DNA of 64,000 nt, taken from assembly GCF_964194155.1 (NCBI RefSeq), contig NC_135901.1, positions 33,790,001 to 33,854,000 on the forward strand, read 5' to 3'. Shown one piece after another: positions 1 through 64,000 of this stretch (position 1 is the stretch's first letter; each line of letters starts with the position of its first letter). This stretch comes from Cetorhinus maximus. Lineage: Eukaryota. The notes under the pieces are model-generated. The model was not told the origin of the DNA, searched no databases, and saw only the letters and a list, made by a program, of their open reading frames with translations. Both the position numbers and the translations under genes were made by a program.

Positions 1-185
1 CCCCTCTTTGCTCCTCTCCTTTAAGAGGGTCCTTAAAATCTGCCTCTTGACTCAGTCTTTGGTCACCTGTCCTAATATCTCCTTTTGTGTCTTGGTGTTG
101 AGATTTCTTTGATAATACCCCCGTGAAGCACCTTGGGTTGTTTGACTGTGTTAAAGGTGCTCTATAACATACAAGTTGTTATTGC
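1..185 (+). mobile_element. L2-type LINE/SINE 3' tail fragment
   Basis: ttttggtcacctgtcctaatatctcctt...aaaggtgctctataacatacaagttgtt. The same tail recurs at about 10190-10440, 18400-18560 and 53990-54130. Confidence 0.6.
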
Positions 186-380
186 TGCTGTTAATCACGT
201 TCTGGACTGAACCATCTTCATTCTGACATTTAGAGTTTGTTGCTGTTAATGTTAATAATCTCTATCTAACTGGGCTGGAGTTTAAAATACTGGATATAAT
301 GTCATAAATCAGTTTTGTTTCACACACGCTGAGATTAATTTTTGATTTCTCTTTGATAAGAGGAGACTGGTTGATGTCCT
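185..380 (+). pseudogene. Orphan ZNF 3' UTR remnant (no coding exon directly upstream)
   Basis: Matches the 3' UTR of intact genes (gctgttaatcac...ggactgaaccat...aactgggctggagttt) but is preceded directly by an L2 tail. Confidence 0.6.
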
Positions 381-390
381 GTTACTGATT

Positions 391-933
391 CAAAAATAAA
401 AATACCAGGAAAAACTCATCAGGTCTGACAGCATCTGCGGAGAGGAACACAGTTAACATTTCGAGTCCGTATGACTCTTCAACAGAACTAAGGATAAATA
501 GAAAAGAGGTGAAATATAAGCTGGTTGAGGGGGGTGGGACAAGTAGAGCTGGATAGAGGGCCAGTGATAGGTGGAGATAGCCAAAAGATGTCATAGACAA
601 AAGGACAAAGAGGTGTTGAAGGTGGTGATATTATCTAAGGAATGTGCTAATAGGTGACATTAAGGGTAGAAAGCAGGACGAGCAAAGTACAGATAGCCCT
701 AGTGGGGGTGGGGTGGGGGGAAGGGATCAAAATAGGCTTTAAGGTAGAGATAAAATGGATGGAAATATATTTAAAAATAATGGAAATAGGTGGGAAATGA
801 AAAATCTACATAAATTATTGGAAAAAAGGGGAATCGGAAAGGGGGTGGGGATGGAGGAGAGAGTTCATGATCTAAAATTGTTGAACTCAATATTCAGTCC
901 AGAAGGCTGTAAAGTGCCTAGTCGGTGCTTTTA
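391..933 (-). mobile_element. Penelope-like element (family 1), 5'-truncated
   Basis: Terminal sequence is shared with 37690-38463 and 46706-48415. Flanked by a 14-bp direct repeat tcctgttactgatt (377-390, 934-947). Degenerate hammerhead-like motif at about 450-490. Confidence 0.75.
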
Positions 934-1189
934 TCCTGTTACTGATTATTCGTTTGCTGTAATTTATTCCTTCCTTCCTCCTGACTATTTCAGTTCTCAA
1001 AGCTTGTTACAAGTCCCAGCTCCCCAAACCTGACACTGAATTTCCTTTCTCACTACACTGTGTTTCTTCCCTCTAATAATCCCTGCTGTTTGTCCTGAAT
1101 GTTGTAAATGATGAAGATGAACAACATCAACAGAACCTGGAGGTCTTGCACCCAGCATTCCTATCGGTGGAGAATCTCCCTGATCCACA

Positions 1190-1870
1190 CCGCAGGGGAT
1201 CAGTGCGCATGAGCAGGTCAGCGCGGCGGTTATGAGCATGCGCGGTTCATCGCAATATTCGGAGCATGCGCAGTATGGGTGGTGGAGATGGGCAGACGCT
1301 TGTTTGTTTCTCTCTGCAGCCGGTAAGTTCATTGGGCGTCGCAAAGGGAGCGATGGACGCAATGGGCGGGCTAAAAGGCTTCATATGCACCCAGCGTAGG
1401 CCCTGAACCCCGAATATCGAGCCGCCGGTCCCGTGTTTTTCCCGCCCGGGACCCCGTCTGCGGGTCTTCTCCGGATCAGAGACCCGGGTTCACGGCCGCC
1501 ATCTTTATAGGAGGCGGTGTGCGGCGGGGCGCATGCGCAAGCATCCATGCCAGAGGAGCCCATTAGCAAGAGGCTGGCTAAGACCCGCCCCCTCATTTAC
1601 TCTGATTGGTGGGAAGACCAGCGACCGTCTCAGTCCTCCAGCCCCGCCTCCTCGCCCTATTGGTCCGGATGGGGGACAATAAATAAGAGGCTACATTCTG
1701 GGCTCAAATCAATGAGGACTTTGATCTCTGGGAAAGCAAGAAACCCTGGGAGGGGGGGGGGCGGGGAGGATTCAGAAACACGTGATGGAGTCCCCCAAAC
1801 CCCCAATAAGAAGCTGCAGCTCGGGGGGCTTTTTGCTTTGTGTGCGGCCATCTTGTTGAAGCAACAGAAA
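1190..1870 (+). promoter_or_regulatory. GC-rich ZNF promoter, non-coding exon 1 and start of intron 1
   Basis: Repeated gagcatgcgc/gcgcatgcgc (NRF1-like), splice donor ccg|gtaagt at 1323, YY1-like ggccgccatcttt at 1494-1506, reverse CCAAT boxes at about 1604 and 1659. Homologous in inverted orientation to 46100-46520. Confidence 0.7.
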
Positions 1871-2059
1871 GTGGGCGGGGCCTCAGGGTGCCAGTGACCA
1901 GGGGAGAAAAAGATTCATCCATTGGCAGCTGCAGAGGTTATTTATGGAGGATGCAAACCTGGATTAATAATCCGCAGGGTAGAGGGGAGGGGGGAGGGGG
2001 ACAATAAATCAGAGATAGAGTTTGATGTGGAATCAATATAAATCAGGAGGTCAGGGTTA

Positions 2060-2600
2060 CAGTCAGAAACAACAGCTTCTATTTATACAGCACCTTTAAC
2101 ATCACAAATCATCTCGGTGAACTTCACAGGAAAATTATAAAACGGAGTCTGACACCCAGACACATAAAGGAGATAAGTTGACCAAAAGCTTGGGCAAAGA
2201 GGAAGGTTTTATGGAATGTCTTCAAAGAAGAAATTGATGTAAAGAGATAGAGAGGTGTAGGGAGGGAATTCCAGAGCTTAGGGCTGAGGGAACTGAAGGC
2301 ATGGTCACCAATGGTGGAGCAATTATCATTGGGAACGGAGAAGAGGCCAGGATTAAAGCAGCCCAGATATCTCGGAAGGTTGTGGAGCTGGAGGAGATTG
2401 CTGAGATGGTGAGGGATGAGGGCATGGAGGGATTTGAAAATAATCATGATTTAAAAGTTAAAAATCAAGATGTTGATTGACCAGGAACCAATGCACATCA
2501 GGGAGCACAAGGGTGATAGGGGAATGGGAGTTGCCGTGAGTTAAGAAATGGATAGCAGAATTTGGGATGTCTGCAAGCTTACGGAGGGTAGACTGTGGGA
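2060..2600 (-). mobile_element. L2 LINE 3' fragment in intron 1
   Basis: ORF 2124-2447 resembles the L2 ORF2 C-terminus (IFKSLH...AFSSLSPKLWNSLP...LKTFHKTFLFAQAF), followed by the L2 tail. Confidence 0.7.
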
Positions 2601-3143
2601 GATAACATATTGTTATCTCTAGCACAAATTTGTTAAAAAGATACAGAAAGAATTATCCAGCACTTTATTTGGATTTCAGCACAGGGAGGAGGGAGAGTGC
2701 ATGGGACAGGGATTTGCAACTTCGGGGAACAAGAGAGGAAAAAATGTTCTATAGAAACTTGAATTGTTCGTTCTGAATTTCTATCCTGTATTTAGAGTGA
2801 TGACTCTCGTAAATTTCTTTTACAGTGTATTTGAAGCCCCTTTTACAGACAAAATACTGAAACTAAATATTCAATCAAGAACTGACAGAGTCTTTGTATT
2901 CAGGACCTGAACACTATCGTCTTTAAATGTGGAAGGAGAAATGTTTGTCTGTTCTGTCTGTGGGAAAAGGTTTCAAACATCTGTGTGACTGGAAAAGCAC
3001 CAAGTGAGAGTGATCTAGTGCACTGATTGAGGAAAGAGCATTAACCAGTTACACAGCCTGAAAAAACAAATCACACCATTCACAGCGGGGAGAAACTGTA
3101 CATGTGTTTTGTGTGAGGACAAGGCTTCAACTGATTATCCAAC

Positions 3144-4181
3144 ATGGACAGACACAAGGACACTCAGACAATGGAGAAACCATGGAAATGTGAAGACTGT
3201 GGGAAAGGATTCAATTACCCGTCCCAGCTGAAAAATCATCAATGCAGTCACAGCGGGAAGAGGCCGTTCACCTGCTCCGAGTGTGGAAAGGGATTCACAC
3301 AATCATACCAGCTGCTGACACATCAGCGGGTTCACACTGGGGAGAGGCCATTCACCTGCCCTGTATGTGGGAAAGGATTTACTAGGTCTTCTGATGTGCT
3401 AAAGCACCAGCGAATTCACATAGGGACGAGGCCATTCACCTGCTCTGAGTGTGGGAAGGGATTCACTCAGTCATCGAACCTACTGAGACACCAGCGAGTT
3501 CACACTGGAGAGAAACCGTTCCTCTGCTCCGAGTGTGGGAAATCATTCACTCAGCTATCCAACCTGCTAAGTCACCAGCGAATTCACACTGGGGAGAGGC
3601 CGTTCACCTGCCCTGTATGTGCGAAAAGATTCACTAGATCCTCGGATCTGCTGAAGCACCAGCGAATTCACACTGAGGAGAGGCCGTTCAGCTGTACTTC
3701 CTGTGGAAAGAGATTCAGGTCTTCATCTAACCTTACTGTACACCAGCGAGTTCACACAGGGGAGACACCGTTCATCTGCTCCGAGTGTGGGAAGGGATTC
3801 ACTCAGTTACCCACCCTACTACGTCACCAGCGGGTTCACACTGGGGAGAGACCGTTCACCTGCTCCGAGTGTGGGAAAGGATTCACTCAGCTCTCCCACC
3901 TGCTAACACACCAGCGACTTCACACAGGAGAGAGACCATTCACCTGTCCTGTATGTAGGAAAGGATTCAGTGGGTCCTCTAACCTGTTGAAGCACCAGCG
4001 AATTCACACTGAGGAGAGGCCATTCAGCTGTACTTCCTGTGGAAAGAGATTTAGGTCTTCATTCCACCTCAAAGTACACCAGCGAGTTCACACTGGGGAG
4101 AGGCCATTCACCTGCTCCGAGTGTGGGAAGGGATTCGCTCAGTTATCCACCCTGCTGACACACCAGCAAGTTCACAAGTGA
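3144..4181 (+). CDS. Tandem C2H2 zinc-finger protein, class B, 12 fingers
   Basis: Twelve CxxC-x12-HxxxH repeats with TGERPF-type linkers. Splice acceptor tttacag ends at 2825. The paralog-conserved start MEKPW is at 3171. Confidence 0.92.
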
Positions 4182-4594
4182 CTGCAGGGGCTGGATTCTG
4201 CTGTTATTGCGGCTGTTGATCACATCCAGGACTGAACCATGTTCATTCTGACAGTTGGGGTTTGTTTCTGCTGATGTTAATAATCCCTCTAACTGGGCTG
4301 GAGTTTAATATCCTGGATCTATAGCTGATTGTGTTCTCGGGGCTGCAGTGTCGCTTTAAGAACAGCCGTCTCTGATCTTTCCCCATAACTCAGGAACTTA
4401 AATCAGAAATTAATTTACAACACAATTCTGAACTTTGACTTCAATCCCAAATTGATCTCTGGGACAAACTCTACAAATTCAGTGTCAGAGAGATTTCCCT
4501 GATTAACATCTCCAGTTAGAAAGTGCTGATTAATCCTTGCTGACAATTCTTACTGACTTGCACATTACTCACACTGACACCTCCATTATCCACC

Positions 4595-5271
4595 AGAAAG
4601 AAGGGGAATGGGAATTGCTGGAGAATCGAGAGTTCCCAAATGTTACCCCTCCCGCGTGGTACAGAAATTCCCTCGGCTCAGGAATGGAGACAAGTTCAGT
4701 CCAATAACAGACTACGAAATCTCTCTCTAATAACCTTATAAAATCTTCAGAAATTTATGTAATATGATGGAAAAAAAGCTCACCCTCTCTCTCTCTTATG
4801 GAGAAAGCTTCCATAGCAGCTGACGAACACAGGAAAGGCCTGTTATCTCTGCCAAGGACATGTCTCTAGCACAGGCCCTGAAACAAGACATTTCTAACCC
4901 TGATACGATTGGATCTCATGACCCATATGTAAACCAACTGTCTGTGTAAAGGTTAAACAGGCTCCCGAGAGCACAGAGATATTGAAGTGATCCACACTGG
5001 CTTCAGCCCAACACCCACACTCTGGCTCACACCAGTTAACCGTTCAGAGGAGACTGAGCTATGGAGACTAGCACTTGCTCTGTGTCATCCGTCCGTTTGT
5101 CCTCCGGGACCGATAAATTGTTCTCACCTGTCACGGGTCGTGTGTTCTCCTGTCTATTTAGCTTACGCATCATATTTAACCTGTGGCTTCTCAATAAACT
5201 ACTTTAAAATCACTTCTGAGCTTAACCCCTTTTTTTGGGTAATCTGTGACTCCCGAACCTAAATCTTACCA
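4595..5271 (+). mobile_element. LTR with upstream polypurine tract (ERV/LTR-retroelement 3' end)
   Basis: agaaagaaggggaa followed by TG at 4609, ends ...ttacCA at 5271, AATAAA at 5193. Absent from the homologous flank of the gene at 44631. Second copy at 32037-32717. Confidence 0.6.
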
Positions 5272-5274
5272 GCA

Positions 5275-5980
5275 GTTCTGGTCGCCATATTATAGAAAAA
5301 GATATCGATTCACTGAATAGGGCCCAGAGCAGATTTATAATGAAGATACCAGAAATGGGCGGGTAAACATATCAGGAAAGGATTGACAGACTTGGTCTCT
5401 TTTCTCTTGAGAAAATAAAGCTGAGTTCTTTAAAATGATGAACGGTTTTGATAGAGTGGATACAGAGAGAAGGTTTCCTCTTGTGGGGAAGAGCATAATT
5501 AGAGGCCGTCAATATAAATAGTCACCAAGAAATCCAATAGGGAATTCAGAAGAAATCTTTTAACCCAACGAGTGGTGAGAAAGTGGAACTTGCTACCACT
5601 GGGAGTGATTAAAGTGAATTGTATGACTTTCGTTTAGTTGAAAAAGGCGCAATGCGTAGATGTGATTTTTTTTGCAAAGGATGGGGCTGTGTATGTGACT
5701 ATATGTAGCTTCTAGCACGTGTAAGTGAGCCACAATCGTAATTTGGTTGTTCGTGTAATTCTTAGCACAGTCAGGATTGTTTAGCAAGTGTTGTCCAATC
5801 ATGGAATCACATCTAATATTATTTAAGGGGAAGCTAGACAAGCACAAGAGGGAGAAGGGAATAGATAGTTACCATGTTAGATTGAGATAAGGAAAGATGG
5901 GAAGAGACTCTCGTGCAGCATAAACACCAGCATTGACTTGTTGGGCCTTTTGGCCTGTTTCTGTGTCATGTATCCAATGT
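5275..5980 (+). mobile_element. CR1 LINE 3' fragment
   Basis: Degenerate version of the CR1 ORF2 C-terminus seen intact at 17458-18400, ending in the gggcc...tggcctgtttctgtg tail. Confidence 0.65.
5627..5815 (-). mobile_element. Penelope-like element (family 2) GIY-YIG C-terminal fragment nested in CR1
   Basis: Translation DSMIGQHLLNNPDCAKNY...LHVLEATY...PILCK resembles the PLE endonuclease C-terminus. Copies at about 31770-31950 and 35090-35200. Confidence 0.55.
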
Positions 5981-6089
5981 AATTACACTCCTGAAGGGTC
6001 TGGTTCTAACTTTTAGACTATAACATGTATTCGTAGACAACCTAACCAGCAGAAACAATGTAAATTTACCCTCTGTTCCCCTTAATGTG

Positions 6090-6300
6090 TTCGATTCTGC
6101 TGTTACTGTCACTGTTAATCACATCAGGAACTGAACCATGCTCATTCTGACAGTTGTTTTATTTCTACTGATGTTAATAATCCCTGTAACTGGTCTGGAG
6201 TTTAATATCTTAATATCTCTTAAATAAATCAGCTTTGTTTCAAACGCACAGTGTGTTGAGTCATTGATTTCTCCAGGATAAGAGGATGTCCTGTTACCGA
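6090..6300 (+). pseudogene. Orphan ZNF 3' UTR remnant
   Basis: Full ZNF-type 3' UTR with AATAAA and no upstream fingers. Mirrored at about 31300-31500. Confidence 0.6.
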
Positions 6301-7119
6301 CTGTTCCATTTTTATATCTTTTCTTCTCTCTTAACTCTTGATTCTTTCAGTTCTCATACCTCTGGTTACTCTCATGGACAAGTCCCAGCTCCCCACACCT
6401 CCCAGAGAGCCTCTCTTCACCTTGGGATCCAGGGAAGTTATCGATATTAAAAACTGAAAATGCAGGAAATGATAATCCATACTTTTCCAAGTGCTTATTG
6501 TCCCAGATTATTGTCTCCAACCTTTCCCCAACACTGATGTGAAGCTGATTGCCCTGGAGTTGCTGTGTTTTTGAGCAGGGGTGTAACATTTACAATCTGT
6601 CAGTCCTTTGACACCACTACGATATAAGGAGGATTGGAAGATTGTGACCAGAGTCTCCACAAGTTCCATGTGAAGGATGCTGTCTCTGACAGTGCAGCAG
6701 TCCCTCAATGTCACCCTGGAGTGTCAGCCTAGATAATGTGCTCAGGTTTATTAATATTTCCTCTTGTTATTGATGTGGGTCATTAAGAAACAATGGACTC
6801 TTATGATGCCATCCAGTCCCAGTGCGATGATGTCATCATGACTATTAAATAACAGCGGAGCCTTAGTGGTGAAAACAGTTTTGTTCGAGATGGCGACAAG
6901 TCCATTACTGATAGATCAGCAAATGAAATTAATGGGAAAGAAAATGTTGCAGACATGAACATCAGGAATAGTGTTGTGAATTATGAAGATGAGCAACATC
7001 TACAGTATACAGGTCCCATCTCCAAACGCACCGAGCACATCTCCCAACACTCTTCCCCCACCTCCTGACTTGCTTCCCCATCTCTCGACCCACTGCCCCC
7101 ATCCCCCGACACGCTGCTC

Positions 7120-8467
7120 CATAGAAAAGTTACAGCACAGGAGGTATTCAGCCCATCTTGTCCATGCCAGCCCAAGGACACCCAGGTGCCCTTTCTAATC
7201 CCACCTTCCTGCATCCGGCCCATAGCCCTGCAGCTTACAGCACTTAAGGTGCAGATCCAGGTACTTCTTAAAAGAGTTTAGAGTTTCTACCTCTACCACC
7301 AACTTGGGCAGCAAATTCCAGACACCCACTACCCTCTGTGTAAAAAAGTTCTTCCTCATGTCCCCCCTACACCTTCTGCCACTTATCTTGAATCTATGGC
7401 CCCTGGTTCTAGAATTCTTCACCAAGGGAAACAATTTTATCCTGTCCACTCTATCTATTCTCCTCATAATTTTGTACACCTCAATCAAGTCACCTCTCAG
7501 CCTTCTTTGTTCTAAGGAAAATAACCCCAACCTATCCAATCTCTCCTTGTAGCTACACTTTTCTAACCCTGGCAACATTCTTGTAAATCTCCTCTGCACT
7601 CTCTCCAGAGCTATTACGTTCTTCCTGTAATGTGGTGACCAGAACTGCACACAATGTGTGGCCTCACAGTTGTGGCCTCACCAGTGTTTTATAAAATTCC
7701 AACATTATATCCTTACTTTTATATTCTATACCTCTGCCAATGAAGGAGAGCATTCCATATGCCTTTTTTACAACCTTGTCTACTTGAACTGCTGCCTTCA
7801 GGAACCTGTGTACTTGTACGCCAAGATCTCTCACTTCATCTACCCCTCTTAGTATATTCCCATTTATTGTGTAATCCCAATTGTGTAACTGTTTGACTTC
7901 CCTAAATGTATGACCTCACACTTCTCTATGTTAAAATCCATCTGCCACTTTACTGTCCACTCCATCAACCCATCTATATCGTTTTGGAGATTATGGCTAT
8001 CCACTACTCGGCCAATCTTTGTGTCATCTGCAAATTTCCCAATCGTGCCCCCCACGTTCACGTCCAAATCGTTAATATATAACACAAACAGCAAGGGTCC
8101 CAACACCAAGCCCTGTGAAACACCACTTGAGACAACTTTCCATTTGCAAGGGCATCCATCGACCATTACCCTTTGTTTCCTGTTACAAAGCCAACATTTT
8201 ATCCAGTTTACCACATTGCCCTGAATCCCATGGGCTTTTACTTTCCTGACCAATCTGCCATGTGGGACCTTGTCAAATGCCTTCTTGTCACTTCCTCAAA
8301 GAATTCAATCAAATTTGTGAGGCAATACCTTCCTTTAACAAATCCATGCTGACCATCCCTGACTAGTCCATGCCTTTCTACATGACAGTTAATCCTATCT
8401 CTCAGGATTGATTCTACTAATTTGCTCACCACCGATGTAAGACTAACCGGCCTATAATTGTTTGGCA
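7120..8467 (-). mobile_element. CR1 LINE, 5'-truncated, RT region and 3' end
   Basis: ORFs NYRPVSLTSVV, QGLVLGPLLFVLYINDL...KFADDTK and QFWSPHYRK...RRLRGDLIEVYK. 3' tail ctgtgctgtaacttttctat. Confidence 0.9.
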
Positions 8468-9458
8468 TTTCCCGACATGCTGCCCCCAACTCTCGACACG
8501 CTGCCCCCATCTCCCCACACTCTGCCCCCAACTCCCAACACGCTGCCCCCATCTCCCCGACACTCTGCCCCCATCTCCCGACACTCTGCCCCCATCTCCC
8601 GACACTCTGCCCCCATCTCCCGACACTCTGCCCCCATCTCCCCACACTCTGCCCCCATCTCCCGACACTCTGCCCCCATCTCCCGACACACTGCCCCCAT
8701 CTCCTGACACGCTGCCCCCATCTCCCGACACTCTGCCCCCATCACCCTACACGCTGCCCCATCTCCTGACAGGTTGCCCCCATCTCCCGACACTCTGCCC
8801 CCATCTCCCCACACTCTGCCCCCAACTCCTGACACGCTGCCCCCATCTCCCCACACGCTGCCCCCATCTCCCCGACACTCTGCCCCCATCTCCCGACACT
8901 CTGCCCCCATCTCCCGACACTCTGCTCCCATCTCCCGACACTCTGCCCCCATCTCCCCACACTCTGCCCCCAACTCCCGACACGCTGCCCCCATCTCCCC
9001 ACACGCTGCCCCCATCTCCCCGACACTCTGCCCCCATCTCCCCGACACTCTGCCCCCATCTCCCGACACTCTGCCCCCATCTCCCGACACTCTGCTCCCA
9101 TCTCCCGACACTCTGCCCCCATCTCCCCACACTCTGCCCCCATCTCCCCACACTCTGCCCCCATCTCCCGACACACTGCCCCCATCTCCCGACACTCTGC
9201 CCCCATCTCCCGACACTCTGCCCCCATCTCCCTACACGCTGCCCCATCTCCTGACAGGCTGCCCCCATCTCCCGACACTCTGCCCCCATCTCCCCACACT
9301 CTGCCCCCATCTCCCGACACTCTTCCCCCATCTCCCCACACTCTGCCCCCATCTCCCCACACTCTGCCCCCATCTCCCGACACTCTGCCCCCATGCTCCC
9401 CACATTCTGTGCCATCTCCCGACACACTGCCCCCATCTCCCGACACTGCCCCCATCTC
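8468..9458. repeat. 21-bp minisatellite (ctgcccccatctcccgacact), about 47 units
   Basis: Direct tandem repeat visible in the sequence. Degenerate units also occur at 7015-7120 on the other side of the CR1. Confidence 0.95.
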
Positions 9459-10189
9459 CCGAGCAGCCTGTCACTACCTCTGCTGAACCCACACAGGATG
9501 CACCATGTTGAAGCCAGAGGAAAGAACTGGGAGAGAAATTGTAATTCACCAAGGGTGTGCACATGGGGGTTTAACAAAATATTAAGTTTCCTGTTTTTGA
9601 CAATGAAACATAAAACGTATTGATCGAAACCACTTCCAGCTCTTGTCCATTCTGACATCCCGTGGGCCAGCTCACCCTCTCACTGGGTTCATGCTGAATG
9701 TCAATCCAGGCTGGGAGCCATTGGGTGGATGTGCAATGGGTGGGTTAGTGGGTGAAGGAATGTTCAGTTCACAGGGAGGGGGATGGGGGAGGGGGGTTGG
9801 TGCTGGTGGTGGGAAGTGTTCATTCTGAAGGAGTCCCAACTGAAACTAACTTATCACTTTCCAATGCTGTGTATTTCCCCAGGTTTGTGCTGGTCAAATT
9901 TTCAGTATTTATATATTTTTTATCTTTGCTCAAACATATTCTTGTTCTGACACTGAAATCCAGAGGATTTTAACACTGTTAAAGTCAATCCCCATCGAAT
10001 ACACAGGAGGACTCAACTGGTCCTAACTTTTTATGGTATCAATAAACAAAGATCCTACAAGATGTTTATTTGGGGAATTGTTTTTCTCTGAGACCCGGGA
10101 TGGTCAAACTATGGCCCCAAAGTTCAGGTTTGGGCCTTGAGCCTAGGCTGTGGGGCCCACATACAAGGAGCACCATTACCGGATGTCCT

Positions 10190-10440
10190 TCATCCCCGAA
10201 TTTAATCATTCCACCATTGGTGGCCGGGCCTTCAGCTGCCTGGACCCTAAGCTCTGGAATTTCCACCCTAAACCTCTCCACCTTTCTACTTCACTTTCCT
10301 CCTTTAAGACACTCCTTATAACCGACCTCTTTGAACAAGCTTTTGGTCATCTGGCCTAATATGTCCTTATGCTCCTGTGAAACTCATTGGGATGTTTTAT
10401 GATGTTAAAAGTGCGATATAAATATAAGTTGTTGCAGTTG
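10190..10440 (+). mobile_element. L2-type 3' fragment
   Basis: STIGGRAFSCLDPKLWN...FKTLL...LFEQAFGHL followed by the tail aaatataagttgttg. Confidence 0.65.
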
Positions 10441-10839
10441 TAGTAGTTCTGTCAGACCTGATCATTCACTGAGCGAGTGAGTCTTGGTAAATGTAACTCA
10501 GATAGACACAGCTTGTGTCATAGTTCAGTGAGACCTGATCACTTACTGAGTGAGTCTGCATCCATGTAACTCAGATAGATGCAGCCTGTTAGAACACTCC
10601 TGGGAAGAAGGAAGTTCTCGGATTTTTGTTCTCCCCAAATGGGAAAAGCTGATTCTTTCCAAACATTCAAAATTAATAATAAAGTTATTCAAGATGATTT
10701 GTTGTAGTGAGCTGAATTATTTGGTAGAATTAGAGTGAAGGAGTGGGATTGACCCACATCCTGAGTCACCACTTTAAGGATAGGGAGAGAGAGAATCTGG
10801 AGAGGAGAAAATAATTAGTAGGAGACCAGGCACTGAATC

Positions 10840-11192
10840 TGGAACAATGAGCAGAGAGGGGGAGGAGTGTGTGGGACGGAGATTTATAGATTTGGGGGAA
10901 TGAAAGGAGAAAGAATATTCCATAGAAACTAGAATTGTCTGCTCTGAATTTCTATCTGTACTGACAGTGATGACTTTTGTCAACTGTGTTTACAGGGGAT
11001 TAGAGGGAGAGGATTTTCAGATGGGGAAACTCAAACCAAAAATCTCGACAAGATCTTATAGAATCACTGAATTCATATAAAGATCAGCCTCTGATTATGG
11101 AAGCAGAAATGGATTATGGAAGCATTCTGTCTGTGGGGAAAGATTTAAACATCAGTGTGGCTGGAAAATCACCGGGGACACACACACCCGAG
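10840..11192 (+). pseudogene. Truncated class B ZNF (intron end and head of the coding exon only)
   Basis: Matches 2680-3005, including the acceptor tttacag and the first vestigial finger. It is cut by an L2 fragment. Confidence 0.65.
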
Positions 11193-11194
11193 TT

Positions 11195-11712
11195 GGAAAC
11201 TCATCTCTGGGTCAAATATGGCATCAAGCATGCAAAATGTCTGGTTTAGATTCAGAGTTGCCAGGGAGAGGAATGGAGTTGGTAGCTAGGGAATGTAAAT
11301 AATGGCTTCAGTCTTCCCAATATTTAATTGGAGGAAATTTCTGCACATCCACCACTGGGTGTCAGACAAACAGTCTGATAATTAAACGAAAGTGGAGAAG
11401 TGGAAAGAAGTGGTGGTGAGGTAGAGCTGGGCACTGTCAGTGTACATGTGATAACTGACACTGTGTTTTCAGATGATGTCGCTGTGGGGAGCATGCTGAT
11501 GAGAAATAAGAGGCCAAGGCTGGATCCTTTGGGGACACCAGAGGTAACTGTGGGAGTGGGAAGGGAAGACATTCCAAGTGATTCTCTGGCTATGATTAGA
11601 TAGAGAAGAATGGAACCAGGAGAGAGCAGCCCCACCCAGCTGGACGACAGTGGAGAGGTGTTGGAGCAGAATGGTGTGGTCAACCCTGTCAAAGGCTGCA
11701 GACAGGTCAAAG
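11195..11712 (-). mobile_element. L2 LINE RT fragment
   Basis: Frameshifted motifs DLSAAFDRVDHTILLQHL and GVPKGSSLGLLFLISMLP. Confidence 0.75.
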
Positions 11713-11714
11713 CT

Positions 11715-12243
11715 TGAGTAAATCAGTCTAAATTTGACATATACATGTACAGTTTCAAAAAAAAAGAATATTTTCAGGGTTATTAAAAGTTTTATGAGCC
11801 ATAAAATGTTTGCAGAGAAAACACCTTTCTGACTGTATATCACACCAATAGCTTATGCTGAATATAAAAACCCCTATCATAGTGACTATGATAAAATCTG
11901 CTTGTGTGTGTAACCGGCAGTCATGTATATGAAATATCCTGTACACGCAGAAATGAAACTTCAAGATTTTATTTAGTGAAGAATTATGGAGAGTTATAAA
12001 GAGAATTATTAAGAGTTAATTACACACGAGTCCAATTTACAATGCAGACTTTACAATATATTACATTTCTGTTGAACTTATTGCAAGTATTTAGCTGCTT
12101 GAAGTGCTCGCTTCACAATAATGATTGTCCAAACTGTCTGTCAGAAGCCTCCTCCCCGCTCAACATCTCCTGTAACCTTTAGGGTCACATCAAGTCTGAT
12201 GCATTAAAATGCGGTCTCACTGGGAAAGGTTTGGGAAGCGCTG
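11715..12243. mobile_element. Possible hAT DNA transposon remnant
   Basis: AT-rich block ending aaaggtttgggaagcgctg, which resembles a hAT/Charlie terminal repeat. No second end found. Confidence 0.25.
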
Positions 12244-12387
12244 GATTAATAGACACAGCACATGGTGTTTAACACAAAACTGTTTGATTTGACTTTTATC
12301 TGCAGTTCATTAACATCAGCAAAAACAGATCCCAATGAACAGTGTTCAGTCCTGGATGTGGTTAACCGCAAAATCCAATCACTGTCA

Positions 12388-12837
12388 TCACTCATGAATC
12401 CGCTGGTGTCTCAGCAGGTGGGATGAAGTAGTGAATCCCTTTCCACACTCGGAGCAGGTGAACGGTCTCTCCCCAGTGTGAACTCGCTGGTGTCTCAGCA
12501 GGTTGGATGACCGAGTGAACCCCTTCCCACACTCTGAGCAGGTGCACAGTCTCTCCCCAGTGTGAACTCGCTGGTGTCTCAGCAGGTTGGATACCTGAGT
12601 AAATTGTTTCCCGCACATGGAGCAGGTGAACGGCCTCTCCCCAGTGTGACTGCGCCGATGTGTTTCCAGCTGAGACGGGTAGTTGAATCCCTTCCCACAT
12701 TCCCCACATTTCCACAGTTTCTCCCCGGTGTGACTGCGCCGATGAGTTTCCAGCTCAGACGGGTAGTTGAATCCCTTCCCACATTCCCCACATTTCCACA
12801 GTTTCTCCCGAGTGTGAACAGTGCTTTTACCTTCCAT
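12388..12837 (-). CDS. Tandem C2H2 zinc-finger protein, class A, 5 fingers
   Basis: ATG at 12837 (MEGKST), five fingers, acceptor tttcacag at about 12947, ZNF-type 3' UTR. Confidence 0.85.
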
Positions 12838-13264
12838 GTTCAAAATCCAATGATGTTCAGGTTACTATACATTGGGCAACTCCGTCAGATCCTGATGTGA
12901 TGTTTGGTTTCAGTTTCCCGACTGCAAATCCTCCCCTTCTAATACCCTGTGAAATTGATTTGAAACAGAAAAAAGGGAGTGAGAGACAACCCACAAAAAC
13001 ACAAAGGCAGGTTGTGAAATTGAGCTGAATGAGTCTGGTCATTGATCTGTGGGGCCGGCACTAGGAAAAAGTGATCATGAAAACTGCTGGATTGTTATAA
13101 AAACCCAACTGGTTCATTAATGTCCTTCAGGGAAGGGAAACTGTCACCCAGTCTGGGCCTACACAAGACTCTGGCCTCTTTGGGAGCAGAAATAGAGAGA
13201 GAGATGGGAGTGGGTGTGGGGGGGAGTGAGAAGAGAGTGTGAGACAGGGGGTGAGGGAGAGGGA

Positions 13265-13335
13265 TATCTGGCAGCATCTGTGGAGAGAGAAACAGAGTTA
13301 ACATTTCGAGCCCGTATGACTCTTCTTTGGAATTG
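13265..13335 (-). mobile_element. Short PLE family 1 terminal fragment
   Basis: ggcagcatctgtggagagagaaacagagttaacatttcgagcccgtatgactcttc. Confidence 0.55.
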
Positions 13336-13489
13336 GTGAAGCAGAGGGGATTTATATTTCTACAACTCAACCAGAACGTGGAGAGAATCTCCCAAACCCC
13401 CAGCCTCACCACCTAGAAGGACCAGGGTAGCAGGTGTATGTGAACACCATCACCTCCAAGTTCCCCTCCAAGTCACACACCTTCCTGAC

Positions 13490-14185
13490 TTGTCTGACAC
13501 CCAGTACTGGATGAGCAGAAATTTCCTCCAGTTAAATATTGGGAAGACTGAAGCCATTGTCTTCAGTCCCCACTACAAACTTCACTCCCCAGACACCAAC
13601 TCCATCCCTCTCCCTGACAACTGTCTGAGGCTGAACCAGACTGTTCACAACCATGGTGAAATATTTCACCCCAAGATGAGCTTCCAACCACATATCCACA
13701 TCATCACCAAGACCGCCTATTTCCACCTCAGTAACATCGCCCGACTCCACCCCAGTCTCAGCTCATCTGCTGCTGAAACTCTCATCCATTCCTTTGTTCC
13801 CTCTAGACTTAACTATCCTAACACACTCCCAGCCGCCTTCCACATTCAACCTCCCTGTAATTTTGAGGTCATCCAAAACTCTGCTGCCCGTGTGCTTACT
13901 CACACCAAGTCTTGTTCACCCATCACCCCCTGTGCTCACTGACCTAAAAAGGCTCCGGGTTAAGGAGAACTGAAATTTGAAATATCTCATCCCTGTTTTC
14001 ACATTCCTGCTCCCTAACTCAGAAATCTTCACCAGCCTCGCAACCCTCTGAGATATCTGTACTCCTCTGAGTCCAGCCTCCTGACCATTCCTGATTTGAA
14101 TCACTCCAGAGTTGGTCGCCATTTTGTCAGTTTTGAAGGCCTCAAGGTCTGCAATTTCCCCCCGAAACCTCTCAACCTCTTAAGT
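13490..14185 (+). mobile_element. L2 LINE fragment; its 3' tail continues at about 18400-18560 after nested insertions
   Basis: WMSRNFLQLNIGKTEAIVF...AETLIHSFVPSRLNY. Shared with the introns at 24975-25500 and 53300-54130. Confidence 0.75.
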
Positions 14186-15760
14186 CTCCAGAATTACAGA
14201 TGCCAGTCTTCAGCCAATTCGATTCACTCCACGTGATATCAAGTAATGGCTGAAGGCACTGGATACTGCAAAGACTATGGGCCCTGACAATATTCTGGCA
14301 ATAGTACTTGAAGGCTTGTGCTCCATGTTGCACCCCTAGCCAAGCTGTTCCAGTACAGCTACAGCACTGGCATCTACCACAACATTGCCCAGGTATGTCC
14401 TGCACACAAAAAGCAGGACAAATACAACCCAGCAAATGACCGCCCCATCAGTCTACTCTCCATCATGAATAACGTGATGAAAGGGGTCATCAATAGTGCT
14501 ATCAAGCAGCGCTTGCTTAGCAATTGCTGACTGTCGCCTTGTTTGGGTTCCACCAGGGCCACTCAGCTCCTGACCTCATTACAATCTTGGTTCAAACATG
14601 GACAAAAGAGCTGAACTACAGAGTTGAGGTGAGAGTGACTGCCCTTGACATCAAGGCAGCATTTGACCGAGTGTGGCATCAAGGAGCCCCAGCAAAACTG
14701 GAGTCAATGGGAATCAGGGGAAAAACACTCCGCTGGCTGGAGTCATACTGAGCACAAAAGAAGATGGTTGTGGTTGTTGAAGGTCAATCATCTCAATTCC
14801 AGGATATCACTGCAGGAGTTCCTCAGGTAGAGTCTTAGGCCCAACCATCTTCAGCTGCTTTATCAATGACCTTCCTTCTACCACAAGGCCAGAAGTGGGG
14901 ATGTTCACTGATGATTGCACAATGTTCAGCACCATTCGCGACTCCTCAGCTAATGAAGCAGTCCATGTCCAAATGCAGCAAGACCTGGGCAATATCCAGA
15001 CTTGGGCTCATAAGTGGCAAGTAACATGCACGCCACACAAGTGCCAGGCAATGACAATCTCCAACAAGAGAGAATTGAATCATCGCCCCATGACATTCAA
15101 TGGCATTACCATCACTGAATCTCCCACTATCAACATCCTCGGGGTTACCACTGACCAGAAACTGAACTGGACTACAAGAGCATATTAGAGGCTAGGAATC
15201 CTGCAGTGATTAACTCACCTCCTGACTCCCCAGAACCTGTCCACAAGGCACAAGTCAGGAGTGTGATGGAATGCTCTCCACTTGCCTGGTGAGTGCAGTT
15301 CCAACAACACTCAAGAAGCTCGACACCATCCAGGACAAAGCAGCCCGCTTGATTGGCATCCCTTCCACAAACATTCACTCCCTCCATTACCGACACACAG
15401 TAGCAGCAGTGTGTACCATCTACAAGATGCACTGCACGAACTCACCAAGCCTCCTTAGACAGCGCCTTCCAAGCCCATGACCACTACCATTTAGAAAGGC
15501 AAGGGCAGCAGATACATGGGAACACAACCACCTACAAGTTTCCCTCCAAGGCACTCACCATCCTGACTTGGAAATATATCGCCATTCCATTACTGTCACT
15601 GGGTCAAAATGCTGGAACTCCCTAACAGCACTGTGGGTGTACCTACGCCACAGGGACTTCCGCGGTTCAAGAAGGCACCTTCTCAACGGCAATTAGGAAT
15701 GGGCGATAAATGCTGGCCTGGCCAGCAATGCCCACAGCCCATGGAGTAATTAAAAATAAT
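14186..15760 (+). mobile_element. Non-LTR retrotransposon (CR1 group, second family), RT region and 3' end
   Basis: RPISLLSI, QGHSAPDL...ALDIKAAFDRVWHQG, MFTDDCT. The tail ggcaattaggaatgggc is shared with the SINE at 21468. Confidence 0.85.
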
Positions 15761-15780
15761 TCCTCCTTGAAGGCCTCCTT

Positions 15781-18400
15781 CAGGGCTCATCTACAGAGGC
15801 CATATGGGTGGAGCTGAGGAACGGGAAAGGTGTGACCACACTAATAGGGTTGTATTATAGACCGCCCAATAGTCAAAGAGAATTGGAGGAGGAAATCTGT
15901 AGAGAGATAGCAGACCGATGTAAGAAACAGAAAGTTGTGATAGTAGGAGATTTTAACTTTCCACATATTGACTGGGACTCCCATACTGTAAAAGGGCTGG
16001 ATGGCTTGTGTTTGTCAAATGTGTTCAGGAAAGTTTTCTAAATCAATATATAGAGGTACCAACGAGAGAGGATGCAATACTTGATCTCCTATTAGGGAAC
16101 CAGACAGGTCAGGTGACAGAAGTATGTGTAGGTGAACATTTTGGGTCCAATGACCACAATGTCATTAGTTTTAAGTTAATTATGGATAAGGATAGGTCTG
16201 GTCCTCGAGTTGAGATTCTAAATTGGAGAAAGGCCAATTTTGTGGAAATGAGAAAGGATCTAGGAAGAGTGGATTGGGATAAGTTGTATTCTGGCAAGGA
16301 TGTGTTCAGTAAGTGGAAGGCATTCAAAGGTGAAATTTTGAGAGTGCAGAGTTTGCATGTTCCTGTCAGGATTAAAGGCAAAGTTAACAGGCATAGGGAA
16401 TCTTGGTTTTCAAGGGATATTGGCGATCTGGTTAAGAAGAAGAGAGAGGTGTATAGAAGGTATAGGCAACAAGGAGCAAATGAGGTACTTGTTGAGTATA
16501 GAAAATGTAAGAAAATACTAAAGAAGGAAATCAGGAAGGCAAAAAGAAGACATGAGGTTGCTTTGGCAGATAATGTGAAGGTAAACCCAAAGGGTTTCTA
16601 CAAGTATATTAAGAGTAAAAGGATAGTAAGGGACACAATTGATCCCCTTGAAGATCAGAGTGGTCGTCTATATGTGGAGCCTCACGAGATGAGGGAGATC
16701 TTAAACAGTTTTTTTGCATCAGTATTTCCTCAGGAAATTGGCATAGTGTATAAGGAAGGAAGGGAAACAAGCAGTAGTGTCATGGAACATATAGAGATTA
16801 AAGAGGAGGAGGTGCTTGCTGCCTTACAGCGAATAAAGGTAGGTAAATCCGCAGGCCTGACATGATATTCCCATGGACCTTGAGGGAGACTAGTGTAGAA
16901 ATTGCAGGGGCCCTGGCAGAAATATTTAAAATGTCCTTAGCCACGGGTGAGGTGCCGGAGGATTGGAGGGTAGCTCATGTTGTTCCGTTGTTTAAAAAAG
17001 GCTCCAAAAGTAAACCAGGTAATTACAGGCCAGTGAGCCTGACGTCAATAGTAGGTAAATTATTGGAAGGTGTTCTGAGAGATCGGATAAACAATTATTT
17101 GGACAGCCAAGGGCTGATTAAGGATAGTCAGCATGGCTTTGTGCGTGGTAGATCGTGTTTAACGAACCTTGTAGAGTTTTTCGAGTTTATCAAGAAAGTA
17201 GATGAAGGAAAGGCTGTGGATGTTGTCTACATGGATTTTAGTAAGGCCTTTGACAAGGTCCCACATGGGAGGTTAGATCAGAAGGTTCGGACACTTGGTA
17301 TCCATGGAGAGGTTGTAAACTGGGTTTGAAATTGGCTGCGTGGGAGAAGACAGAGAGTGGTAGTGGATGATTGCTTCTCAGACTGGAGGCCTGTGACTAG
17401 TGGTGTGCCTCAGGGATCTGTGCTGGGACCATTGTTGTTGTTGTCTATATTAATGATTTGGATGATAATGTGGTAAATTGGATCAGCAAGTTTGCTGATG
17501 ACACTAAGATTGGAGGCGTTGTGGACAGCGAGGAAGGCTTTCAAAGCTTGCAGAGGGATCTGGACCAATTGGAAAAATGGGCCAGAAAATGGCAGATGGA
17601 ATTTAATGCAGAAAAGTGTGAGGTGTTGCATTTTGGAAGGACAAACCAAGGTAGGACATACACAGTAAATGGTAGGGCACTGAGGAGTGCGGAGGAACAA
17701 AGGGATCTGGGAGTTCAGATACATAATTCCCTGAAAGTGGCGTCACAGGTAAACAGGGTTGTAAAGAAAGCTTTTGGCATACTGGCCTTCATAAATCAAA
17801 GTATTGAGTATAGGAGTTGGGATGTTATGGTGAGGTGGTATAAGACATTGGTGAGGCCAACTTTGGAGTATTGTGTGCAGTTCTGGTTGCCAAACTACAG
17901 GAAGGATATCAGTAAGGTTGAAAGAGTGCAGAGAAGATTTACTAGGATGTTGCCGGGTCTTCAGGAGTTGAGTTACAGGGAAAGATTAAACAGGTTAGGA
18001 CTTTATTCCTTGGAGCGTAGAAGGATGAGGGGAGATTTGATAGAAGTTTACAAAATTATGAGGGGTATAGACAGAGTAAATGCGAGTAGGCTCTTTCCAC
18101 TTAGATTAGGCGAGATAAACACGAGAGGACATGGCTTTAGGGTGAAAGGGGAAAGGTTTAGGGGGAATATTAGGGGGAACTTCTTCACTCAGAGAGTGGT
18201 GGGAGTGTGGAACGAGCTGCCATCTGACGTAGTAAATGCGGGCTCACTCTTAAGTTTTAAGAATAAGTTGGGTAGATACATGGATGGGAGAGGTCTGGAG
18301 GGTTATGGACTAGGTGCAGGTCAATGGGACTGGCGGAATAATATTTCAGCACAGACTAGAAGGGCCGAATGGCCTGTTTTTCTGTGCTGTAGTGTTCTAT
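15781..18400 (+). mobile_element. Relatively young CR1 LINE, ORF2 (partial endonuclease and RT) broken by a few frameshifts and stops
   Basis: GLYYRPP, IVGDFNFP, LDLLL, NYRPVSLTS, QHGF, YMDFSKAFDKVPH and KFADDTK across ORFs 15808-18456. Intact 3' tail. Confidence 0.92.
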
Positions 18401-19077
18401 GGAAGATTCTCGTTAAAACCCACCTCTTTGACCAAACTTTTGGTCACCTGCCCTAATATCTCCTTATGTGGCTCAGTGTCAAATCTTTATTCGTAACATT
18501 TCTGTGAAATGTCTTGGAACATTCCACAACATTAGAAAGTGAAACGGTTGCTGTTGATTTGGAATTATTTCTATGTTCCTTCAGCATGGCTGGGTGATTA
18601 ACCTGTAACTCCTTACCGAACAGCACTGTGGGAGCACCTTCACCACACAGACTGCAGCAGTTCAAGAAGGTCAAACATCATCTTCTCCACAGGCAATTGG
18701 GGGTTCGCAATATATGTTGGTATCTGTGGAGAGGGAAACAGACTGAAGATTTCAGGGTGTGCAGAATGAATTACCGGGAATAAAAATGCTGCAGAATTTG
18801 ATGGTCAATATAAGCTCAGAGGTGGAAGAGAAATGGATTGTAGCGCAGGAAAAACAATTCCTGACTGTGAAAGATACTGTGGGAAGATAAAGCTGGGAAG
18901 CCAGCAGCACATGGTTGGGGATGGGCAGCGGTGGAAATTTCATTTAGACACAGTCGGCAGAAGTGACAGTAAAATCCTAAACAGAGCTAAAATACACCCA
19001 TTATTAGAGACAGAGGAAGCTTAACAATAGCAGAGAGGTGATCAGAGAGGACAAAGCTGAAACAGAGCAATGGATGG

Positions 19078-19995
19078 TGTTATGAATTAAATTCATCCTA
19101 CGTCGCTGGGTGCTAACGTGGTAACATGTGGAGATTGTAACATTTAAGGTACAGGTTGTTCCAATGCTTGTTACATTGGTTCCTGTCTAGTAACAAGGGT
19201 GGGACCCTCTGGCAGTGTTTTGATAGGTCATCAGATCGCTTCAAGGGCTTCAACAGCTCTTCCTTCTTTAGGGAGTTATTTTCAGGAGTTGCCAGGCAAC
19301 AAGTGCCACAGAGAAAGGCAGAGGTTCGAGTTATGTTAAAAAGTTAGAGAAAAGGCTGTAGGGAGCAGAATTTAAATAAAGAGCTGTTGAAGCAAAGGTA
19401 CCCCTTTAGAGCAGTGGTGTTCTGCTTGGCACAGCTGTAGATCTGAAAGTGTGTTTGTAAGCTAGTGTTTGAGTGTACTCAGGAATCCAGGAAGAAGGAA
19501 TCTTGGAAAGCGAGACTAAAACTCTGTGAGGTGGGCTATTGTTAAAGCTGTCTGAGTGGGAGTGACTTTTGGAAAGAATTCCAGGTGAGATCTTCGAAGC
19601 TGGAGATTGGAAACCCTCGTGAGAAAGACAAAGTTTCAATGAGGTTGGTTGACTCACAGTGGGACTCATGTGGGTTGTTGAGAAATCCTTGGAATCTGCT
19701 TTGGTTGCATCTGTCATTTACTCTGTAGCATGTTGTGTTTGACCACAGTTCGTCTATTAATTCACATGTACCTTATACTTACTTTGAATGTTGGAGTATC
19801 AGATATGTATTGTAACTCGCTTTATCTTTCTGAGCTTGTATGGTAAATTTTGCTTAATTGTTGTTCAAAATCCTTGAGGTTTTATCCCAAAAACAGGTGT
19901 CTTGAATCTCAACCTTTATCTACTTTAAGCAAAATGGTATTGATCCCGAACCAGATCTCCCCCCATGTCCCAGGGTCTGCTCAAGGATCATAACA
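19078..19995. mobile_element. Solo LTR (Gypsy-like)
   Basis: Perfect inverted termini TGTTATGA...TCATAACA and a 4-bp target-site duplication (TSD) ATGG. Confidence 0.85.
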
Positions 19996-20454
19996 ATGGA
20001 CATGGATTCAAATCCAGAGGAAAGAAGCCACACCAGCTATTAACAGGGTCCATGTCAGCTGGTGAAGTCAAAACTAAGACATAAAGCCTTTTCTTGCTGT
20101 GATAGACTTTGTTCAGTGTCAACACTCCGCATCCACACCGTGTCCCAGCTTACTTATAAGTGTTCAAAAACTCATCACCTGTTTCCTTCAACAATCTAAT
20201 TGACATTAACAAGCTTCAACAATGTGACTGATAACACATTCACGTCAACCTCAGAGCCATGGAACTTCGCACAGATAACAGAGCATAAAACTAAAAGCTT
20301 TAAATTGTAGATGAATAGTCAAAAATACTCACCTGTGAAACAATTTCAAGGTTCAATTTTAAACTCTCCTGCTGGAGCCTGCAGCTGGAAAGATATCAGA
20401 AGCACTGGAGTCAGAGAAAAATCTCCCAGTTGAGGAAATACCCGGGGAGCAGGG

Positions 20455-20524
20455 TGATGTCACCGTGTAATTGCCGATGTGTGATGATGTCACCGTGTAA
20501 TTGTCGATGTGTGATGATGTCACA
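20455..20524. repeat. 30-bp tandem repeat, about 2.3 copies
   Basis: tgatgtcaccgtgtaattgycgatgtgtga repeated. Confidence 0.8.
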
Positions 20525-20570
20525 GACACAGAACATCTGGGTCTGTACAAACCAGTGATCACCACACATT

Positions 20571-20875
20571 GTGAAAGATGTGAGGGTCCTTGAGAGGGTG
20601 CAGAGGAGATTTAACAGAATGGTTCAGGGGATGAGGGATTTTAACAGTAAGGTTAGGTTCTCCTTGGAGAAAAGCGGATTAAGGGGAGATTTAATGGAGG
20701 TGTACAAGTTTATGATAGGTTTAGATAAGGTAGATAAGGAAAAGCTGTTCCCATTAACTGATTGTAAAAGGATTACAGGACACAGATTAAAGATTTTGGG
20801 CTAGGTCTGCAGGGGGGGATGTGAGGAAGAACGTTTTTACACCTTGAGTAGTAAAGACCTGGAACTTAATGCTTA
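20571..20875 (+). mobile_element. CR1 LINE fragment
   Basis: KDVRVLERVQRRF...LRGDLMEVYK. Confidence 0.75.
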
Positions 20876-20894
20876 CACTCAGAGGCCGATAATA

Positions 20895-21105
20895 TCCAGG
20901 TCCTGAATTTCTATCCTGGACTAAGTGACAGCTTTGGGAAATGGTTTGTACTGAGCATTAGAAAAGGAGGATCCCAGTCCTGATGAATCGAGTGACTCTG
21001 TCAGGTCTTCCCCGTCTGTAAATCCTCCACTTCTGACCCCCTGTAAAAGGAGTCTCCAAAATCCATCCCTGTCAGTCCAGGATAGAAATTCACAACATTC
21101 TCTCC
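20895..21105 (-). pseudogene. Truncated ZNF exon head (acceptor and leader, no fingers)
   Basis: ccttttacag|ggggtcagaagtggaggatttacagac...DLTESLDSSG matches ZNF exon-2 leaders. Confidence 0.55.
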
Positions 21106-21119
21106 TCCTGCTACCTGGA

Positions 21120-21465
21120 CCAGGATGGCCGCGCATGCGCCCTGCTGCACATTGCCCCCTATAAAGATGGCGGCCGTTACCCCGGGCCTGGCGAAGGGAG
21201 AAATCCAGACTTTTTCGGTTCGTTCTCGTCAAACACAAGACCGATACCTTGTTATTGGGGTCTGCGGTCTGCACTGTGCCTTTATGAAGCCTCCCTGCCC
21301 ACTCCGCTGGCTCCATTCCTCCTCACACACCCACTAACTCTGTTAGTTTGCTCCACTCGACGTTCTCTAACCCTCACTGAGCAGCTTCTGTCACAGAACA
21401 GTGCTGCGCATGCTCATGATTATATTGCAATGCGCATGCTCCAAGGACACGCTGTCATGTGCATG
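21120..21465 (-). promoter_or_regulatory. ZNF promoter cassette
   Basis: gcgcatgcgc at 21131, aagatggcggcc at 21164, and two tgcgcatgctc sites at about 21405 and 21431. Confidence 0.6.
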
Positions 21466-21467
21466 TG

Positions 21468-21715
21468 GGAGATGTGGTGACGTAGCGGTGCTAGACTGGT
21501 GAACCAGAGACCCAGTGTAATGTTCTGGGGAGACGGGTTCGAATCCCACCACGACAGATAGTGGAAATTGAATTCAATAAAAATGTGAATTGTCTTAAAA
21601 TCCCAACCTGGTCCTTACCTGTGACTCCAGACCCACAGTAATGTGGTTGACTCTCAAATGCCCTTTGAGCAAGGACAATTAGGGATGGGCCATGAATCGC
21701 ATGAATGAATAAAAA
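21468..21715 (+). mobile_element. tRNA-derived SINE
   Basis: A-box-like head, B box ggttcgaatccc at 21536, LINE-derived tail caattagggatgggc. Confidence 0.75.
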
Positions 21716-21744
21716 CAAAGTGCAGAGAGCTCCCCGAGAGAGCA

Positions 21745-22240
21745 TATAACATAAGAAATAGGAGTAGGCCATTCTGCCCCTCAAGCCTACCCCACGATTC
21801 AATAAGCTGACCTGCCCCAGGCCTCAACTCCTCTTTCATGCCAGCTCCTCAACTCCCCGATATTTCAAAAATCTATTTACCTCTTTAAATACTTCCATGA
21901 TCTAGCCTCCACAACTCTCTGGGGTAGAGAATTTCAGACATTCACTACCCTCTGAGAGAAGAAATTCCTTCACATCTCAGTTTTGAATGAGTGTCCCCTT
22001 ATTCTGTAACTATGTTATTTTTTATGTCCCCTAGTTTGAGGTTCCCCTATTAGTGGAAATATCTTCTCAACATCTACCCTGTCAAGCCCCCTCAGGATCT
22101 TCTACATTTCAATAAGATCACCCTCCATTCTTTTAAACTCTAATGAACAAAGGCCTAACCTGTTTAGCCATTCTTGATAATTCAATCCCTTCATCCCATG
22201 AATCAGCTTAGTGAATCTCTTTTGAACTGTCTCCAACAGG
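21745..22240 (-). mobile_element. CR1 LINE 3' fragment
   Basis: LETVQKRFTKLI...LNRLGLCSLEFKRMEGDLIE plus tail. Confidence 0.75.
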
Positions 22241-22429
22241 GCACATTCTGCTCTCCTTTGAATGTTGGGATGTCCCCACTGCCATTGAAAGCCCTTTTTT
22301 TTGAACGGAAAATTATGTTTTGTCATCTGATGTCAATTGGAGCCCAGGGCCAAGATATAACATAATTTATCAATTGATATAACAAACAAAGTGCACAGGT
22401 CCTCTGCCATAGTTCTGTTCTGGTGTAAT

Positions 22430-22520
22430 TAGCAGCAGAACAACCCCCTACAGTTAAATGTGAACTCACTGGAGTCTCACTGGGCAGTGTGAACAAATGA
22501 TTTTTCTTCCCTTATGCAGA
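22430..22520 (-). pseudogene. Highly degenerate last-finger/stop remnant of a ZNF gene
   Basis: Reverse strand gagactccagtgagttcacatttaactgtagggggttgttctgctgct resembles the ZNF stop-codon region. Confidence 0.3.
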
Positions 22521-22544
22521 AGAGTCAAGCTCCATCTTGTCAGT

Positions 22545-22840
22545 AACATACGAACAAGGAGCAGGAGTCGGCCATTCGGCCCCTCGAGCCTGCTCTACCA
22601 TTTAATAAGATCATGGCTGATCTGATCTGATAGAAACCTCAAATCTGCACCCTGCCTACCCCCGATAACATATCACTCCCCCCTTTATCAATAATCTATC
22701 CACCTCTGCTTTAAAAATATTCAAAGACTTTGCTTCTGCCATCTTTTCAGCAAGAGAGTACCAAAGATTCACGGTCGTCTGGGAGAAAAAATGTTGCCTC
22801 ATCTCTGTTTTAAATGGGCGACATTTTATTTTTAAACTGT
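22545..22840 (-). mobile_element. CR1 LINE 3' end
   Basis: Tail caggctcgaggggccgaatggccgactcctgctcct on the minus strand. Confidence 0.7.
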
Positions 22841-23164
22841 CAGAGAATGACTAGATTTCAGCACAGGACAAGTAGAAAGTTCAGTTAACATGATTGTCAA
22901 GCAGTGAGGAAGTGAATTTGCAATTCATGTGCACCTTGTTCGTGCATTTTCCAGATTAGAACTTCAATTGAACCTATCGTTCTCCATCATGAGCATATTC
23001 AAGATGGAAATCTCAGGTCACTCAGGGAATCAAAGGATATTGTGGGGGGTGGGGGTGCAGGGGGATGAAGTAGAGTGGAAGTGGAAGATTATTCACTGGT
23101 GGAACAGACTCAAGGGGCCGCATGGACTACCCCTGCACCTATTTCTTATGAATATCGCTGTGAA

Positions 23165-24065
23165 TCATTTCCACTCAAGCACAGCAGATGCAGCACCCGC
23201 CCTCTCACTTCCTCGTTCCCCTCATCCCAGGTCCCCAAACACTCAATATAAAAGCAAAAAACTGCGGATGCTGGAAATCCAAAACAAAAACAAAAATACC
23301 TGGAAAAACTCAGCAGGCCTGGCAGCATCTGCGGAGAGGAGCAAATACTCAATCCAGGTTACTGTCAGAGTAATTTACTTATACTTCTTTATATTTAATA
23401 TTGTGTAGTTGCTGCTCGCGATGTGGTCTCTTCTACACTGAGGAAACTAAATCCCAATTGGGTGACTGCTTTGTGGATCATCACCATTTGGCCTGCAATC
23501 ATGGTCCTGAGTTTCTAACCATTTACCAGTTTAATTCTCCACCCACTGTCTCTGACCTCTCTGTCCTCGGCCCCCTACATTGTTCCAATGAAGCTCAATG
23601 GAAGCTCAAGGAACAGCAGCTCATCTTTGATTGGACACTTTACAACCTTCCAGACTCAACATTCATTTCAACAATTTCAGATCAAAGCCACCATTTTTCA
23701 GACAGTAGGTGCTGGCAATTGTTCTGCTGTTACCATTTATCCTTCCTGTGGACCTGTCTTTTGTTTCTTCACCTATCCCAATAGCTTATTTCCTTGTCTC
23801 ATTATCACCCAATGTTGCCTTGCACCATCATCCCCTTTGTCATTTAATCACTCCAGTCTTCTATCCTATCACAAGACCGTTTGTTCTTTCCTTCTCTCTC
23901 CCTCTCCTATCCCTGCCTCTACTTGTTTGTAAACTTTTAAATCTCTAAATTCTTCCAGTTTGGAGAGAAGGTCGCCGCCCTGAAACATTCACTCTCTTTC
24001 CCTCTCCACAGAAGCTGTTTGACCAGCTGATCCGATTTCCAGTATCTGCAGTATCTTGTTTTTGG
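23165..24065 (+). mobile_element. Old PLE fragment (GIY-YIG region) with a nested short PLE end at about 23249-23342
   Basis: CSRCGLFYTEETKSQLGDCFVDH...KLKEQQLIF. The nested piece is flanked by caaa(c/t)actcaat. Confidence 0.7.
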
Positions 24066-24213
24066 GGTCACAGTGGATCAGTTTTCTCTGACTTTTCGTT
24101 CCCTGTTTAAAGATGATGAAGAGATTTTAAAGAATGAGACAATAACTGTTCCCCTGTTCGACATGAAACTAAGCTCACTGTTAATTCCTCCTCAGTAACT
24201 ATTATAAACACAA

Positions 24214-24285
24214 AGTTTCCAGCCGGGATTGAACCGGGGACTTTCTCATGTAAAGTAAAGGTGATAATCAGTGCACTGGGGAAAT
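24214..24285 (-). pseudogene. tRNA-Val pseudogene
   Basis: Minus strand atttccccagtgcactgattatcacctttactttacatgagaaagtccccggttcaatcccggctggaaact is colinear with eukaryotic tRNA-Val (GTTTCCGTAGTG...GTCCCCGGTTCGAAACCGGGCGGAAAC). The stems are disrupted and the anticodon position reads TAC. Confidence 0.7.
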
Positions 24286-24409
24286 GAGTGTGAATCCCCC
24301 CCCCCGGACAGAGGGGAACTGACCATCCATCTCTAGCTCTAATTCCCAAACAGAAAATGCTGCCAAGAATCAGCAAGTCAGGCTGAGTCTGTGGCCGCTC
24401 CGACCATTT

Positions 24410-24860
24410 GAAAGCGTCACAATGCCCGGCTGATTGACGGCAACTGCGGACCAATAGGAAGAGGGGGCGGGAACGGAGGACCGAGCGTGAGCCGCTGGTC
24501 CTCCAACCAATCGGAGTGAATGAGGGGCGGAGCTGGGCTGTGAGTGAAGCATGCGCAGTGTGAGTAATGGCGATGGACGCTTCTTTCTCGGATCCGCAAT
24601 AAGTGAGTGGGTGAATGGCGGGGCGGAGGGCGCGGTCGATTCGGCCGGCGGGCGGGGAGGCTTCGTAAAAATGTTGTGTGAGCCGCAAACCCCGAAAAAG
24701 AACTTCCCTGTACCCAGAGGGACCGTCCCCTCGTTTGGTCCGAGCGAGGCCGGAGCTTTCTCCCAGTTACAGACCCAAGTTAATGGCCGCCATCTTTATT
24801 GGGGGCAATGTGCAGCACGGCGCATGCGCGGTCGCCATCTTTGTAGGGGCAATGTTGGAA
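24410..24860 (+). promoter_or_regulatory. ZNF promoter cassette, exon 1 and intronic YY1/NRF1 module
   Basis: ccaat, ggggcggg, ccaat, ggggcgg, gcatgcgca, atggcg in order. Candidate donor gtgagt at 24603. ggccgccatcttt at 24785 and gcgcatgcgc at 24820. Confidence 0.75.
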
Positions 24861-24974
24861 TCTTTTCAATGACAATGGGAACAACTTGTCCATCAAACTG
24901 CTTCACGCTTTGAGTTACAATGTCTTATTGATGAGGCAGAACAACGATATATGTTCAAGTCAGTGACAATAACT

Positions 24975-25500
24975 TGTATTAATATTGTGCCCTTAACATG
25001 ATAAAAGTTTCCAAGACATTTCGCAGAAATGTTACAAAGGAGATATTAGAGCAGGTGACCAAAAGCTTGGTCAAAGAGGTAGGCTTTAAGGAGTACCTTA
25101 AACAGGGAAAGTGGGGTGGAGAAGTCCAAGGAGGAAATTCCAGAGCTTGTGTCCTAGCACACGAAAGAACAGTCACCAATGGTGGAGCGATTAAAATCAG
25201 GAATGCTCAAGAGGCCGGAATTGGATGAGTGTAGAAAGATCGGAGGGGTGTGTGGCTGGAAAAGATTACAGAGATAGGGATGGTCACAGCCAGGGAGGAA
25301 AACAAGGATAAGAATTTTATAATTTTGGTACTTCTCAAAAGGCCAGTGAGCACAAGGGTGATGGGTGAGCAAGGCTTGGTGCGAATAAGCACAGAGTTTT
25401 AGATGACCTCAAGATTACAGGGAGGTTGAATGTGGGAGGCCGGCCGGGAGTGTGTTAGGATCATGAGATCTTGAGGTAACAAAGGAATGGATGAGGGTTT
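24975..25500 (-). mobile_element. L2 3' fragment in class A intron
   Basis: Reverse complement of about 53570-54130. Confidence 0.7.
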
Positions 25501-25796
25501 CTCTTCCCTGAAGGACATTCGTGAACAAATTGTTTTTTGTATAACAATCCAGCAGCTTTCACAATTACTTTTTCCTCGTGCCCAACCCACAAATTACCAG
25601 ATTCATTCAGCTTAATTTCCACAAAACCTGCCTTTGTGTTTTTGTGTGTTCTCTCTCACTTTTTTCTGTTTTAAATCAATTTCACAGGGTACTAGAAGGA
25701 GAGGATTTGCAGTCAGGAAACTGAAACCAAACATCACATCAAGATCTGACGGAGTCGCCCAATTTATCGTAACCTGAATATCGTCGGATTTATAAC

Positions 25797-27170
25797 ATGG
25801 AAGGAAAAAGCACCGCTCACAGTGGGGAGGAACCCAATACGTGTTCTGTGTGTGGAGAGGGATTCAGCCGATCAGCTGGCCTGTCAAAGCACAAGTGCAG
25901 TCACACTGGGGAGAACTCATGGAAATGTGGGGACTGTGGGAAGGAATTCAATAACCCATCTGACCTTAAAAAGCATCAGCGCACTCACACTGGGGAGAGG
26001 CCATTCACCTGCTCCATCTGTGGGAAGGGATTCATTCAGCTATCGCATCTATTGAGACACGTGAGAGTTCACACTGATGAGAGACCTTTTAAATGCCCAG
26101 ACTGCGGGAAGTGCTATAAAAGTTCTGGGGAACTGATGTCCCATAAACGTGTTCACACTGACATGAGACCTTTTAAATGCCCAGACTGTGAGAAGTGCTA
26201 TAAAAGTTCCGGGGAACTAATGTCCCATCAACGTGTCCACACTGACGATAGACCGTTCAGGTGCTCTCACTGTGGGACTGGGTTCAGGCGATCATCTAAC
26301 CTCATTGTACACCAGCGAGTTCACACTGGGGAGAGATTGTTCATCTGCGCCGAGTGTGGGAAGAAATTCTTACATTTGTCAAATCTACTGACACACCAGC
26401 GCACTCACACTGGGGACAGGCCATTCACCTGCTCCAAGTGTGGAAAGGGATTCACTACCACATCGAACCTGCTGAAACACCAGCAGGTTCACACTGATGA
26501 GAGACCCTTTAAATGCCCGGACTGCGGGAAGTGCTTTAAAAGTTCCAGGGAACTGATGTTCCATCAACGTGTTCACACCGTCGAGAGACCGTTCAGGTGC
26601 TCTCACTGTGGGACTGGGTTCAGGCGATCATCTGAACTCACTGCGCACCAGCGAATTCACACCGGGGAGAGACCATTCATCTGCTCCCACTGTGGGAAGG
26701 GATTCACTCAGTTATCCACACTGCTGAGACACCAGCGAGTTCACACTGGAGAGAGATTATTCACCACCTCCTCGTGTGGGAAGGGATTCACTCAATTGCG
26801 ATATCAGCTGAGACACCAACCGCTTCAAAGTGGCAAGAGACCTTTCACCTGTTCTGAGTGTGGGAAGGAATTCACCCATTCTTCCACCCTGCTGACACAC
26901 CAGCGAGTTCACACTGATGAGAGACCTTTTAAATGCCCAGACTGCGGGAAGTGCTTTAAAAGTTCAGGGAATCTGATGTCTCATCAACGTGTTCACACTG
27001 ACGAGAGACCGTTCAGGTGCTCCCACTGCGGGGCTGGGTTCAAGCGTTCTTCTCATCTCACCATACACCAGCGCACTCACACTGGGGAGAGGCCGTTCAC
27101 TTGCTTCGAGTGTGGGAAGGGATTCACTCAATCATCCCACCTGCTGACACACCAGCGAGTTCACAAGTAA
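25797..27170 (+). CDS. Tandem C2H2 zinc-finger protein, class A, 16 finger units (one degenerate)
   Basis: 457-aa ORF, acceptor tttcacag ending at 25687, AATAAA at 27295. Confidence 0.93.
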
Positions 27171-27374
27171 CAACAGTGATTGGATTTTGCTGTTAATCAC
27201 ATCCAGGACTGAACCTTGTTCACTGGGGTCTGTTTCCACTGATGTTAACAAACTCCAGCCCAGTTACAGATGTTAATATTCTGGATAAAAGTCAAATAAA
27301 TTGCTTTCTATCAAACACACGTGTTGAATCCTTTTTAATATCTCTCACACAATTTAATTCCTTTTGAAGTGCTC

Positions 27375-27560
27375 TCCCTCTCCCCTGTCTCCTCCATCCT
27401 CACCTCCAGCAACAAGTGTGAGGAGCTCATGGAGCTTCTTTGTCACTAAGATTGAGACAATCCGATCAGCTGCCTCTGCTGCTTCCCTCCCTTCCACTAG
27501 CCCACTGGGACAAACTGTCTGTAAAGTTTCCCATAACTGAGCTGTAAACTCACATCTTTC
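27375..27560 (+). mobile_element. L2 fragment shared downstream of class A genes
   Basis: aagtgtgaggagctcatggagcttctttgtcactaagattgagacaatcc. Also at about 40095, 50230, 56300 and 62360. Confidence 0.55.
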
Positions 27561-27589
27561 TCCATCCAGCCAGTGAACTTATACTGGGA

Positions 27590-28255
27590 AGGGAGGATTT
27601 AAATGCTTAGATTGTACCAAGAACTTTAAAAACCCGCATTCACTGATGGTTCACCAGTGCAGTCTCTCCGGTTCCACTCCATTCATCTCACTGCGGGAAG
27701 AGGTTCAGGTGATTGTCCATCCTGCTGCAACACCAGTGGGTTCACACCGGGGAGAGGTCATTCACCTGCTCCATGTGTGGGGAGGGATTCACTAATTCAT
27801 TCAACCTGTTGACACATCAGCGAGTTCACACTGACAGAAGATCTTTTGAACATCCGGTTTGCAGGAAAGGTTATAAAAATTCTGTGGAACCAATGTACCA
27901 TCAACGTGTGCACACTGACAAGAGACTGTTCAGGATCTCTCACTGTGGGACTGGGTTCAGGTGATCCTGTGAACTCAGTGTCCACCAGCTCACTCACACT
28001 GGGGAGAGACCGTTCACCTGTTCCGTGTGTGGGAAGAGATCCACTCAGTCGTCCCAATTCAATACACATCAACTTGATCACACTGATAAGGAACCTTTTC
28101 AAAGTTCTGACCGTGAACAGAGATTAAAAGGCCAAATGGATCTGCTAAAACACAAACACATTCACACTGGGGAGAGGCTGTTCACCTGCTCTGTGTGTGG
28201 GAAGAGATTCACTCGGTCATCTCACCTACTGACACACCAGCGAGTTCACAGATGA
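27590..28255 (+). pseudogene. Degenerate C2H2 ZNF array
   Basis: About 8 decayed fingers with stops and frameshifts, followed by a ZNF-type 3' UTR. Confidence 0.8.
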
Positions 28256-29059
28256 CACCAGAGGTTGAATTCTGCTGTTAATCACAGACAGGACTGAACC
28301 ATTTTCATTCAGACAGTTGGGATTTGTTTCTGCTGATGTTAATAATCCATGTAATTGGACTAGAGTTTAATATTCTGGAGAACTGTCAAACAAATCAGCT
28401 TTGTTTTGGAGACATTGTTGTAGATTTCTGTCTTTCCCACCTAGGTGTTTAACATCACCCGGCTGGAGCTCAGAAAAGACAATCTGAGGGACGATCGTAC
28501 ATCAAGGACAGAACTTCAGTCTGGACACAGCCCTTCAGGGTCACACTGAGAGGGACAAGCAGCACTTTGTTCTTTGCAAAGTCCCCGTGTGGGTTAATCC
28601 TGAGGTGTGTAAGAAATGTGTCCCAGCCGCTCTCTTCAGAGCTCCTCGACACGGAACAGAAGGCTCCTTTACAACTGTGTTTAGAGTCAGGAAGAATAAC
28701 AGTGAATGCTGGAAACATGCTGTCAAATCGGAGATTGCTGTAAAACTGTAATCTGTTCCTGACTGAAAGTGAAACAGCAGGTTAAAGTTTCCAGTCTGAA
28801 AATGCTTGTGGCAATTATTCTGTATCCATCATTGAAAGGCATGTGTTAACTCATAAATAATAAATCTGTTTTAAATACATTGATTAAACTCTGCAGTAAA
28901 ATGACAGATGGACGATTTTAGAGGTATCTGTTAACTGCTGGGGGAATTATGCAACAGACATTTGATCTCCAGATAAAGAAGGAGCTGCCGCGTGTTTCTT
29001 GGAATTTCCTGTTTTATTGATGTGTGTGTGTGTGTTAGACAAATATCACCCACTATTGT

Positions 29060-29705
29060 GAGAGAAAAGCAGCCATTAGGGAAGAGAAGAGATCTTTGGG
29101 AATGAAGATGGTGAACAATTGCGGGAATAACAGCAAAAGCTTTTCCAGCTCTGTCAGGAGTGGGAAGATGGTTAAAGGTGGTTTCGAGCCACTGAAAGAC
29201 AATTGAGGACAGATTGAATCAGATTGCCAGGCTATTACAGAGCTGTTAAATGACTGTTTCACATCAGTCTGCACTCCTGTGGATGATGCTCAAATTCCAG
29301 CTGTGGGATGTGCTGTCGACAATAACATCATCAATATTAAAATAGAAAGGGATTGTCACCCTGGAGATAATAGGAAATCTCAAACTAGATGGTGCTCCAG
29401 GTCCAGATGATATCCACCCAAGGGGGTTTAAAGAGATGGGACGGGTGCTCTGTGAGCCCCTTGTCCGTATCTTCAACAGCTCAATAGAGTCAGCGATTGT
29501 TCCCTGGGATCGGAAGGTAGCTCATGAAGTTCCCACTTTCCAAATTGGGGACAAGTCCAAGCCAGGGAATGACAGGTCCATCAGCGTGACCTCGATCACA
29601 GGGAAGATGCTTGAAGGGATCCTAAGAGATTCTGTTTCTGATCACTAGGGAAGAGAAGGAGCCATTAGAGATCCTCAACACAGCTTCTGGAAAAAAATGT
29701 CACAT
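29060..29705 (+). mobile_element. Old CR1 LINE fragment
   Basis: PGPDDIHP and PLVRIFNSSIESAIVPWDRKVAHEVPTFQIGDKSKPGNDRSISVTS. Confidence 0.65.
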
Positions 29706-29709
29706 CTTA

Positions 29710-29998
29710 CAAAGGGACATAGATTCAAGGTAAGTGGCAGACAGTGTAGGGGGGACATGAGGAAGAACTTTTTTACGCAGAGGTTAGTGGGTGTCTGGAA
29801 TTCGCTACCCAAGTTGGCGGTAGAGGCAGAAACTTTAAACTCTTTTAAAAAGTACCTGGATCTGCACCTTAAGTGCTGTAAACTGCAGGGCTATGGGCCG
29901 AGTGCAGGAAGGTGGGATTAGAAAGGGCACCTGGGTGTGCTCGGGCTGGAATGGACAAGATGGGCTGAATGGCCTCCTGTGCTGTAACTTTTCTATGG
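29710..29998 (+). mobile_element. CR1 LINE 3' end, same subfamily as 7120-8467
   Basis: KGHRFKVSGRQCRGDMRKNFFTQR...GYGPSAGRWD and a near-identical tail. Confidence 0.85.
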
Positions 29999-32036
29999 TT
30001 CAAAGGAATTTGCAAACAATCTGAGGTTAATAGTAAGGGGAAAGGAATGGATCTGGAAAGCAGCAGACACTTCATGTTGTTCCAAGAGAAGTGGGGTCTG
30101 GTTGTATAGATGTCAGATTTTACACAGCACATGGTCAGTCTGTGGTTTCACCCTGGATGGAGAAAGTTGGAATCGTAACATGCACATCACTCGATGGGAT
30201 TCTCAAAAGCCACATTGTGTGCTTGGAGAGGAAGGTTTGTGTTATCGCTAATGAGAAGCAGTACACACAAAGACTGAAACACAGAGGCTCACATACATAT
30301 TCTCTGTCTGTCTCTCTCTCTCACACACACAGACATCCTCTCTCCACAGATACAATTACAGCCTCTGGATAATTACAGCCTCTACTTCTTGAAATTACCG
30401 AAAATGTTAATTCCCCTCAAGTTGATGGTCTGGTTGATGGAGAGAATTCTGAGGCAGGTCACATGGAGAAAGAATATAAAGTTGTTTTGACTCTGTAGTT
30501 CAATAGTCCCCCGAGTTTGTTCATTGCTGCTCCTGGGACATGTATTGCGGCATACCTAGCAGATACTCTAGATATTTTTACTCTAGATATTGCTCATCTA
30601 TATAATTAACAACACTATTCCTGATGTTCATGAGCTGCCTCGTTTTCTTTCCCATTAATTCCATTTGCTGATCTATCAGTAATGGACTTGTCGCCATCTC
30701 GAACAAAACTGTTTTCACCACTAAGGCTCCGCTGTTATTTAATAGTCTTCATGATATCATCGCACTGGGACTGGATAACATCATAAGAGTCCATTGTTTC
30801 TTAATGATCCACATCAATAACAAGAGGAAATATTAATAAACCCGAGCACATTATCTAGGCTGACACTCCAGGGTGACATTGAGGGACTGCTGCACTGTCA
30901 GAGACAGCATCCTTCACATGGAACTTGTGGAGGCTCTGGTCACAATCTTCCAATCCTCCTTATATAGTAGTGGTGTCAAAGGACTGACAGATTGTAAATG
31001 TTACACCCCTGTTCAAAAACACAGCAATTACAGGACAATCAGCTTCACATCAGTGGTGGGGAAAGGCTGGAGACAATAATCTGGGACAATAAGCACTTGG
31101 AAAAGTATGGATTATTATTTCCAGCATTTTATGTTTTTAATACCGATACCTCTCATAGATCCCAGGTGAAGAGAGACTCTCTGAGACATATTGAGAGCTG
31201 GGACTTATCCGTGAGAGTAACCAAAGATATGGGAACTGATAGAATCTAGAGTTAGAAAGGAGAAAAGATCCAAAAATGGAGCAGTCGGAAACAGGACATC
31301 AATTAGTCTCCTCTTATCCTGGAGAAATCAAGGACTCGACATGCTGTGTGTTTGAAACAAAACTGATTTATTTAACAGACATCAAGATAGTAAACTTCAG
31401 CCCAGTTACAGGGATTATTGACATTAGTAGGAATAAACCCCAACTGTCAGAATGAACACGGTTCTGGATGTGATTCATAGTCACAGTAACAGCAGAATTG
31501 AACACATTAAAGGAAACAGAGGGTAAATATAAATTATTTCTGCTGGTCAGGCAGTCTAGGAATATATGGTATCGTCTAAAACTTGGAACCGGACCTTTCA
31601 GGAGTGTAATTACATAGAATACGGGACACAAAAACAGGTCAACCCCAATCTATGCTGGTGTTAATGCTCCACTAAAGCCTCCTCCGATCTTTCCTCACAT
31701 AAATCTATCATAACAATTTATTCCCTTCTCCCTCTTGTGCTTGTCTAGCTTCCCCTTGAACATTATTAGATGTGATTCCATGATTGGACAACACTTACTA
31801 AACAATCCTGATTGTGCTAAGAGTTACACTAACAACCAATTTAAGATTATCACTTACACGTGCTAGAAGCTACATATATTCACACACAGGGCCCTGTCCT
31901 TTGCACAAAAAAAAGAACACATCCACGCATTGTGCCTTTTTAACAAAACAAAAACTAAATCTACTCTGGGCCCTATCCACTGATTCTAAATCTTTTTGTA
32001 TAGCATCGTAACCAGCACTGCCCTCTTCATTATGGC

Positions 32037-32717
32037 TGGTAAGATTTATGTTCGTGAGTCACAGATTACCCAAAAAAGGGGGTTGAGCTCAGAAGTGATT
32101 TGAAAGTGGTTTATTGAGAAGCAACAGTTTAAATATGATGCAGAGGCAAAATAGACAGGAAAACACAGGACCCGTGACAGGCGAGAACGGTTTACTGGTC
32201 CCGGAGAACAAAGGGACGGATGACACAGAGCGAGTGCTGGTCTCCGTAGCTGGTGGTGTCAGTCTCCTCTGAACAGTTAACTGGTGTGAGCCAGAGTGTG
32301 GGTGTTGGGCTGAAGCCAGAGTAGATCACGTCAATATCTCTGTGCTCTTGAGAGCCTGTTTTAACCTTTACACAGTTGGTTTACATATGGGTCATGAGAT
32401 CCAATCGTGTCAGGGTTAGAAATGTCTTGTTTCAGGGTCTGTGCCAGAGACATGGCCTTGGCAGAGATAACAGGCCTTTCCTGTGTTTGGCAGCCAGCAA
32501 GCTGCTATGGAAGCTTTCTCCATAAGAGGGGGAGGGTGGTGAGCTGTTTTTTTTGTCATTTAACATAAATTTTTGAAGATTTTATAAGGCTATTAGGGAG
32601 AGATTTAATACAGTCCGTTGCTTGGATTGAACCTGTCCCCATTCCCGTGCCGAGGGGATTTCTGTATCAGGCGGGAGGGGTAACATTTGGGAACTGTCGA
32701 TTCCCCACCAATTCCCA
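32037..32717 (-). mobile_element. LTR, paralog of 4609-5271
   Basis: Colinear reverse complement, with the polypurine tract at 32718-32731. Confidence 0.6.
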
Positions 32718-33143
32718 TTCCCCTTCTTTCTGGTGGTTAATGGAGGTGTCACTGTGAGTAATGTGCAAGTCAGTAAGAATTGTCAGCAAGGATTAAATCA
32801 CACTTTCTAATTGGAGATGTTAATCAGTGGAACCTCTCAGACACCGAATTGTAGAGTTTGTACCAAAGATCAATTTAGGATTGAAGTAAAAGTTCAGAAT
32901 CTGGTTGTAAACTAATTTCTGATGAGAGTTCCTGAATTGTGGGGAAAGATCAGAGACAGCGGTTCTTAAAGGGACACTGCAGCCGTGAGAGCACCATCAG
33001 CTACAGATCCAAAATGTTAAACTCCAGCCCAGTTAAAGGGATTATTAACATTAGCAGTGACAAGCCGCAACTGTCAGAATTAACATGGTTCAGTCCTGGA
33101 TGTGATTGACAGCAGCAATAACAGCAGAATCCAACTCCTGCAG

Positions 33144-33902
33144 TCACTTGTGATGTCGCTGGTGTCTTTGTAGGCTGCCAGACTGAGTAAATCCCTTCCC
33201 GCACTCGGAGCAGGTGAACGGTTTCTCCCCAGTGTGAACTTGCTGGTGTCTCATCAGGTGGGATGAACAGGTGAATGTCTTCCCACACTTGGAGCAGGAG
33301 AATGGCCTCTCCCCAGTGTGAACTCGCTGGTGTGTCTGTAGGTGAGATAACTGAGTGAATTTCTTCCCACACTCGGAGCAGGTGAACGGCCTCTCCCCAG
33401 TGTGAACTCGCTGGTGTACACTGAGGTGGGTTGAAGACCTGAATCGCTTTCCACAAGAAGTACAACTGAACAGCTTCTCCTCAGTGTGAATTCGCTGGTG
33501 ACTTTGTACGTCAGAGGGTCCAGTGAATCCTTTCCCACATACAGGGCAGGTGAACGGCCTCTCTCCAGTGTGAACTTGCTGGTGTCTCAGCAGGTTGGAT
33601 GACTGAATGAACCCCTTCCCACACTCGGAGCAGGTGAATGGTCTCTCTCCAGTGTGCATTCGCTGGTGTCTCAGCAGGTCCGATGACTGAGTGAATCCCT
33701 TCCCACACTTGGAGCAGGTGAACGGCGTCTCTCCAGTGTGAAACCGTTGGTGTGTTAGCAGTTGGGACGACTGAGTGAATCCCTTCCCACACTCAGAGCA
33801 GATGAACGGCCTCTCCCCGGTGTGACTGCGTCGATGAATTTCCAGCCGGGATGGGCAATTGAATCCTTTCCCACAGTCCTCACATTTCCACAGTTTATCC
33901 AT
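33144..33902 (-). CDS. Tandem C2H2 zinc-finger protein, class B, 9 fingers
   Basis: 252-aa ORF made entirely of fingers. Acceptor ttttgacag at about 34240. Confidence 0.9.
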   Translation of the reverse strand: MDKLWKCEDCGKGFNCPSRLEIHRRSHTGERPFICSECGKGFTQSSQLLTHQRFHTGETPFTCSKCGKGFTQSSDLLRHQRMHTGERPFTCSECGKGFIQSSNLLRHQQVHTGERPFTCPVCGKGFTGPSDVQSHQRIHTEEKLFSCTSCGKRFRSSTHLSVHQRVHTGERPFTCSECGKKFTQLSHLQTHQRVHTGERPFSCSKCGKTFTCSSHLMRHQQVHTGEKPFTCSECGKGFTQSGSLQRHQRHHK

Positions 33903-34479
33903 GGTGCGGGTGTCCCTGTGTCTCTCCAGGTTGGATGATCAGTTGAAGCCTCATCCACACAGAGAACACGTGTACAGCTTCTCCCTGCTGTGAATGGTGT
34001 GATTTTCCTTTTTCAGGCTGTGTATCTGGTTAAAGCTCTTTCCACAGTCAGTGCAGTGGAACACTCTTACTCGGGTGTGTTTGTCACGGTGCTTTTCCAG
34101 TCATACGGATGTTGGAAATCCTTTTCCACAGGCAAACATTTCTCCTCCCACAGTCAAAGTCCGATGATATTCAGGTCCTGATGAATCAAGTGGTTTATGG
34201 TTTTAGTTTCCCATTTGTAAATCCTCCCCTTCTAATTCTCTGTCAAAAGGAGTTTACAAAAGTCATCATTGTCAGTGCAGGATAGAAATTCACAACAGGC
34301 AATTCTAGTTCCTATGGAACATTTCTTCCACTTGTTCCCCCAGAGTGGCAAATCCCCGTCCCACACACTCTCCCTCCTCCCTGTGTTGAAATCAAAACAG
34401 AGTTTTGGACAATTCTTTCTGTATTTTCTTTCTGTACCTTGATCTCAAGATAAGCTTCTGACCTCATATCTGTGCCATT

Positions 34480-34990
34480 ACTCTAATCACCTGTTTCCAC
34501 CTCCGTAACATCACCCGATCTCACCCTGTCCCAGAGCATCTGCTACTGAAACCCTCATTCCTGCCATTGTTACCTCCAGACTCGACTATTCCAACACATT
34601 CCTGGCTGGTCTTCCGCATTCTACCCTTCGTAAATTTGAAGCCATCCAAACGTCTGCTGTCCGTGTCTTCACTCACAGCGAGGCCCGCTCCCCTAAGACC
34701 CCTCTGTTTCCTGACCTGCCTTGGCTCCGGGTCAAGCAACAGCTTGATCTTAAAATTCTCATCCTTATTTTCAAATCCCTCCATGGCCTCGCCCCTCCCT
34801 TTCTCTGTAATCCCCTTCAGCCCCACAACCCTCTGAGATGTCTGCACAGCTCTAATTCTGGATTCTTGTGCATTCTCCATTTTAATTGCTGCACCATTAG
34901 TGACCATGCCTTCAGTCCTCTCGTCCCCAAACTCTGAAATTCTTGCTGTACATTTCTCCCTCTGTCTGCCACACTTTCCTCCATTAAGAC
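34480..34990 (+). mobile_element. L2 fragment
   Basis: ETLIPAIVTSRLDYSNTFLAGLP; LKILILIFKSLHGLAP. Confidence 0.7.
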
Positions 34991-35003
34991 TCGTGGGTAT
35001 TGC

Positions 35004-35430
35004 GTATTGCTACTAAAAGAGACATTCTGTTAAAACCTTTCATCTTGTACTCATCAGGACAGATGCAAGAATACCAAATTTCAAAGATTATCAGTGCAAC
35101 TCGTAATCTGTCTCACTTACGCTTGCTAGAAGTTACATAAATTCATACACAGGGGCCTGTCCTCTGCAGGCAGAAGGGTCATGTCCACATATAGCACCAT
35201 TTCTTGATATAAACAAAAGCATGGGGGAATGATAGCTCCCTGGTGCATTCTCCATGGGGACGGTTAGACCAATCAGAGCTGACTGGCCAACCAATCAATG
35301 CCCTTTCCTCATGCAGCACAGCTTGTTGTTTGCTTTGAAATTTGGTATTCTTGCATCTGTCCGGATGAGTGCAACAGGAAAACCTTCGACAGCATATCGT
35401 TTTTCAGCAATACTTAAATTCTGTACTACT
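35004..35430 (+). mobile_element. PLE family 2 with inverted terminal (pLTR) copy
   Basis: About 80-bp inverted repeats at 35004-35086 and 35333-35413, each with a hammerhead-like motif. Internal GIY-YIG C-terminal remnant. Confidence 0.65.
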
Positions 35431-35539
35431 GAGTGACTATGGGTTTACAATTCTATTGTTGCTGATCTAAAAGTGAGCGCAGTTATTAATGTCTCCCTCG
35501 GGCCCTGGTAGAAACACTGATATTCATTGTCCCTGCAAG

Positions 35540-35915
35540 ACGGTGACTGCGCATGCGCGCCCTATGGTACAGTCCCTGAAAGATGGCGGCCGCGCATGCG
35601 CCTTGCTCCACGTTACCCTCCGAAAGATGGTGGCCGTCAACTCGGGCCTTTCTTCTCGAGCAAGGCCGCAGCGGCTCCTTGTTCAAGGCTTTTGGGGTCG
35701 AAACCGTGAGCTCGTGAAGAATTAAAAACAACAAACCCCGCCGGCCCTATCTCTGTTCACGGGTTTATTTTCGGCTCTGGATCGGCACCCGGTCTTGGTA
35801 AAACCCGCATTTTCAATCCGCTCGCTCGAGCGACCTGACCGTCTGTCTGCGCAGACTGCGCATGCGCCAGCTCATAATGATTGACGGCTGCTCTGGACCA
35901 ATAGGAGCCCCGGAC
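35540..35915 (-). promoter_or_regulatory. ZNF promoter cassette for 33144-33902
   Basis: gcgcatgcgc x3, aagatggcggcc at 35580, aagatggtggcc at about 35624, ccaat at about 35898. Confidence 0.65.
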
Positions 35916-35916
35916 C

Positions 35917-36904
35917 TCACTACGTTTCCTCACACCCTGTCAGGACTCCACCCCATTCTCCCAGCTCCTTGGCCCCTGTTGCATCTGTTCCAATGATGCC
36001 ACCTTCCAAAACAGCGCTTCTGGCATGTCTTCCTTCTTGCTTAACCGAGGTTTCCCACCCACGGTGGTGGACAGGGCCCTCAACCGTGCCCGACCCATCT
36101 CCCGCGCCTCTGCCCTCACCCCTTCCTCTCCCTCCCAGAACCATGATAGGGTTCCCCTTTTCCTCACTTATCACCCCACCAGCCTCCGCATTCAAAGGAC
36201 CATTTCCGCCAACTCCAGCATGATGCCACCACCAAACACATTTTCCCCTCACCCCCACCCCTGTCGGCCGTTCCCTCCGGGACAGCCCGGTCCACTCCTC
36301 CATCACCCCCAACGCCTCACCCCCCTCCCTAGGTGCATTCCCATTCAACCGCAGAAGGTGCAACACCTGCCCCTTTATTTCCTCCCTCCTCACCGTCCAA
36401 GGGCCCAAACACTCCTTTTCAGGTGAAGCAGCGCTTAACTCGCACCTCCTTCAATTTGGTCTACCGCTTTCGCTGCTCCCAATGCAGTCTCCTCTACATT
36501 GCAGAGACCAAACGCAGACTGGGTGACCGCTTTTGGGGAACGCCTTTGCTCTGTCCGCAAGCATGACCCAGTCCTTCCTGTCACTTGCAATTTCAACACA
36601 CCATCCTGCTCCTCTCAGTCCCCCACACTATTAACACCTCTTTGTCCTCTTGTTCATGACATCTGTCAATCTTCCTTTGCCCCACCTACCAATGGCCTTC
36701 TATCCAGCTTCACCTGCTCCACCACCTCCACGACACAGTATAAATTACATCACACTTTTATTTCTCTTTAGCTCTGAAGAGTCATATAGACTTGAAATGT
36801 TAACTCTGTTTTTCTCTCCATAGATGCTGTTAGACCCGCTGAGTTTATCCAGCATTTTCTGTTTTTGTTTCAGATTTCCAGCATCCGCAGTATTTTGCTT
36901 TTAT
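35917..36904 (+). mobile_element. PLE family 1, 5'-truncated
   Basis: MSSFLLNRGFPPTVVDRAL and CSQCSLLYIAETKRRLGDRF (GIY-YIG), terminal repeat, candidate TSD ccggacc. Confidence 0.85.
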
Positions 36905-37130
36905 CCGGACCAATAGGAATAGGCGGGAGGGCCTGGAGGACCAAGTGGGAGCGGCTGGTCCTCCAGCCAATCAGAGTGAATGAGGGGCAGGGCCAGGCTG
37001 GCATTGAAGTATGCGCATTGCGGGTGCTGTATCGGGGTGAAGGCGGAATGAAGGCTTGACAGTGAAGCCAGCAAGAAAGGGCCGAGTGCAGGAGAGGAAT
37101 GGAGTCGCAGGGTGGACTGGGAGGGTTCAC
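36905..37130 (+). promoter_or_regulatory. ZNF promoter cassette (degenerate) for the pseudogene at 37214
   Basis: ccaat...ctggtcctccagccaatcagagtgaatgagggg...atgcgca, as at 24450-24560. Confidence 0.55.
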
Positions 37131-37213
37131 AGACGCCCGGTGTAGGACTCCAAACCCAGATTAGAAACCCCGGGGCCAAGTTTACACCGAGTGTTTGGAA
37201 ACTACTTTTCCAG

Positions 37214-39014
37214 GGGGTTAGAAGGGGAGGATTTACACAGAGCAAACTCAAACCAAGAGAAATGTTTGTCTCTTCTCAATTTCTATCCAATCTCAATACC
37301 CTTTCCTCATGCAGCATAGTTTGTTGTTCTCTTTGAAATTTGGTATCCTTGCATCTGTCCGGATAAGTGCAACAGGAAAACCTTCAATTGCATGTCTTTT
37401 TTCAACAATACTTAAATTCTGCATGAGAAATTTCGCAGTGAAACACAGCGAATTCACATTGAGGAGAGGCCATTCAGTTGCTCACAGTGTGGTAAGAGGT
37501 TCAGGACATCATCCCACTTGCTGAGACGCCAGCGCATTCACACTGATGAGAGACCTTTTAAATGCTCAGAGTGTGAGAAGTGCTTTAAAAGGTGTGGGAA
37601 ACTGATGTTCCATCAATTTGTTCACACTGACAAGAGACCGTTCAGATGTTTTCACTGTGAGACTGGGTTCAGGCAATCAAAAGACCTTAAGATAAAAGCA
37701 AAAAACTGCAGATGCTGGAAATCCAAAACAAAAATGAAAATACCTGGAAAAACTCAGCAGGTCTGGCAGCATCTGCAGAGAGGAACACAGTTAACATTTC
37801 GAATCAGTGTGACTCTTCAACAGAACTAAGTAAAAATAGAAAAGAGGTGAAAGATAGGCTGGTTTAAGTGGGGGTGGGGGGGGGGAGGGTAGAGCTGGAT
37901 AGAGGGCCAGTGATAGGTGGAGATAACCAAAAGATGTCACAGACATAAGGATAAAGAGGTGTTGAAGGTGGTGATATTATCTGAGGAATGTGCTAATTAA
38001 GGGTAGAAAGCAGGACAAGCAAGGTACAGATAGCCCTAGTGGGGGTGGGGTGGGGTGAAGGAATCGAAATTAGCTAAAAGGTAGAGATAAAATAATGGAT
38101 GGAAATACATTTAAAAATGATGGAAATGGGTGGGAAAAGAAAAATCTATATAAATTATTGGGAAAAGGGGGCGGGGGGGATCGGAAAGAGGTTGGGGATG
38201 GAGGAGAGAGTTCATGATCTAAAATCGTTGAATTCAATATTCAGTCCGGAAGGCTGTAAAGTGCCTAGAAGATGAGGTGCTGTTCCTCCAGTTTGCGTTG
38301 AGCTTCACTGGAACAATGCAGCAGGCCAAGGACAGACATTGGGCATGAGAGCAGGGTGGAGTGTTGAAATGGCAAGAGGCAGGGAGCTCTGGGTCATGCT
38401 TGCGGACAGACCAAAGGTGTTCTGCAAAGCGGTCACCCAGTCTGCCTTTGGTCTCTCCATTGTAGACCTTATTCAACTCAAGCGCTATTTGACACTAGGG
38501 AGAGACCAACACCTGCTCCAAGTGTGGAAAGGAATTCACTCAGTTGCCCCATCTGCAGACACAGACACACCGGCGAGTTCACACTGATGAAGCGTTTTAA
38601 ATGCCCAGCCTGTGTGAAGTGCTAGAAATGTTCCAGGGAACTGATGTCCCATCAACGTATTCACACTGACAAAAAATTGTTCAGGTGCTCTCACTGTGGG
38701 TCTGGGTTCAGGCGATCATCTGATCTCACTGTACACCAGTGGATTCACAGGGGGGAGAGACCGTTCTCACGCTCTGAGTGTGGGAAGGGATTTTGTTGTT
38801 CATCCACACTGCAGAGACATCAACGAGTTCAAAAGTATCAAGGCAAAATACGGCAGATACTAGAAATCTGAAATGAAAACAGAAAGTGCTGGAAAGACTC
38901 AGTAGTTCTGGCAGCATCTGTGGAGAGAGAAACAGAATTAACATTTCAAGGTCGTATAACTCTTCTTCGGAAGAGTCACATGGACTCAAAATGTTAACTC
39001 GAGTTCACAAATAA
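37214..39014 (+). pseudogene. ZNF pseudogene interrupted by three PLE insertions
   Basis: Acceptor ttttccag, leader, and decayed fingers at 37440-37689 and 38464-38837. PLE pieces at about 37290-37420, 37690-38463 and 38838-38999. Confidence 0.8.
37690..38463 (-). mobile_element. PLE family 1, 5'-truncated
   Basis: GETKGRLGDRFAEHL; 8-bp TSD agacctta (37682-37689, 38464-38471). Confidence 0.85.
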
Positions 39015-39128
39015 CTACAGTGATTGGATTTTGCTGTAAATCACATTTGGGACTGAACCATATTCATTGGGGTTTGTTTCTGCTGATATTAATGAACTCC
39101 AGCCAAGTTATAGACATTAATATTCTGG

Positions 39129-40012
39129 TTTTATGGCACATCGAATGGTAAATGCAGAGTTGTTCAAATTCCAGGGGGAAACTTGAGATAACTGCCACAA
39201 TTTATTTTGCAATTTGTAAAAGTTTCGAGGTGTGTGCCTTGAATTCAGTAGTAACAAGACCACCACGTCTTCTAGGTTTCTTACCAAACTAAATTAAACC
39301 TTTATTAATGGAAGAAATGATTTTAAATACATACACAGATCAACAAATTACTACCATGATAACTTCTAAATCCCCGAATTAATCTAACTCCCAGTTACAT
39401 TTTCGTTAAGGCAACAGTAAAACACATAGATTTTAAAAGGCCCAGGCAAAGAAACTTGAAACCCTGACAATCCAATTCAAAGTGAGTTTCCTTAACTTCA
39501 GTTCTTTGTAGACATCAGCTTGAGGCGTAGATTCTGAAGGCTTTTCACACTTCTTAGATCTTAAAATGCCTACCCTCACACACAGCCTTCGCTCCTTTAT
39601 ACATATTTTCCCCTTTGAATGCAAATTCCCATTGTTTCACTATGTCTTTGGACTTCATCTTTCTAATAATAAAAATCTCTTATAGTAGCAAGTTTACCAG
39701 TAATCTTTGGGAAAAATAAACATACTGTTTCTTAACTTCACCTGGCTAGGTAACACATTTCACCCCTCCTTTGTAAACAATGTAGTCTGGTTTATTTAAA
39801 AATGCAAATGTCATTTTACACCTTATGTCTACACCTTTACGCCCCATGTTTACCTATTTAACATTTCAAACGTACCTTATCTTCTAGTACATCAAAGCCT
39901 GCAGACCAGCTGCCTTTAATCCAATTAAGTCTCACACACACATACAGACACATCTCGACAGATACCACTATTTTACAATAAATTCCAATAACATTATTAT
40001 ATCTTCCTGACG
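39129..40012 (-). mobile_element. Solo LTR inserted in a ZNF 3' UTR
   Basis: Splits the conserved tattctggataaaagtc. 4-bp TSD CTGG, degenerate termini (ttttatg...cctgacg), minus-strand AATAAA at 39301. Confidence 0.65.
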
Positions 40013-40094
40013 CTGGATAAAAGTCAAATCAATCAGCTTTGTGTCAAACACAGTGTGTCGAGTCTTTTTATTATCTCTACATGTTAGTTCCGTT

Positions 40095-40735
40095 CCCTGT
40101 GTCTCCTACATCCTCACCTCCAACAGCAAGTATGAAAAGTTCATGGAGCTTCTTTGTCACTAAGGTTGAGACAATCTGATCAGCTGCCTCTGCTGCTTCC
40201 CTCCCTTCCACTAGTCCAACTGTCTCTAAAGATCCCCCTTGTCCGAGCCCTGAACTCACATCTCTCTCCAGTTTCTCTCCTACCTCTCCTCATGCCCTCT
40301 CATCTTGTCTCAGAGACCTGCCTTCAGTTCCCTTTGACTCCATTCCAGCTAAAATGCTGACCACTAAACTTCACCATGTTAGCTGATATTGATAATGGTT
40401 TTCTCTCTCTCTTCTGGTACTGTCCCTCTCACATTTACATCTGCCATCATCACCCATCCTAAAAAATCTATCCTGGGCCCCTCCTATTTCTCATCTACAG
40501 GCTACCATGAGGTGACATCATCCAAAAGCACCGTGTTAGTTTTCACATGTACACTGACAACGCCCAGCTCTACCTCACCACCATCGCTCTCCATTCCTCC
40601 ACTGTCACTAAATTATCAAACTGCTTATCCCACATTCAGTATTGGATGAGCAGAGATTTCCTACTTGTTAAGAATTGGGAAGACAAGCTTCAATCACCAC
40701 TACAAATTCAATTCCCTTACTACCGAGTTCATCCC
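40095..40735 (+). mobile_element. L2 fragments
   Basis: FHMYTDNAQLYL...CLSHIQYWMSRDFL. Confidence 0.65.
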
Positions 40736-40749
40736 CATGAACATAGGCA

Positions 40750-42535
40750 TATGTTCTCCTAACTTTGTCAAGCCAGGAATCTTTCTTCCTAAGAGAGAGA
40801 AGGAGCGCTATTCCTATAATATTCAATACATTTCTGAAGATTTTATAAAGTTATTAGACCCCATTCCAACTAAAATCTGTGATTTCTCAGATCTCCCCAG
40901 CTTGAGAAGGGAATGTCCTTATTGGTTTCTGACAGCTGATTTCTGACTAACCTCACTATTTCTAAGCTAAGAGCTTCTTATCCTAATTTTTTGATGACAA
41001 ACCATAGATAACATACTAAAGCTAGTAGAATGATCAGAATCAGCAATACAAACCCTTGAGCTGCCACCAAGAATAAATATCAAAACTTTTCCACTAAAAT
41101 GTGATAACTATCGACTATTCATCCTCCCCACCTGCCGATCATCTCACACAATTCTAAATTATTGGCATGTCGTAAATACATCCGGTTCAAACGAAAGTTC
41201 ATGCACGGACTTTAAAGATTCTCCAGCTCTCTGTTTGCCTGCATCCACCTTGTGGATATTTTCTAAATCCAGATTCTATTTCCCTCTTCCCATTAAGTTT
41301 TGCTCCCTCTGATACATAGCTGTGTGTTTAATTCTATCCTGAATGTTTGAAAGTCAGTTTCTCCATGGGGTATGTGTTAATGCCTTGATGATTTGAAATG
41401 TTGTCTCACTCTACTGTCCACATTAGTCACTCGATGTTGTTCCGTGGTTGAGTAGCTGAGCATGTCTGGGACCTGGTCTTCAGTGCAGTTTCACCATCCA
41501 TTTTCACATGTGACTTACTCCACAAGTAACAAATCACAACTGCACGCTCAGAACGGTCCCAAAATCATGCCACACTTGGAATCCGACATAAGCCACTCTT
41601 GACTTTCAGGTAATCTCACCAAAAGATTAGCAGAGTGTCTGTCTGAAGATGTTTGCTTATCTCCCCCTGCATGGTGCAAAGCCTCAGGTAGTGGCCAGAC
41701 TGTCACATTCAGTGTTTTTTTTCAAACATTCAGATACAAGGAAACATACATCCCCAAGAGAAAGCTATCTATTTACTCATCTCATCTACACTTTCTTGAC
41801 TTTCAATAGAATGGACTTGGATAAGAGCTTGATCTATTCTATTGAACTGTATCCAGGATGATTATTCCAATTCCCATTTGATGCTGTGATCTTTCTCTTT
41901 TATTCTAAGTGGGGCATCCCATGAATTACCATTCTATCTCATTCAGGTGCCCTTCAGGAACTTACTATCCAATTCAATATTCTCAGAATATGGTGTTTCC
42001 AAATCAGAGGCCAAAGTAACTTGCAATCAGTTTGGAGATCACCCCCATATCTCCCTTTCTCAGGCACTTTGCCTTGAATGAAATCAAATGGGATGAAACC
42101 AAATCTTTAAGGAGCAAAGTATTTAGTTCAAATTGTCACCAAGCTGTCAGTGTTTCGAGAAGCACTGCACAAATATTACAAATGTGCACAGTTGTATGAA
42201 TGTAACTTTCTTCAGATCAAAGACCAAACATTATTTTAAAATTTGTTTTGCCAAATCTTTCGCTATTTTTCTCAGTTTTGCCCAAATGTTTTGTTTTGTT
42301 TGTTCTTCAGGCATCTTTCCGCGTAGCTGTAATAAAACCGAAGGAAAATAAATCTAAAAAAAGTTACCTTTCACAGGTAAACAGAAGTTTCAAACTTCTG
42401 AAAACAGAAGAGTTAAAGAGGGTGGAGGTTCCCACATAACCTCAAGGCTGAAGCTTATCTTTAGGGAATCCAACTTATCGATGCCTTTTACAATTATACA
42501 AGTTCATTGTAATTCATATTTAAAGGTTTACTTTC
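40750..42535 (-). mobile_element. Probable highly decayed hAT/BED-type transposase
   Basis: Scattered minus-strand motifs in the expected order: VW...CNIC (BED-like, about 42230-42160), ACSCDLL (about 41540), WWQLK (about 41065), PSQAG...FS (about 40900). No long ORF. Confidence 0.35.
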
Positions 42536-42589
42536 ACTCAGTAATTATAACGTTTCACTTTTCTCAGCACAGAAGCTGACAGTATTTTT

Positions 42590-43560
42590 GATTCAATCCC
42601 AATCGTACACTTCTCTTGTAGCTGACGTATGGAGGAGATCATGTCCACTGTAGATCTGCCAGCACAGAAACCGCACTGTGCTTCTGGATACACTCTGTCT
42701 GCAAGTAGATGGAGTCTTTCAAGCATAACCTTAGTGAAGGTCATCCCCATGATGCTGAGGAGTGAGATGTCCCTATATTTTGTTGCAATCTCTTCTGTCA
42801 CCTTTGTTTTCTATACTGTGATGATATTTGTGTCACACGTGTCCTTTGGAATGGATCCTACCTTCCAACAGAGAAGGAGCAGGTCATGAAGATGTGGAAA
42901 TAGGTGGGACTTTCCGGGCTTAAGCAGTTCAGCTGGAATTTCATCCTTGCCGAGTGCCTTTCTGCTTGCTAAGCAATTAATGGCCTTACCAAGCTTAAGA
43001 GATGAAGGTTCCTCATCCAACTCAACCATGACAGGAAGCTGCAGGAGAGAGCCAAACGGAGACTGGGAGATGTCTGTCCCACGGGAGTACAGCTCACAGT
43101 CGTGTTCAACCCAGAGGGACATCTGTTTACTTCTGTTGGTGAGAACTTCACCATCTGCCGATTTCAGGGGGGCAACTTTGGTGATGGTCAGACCAAGCGT
43201 CCTCCTGATCCCATCATACACAGCACGTAAATTTCCGTTGTCACAGGCATTTTGGATTTCATGGCGTAGGCTGATCCAGTGTTTACTTGCACAGTATCTC
43301 CCTGTCTTTTGCATGACTGTCTTGGCTAATTTCAAATTACACAGTGTTCTAGCTGTTGGGTTTATGTTGTACATCAGGTAGACTTTGCTTTTTGCTTCAA
43401 TGACAGATTCATCTGTGCTGAGTAGGTCTCAACCAGCCTTTGTTGTGGTTGAATTTACCAAATGTTGCTGCTCAGGTGTCAGAAGTGATTCGACTCAGTG
43501 ACTTCCAAGATTCATCAATATCACTGTTGGTTGATGAAGTTTTTAATGATGTGCCTGTAA
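42590..43560 (-). mobile_element. RTE-clade LINE fragment
   Basis: PLKSADGEVL...WVEH...KAINCLASRKALGKDEIPAELLK; YRDISLLSIMG...PEAQCGFCAGRSTVDMI...QLQEKC. Confidence 0.8.
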
Positions 43561-43619
43561 AATATTTCACTATTTTATTTATGTTCCTTGATAATTAAAT
43601 TTCAAAATAAAAAAGGAAT

Positions 43620-44225
43620 ATAAATGTAGGGAAGTTTGAATGCAGCTCTACAGGGTCTTGAAGGGACCACATCTGGAATACTGTGTGCAGTTTAGTCTCC
43701 TTATTAGAAAAGGATATATTTGCATTCAAAGCAGTTCAGAGAAGGTTCACTCAACTCATTCCTGGGGTGAGGGGCTTGACTTATGAAGAAAGTTTGAACA
43801 AGTTGGGCTGTTACCCATTGGAGTTTAGAAGAATGTCAGGTGATCTTATTGAAACTTATAAGATCCTGAAGGTATTTGATAGGGTAGATAGCAGGAGGAT
43901 GATTCCACTTGTGGGAGGCACTAGAAATAGGGGACACAGTTTAAGAATAAGAGGTCCACCATTTAAGATGTAGATGATGAGAAATGTTGTTCTCTCAAAG
44001 GGTCATTGTTATGTGGAATTATTTCCCCAGAAAGCAGTGGAGGCTGGGTCATTGAATTTATTCAAGGCAGAGTTAGACATATTTTTGATAGACAACAGTC
44101 AAGGGTTATAGGGGAAGACAGGAAATTGCAGTTGAGACCACAAACAGATCAGCCATGCTCTAATTGAATGCTGAAGGAAACTCGAAGGGCTGAATGGCCT
44201 CCTCCTGCTCCCAAGTCTTTTATTC
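43620..44225 (+). mobile_element. CR1 LINE 3' fragment
   Basis: KAVQRRFTQLIPG...RRMSGDLIETYKIL plus tail. Confidence 0.8.
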
Positions 44226-44630
44226 CTAAACATCCAGTAATGGAGGTGTCACTGTGTGTAATGTGCAAGTCAGTAAGAATTGTCAGCAAGGATTAATCAG
44301 CACCTTCTAATTGGAGGTGTTAATCAGCGGAGCCTTTCAGACACTGAATTGTAGATTTTGCACCAAAGTTCGATTTGGGATTGAAGTAAAAGTTAATAAT
44401 TTCATTGAAATCGAGTTCCTGTTGAGAGTTCTTCAATTAAGGGGAAATATCACAGATGGCGCTTTGAAAAAGGGACAATGCAGCCCCGAAAATCAGTGAC
44501 ATATCCAGAGTATTAAACTCCAGCCTGTTATAGGGTTGCTAACATTAACAGAAACAAACCAAATATAGACAGACTTGAGAGTTCTGGACGTGATAACAGC
44601 AGCATTAACAGCAGAATCCAACCCCTTCAG

Positions 44631-45473
44631 TTATTTGTGAACTTGCTGGTGTCTCAGCAAACTGGATAGCCAATGGAATCCTTTCGCACACACAGTGCAA
44701 GTGAATGGCCTCTCTCCAGTGTGAACTCGCTGGTGGGCTTTGAGGTTGCCTGAATGCCTGAACTTCTTTCCACAGGAAGTGCAACTGAAGGGCTTCTCCT
44801 CAGTGTGAACTCGCTGGTGTATCAGACAGTGGGATGACTGAGTGAATCCCTTCCCACACATGGAGCAGGTGAATGGTTTCTCTCCAGTGTGAACTCGCTG
44901 GTGTGCAGTGATTTCAGATGAAGACCTGAACCTCTTTCCACAGTAACTGCAGCTGAATGATTTGTCTTCAGTGTGAATTCGCTGGTGTAATGCCAGGTTG
45001 GCTGACTGAGTGAAACCTTTCCCGCACACGGAGCAGGTGAACGGCCTCTCCCCAGTGTGAACTCGCTGGTGTTTCAGCAGGTGGGAGGACACAGTGAAAC
45101 CCTTCCCACACTCGGAGCAGGTGAACGGTCTCTCTCCAGTGTGAATTCGCTGGTGTTCAGTGAGGTGGGATGACTGCCTGAACCTCTTTCCACAGTAATT
45201 GCAGCTGAATGGCCTCTCCTCAGTGTGAACTCGCTGGTGTGACATGAGACAAGCTGACTGAGTAAATCCCTTGCTACAAACGGAACAGATGAATGGCTTC
45301 TCCCCAGTGTGACTGCGGTGATGGTTTTCCAGCAGGTATTGATAATTAAATCCTTTACCACAGTCCTTGCATTTCCATGGCCTCTCCCCAGTGTGACTGC
45401 GGCGATGAAATTCTAGCCGGGATGGATAATTGAATCCTTTTCCACAGTCCTCACATTTCCATGGTTTCTCCAT
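44631..45473 (-). CDS. Tandem C2H2 zinc-finger protein, class B, 10 fingers
   Basis: 280-aa ORF, acceptor ttttacag at about 45803, donor ccg|gtaaga at 46331. Confidence 0.92.
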
Positions 45474-46099
45474 TGTGCAGGTGTTCTTGTGCCTCTCCAG
45501 ATTGGAAAATCAGTTGAAACCTCGTCCACACACACAATATGTGTACAGTTTCCCCCACTGTGAATGCTGCAATGTTTTTTCAGGCCGTATAACTGGTTAA
45601 AGCTCTTTCCACAGCCAGTTCACTGTAACTCACACTCGGGTGTGAGTATCTTGGTGCTTTTCCAGCCACACTGATGTTTGAAATATTTTCCCACAGACAG
45701 AACAAGCATTTCTCCCTCCCCATTCAGGTCACTACTCAGTCAGATGCTGATGTGATGCTTGGTTTGAGTTTCACCTCTGTAAATCCTCCCCTTCTAATGA
45801 ACCTGTAAAAATTGTTTATAAAGGTCATCAATGTAATTACAGGATAGAAATTCAGAACAGACAATTTTAATTTCTCTGGAACATTTCTTTCCCACTTTTT
45901 TCTTTCATAGCTGTTTAAGTTTGTAAATCTCCCTGCTCCCTGTGGTGAAGCCCAATCCATCGCACCATTTATTTCCTCCAATCCAAGTTTTCTCCCTCCT
46001 TCCATTCTGGCTGGGGGTTCAGTGCGTGTGCAGTGTGAGAATACAATAAATCAGTCAATCATTTTCTCTCCTGGTCACTGGGACCCTGAGCCTCGCCCA

Positions 46100-46520
46100 C
46101 TGTCTTGCGTCACCATGACGGCCACGCATGCGCCCTGCGCTCCGCTGGAGCAAGATGGCGGCCGTTAACCTGGGCCTGTTCCCGGGTAAATGCCCCGGAG
46201 CTGCAGGTTTTTGTTGGGGGGGGTTGGTGGTGGTTGTGGCCTGCACTAGGTGTTAATGAGCCCTCCCCACCGCCTCCCCTCCCACCTGCCCGCCGGCCCG
46301 TCGGTTCCCCTCCTCCGTCGCCGTCTCTTACCGGCTGCCGAGCGACAAACAAAGCATCTCGCCATCGTCATCACTCACCCTGCGCATGCTCGGAACGCTG
46401 GGCGGCACTGCGCATGCCTACAGGAGCGCTGGGTACAATCCTATTCGCTGTTACTGAGGCTGCTCAGCTTCCGGCAGCCTGTTCCTGCGCATGCTCCGTG
46501 GGGGTGGGGGCGGAGCCCTT
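46100..46520 (-). promoter_or_regulatory. ZNF promoter and exon 1 for 44631-45473
   Basis: tgcgcatgc x3, GC box, donor at 46331, aagatggcggcc at 46152. Homologous to 1190-1540. Confidence 0.72.
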
Positions 46521-46705
46521 CTGATGGAGGTCGACCGTCTTCACACTCGCTGAGCTTTCCGGGTCGTGCTGCCAGACTCTATCCAATCAATAGTGGGAAA
46601 CGCCATGTGTCATCACCATTGAAAAATAAAATGGTCTTAAACAGTGAACATTATGCACTGCCACTGGTTACCTATCATGTACAAAATGAATGCATTAATA
46701 GCAAA

Positions 46706-48415
46706 GGTAAAAGCAAAATACTGTGGATGCTGGAAATCTGAGACAAAAGCAGAAAATGCTGGAAAAACTCAGCAGGTCTAACAGCACGCGCGGAAAGAGA
46801 AACAGAGTTAACGTTTCGAGTCCGTATGACTCTTCTTCAGAGCTAAAGAGAAGTAAAAATGTGATGAAATTTATACTGTTTAAGGGGGGTGGAGCAGGTA
46901 AAGCTGGATAGAGGGCCAGTGATAGGCGGGGACAAAGGAGAGATTGCTAAACATGTCATGAACGAAAGGACAAAGTGGGGGTTAATGGTAGTGATAAGGG
47001 CTAAAGGAGGTGCTGATAGCGGCATCGAGGTAAGAAATGTGATAAGGATAAGCACTCTGAAAAGAGCAACATGAACAAGTAAAAGATGGCCTTTGTGGGG
47101 GTGGGGTGGGGGAAAAAGATCGAAAATAGGATAAAAAGTGCAGATAAAACAATGAATAAATGAATAAAAATCAAAGGATAAAAATAAAAATGAACATTGA
47201 AAAAAGGGGCAAGGATAGAGGAGAGAGTTCATGGTTTGAAGTTGTTGAGCTCAATGTTAAGTCCGGAAGGCTTTAAATGGCCTAATCGGAAGTTGAGGTG
47301 CTGTTCCTCCAGTTTGCGTTCACTGGAACATTGCAGCAGGCCAAGGAAGGATTTGTGGGCATGATTGCAGGGTGGTGTGTTGAAAAGGCAAGCGACAGGA
47401 AGGACTGGGTCATGCTTGCAGACAGACCAAAGGTGTTCTGCAAAGCGATCACCCAGTCTGCGTTTGGTCTCTCCAATGTAGAGGAGACTGCATTGGCAGC
47501 AGCGAATGCAGTAGGCCTAATTGAAGGAGGTGCAAGTGAAGTGCTGCTTCACCTGAAAGGAGTGTTTGGGCCCTTGGACGGTGAGAAGGGAGGAGGTAGA
47601 GGGTAGGTGTTGCAGCTTCTGTGATTGTATGGGAAGGTGCCGTGGGAGGGGGATGAATTGTTGGGGGTGATGAAGGAGTGGATCAGAGTGTCCTGGAGGG
47701 AAAAGTCCCGATGGAATGCAAACTGTGGGGGGTGATGGGAAGATGCGTTTGGTGATGGCATCATGCTGGAGTTGGCGGAAATGGCGGAGGATGATCCTTT
47801 GGGGAGGCTGGTGAAGTGAAAAGTGAGGACACGGGGGACCCTATCATGGTTGTGGGAGGGTGAGGATGGTGTGAGGGCAGAGGCACGGGAGATGGGTCAA
47901 CCACAGTAGGTGGGAAACCTTGGTTAAGGAAGAAGGAAGACATGACAGAAGCACCGTTTTGGAAAGTGGCATAATCGGAACAGATGTGATGGAGGTGAAG
48001 GAACTGAGAAAATGGGATGGAGTCCTTACAGGACGCAGGGTGTAAGGAGCTGTAGTCGAGGTAGTTGTGGGAGTTGGTGGGTTTGTAATGAATATTGGTC
48101 GACAGTCTATCACCAGAAATTGAGACGGGGAGGTCAAAGAAGGGAAGTGTCGGAGATGGACTAGTGAAAGTGATGGAGGGGTGGAAATTCGAAGCAAAAT
48201 TAATAAATTTTTCCAGGTCCAGATGAGAGCATGAAGCAGCACCAAAACAGTCATCGATGTACTGAAAAAAGAGTTGGAGGAGGGGACCTGAGTAGGACTG
48301 GAACAAGGAATGTTCCACATATCCCATAAAGAGACAGGCATTACTGGGTCCCATGCGGGTACACATAGCCACTCCTTTTATTTACTTATTTTATTTAGTA
48401 ATTTTATTTTATTTG
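46706..48415 (-). mobile_element. PLE family 1, longest copy (RT C-terminal half, GIY-YIG region, terminal repeat)
   Basis: TRMGPSNACLFMG...FFQYIDDCFG...YKPTNSHNYL; IGETKRRLGD-like segment; 11-bp TSD ttaatagcaaa. Confidence 0.9.
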
Positions 48416-48800
48416 TTAATAGCAAATATACATTTTATTATTTTAAATACTTTCTTTAAAAATTTTATCATGTTTATCTAATTTTACTTAAAACTCAGAT
48501 TCATGGTCTGAAGGACTCTGTCCAGGCTGAAGTTCTGTTCCTGGCGCATGATCCTCCCCCAGATTGTCCTTCTAACCTGCAGCCATGTGCCATTATTAAA
48601 CACTCAGGTTGAAAAGAAATTTAAAACAGTGTGTTTTAAATGTAGCTGATTTATTTGACATTTCTACAGAATATTAAGCTCCAGTCCAGTTACAGGGATT
48701 ATTAACATCAGCAGAAGCAGACTCCAACTGTCGGAATGAACAATCTTCAGTCCTGGATGTGATTGACAGCAGCAAAAATAGCAGAATTCAATCCCTGGAG

Positions 48801-50190
48801 TCATCTGTGAGCTCACTGGTGTGTCACTAGATGAGATGACTGAGTGAATCTCTTCCCACATGCAGAACAGCCTCGAACCAGTATTGTTTGTATGTCAGCA
48901 GACCCGTTTTGTTCAAGGTCAGAACTTTGAACAGGTTTCTTATAAGTGTGAACAAGTTGATGGCACATCAGTTCCACAGAGCTTTTAAAACACTTCCTGC
49001 AACCCAGACATTCAAAAGATCTTCCATCAGTGTGAACTCACTGGTATGTCAACAGGTTGAATGAATTAGTGAATCTGTCCCCACACAGAGCAGGTGAATG
49101 ACCTCTGTAAAGAACCTATTTTTATTTTTTTTTGGACTGTTGCTTTAAAATTGGACTGTGGCTTTAAAAACTACCATGGCCGCAGTTTGAAAGACATGTT
49201 CACTGGCATAGGATGAGGAACATCTACAACGTTGCTATCCTGGAAGAGAGCGTGCTATAAAAGAACAGGATGGTGCTAGAAAGGAGTCCTGGACTAAAAG
49301 GAACTGCCTGACGACAACATTTTAATTGGTGCCTGACCAGGTGACCAGGGTTGTGTGTGGTAACAGTGCAGGCAGTACAGCTCCTAGCCTGCAAAGAGGG
49401 AAGACCTAAAACCTCTCGCTCTTGTGTTTGTAAGATTCCAGTGATTCTGCCATAGTAGCTAGCTGGCTATTCCTCATATCTCTGTAACCTGCTTTCTCTG
49501 AAAACCCCTGTCAAGAGGAAAAGGGAAGAAATCACCAGTAGAGACATTGAAAAGCAAGTTTTTCAACCAGTGAACCACAGACTGAAAGTGCTGGAGACCA
49601 CCTCGTGTCATCAACAACAAACTGCAAGGAATTTGGAAGGCATCAAGCAAAACGAACCCATCTAATCCTGTACACCGGATTGGTGCTATTGAGCTGTTTT
49701 ATCTCACCCTTAAAATCCATGTTTTGTGTGTCTAATGTCTGTGTGCGTGTGTTAGTGTAGAGGGGTTTAAGAAAGGGTAGAGTTTAAGTTATAGTGTTAG
49801 AAGTTAGCAGTTCATATTTCTTTCTTTTGCCTCTGGTTAAAGCCAATTTGTTCAATAAACAGTTATTTACTTATTAAGTTTACAAACCTGGTGCTCATAT
49901 TCTATTAACCTGAATTAGGTAGAGTTGGGGCAATCTGGTGGTTTGGTCAAACTTTTCACATTTCTCTCAGCTCGATGAACAATGGGGCTTGTTACAGCGC
50001 ACAATCCCCAGTGAGTCGGGACATCTCTCCCGGGTGTGAACTCACTGGTGTTGCAGCAGGATGGACAAACACCTGAGCCTCTTCCCGCACTGAGGGCAAA
50101 TGAATGGAGTGGAACCGGAGTGAATACACTGGTGAACCATCAGTAAATGTGGGTTTTTAAAGCTTTTTTCACAATCTAAGCATTTAAGTG
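48801..50190 (-). pseudogene. Degenerate ZNF array, paralog of 27590-28255, split by a solo LTR
   Basis: KCLDCEKSFKNPHLLMVHQC...[23 protein letters not shown]; continues at 48801-49105. Confidence 0.75.
49106..50023 (+). mobile_element. Solo LTR
   Basis: TGT...ACA termini, splits a ZNF linker, TSD cctc/tctc, AATAAA at about 49855. Confidence 0.8.
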
Positions 50191-50462
50191 CTCTCCAGTC
50201 TGAACTCACTGGTGTGTGTGTGTGTGTGTGGAGGCTGGATGGAAAAAGATGGGAATTCAGCGATGGGACTAAGGAGAACTTTAGAGACAGTTTGGCCCAG
50301 TGGGCTAGTGGAAGGGAGGGAAGCAGCAGAGGCAGCTGATCAGATTGGCTCAATCGCAGTGACAAAGAAGCTCCATGAGCTCCTCACACTTGTTGTTTGA
50401 GAGGAGGATAAAGGGGAGAGGGAGAGCCCTTCAAAAGGAACAGCAAAATCCAATTACTGCAC

Positions 50463-50620
50463 TCATTTGTGAACTCGCTGGTGTCTCAGTGGGTAGGATG
50501 AACAAGTGAATCCCTTCCCACACTTGGAGCAGGTGAACAGTCTCTCCCCGCTGCGAACTCGCTGGTATTCAGTGAGGTCAGATGATCGCCTGAACCCAGT
50601 CCCACAATGAGGGCATCTGA
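50463..50620 (-). pseudogene. Orphaned last two fingers and ancestral stop of the 51484-52785 gene
   Basis: [20 protein letters not shown]...[22 protein letters not shown], matching the last two fingers of the paralog at 25797. Confidence 0.75.
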
Positions 50621-50790
50621 GTTTTCATTCCTTATGAGGTTTGCCATCACTGTCAAGGCCATTCCCACATTCGTTGTCCAACTGTAAATAGCCCTTGAAC
50701 CGAGTGGCTTGCTTGGCCATTTCAGAGGGCAGTTAAGAGTCAAACACATTGCTCCTGGTCTGGAGTCGCATGTAGGCCAGACCAGGTATG

Positions 50791-51253
50791 CCATCCAAGC
50801 GTCCCTCCAACGCCATTACTCAGCTGCGCACGCTTCACTCCCAGCCAGGCCCCGCCCCCAGCCGCTCCCGCAAAGTCCTCCAGTCCTACCTCCTCTTCCT
50901 ATTGGTCAGAAGCAGCCATCAATCAGCCGGGCATTGTGAGCTGTCAGGTGAGAGGTCAATGTCGGGGGGCAGGGTTTACAAATACTCTTAATGTCCCCAT
51001 TAGCACATCCTTTAGATAATATCACAAGTGTCAACACCCCTTTGTCCTTTTGTCTATGACACTTTGGCAATCTCTTCTTTGCCTCCACCTATCACTGGCC
51101 CTCTATCCAGCTCTACCTGTCCCACCCCCTCACCTCATTTCTATTTTTCCTTAGTTCTGATGAAGAGTCATACGGTCTCGAAACGTTAACCGTATCCCTC
51201 TCCGCAGATGCTGTCAGCCTGCTGAGTTTGTACAGCTATTTTTGGTTTTTGTT
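50791..51253 (+). mobile_element. Chimeric insertion: ZNF promoter fragment (50791-50985) fused to a PLE family 1 3' end
   Basis: Both parts lie inside one 9-bp TSD ccaggtatg (50782-50790, 51254-51262). Confidence 0.75.
51153..51191 (+). ncRNA. Minimal hammerhead ribozyme-like motif of the PLE terminal repeat
   Basis: agtt-CTGATGA-agagtcatacggtctc-GAAA-cg-TT-aacc: intact core, stem II, ACGT palindrome and short stem I. Confidence 0.55.
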
Positions 51254-51483
51254 CCAGGTATGTCCTGGTCTTCCCTTTCTTCCCTAAAGGACATTAGTGA
51301 ACCAGCTGGGACTTTTTACAACAACATTTGATAGTTTCAAGGTCACTATTACTAAGGCAAGCTTCCAATTCCAGATTTTATTAACTGAATTTAAATTCTA
51401 CCAACTGTCTTGGGGGGGATTTGACCCCATGACCCCAGAACATTAGCCTGGGCTGTGGGATTATTAGTCCAGTGACGTTACCA

Positions 51484-52785
51484 CTACGGCACCATCTCAG
51501 CGTGAACACGTTGATGGGTCATCCGGTTCCCAGCAGTTTTATAGCACTTCCCACAGTCTGGGCATTTAAAAGGCCTCTCGTCAGTGTGAACTCGCTGGTG
51601 TCTCAGCAGGGTGGACGAGGTAGTGAATCCCTTCCCACACTCGGTGCAGGTGAAAGGTCTCTCATCAGTGTGGAGTCGCTGGTGTCTCAAAAGGTATCGC
51701 GATTGAGTGAATCCCTTCCCACACACAGAACACGTGAATAGTCTCTCCCCATTGTGAACCTGCTGGTGTCTCAGCAGGGTGGATAACTGAATAAATCCCT
51801 TTCCACACTTGGAGCAGGTGAACGGCCTTTCCCCAGTGTGAGTGCGCTGGTGCACAGTGAGGTCGCCTGACTGCCTGAACCCAGAGCCGCAGTGAAGGCA
51901 CTTGAACGGTCTCTCATCAGTGTGAGTGCGCTGGTGTACAGAGAGGGCAGATGATGTCTTGAATCCGCTCCCACAGTGAGAGCACATGTATGGTCTCTCG
52001 TCAGTGTGAACGCGTTGATGGGACATCAGTTCTCTGGAACTTTTACAGCACTTCCCACAATCTGAACATTTAAAAGGTCTCACATCAGTGTGAACTCGCT
52101 GGTGTGTTAGCAGCTTGGATGACTGAGTGAATCTCTTCCCGCACTCCGAGCAGGTGAACGGCCTCTCCCCAGTGTGAACTTGCTGGTGTTTCAGCAGGTT
52201 GGATGACCGAGTGAATCCCTTCCCACACTCAGAGCAGGTGAACGGTTTCTCTCCAGTGTGCACTCGTTGGTGTCTTTGCAAGTTGGATGACTCTGTGAAC
52301 CCAGTGCCACACTGGGAGCAGGTGAACGGTCTCTCCCCAGTGTGAATTCGCTGGTGTACAGTGAGTTGAAATGATTGTCTGAACCCAGTCCCACAGTGAA
52401 AGCACCTGAATGGTCTCTCATCAGTGTGAACACGTTGATGGGACATCAGTTCCCCAGAACTTTTATAGCAATTCCCGCAGCCTGGGCACTTAAATGGTCT
52501 CTCCCCACTGTGCACCCGCTGGTGTCTCAGCAGGTGGGATAGCTGACTGAATCCCTTCCCACACTCGGAGCAATTGAACGGCCTCTCACCGGAATGACTG
52601 CGCCGATGCTTTTCCAAGTCAGATGGGTAATTGAATCCTTTCCCACAGTCCCCACATCTCCATGGTTTCTCCTTAGTGTGACTGCACGTGTGTTTTGACA
52701 GGCCAGATGATTGACTGAAGCTTTGTCCACACACAGAACACGTGTAAGGTTTCTCCCCACTCTGAACGGTGCTTTTTCCTTCCAT
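51484..52785 (-). CDS. Tandem C2H2 zinc-finger protein, class A, 15 fingers, C-terminus supplied by a SINE
   Basis: ATG at 52785 (MEGKST). Ends ...RVHAEMVP* inside the SINE head. Confidence 0.88.
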
Positions 52786-53299
52786 GATCAAAATCTGATG
52801 ATGCTCAGGTTACAATAAATTGGGCGACTCTCTCAGGCCCTGATGTGATGTTTGGTTTCAGTTACCCGACTCCAAATCCTCCCCTTCTAATACCCTGTGA
52901 AACTGATTTAAAACAGAAAAAAAGGGAGTGAGAGAGAACCCACAAAAACACAAATGCAGTTGTGAAATTGAGCTGAATGAATCTGTTAATCCGTAGGGCT
53001 GGCACGAGGAAAAAATGAAAGCTGCCGGGTTGATGTAAAAAAAACCAACTGGTTCGCTAATGTCCTTCAGAGAAGGGAAGCTGCCACCCGGTCTGGGTCT
53101 ACACAAGACTCTGGCCTTATTGAGATGAAAGACTGAGAGAGAGAGCTGGGGAGGCAAGGGGTGAAGGACAGTGATCTTATATATCTACAACTCTGCCAGA
53201 ACTTTTACAGAATTTCCAAACCCGCAACCTTCACCTCTTGGAAGAACCAAGATAGAGGGTGTATGTGAACACCATCACCTCCAAGTCACACACCCTCCT

Positions 53300-54130
53300 G
53301 ACTTGTCTGACATCCAGTGCTGGAAGAACAGAAATTTCCTTCATTCAAATATTAGGAAGACTGAAGCCATTGCCTTCAGTCCCCGCTACAAACTCCACTT
53401 CCTAGACACTGACTCCATCCTTCTCGCTGACAACTGTCTGAGACTGAACCAGACTGTTTACAACCATGGTGAAATATTTCACCCCAAGATGAGCTTCCAA
53501 CCACATCATCACCAAGATCACCTATTTCCACCACAGTAACATCACCCGACTCCATCACAGTCTCAGCTCATCTGCTGCTGAATCTCATCCATTCCTTTGT
53601 TACCTCTAGACTTAACTATACTAACGCACTCCCGGCCGGCCTCCCACATTCAACCTCCCTGTAATCTTGAGGTCATCCAAACCTCTGCTGCCTGTGTGCT
53701 CATTCGCACCAAATCTTGTTCACCCATCACCCCTGTGCTCACTAACCTACAAAGGCTTCCTTTTCAGAAGCACCAAAAGTTTAAAATTCCTATCCTTGTT
53801 TTGGTTGTAACCATCCCTATCTTCGTAATCTCCTCCAGCCACACACCCCTCTGATCTCTCTACACTCATCTAATTCTGGCCTCTTGTGCATTCCTGATTT
53901 TAATCACTCCACCATTGGTGACCGTTTTTTCATTTGCCTAGGCCACAAGTTCTGGAATTTCCTCCTTAAACCTCCCCACCTCTCTTTCCTCCTTTAAGAT
54001 ACTCCTTAAAACCTACCTCCTTCGCCAAGCTTTTGGTCACCTGCCCTAATATCTCCTTATGTGACTCAGTGTCAAATGTTACTTTGGGACATTTCTGTGC
54101 AATGAACTTGGAAAGTTTCATTATGTTAAT
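53300..54130 (+). mobile_element. L2 fragment in class A intron
   Basis: Colinear with 13490-14185 and 18400-18540. Confidence 0.75.
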
Positions 54131-54175
54131 GTTGCTCCCATTGTCATTGAAAAGATTCCAAAAACATTGCCCCCG

Positions 54176-54845
54176 GTCGTTAGTCGGTAGTTAGGAAGGC
54201 AAATGCAACGTTGGCATTTATTTCGAGAGGACTAGAATATAAAAGCAGGGATGTGCTGCTGAGGCTTTCTGAGGCTCTGGTCAGACCATATTTAGAATAT
54301 TATGAGCAATTTTGGGCCCCGTATCTCAGGAAGGATGTGCTGGCCCTGGAGAGGGTCCAGAGGAGGTTTACGAGAACGATCGCAGGAATGAAAGGCTTAA
54401 CATATGAGGAACGTTTGAGGACTCTGGGCCTATACTCGATGGAGTTTAGAAGGATGAGGGGGGATCTGATTGAAACTTACAGAATACTGAAAGGCCTGGA
54501 TAGAGTGGACGTGGGGAAGATGTTTCCATTAGTAGGAGAGACTAGGACCCGAGGGCACAGCCTCAGAGTAAAGGGAAGACCTTTTAGAACAGAGATGAGG
54601 AGAAACTTCTTTAGCCAGAGAGTGGTGAATCTATGGAATTCATTGCCACAGAAGGCTGTGGAGGGCAGGTCATTGACTGTATTTAACACCGAGATAGATA
54701 GGTTCTTGATTGGCAAGGGGATCAAAGGTTACGGGGAGAAGGCGGGAGAATGGGGTTGAGAAACTTATCAGCCATGAGTGAATGGAGGAGCTGACTCGAT
54801 GGGCCGAATGGCCTAATTTCTGCTGCTATGTCTTATGGTCTTATG
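54176..54845 (+). mobile_element. CR1 LINE 3' fragment
   Basis: 182-aa open C-terminal segment (LVRPYLEY...RRMRGDLIETY), tail (tcttatgg)n, candidate TSD gcccc. Confidence 0.88.
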
Positions 54846-54849
54846 GCCC

Positions 54850-55475
54850 CCAACAAAGATGGCGACCTCACATTCGGGGCGAACGCTGCACGTTGCCCCC
54901 AATAAAGATGGCTGCCGTTAACCCGGGTCTGTCCCGGGAAGAAAGCTGCGGCCTCGCTGGATGCAAACGGAGAGAGGTTGCAAACGGGGAGAGGGTCTCC
55001 CGGGGACAGGGAAGTTCTTTTTCGGGGCTTGAAGTTCACACAATATGTTTACGAAGCCTCTCCGGCCATCGCTTCCTCCGCCCCGCCATTCACTCCCTTA
55101 CCGATTTTGGATCTGAGAAGGAACCGTCTCTCCGTCGCCATTACTCGCACTGCGCATGCTTCACTCCCAGCCCCTCGTTCACTCCGATTGGTTGGAAGGC
55201 CAGCCGTTCGACCCCAATACTCCAGCTCCACCCCCTCTTCCTATTGGTCGGGAGCATCCCGGCATTGTGAGCTGTTCGCTGAGGTCAGAGTCGGGGAATC
55301 TGAACCAATGAACACTCTCCACTCTCACCATCCGCCGCTTCCGGCTTCTCTCCCGCACCAACCTCAAGCAAAGAGAGCAGGAGACTCCGAGCATGCGCCA
55401 TCCACCCGGACAACCAGCGGCACATAGAGCGGTTTTTGAGGCGCACTGGATTGTGGGTAATCCGGCCGCCATTAG
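54850..55475 (-). promoter_or_regulatory. ZNF promoter cassette for 51484-52785
   Basis: Reverse complement of 24410-24860. ZNF143-like ttacccacaatccagtgc on the minus strand at about 55443-55460. Confidence 0.72.
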
Positions 55476-55969
55476 AGACCCTGTATCGGTTAATCTTTAT
55501 CTGAATCGGGGAAGGGATCAGATTTTGTTAGCATAGGGATTGGAAAATGAAAAGGATTATGGTCCAACTCTAACCATCCCCACCCTGCAACAATGGAGCT
55601 AATGGCCAATCTTGGCAATGAATATGTTTCAATAAGCCTGTGACAGACCAATATAGAGTTGTTCTGCTACGCTTTATATTTTAACTGCAACTAGCAGATG
55701 TTTTTACCACTCTAAGTTTGGGTTGTGGACTGGAACCTCTTCACTCTTCTCTGTTGATCTTATCCAGAGGGCTTGTGTAGTTCGGATTTGGCCTGTAAGG
55801 TATGGGCACTGTGAGAGTGATAATGGAACATTTTTATATCAGTGCAGTGAGACCTGATCACTTACTGAGTGAATATCTAAAACTATAACTCAAATAACCA
55901 CTTTTACTGCAGGGGATTCTCTGGCTACAATGAGATAGATAAGGAGGGATAGATTCCCTTCTTCTCTAT

Positions 55970-56425
55970 ATCAGGAGCGTGCAGCCCCACCCATCTGGAA
56001 AGCAGTGGAGGGGCATTGGAGGAGGATGGTTTGGTGAACATTGTGAAAGACTGCAGAAAGACTGAGACGGACAAGGAGGGAGAGTTTACTTTTGTCACAG
56101 TCACAGAGGATGTAATTTGTGACATTTTGATAAGAGCTGTTTCCATACTGTGACAGGGGCAGAAATCTTATTGCAGTGATTGAAATGTGGAGTTCTAGGA
56201 GAGATGGGCATGGATTTGGGACGTGACCAGGTGTTTGGAACGGAAAGGCTGGAGAGACATGGTTCGGGGGTTTGCAAGAACTTTGGGGTCAAGGATGGGT
56301 AAGTGGAAGGGAGTGTAGCAGCAGAGGCAGCTGATCAGATTGTCTCAATCTTAATGACAAAGAAGCTCCATGAGCTCTTCACACTGGTGGTTGGAGGTGA
56401 GGACGGTGGAGACAGGGAGAGGGAG
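55970..56425 (+). mobile_element. L2 fragments downstream of a class A gene (L2 reads on the minus strand)
   Basis: ETALIK-like RT remnant on the minus strand. Paralogous to 62035-62480. Confidence 0.55.
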
Positions 56426-56628
56426 AGCCCTTCAAAAAGAATTAACTTCTGTTAGATGTATTGAAAAAGATTCAACACACTGTACTTAACACAAAAATGA
56501 TTTATTTGACTTTGATCCAGGACATTGACACCGATAACTGGGCTGGAGTTTATTAACATCAGCAGAAACAGACCTCAATGAACATGGTTCAGACATGAAT
56601 GTGATTAACAGCAAAATCCTATCACCAG

Positions 56629-57582
56629 TTACTCGTGAACTTGCTGGTGTCTCAGCAGAGTGGCTGACTGAGGGAATCCCTTCCCACACACAGAACAGGA
56701 GAATGGTCTCTCCCCAGTGTGAACTTGCTGGTGTGTCAGCAGGTGGGATGAATTAATGAATCCCTTCCCACACACTGAGCAGGTGAACGGTCTCTCCCCA
56801 GTGTGAATTCGCTGATGTCTCAGCAGGGTGGCTGACTGAGTGAACCCCTTCCCACATTCGGAACAGGTGAATGGTCTCTCCCCGGTGTGACCTCGCTGGT
56901 GTGTCAGCAGGTGTGATGACTGAGTGAATCCTTTCCCACACTCGGAGCAGGTGAACGGTCTCTCCCCAGTGTGAACTCGCTGATGTGTCAGCAGATGGGA
57001 TGAATTAATGAATCCCTTCCCACAATCAGAGCAGGTGAATGGTCTCTCCCCAGTGTGAACCCGCTGGTGTAGAGTGAGATGACATGATTGTCTGAACCCA
57101 GTCCCGCAGTGAGAGCACCTGAACGGTCTCTCATCTGTGTGAATACGTTGATGGCGCATCAGTTCCCCGTAACTTTTAAAGCACTTCCCGCAGTCTGGAC
57201 ATTTAAAAGGTCTCTCGTCAATGTGAACTCGCTGGTGTTTCAACAGGATGGTTGAGCGAGTGAATCCCTTCCCACACTTGGAGCAGGTGAATGGCCTCTC
57301 CTGAGTGTGAACCCTCTGGTGTGTCAGTAGGGTAGATGACTGAGTGAATCCCTTCCTACATTCCGGGCAGGTGAATGGTCTCTCCCCAGTGTGACTGCGT
57401 CGATGAGTTTCCAGCTCAGATGGGTAATTGAACCCCTTCCCACAGTCCCCACATTTCCACGGGTTCACCCCAGTGCGACTGCACTTGTGTCTCGACAAGC
57501 CAGATGATTGGCTGAAGCCTCGACCACACACAGAGCAAGTGTATGGTTTCTCCCTGCTGTGAACGGTGCTTTTTCCTTCCAT
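56629..57582 (-). CDS. Tandem C2H2 zinc-finger protein, class A, 11 finger units
   Basis: ATG at 57582, acceptor tttttacag at about 57692, polyA signal at 56501-56506. Confidence 0.92.
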
Positions 57583-58009
57583 GTTCAAAATCTGATGATA
57601 GTCAGGTTAGAAGAAAATCGGTAACTCTGTCAGCTCTTGATTTGACGATTGCTATGAGCTTCCTTCCTGCAAATCCTCCCATTACAATACCCTGTAAAAA
57701 AAACAACTTAAAATAGGAAAAAGTGACCATGAAAGCTGCTGGACTGTCGTAAAAATCCAACTGGTTCATGACTGTCCTTCAGGGAATGGAGCCTGCCACC
57801 CAATCTGGGCATAGAAAGACTCTGGCATCAATGAGAGCAGAGAGAGAGAGCTAGGAGAGGCAGGGGGTGAAGGAGAAAGATTTCATATTTCTACAGTGCA
57901 GCCAGAGTATTGACAGAATCTCCCAAACCCTCAACCTCCACCACCTTGAAGGACCAGGGTAGTAGGTGTATGTGAAGATGAATGTCCTTCACAGAAGGGA
58001 ACCTGCCAC

Positions 58010-60339
58010 CCATAGAACCAGGGAAAAGTTTCAGCAGAAACGGGCCATTCAGCCCATTGTGTCAGCACCAGCCAAAAAGGAGGGAAAAAGAAGCCAGCCG
58101 TTCATTTTTAATCCCACTTTCCCGCACCTGGTCCATAGTCTTGCAGGTTGCAACACTTCAGGTGCAGACCCAGGTGCCTTTTAAATAAGTTGAGCGTTTC
58201 AGCCTCAACCACCGATTTAGGCAGCAAATTCCAGACGCCCACCACCCTCTGGGTGAAAAAGTTTTTTCCACACGTCCCCTCTAATCCTACCAATCACCTT
58301 AAATCTATGCCCCCTGGTAATTGACCCCTCCACAAGGGGAAACAGGTCTTTCCTGTCTACCCTATCTAGGCCCCTCATAATTTTGTACACCTGAATGAGG
58401 TCATCCCTCAGCCTCCTCTGTTCTTAGGAAAACGACCCTAGTCTATCCAATCATTCATCATTGCTGCAATTTTCAAGCCCTGGCAACTTTCTTGTAAATC
58501 TCCTCTGTACTCTCTCCAAAGCAATTATGTCCTTCCTGTAATGTGGTGACCAGAACTGGACACAAAATTCCAGCTGTGGCCTAAGCAGCATCTTATATAG
58601 TTCCATCATTACATCCCTGCTCAATACCTCGCCCAGTAAAGGAAAGCATTCCATATTGTCTCTTGACCACATTGTCCACCTGTCCTGCCACCTCCAGGGA
58701 CCTGTGGACATGCACTGCAAGGTCTCTCACTTCCTCAACCCCTCTCAATATCCTCCCGTTTATTGATTATTCCCTTGCTATGTTTGCCCCGCCAAAATGC
58801 ATTACCTCACACTTTTCCAGATTGAATTCCATTTGCCACTTTTCCGCCCACTCAACCAAACCATTGATATCATTCAAGAGTCAACAGCTCTCCTCTTCAC
58901 TATCAACTACACGGCCAATTTCCCAATCATGCCTCCCACATTTAAGTCCAAATCATTAATATATACAACAAACAGCAAGGGTCCCAACACAGAGCCCTGG
59001 GGAACATCACTGGAAACTGTTTTCTATTTGCAAAAATATCCATCAACCATTACTCTTTATTTCCTGTCGCTGAGCCAATTTTGAATGCAATGTGTCAGCT
59101 TCCTCTGTACCCCATGGGATCTTACTTTTTTGACCAGTCTGCCATGGGGACCTTATCAAATGCTTTACAAAAATTAATGTAGACAACATCCACTGCACTA
59201 CCCTCATCAATCCTCGTTGTTACTTCCTCAAAAAATTTGATTAAGTTAGTAAGACACGACCTTCCTCTAAAAGGACCAAGTTGACTATCCCTGGTCAACC
59301 TGTGCCTTTCTAAGTTGACAGTTTGCCCTGTCTCTCAGAATTGTTTCAGATAATTTGCCCACCACCGAAGTCAGACTGACCAACCAATAATTTTCTGGCC
59401 TAGCCCTCGCACCTTTTTTAAATATTGGTACAATGCTTGCAGACCTCCAATCCTCTGGGACCTCACCTGAATTGAGGATTGCAAAATGATCCTCAGAGCA
59501 TCCGCTATTTCCTCCCTGGCTTCCTTCAACAGCCTGGAATACAATCCATCTGGCCCAGGTGATTTATCCACCTTCAAGGATGCCAGTCCCTCCAGTACAT
59601 CCTCTCTCATTATACTTATTGGATCTAATATTTCACACTCCTCCTCTTTAACTAGAATGTCTGCATCATCCTTCCCCTTAGTGAAGACAGAGACAAAGTA
59701 CTCATTGAGAACCCTGCCCACATCTTCTGCACCAACCCTCAAGTTATCATGTACATCTCTGATAACTAAGGAAAACCCATGGCCTATCATGTACATCTCT
59801 GATAGGCCATACGTTTTACTTAGTTATTCTCTTGCTCTTAATGTACTGGTTTTTCTTTGATTTTACCTGCCAATATTTTTTCGTATCCTCTCTTTGCCTT
59901 GTTAATTTCAATTTTCAGGGTAGGGAAGTCCACAACGATTACTGCCCTATTGTTTTTTCACTCAGAAATTTGCCTAAATATTTGCTCTTCTAACTCCCTC
60001 CCAATATTTGGGCGTCTATAGTGCACTCCTAGCTGTGTGACTACCCCTTTTTTATTTCTGAGCTCAACCCATATTTGATGCATCATTTAGCATACCATCC
60101 CTCCTCACAGTGGGAATTGATTCTTTAACCAATAATGCTCCACCCCCACCTTTTTTATCCCCCCTCCCTATCCTGCCTGAAACCTCTATATGCAGAGATG
60201 CTGAGCTGCCATTTTTGCCGCTCCTTATGCCAAGTTTCCGTTATAGGGATGATATCATGCTGCCATATGTCTATCTGTGCCCTCAGCTCATCGGCTTTAT
60301 TTACTATGCTCCTTGCATTTACATATATACCTTTTAACA
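58010..60339 (-). mobile_element. Decayed CR1 LINE with internal deletions (endonuclease N-terminus to 3' end) in intron 1
   Basis: YVNARSIVNK...ITETW, LNEYFVSVFT...KSPGPDG and QFWSPHYRKD. Candidate TSD ctgccac. Confidence 0.85.
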
Positions 60340-60384
60340 CTGCCACAAGATGGACAATTTGTTTCCATTCTGTCCTTGGGGACA

Positions 60385-61060
60385 GAGATGGCGACTGCGC
60401 ATTCGCCTTGTTGCACATTGCCCCCAATAAAGATGGCGGCCGTTAACCCGGGTCTGGAACTGGGAGAACGCTGCGGCCTTGCTGGGCGTAAACGGAGGGA
60501 CGATCCCCCGGGGACCGCGAAGTTCTTTTTCAGGGTTTATGGTTTACACAATATGTTTACGAAGCCCCTCCGCCCACCCGCCAGATCCATTGCTCCCTCC
60601 GCGCCGCCATTTACTCCCTCACCGGTTGAGCATTCGAGAAAAAAAGCGTCCTTCCAACGCCATTACTCACACTGCGCATGCTTCACTCCCAACCAGGACC
60701 CGCCCCCGTTCACTCCGATTGGTTGGAGGACCAGCCGCTCACGCAAGGTCCTCCAGTCCCACCTCCTCTTTCTATTGGTCAAAAGCAGCCATCAATCAGC
60801 CGGGCATTGTGAACGGTCAGGTGAGAGGTCAGTGTCGGGGGGGCGGGGTTTACAAATACCGAGTGCGGCCCCAGAGCCGAATCTGAACCAATGAACATTC
60901 TCCACTCTCATTATCCGCCGCTTCCGGCTTCTCTCCGGCACCCAACCTCAAGCAAAGAGAGCAGGAGACTCCGAGCATGCGCCATCCACCCAGACAACCC
61001 GTGGCAGATAGAGCGGGTTCTGAGGCGCACGGAATTGTGGGTAATCCGGCTGCCATTAGA
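60385..61060 (-). promoter_or_regulatory. ZNF promoter cassette for 56629-57582
   Basis: aagatggcggcc at 60430, tgcgcatgc at 60673, two reverse CCAAT boxes, GC boxes, ZNF143-like site at about 61027-61044. Confidence 0.72.
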
Positions 61061-61179
61061 CACCCAGTCTCAGTTAAGCTTTGTCTGAATCTGGATCATG
61101 TTCGCACAGAGGTTAGAAATTTTCAAAAACGAAGCTCCAACTCCTACCATTCGCACCTTCTGATAATCTTGAATTGTGG

Positions 61180-61700
61180 GATAATCTTGAGGAGGGATAT
61201 AATTCAATTTGAAGCAATTCAGAGAAGGTTCACTCGGTTGAACTCTGGAAAGCCGCTGTTCTCTGTGAGGAAAGGTTGAGCCTATAGTCATGCAGTTTAG
61301 AAGAACAAAAGGTGATCTTATTGAACGATGTAAGATCCTTGATGGTATTTGACAGGGTAGATGCTGAGAAGGTATCACCTCTCGTGGGGAATGTAGAACA
61401 ATGGAGCACAGTTAAGGGGCCGTGCATTTACAGTGGGGATAAGGAGAATTTTTTTTCATTTAGATGGTTGTTAATCTTTGGAATTCTCTTCCTAGGGAGC
61501 AGTGGAGGCTGTGTCTTTGAAGATATTCAAAACTGAGCTACATAGGTTTTTGATCCACAAGGGAGTTATAGATTATGGGGACAGGCAGGAAAGTGAAGTT
61601 AAGACCACAATCACATCTTCCATATTATTGAATGTTGAAGCAGGCTCACTGGGCCGAATAACCTACTCCTGTTCCAATTTCTTATGATCTTATGATTCAT
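61180..61700 (+). mobile_element. Old CR1 3' fragment
   Basis: DIIQFEAIQRRFTRL and the caggctcactgggccgaataacctactcctg tail. Confidence 0.65.
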
Positions 61701-62670
61701 AACCAATCTTTATTTATAAACCTGTAGCAGAATGACACTTTGTTCTGATATACTTTGGATTTTAATTGGAATTATCAGATGTTTTTGCTACAATGAGCTT
61801 CGGTTGTGGACTGCAACATTTTCATTCTTCTCTGGTGATCATATCCAAAGGGCTGGAGTAGATAGATGCACTTGGTCTGCAAAATATGATTCCTGTGAGG
61901 GTGATCATGAAATTTTCTGTCAAAGTTCAGTGACATTTGATCACTTAGCGAGTGAGTGAGTCTGTGAAAATGGAACCCAAATAATCACAGCTACTGGAGG
62001 TAATTCGTTGGCTACAATGAGATCGATAAGAAAGGAATCAGAAGCGTGCAGTCCCACCCAGCTGGACACCAGTGGAGAGGCATTGCAGGAGGATGGTTCG
62101 GTCCATGATGTCAAAGACTGCGGACAGGCTGAGAAGGACAGTGAGGGAGAGTTTACCTTTGTCACATTCACACAGGATATAATTTGTACTTTGATAAGAG
62201 CTGTTTCAATACTGTGGCAGGGGCAGAAATCCCTTTGGACGGATTCAAACATGGAATTCTAGGGAAGAAAACATGGATTTGGAAGGTGATCAAGACTTTG
62301 GAGAGGAAATGGAGGTTAGTGATGGGGTTGGGATTTGTAAGGACATGGGGTCTAGGAATGGGCTAGTGGAAGGGAGGGAAACAGCAGTAGCAGCTGATTG
62401 GATTGTCTCAATCTTAGTGACAAAGAAGATCCACGAGCTCCTTGTACTTGTTGCAGATGAGGATGGAGGAGACAGGGGAGAGGCAGAAAACTTCAGAAGA
62501 AACTGACTTTTGATGGAGATATTAAAAAGACTCAATGCATTGCATGTTTAACACAGAGCTGATTTATTTGACTTTTTCCCACAATATTAACATTTATGAA
62601 TGGGTGGGAATTTGTTAACATCAACAGAAACAACCTGGATGTGATTAACAGCAAACTCCAATGACTGTAG

Positions 62671-63792
62671 TTACTTGTGAACTCGCTGGTGTCTCAGTAG
62701 GGCAGATGACTGAGTGAAACCCTTCCCACACACAGAGCAGGTGTATGGCCTCTCCCCAGTGTGAACTCGCCGGTGTGTCAGCAGGTGGGGTGAAGTAATG
62801 AAACCCTTTCCGCAATCAGAGCAGGTGAACGGCCTCTCCCCAGTGTGAATTCGCTGGTGTGTCAGCAAGTGGGATGAATTGATGAATCCCTTCCCACACT
62901 CGGAGCAGGTGAATGGCCTCTCCCCAGTGTGGACTCGCTGGTGTGTTCGCAGTTGGGATGAATTAATGAATCCCTTCCCACACACAAAGCACGTGAATGG
63001 TCTCTCCCCGGTGTGAACCCGCTGGTGTACAATGAGATGAGATGATTGCCTGAACCCAGTCCCACAGTGAGAGCACCTGAATGGTCTCTCGTCAGTGTGA
63101 ATACGTTGATGGCGCATCAGTTCCCCAGAACTTTTATAGCACTTCCCGCAGTCTGGGCATTTAAAAGGTCTCTCCTCCATGTGAACCCGCTGGTGTGACA
63201 GCAGCTCGGATGACTGAGTGAATCCCTTCCCACACTCGGAGCAGGTGAATGGCCTCTCCCCAGTGTGAATGCGCTGGTGTGTCAGCAGGTGGGATGATCG
63301 AGTGAATCCCTTCCCACACTCGGAACAGGTGAATGGTCTCTCCCCAGTGTGACTGCGCTGATGGACAGTGAGTTGCGACGATTGCCTGAACCCAGTCCCA
63401 CAGTGAGAGCACCTGAACGGTCTCTCGTCAGTGTGAACACGTTGATGGCACATTAGGTTCTCGGAACTTTTATAGCACTTCCCACAATCTGGGCATTTAA
63501 AAGGTCTCTCCCTGGTGTGAATTAGCTGGTGTTTCAGCAGGGTGGATGACTGAGTGAATCCCTTCCCGCATTTGGAGCAGATGAATGGCCTCTCCCCAGT
63601 ATGATTGCGCTGATGAGTTTCCAGCTCAGATGGGTAATTAAATCCCTTCCCACAGTCCCCACATTTCCACGGTTTCTCCCCAGTGTGACTGAGTTTATGC
63701 TCTAACAGGTCAGATGACTGGCTGAAGTCTCGTCCACACACAGAACACGTGTGCGGTTTCTCCCCACTGTGAATGGTGCTTTTTCCTTCCAT
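62671..63792 (-). CDS. Tandem C2H2 zinc-finger protein, class A, 13 fingers (promoter beyond the window)
   Basis: ATG at 63792, acceptor tttcacag at about 63901, polyA signal at about 62562. Confidence 0.93.
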
Positions 63793-64000
63793 GTTCAAAA
63801 TCCGATGATATTCAGGTTACGATAAACTGGGCGACTCCGTCAGACCTGATGTGATATTTGGTTTGCGTTTCCCGACTGCAAATCCTCCCCTTCTAAAACC
63901 CTGTGAAATTGATTTAAAACAGAAAAAAGGGAGTGAGAGAGAACCCACAAAAACACAAAGGCAGGTTGTGAAATTGAATTGAATGAATCTGGTAATTTGT

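Follow-up and report, generated by a model that had tools for sequence, protein, structure and literature searches.

KRAB-ZFPs have, to our knowledge, been reported solely from lobe-finned fish and tetrapods. Repression of transposable elements (TEs) has been demonstrated for the cyprinid FiNZ-ZNFs in the part of Wells et al. 2023 (PMC10547256) available to us, and the accessible supplement of that paper gives about 700-3,600 multi-finger open reading frames (ORFs) in shark and ray genomes. Two human C2H2 proteins, ZNF146/OZF and ZNF507, bind L1, and their loss did not derepress L1 in the sections of the source at hand (PMC8896011); the available text on the Drosophila ZAD-ZNF Oddjob describes a putative HP1-binding PxVxL motif in its linker as a route to heterochromatin (PMC7655104). 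Here we compare with these systems a stretch of 64,000 nucleotides of the Cetorhinus maximus genome (hereafter the window), which contains eight intact ORFs consisting only of zinc fingers, 5-15 in each. A finger beginning with Trp (the W-finger) is the front-most conserved unit of the very large finger-only shark ZNF family to which these genes belong.

The eight finger-only genes previously read from the sequence alone, each with a W-finger as unit 1 or 2, were all found again in the ORF listing (starts at 3144 and 25797 on the forward strand, and at 12837, 33902, 45473, 52785, 57582 and 63792 on the reverse strand), together with the same W-finger helices: NYPSQL, NYPSEL in three genes, NNPSDL, NCPSRL, NYPSRL and NYPSDL. 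The units are of the Krüppel C2H2 type (PF00096), with the pattern C-x2-C-x12-H-x3-H, a period of 28 residues and TGEKP-type linkers, and for the three window proteins of the eight submitted to Pfam only finger-type families were among the matches listed. The W-finger is unit 1 in four genes and unit 2 in the other four. We call type A the genes with another finger (finger 0) ahead of the W-finger, and type B those with decayed fingers upstream, in which the ORF restarts before the W-finger.

Type B comprises gene 1 (3144..4181, forward strand, 12 fingers, 345 aa; W-finger, unit 1, at 3183..3251), gene 4 (33144..33902, reverse strand, nine fingers; W-finger 33890-33822, acceptor 34239) and gene 5 (44631..45473, reverse strand, ten fingers; acceptor near 45802, first-exon motif 46419-46299). 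Gene 5 is one of the two genes for which an N-terminal duplication of the W-finger had been claimed, correctly (45461-45393 and 45377-45309), its second copy being without the Pro (NYQYLL); the other is gene 2 (12388..12837, reverse strand, five fingers; W-fingers 12798-12730 and 12714-12646, acceptor 12946), a type A gene without finger 0. The remaining type A genes are gene 3 (25797..27170, forward strand, 15 fingers; W-finger, unit 2, at 25920-25988) and, on the reverse strand, gene 6 (51484..52785, 15 fingers; W-finger 52662-52594, acceptor 52894, first-exon motif 55177-55067), gene 7 (56629..57582, ten intact fingers; W-finger 57459-57391, acceptor 57691, first-exon motif 60709-60588), in which finger 0, the unit ahead of the W-finger, is broken and without its last His, and gene 8 (62671..63792, 13 fingers; W-finger 63669-63601, acceptor 63900), for which no promoter was found inside the window. 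Three broken finger arrays, at 27713..28255 and 37416..38871 on the forward strand and 48813..50624 on the reverse strand, are pseudogene remnants, and no tRNA genes were found in the window.

In-frame stops between the acceptor and the ATG, said to preclude a spliced N-terminal domain, are indeed present in all eight window genes. In gene 3 the leader (25688..25796) runs from the acceptor through an in-frame TGA and TAA and is decayed former coding sequence; its first-exon motif (24517..24602) contains an upstream ATG and a stop, is followed by a GT donor at 24603 and coincides with a depth step in RNA-like contigs. The leader of gene 1 (2826..3143) holds three decayed fingers with stops and frameshifts, behind a CpG-island first-exon motif with a GT donor (1235..1355) that is probably non-coding. 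Among 17 ungapped leaders, dN/dS is 1.00, i.e. the leader evolves neutrally, and two different stops recur (TGA in 14 of the 17, TAA in 13); the 16 first exons examined differ in length and phase, and the first exon appears to be non-coding. In type B leaders the frames are shifted, and the linker immediately ahead of the W-finger supplies the ATG at which these genes begin anew. Finger 0 is often broken as well (zinc ligands intact in 23/35, compared with 68/74, or 92%, for the W-finger and 629/652, or 96%, for internal fingers), and N-terminal erosion halts at the W-finger.

One could still imagine that the effector lies upstream, in an unseen coding exon or in an N-terminal domain restored by stop readthrough or RNA editing: leader length often preserves the frame, some leaders are open, and the leader is part of the protein in the skate and ray relatives, three of which have an HP1-type PxVxL motif ahead of the fingers. 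We consider this very improbable given the neutral, stop-bearing leaders and the variable first exons. In particular, the two different stops, the neutral leader and the type B frame shifts lead us to reject both readthrough of the leader stops and their A-to-I editing. Furthermore, no shared upstream domain was seen by eye in 47 leader-profile matches, and no GT..AG joint from exon 1 to the acceptor was present among the 15 of 98 joints listed. The PxVxL motif is found in none of 72 family ORFs of this genome; of two protein searches of the genome, neither with a match over the motif, one gave 69 matches, none starting before residue 24, and the other was likewise negative (one match, E 0.57, lies on contig C6), and the pattern PxVxLx[RK]L has two chance-like matches in 1.664 Mb. 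Only one further PxVxL protein was found among 897 candidates and none among 101 shorter ones, so that the PxVxL group may be a small subfamily. For HP1, the chromo-shadow matches span only positions 21-52 of 52.

The family was rightly described as KRAB-less, with no KRAB match on C24, the contig along which its approximately 3,500 W-finger units are distributed. In the whole genome KRAB-A (PF01352) has a single match among the 150 of 152 candidates scored, on contig C34, which we presume to be of the PRDM9 type. Judging from this lone match and the leader stops, we found no KRAB-A spliced to an array; likewise, the first exons and the stop-bearing neutral leader gave no sign of a 28-aa acidic domain of FiNZ type in a separate coding exon.

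The W-finger is not placed at random in the arrays. In a 1.664 Mb sample of the genome with 134 ORFs and 1076 fingers, 90 of 97 Trp-start fingers stand at array position 1 or 2, as the sequence-only reading had proposed, and the remaining seven, among the 808 fingers from position 3 onwards, are without exception in N-terminal runs. By a detection independent of the W slot, this slot is retained in 43 of 45 type A ORFs; overall it is absent in 2/76 ORFs, and the Trp in 4/74. The W-finger also extends beyond this shark: proteins of skate, stingray, sawshark and other sharks have it at or close to the front of the array, some relatives with Tyr at the Trp position, whereas among 1056 fingers of 113 non-chondrichthyan ZNF proteins three start with Trp and 16 have Pro at helix +1.

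Such a pattern might in principle need no special function, if all copies descend from one ancestor, shuffling seldom reaches the end unit of the array and gene conversion runs between the copies. Indeed, end units of tandem arrays survive unequal crossing-over, and the family is young, its best matches being about 90% identical in DNA. This explanation is nevertheless improbable, as finger 0, which is the real end unit of type A arrays, is itself decaying, hairpin dN/dS is 0.65 in the last finger of the arrays, and W-finger silent divergence is 0.30 versus 0.33 for other slots, yet hairpin replacements are suppressed. Gene conversion as the source of W-finger constancy is rejected since silent divergence is not reduced.

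The expectation that the W-finger is more constrained than internal fingers holds for the beta-hairpin, and Pro+1 and Glu+5 are held as well, but the contact positions of the helix are not. The rates are pairwise and codon-model estimates. In 57 W-fingers chosen by their helix, hairpin dN/dS is 0.18 (0.13-0.24), against 0.45, 0.53 and 0.42 in three internal classes chosen without hairpin residues (61, 26 and 23 fingers), with no overlap between the W-finger interval and theirs, and with bootstraps that treat fingers without regard to shared ancestry and a gene sample that may include recent pseudogenes. Our earlier K, R and S internal classes had been defined by hairpin residues, which biases their hairpin values low, and K and R were replaced by re-picked classes. 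Close pairs give 0.24 for the W-finger versus 0.66, 0.70 and 0.34 (27, 23, 17 and 17 pairs), and the codon model an omega of 0.15 versus 0.30. The residues kept are the Trp, the next Lys, the Asp ahead of the second Cys, Pro+1, Ser+2 and Glu+5.

The helix is another matter, and the eight window genes overstated its constancy. Across 72 genes, Tyr occurs 41 times at position -1, Glu 25 and Gln 16 times at +3, and Thr 30, Ile 20 and Asn 12 times at +6, with 17.3 distinct -1/+3/+6 fingerprints per 20 genes versus 18.3-18.7 for internal fingers. These three positions change at or above the silent-site rate: contact dN/dS is about 1.0-1.9 depending on the method, being 1.85 (1.47-2.38), 2.3 times the rate at +8 to +10, in one estimate and dropping to 0.99 at kappa 1 with a helix-local silent rate. 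It is always below that of internal fingers (1.0-1.8 versus 1.7-3.7); decaying finger 0 also has 1.42 at these sites.

These data bear on the strong form of the sequence-only reading, in which the W-finger stays off DNA as a dedicated, constant cofactor-binding domain. Its base-reading chemistry is poor, as had been noted, with Arg or Lys at -1, +3 or +6 in 14/72 W-fingers versus 247/514 generic fingers (internal K-type fingers are equally poor), and +5 is acidic in 60/72 versus 3/514. In the codon model, with ligand columns included, omega is 0.54 at contact and 0.59 at exposed sites, more in line with a relaxed helix than with selection driven by DNA. On the other hand, a constant domain should not show such varied fingerprints, nor a dN/dS of 1.6-3.2 at +3 alone; Lys-5 is retained in 92% of W-fingers, and the linker is canonical after the W-finger in 54/72 (before it in 4/19, elsewhere in 280/528). 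With a DNA-binding fold also predicted, we do not retain the idea of a constant, non-DNA-binding unit, and the strong form seems to us quite unlikely.

In the predicted model (pLDDT 90) the W-finger adopts an ordinary beta-beta-alpha fold with the helix beginning at the Pro, and the top PDB structure matches are DNA-bound arrays (TM 0.91 to 1mey); the model is that of a usual DNA-binding finger. The W unit by itself, compared with PDB sequences, gave no match, and the ESM Atlas returned generic ZNF clusters or no match. The model would suit a purely structural cap, i.e. a first finger of unusual stability, able to fold with no neighbour upstream and to fix the array on DNA, to which no cofactor binds. 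A stabilising cap, too, would keep Pro-Ser-Glu where the helix begins and a large aromatic in the core, and the kept W-finger residues are of core and helix-start types. However, the hairpin Lys, the hairpin Asp and Glu+5 should lie exposed to solvent, and they are still held in 68, 66 and 60 of 72 W-fingers; the Asp position has a pN of 0.08, versus 0.48 in generic fingers, of which it is the fastest hairpin site. The finger-only human ZNF146, which binds L1 and whose loss brought no derepression of L1 in the accessible part of the source (PMC8896011), also speaks for the structural cap. We regard this cap as a possible but somewhat unlikely explanation, close behind the one that we prefer.

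Our preferred reading is a two-faced cap finger, to which we give a probability of roughly 0.4 on the basis of the sequences: the DNA-reading side of the W-finger is variable, and residues that may make up its other face are held. The finger likely keeps its hold on DNA, and with the conserved face it likely docks a partner common to the family. The internal fingers would decide which DNA, perhaps that of retroelements, is bound; the W-finger, as first finger, would contribute backbone grip and loose base reading; and its conserved residues may be a common handle, in the role of KRAB or FiNZ elsewhere. More speculatively, sharks and rays could have a third independent ZNF silencing system, whose ancestor recruited HP1 through the N-terminal PxVxL that skate and ray members still have. 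In sharks the front end would have decayed to UTR, and thousands of finger-only copies would now read DNA with one face of the first finger and recruit silencing machinery with the other; we find this larger scenario doubtful.

The analysis reduces the candidate effector to a handful of residues on one finger, namely Trp, Lys and Asp of the hairpin, Pro+1 and Glu+5, each of which can be mutated by itself, and the PxVxL motif of skates and rays, new here, is a second testable lead. Should a partner be found, thousands of genes would share an effector that is part of a DNA-binding finger; otherwise, the W-finger is still a useful family marker.

As far as the available parts of the sources go, the likenesses with known systems are partial in each case. 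ZNF146/OZF and ZNF507, like the proteins described here, have no identifiable domain besides their C2H2 fingers, but they are single genes, and the accessible text describes no expanding family and no signature first finger (PMC8896011). The skate and ray PxVxL relatives may parallel Oddjob (PMC7655104), from which the window genes differ in having neither PxVxL nor ZAD. With the KRAB-ZFPs of tetrapods and lobe-finned fish, which work with TRIM28, the shark family shares clustered birth-and-death arrays, diversifying fingers and a single last exon (PMC10380595), unlike them being without a KRAB match on its contig. The cyprinid FiNZ-ZNFs resemble the shark family in being lineage-restricted tandem C2H2 genes, present in their hundreds to thousands on a single chromosome, in the fast change of the positions that contact bases, and in having a single constant N-terminal element that includes an acidic residue; FiNZ, however, is a 28-aa non-finger domain with its own coding exon (PMC10547256), whereas the shark first exon appears to be non-coding and a finger within the array exon forms the constant element.

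The window lies at G000:C24:33,790,001-33,854,000. Six-frame translation shows eight intact arrays of C2H2 fingers and a further three that are broken, and the eight genes listed by the sequence-only reading agree with our recomputed starts, ends and coordinates of the W-finger, the Trp-start finger at the front of each array. In-frame stops upstream of the ATG, which that reading had also reported, are present in all eight genes, between the shared splice acceptor and the ATG, and for the three of the eight proteins run against Pfam the matches listed are all to finger-type families. The finger-only reading of the family stands, and the KRAB profile (PF01352) has a single match in the Cetorhinus maximus genome (G000), at a locus (G000:C34:9,123,034-9,123,144, L217) that we take to be PRDM9-type. 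The earlier observation is confirmed, and its interpretation, a constant effector finger in front of variable ones, is partly supported.

A 31-base pattern for the W-finger matches exactly at 1,201 sites, its reversed control at 0; among the first 100 matches listed, 96 lie on contig C24 and 4 on C10 and C22. Since the pattern recovered 29 of 86 W copies in a first sample, scaling would give about 3,500 W units in all, and a DNA search for the family returned 3,645 candidates. Fourteen blocks (1.664 Mb of the genome) contain 134 ORFs with at least three fingers; one 100-kb block (G000:C24:47.5-47.6 Mb) has no ZNF ORF on an otherwise dense chromosome. Named relatives from sharks, skates and rays carry the W-finger, and the available supplement rows of PMC10547256 give 703 to 3,586 multi-finger ORFs in seven shark and skate assemblies. 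Among the arrays are a 36-finger ORF at G000:C24:34,043,144 (-) and a pair of genes in which the W-finger stands five times in tandem (C24:33,891,626 and 33,929,290, +).

The proposed restriction of this finger to the N-terminus holds in the 1.664 Mb sample, where 90 of 97 Trp-start fingers occupy position 1 or 2 and the remaining seven lie within N-terminal runs. The slot is kept in 74 of 76 ORFs of at least 150 aa with a family start, the unbiased figure being 43/45 among type-A ORFs (short leader and MEGK start). Zinc ligands are intact in 68/74 W-fingers and 629/652 internal units, and in 23/35 copies of finger 0, the unit before W, which is decayed in skate and stingray proteins too; N-terminal erosion halts at W. 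At the other end, 39 of 72 ORFs stop one residue past the final His, with Lys there in 30.

The leader, from acceptor (located at 60/76 loci) to ATG, opens the last exon. In type A it measures 109 nt and is followed by MEGK and then by W, with or without finger 0 before it. The type-B leader contains three decayed fingers, and the start of the protein lies at or close to an ATG within the linker preceding W. The type-A leader has a dN/dS of 1.00 in 17 ungapped copies (TGA in 14, TAA in 13), and additional copies lie upstream in mixed frames. A CpG island is found within 9 kb of 58/76 W loci (median 2.15 kb upstream). The short first exon contains an upstream ATG together with a GT donor, and 16 examples of it vary in length (31-50 nt) and phase. 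In RNA-like contigs at 80% likeness, depth rises at the acceptor bin in three of four runs (363 to 12,090; 144 to 9,681; 298 to 1,977) and falls across the first-exon donor, a weak hint because the contigs are paralogues and their RNA nature is only guessed.

Acceptor-plus-leader units without fingers also occur, often as tandem pairs (155 leader matches in 1.064 Mb), for example at window 10989-11077 (+), 21052-20972 (-) and 37200-37256 (+), and in large numbers in the sampled blocks; they are probably either remnants or additional exons of the 5' UTR. The islands contain AAGATGGC sites, presumably YY1-like (window 21164, 35580, 46152, 54856, 54905 and 60430 on +; 1498, 24789 and 24834 on -), most of them pointing away from the adjacent ZNF gene. 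Between the genes lie a 21-bp tandem repeat of 47.5 copies (window 8466-9462), open in several frames, and fragments that we assume to be reverse-transcriptase-like or LINE-like (15972-18453, 54184-54756 and 35905-36423 on +; 48381-47764 and 43428-42814 on -).

In two skates and a stingray the order is DPKLS, P[RL]VVLRRLRLP, the leader in translated form, finger 0 (decayed) and then W, and a third skate has a near-identical copy (proteins P0016, P0092, P0121 and P0170, all automatic gene models, one fused to unrelated sequence). PxVxL is the putative HP1-binding motif (PMC7655104). Few candidate relatives have it; it is absent from a Mobula relative, and neither protein searches of the C. maximus genome nor a motif scan of the blocks found it, chance-like hits aside. 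In some shark first exons one of the frames gives MER..SDP, a thin hint that they may be homologous to the skate start. A Mustelus model (P0137) starts with MAAVN, spliced to an open leader.

How constant is the W-finger itself? We retained 72 of the 134 ORFs, those with Met, W as first or second unit and at least four fingers, and set aside 62, fragments and W-less ORFs among them. The claim of a constant finger stands for the hairpin, Pro+1 and acidic +5, but not for the base-contact positions -1, +3 and +6, which are free: held residues are Lys after Trp (68/72), Asp (66), Pro+1 (66), Ser+2 (65) and acidic +5 (60), while 20 genes show 17.3 distinct contact fingerprints in W, against 18.3-18.7 in generic and 15.6 in R-type internal fingers. 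Hairpin dN/dS is lower in W (0.18, 0.13-0.24) than in generic (0.45), K-type (0.53) or R-type (0.42) fingers, as predicted, with classes picked without hairpin residues and intervals that ignore shared ancestry. Silent divergence is equal in W and other slots; hairpin constancy is therefore a protein-level constraint rather than a result of copying between genes.

The helix behaves otherwise, and the suggested per-finger comparison did not find its contact sites conserved (pairwise dN/dS 0.99-1.81). Values in W are 1.81 when every pair is counted and 1.69 when only the 27 close ones are; with a helix-local silent rate (kappa 1-5) they are 0.99-1.76, against 1.7-3.7 in internal classes. A codon model, ligand columns included, gives 0.54 (contact) and 0.59 (exposed) for W, and 0.53 and 0.19 for K-type fingers. 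By these values the W helix is free of purifying selection; positive selection and mere relaxation would both fit.

Arg or Lys occupies a contact site in 14/72 W-fingers, 247/514 generic and 6/29 K-type fingers; the base-reading chemistry of W is poor, and that of K-type equally so. K-type fingers, whose +8 to +10 positions are held, recur in an internal pair, followed by an R-type CSHCGTGFR finger (e.g. window 25797-27170, +). Lys-5, a phosphate contact in C2H2 fingers, is retained in W; the linker to the next finger is canonical in 54/72 cases, and that on the upstream side in 4/19. An AlphaFold model (66-row alignment, 38 of 104 candidate rows omitted) shows three ordinary fingers, with DNA-bound arrays as closest structures. 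The finger would stay on DNA while presenting a conserved face. We favour the view that this face may bind a partner protein, with a probability of roughly 0.4, on the grounds that exposed residues are held and the family has no other constant part; that W may only stabilise the start of the array is a close alternative, somewhat less probable.

The literature available to us, mostly outside subscription papers, whale-shark work included, yielded no description of the W-finger or of a shark finger-only family. The closest known systems are FiNZ-ZNFs (PMC10547256) and KRAB-ZFPs (PMC10380595), whose cluster dynamics resemble those of the window family, a member of neither, and ZNF146 (PMC8896011), which is finger-only as this family is.
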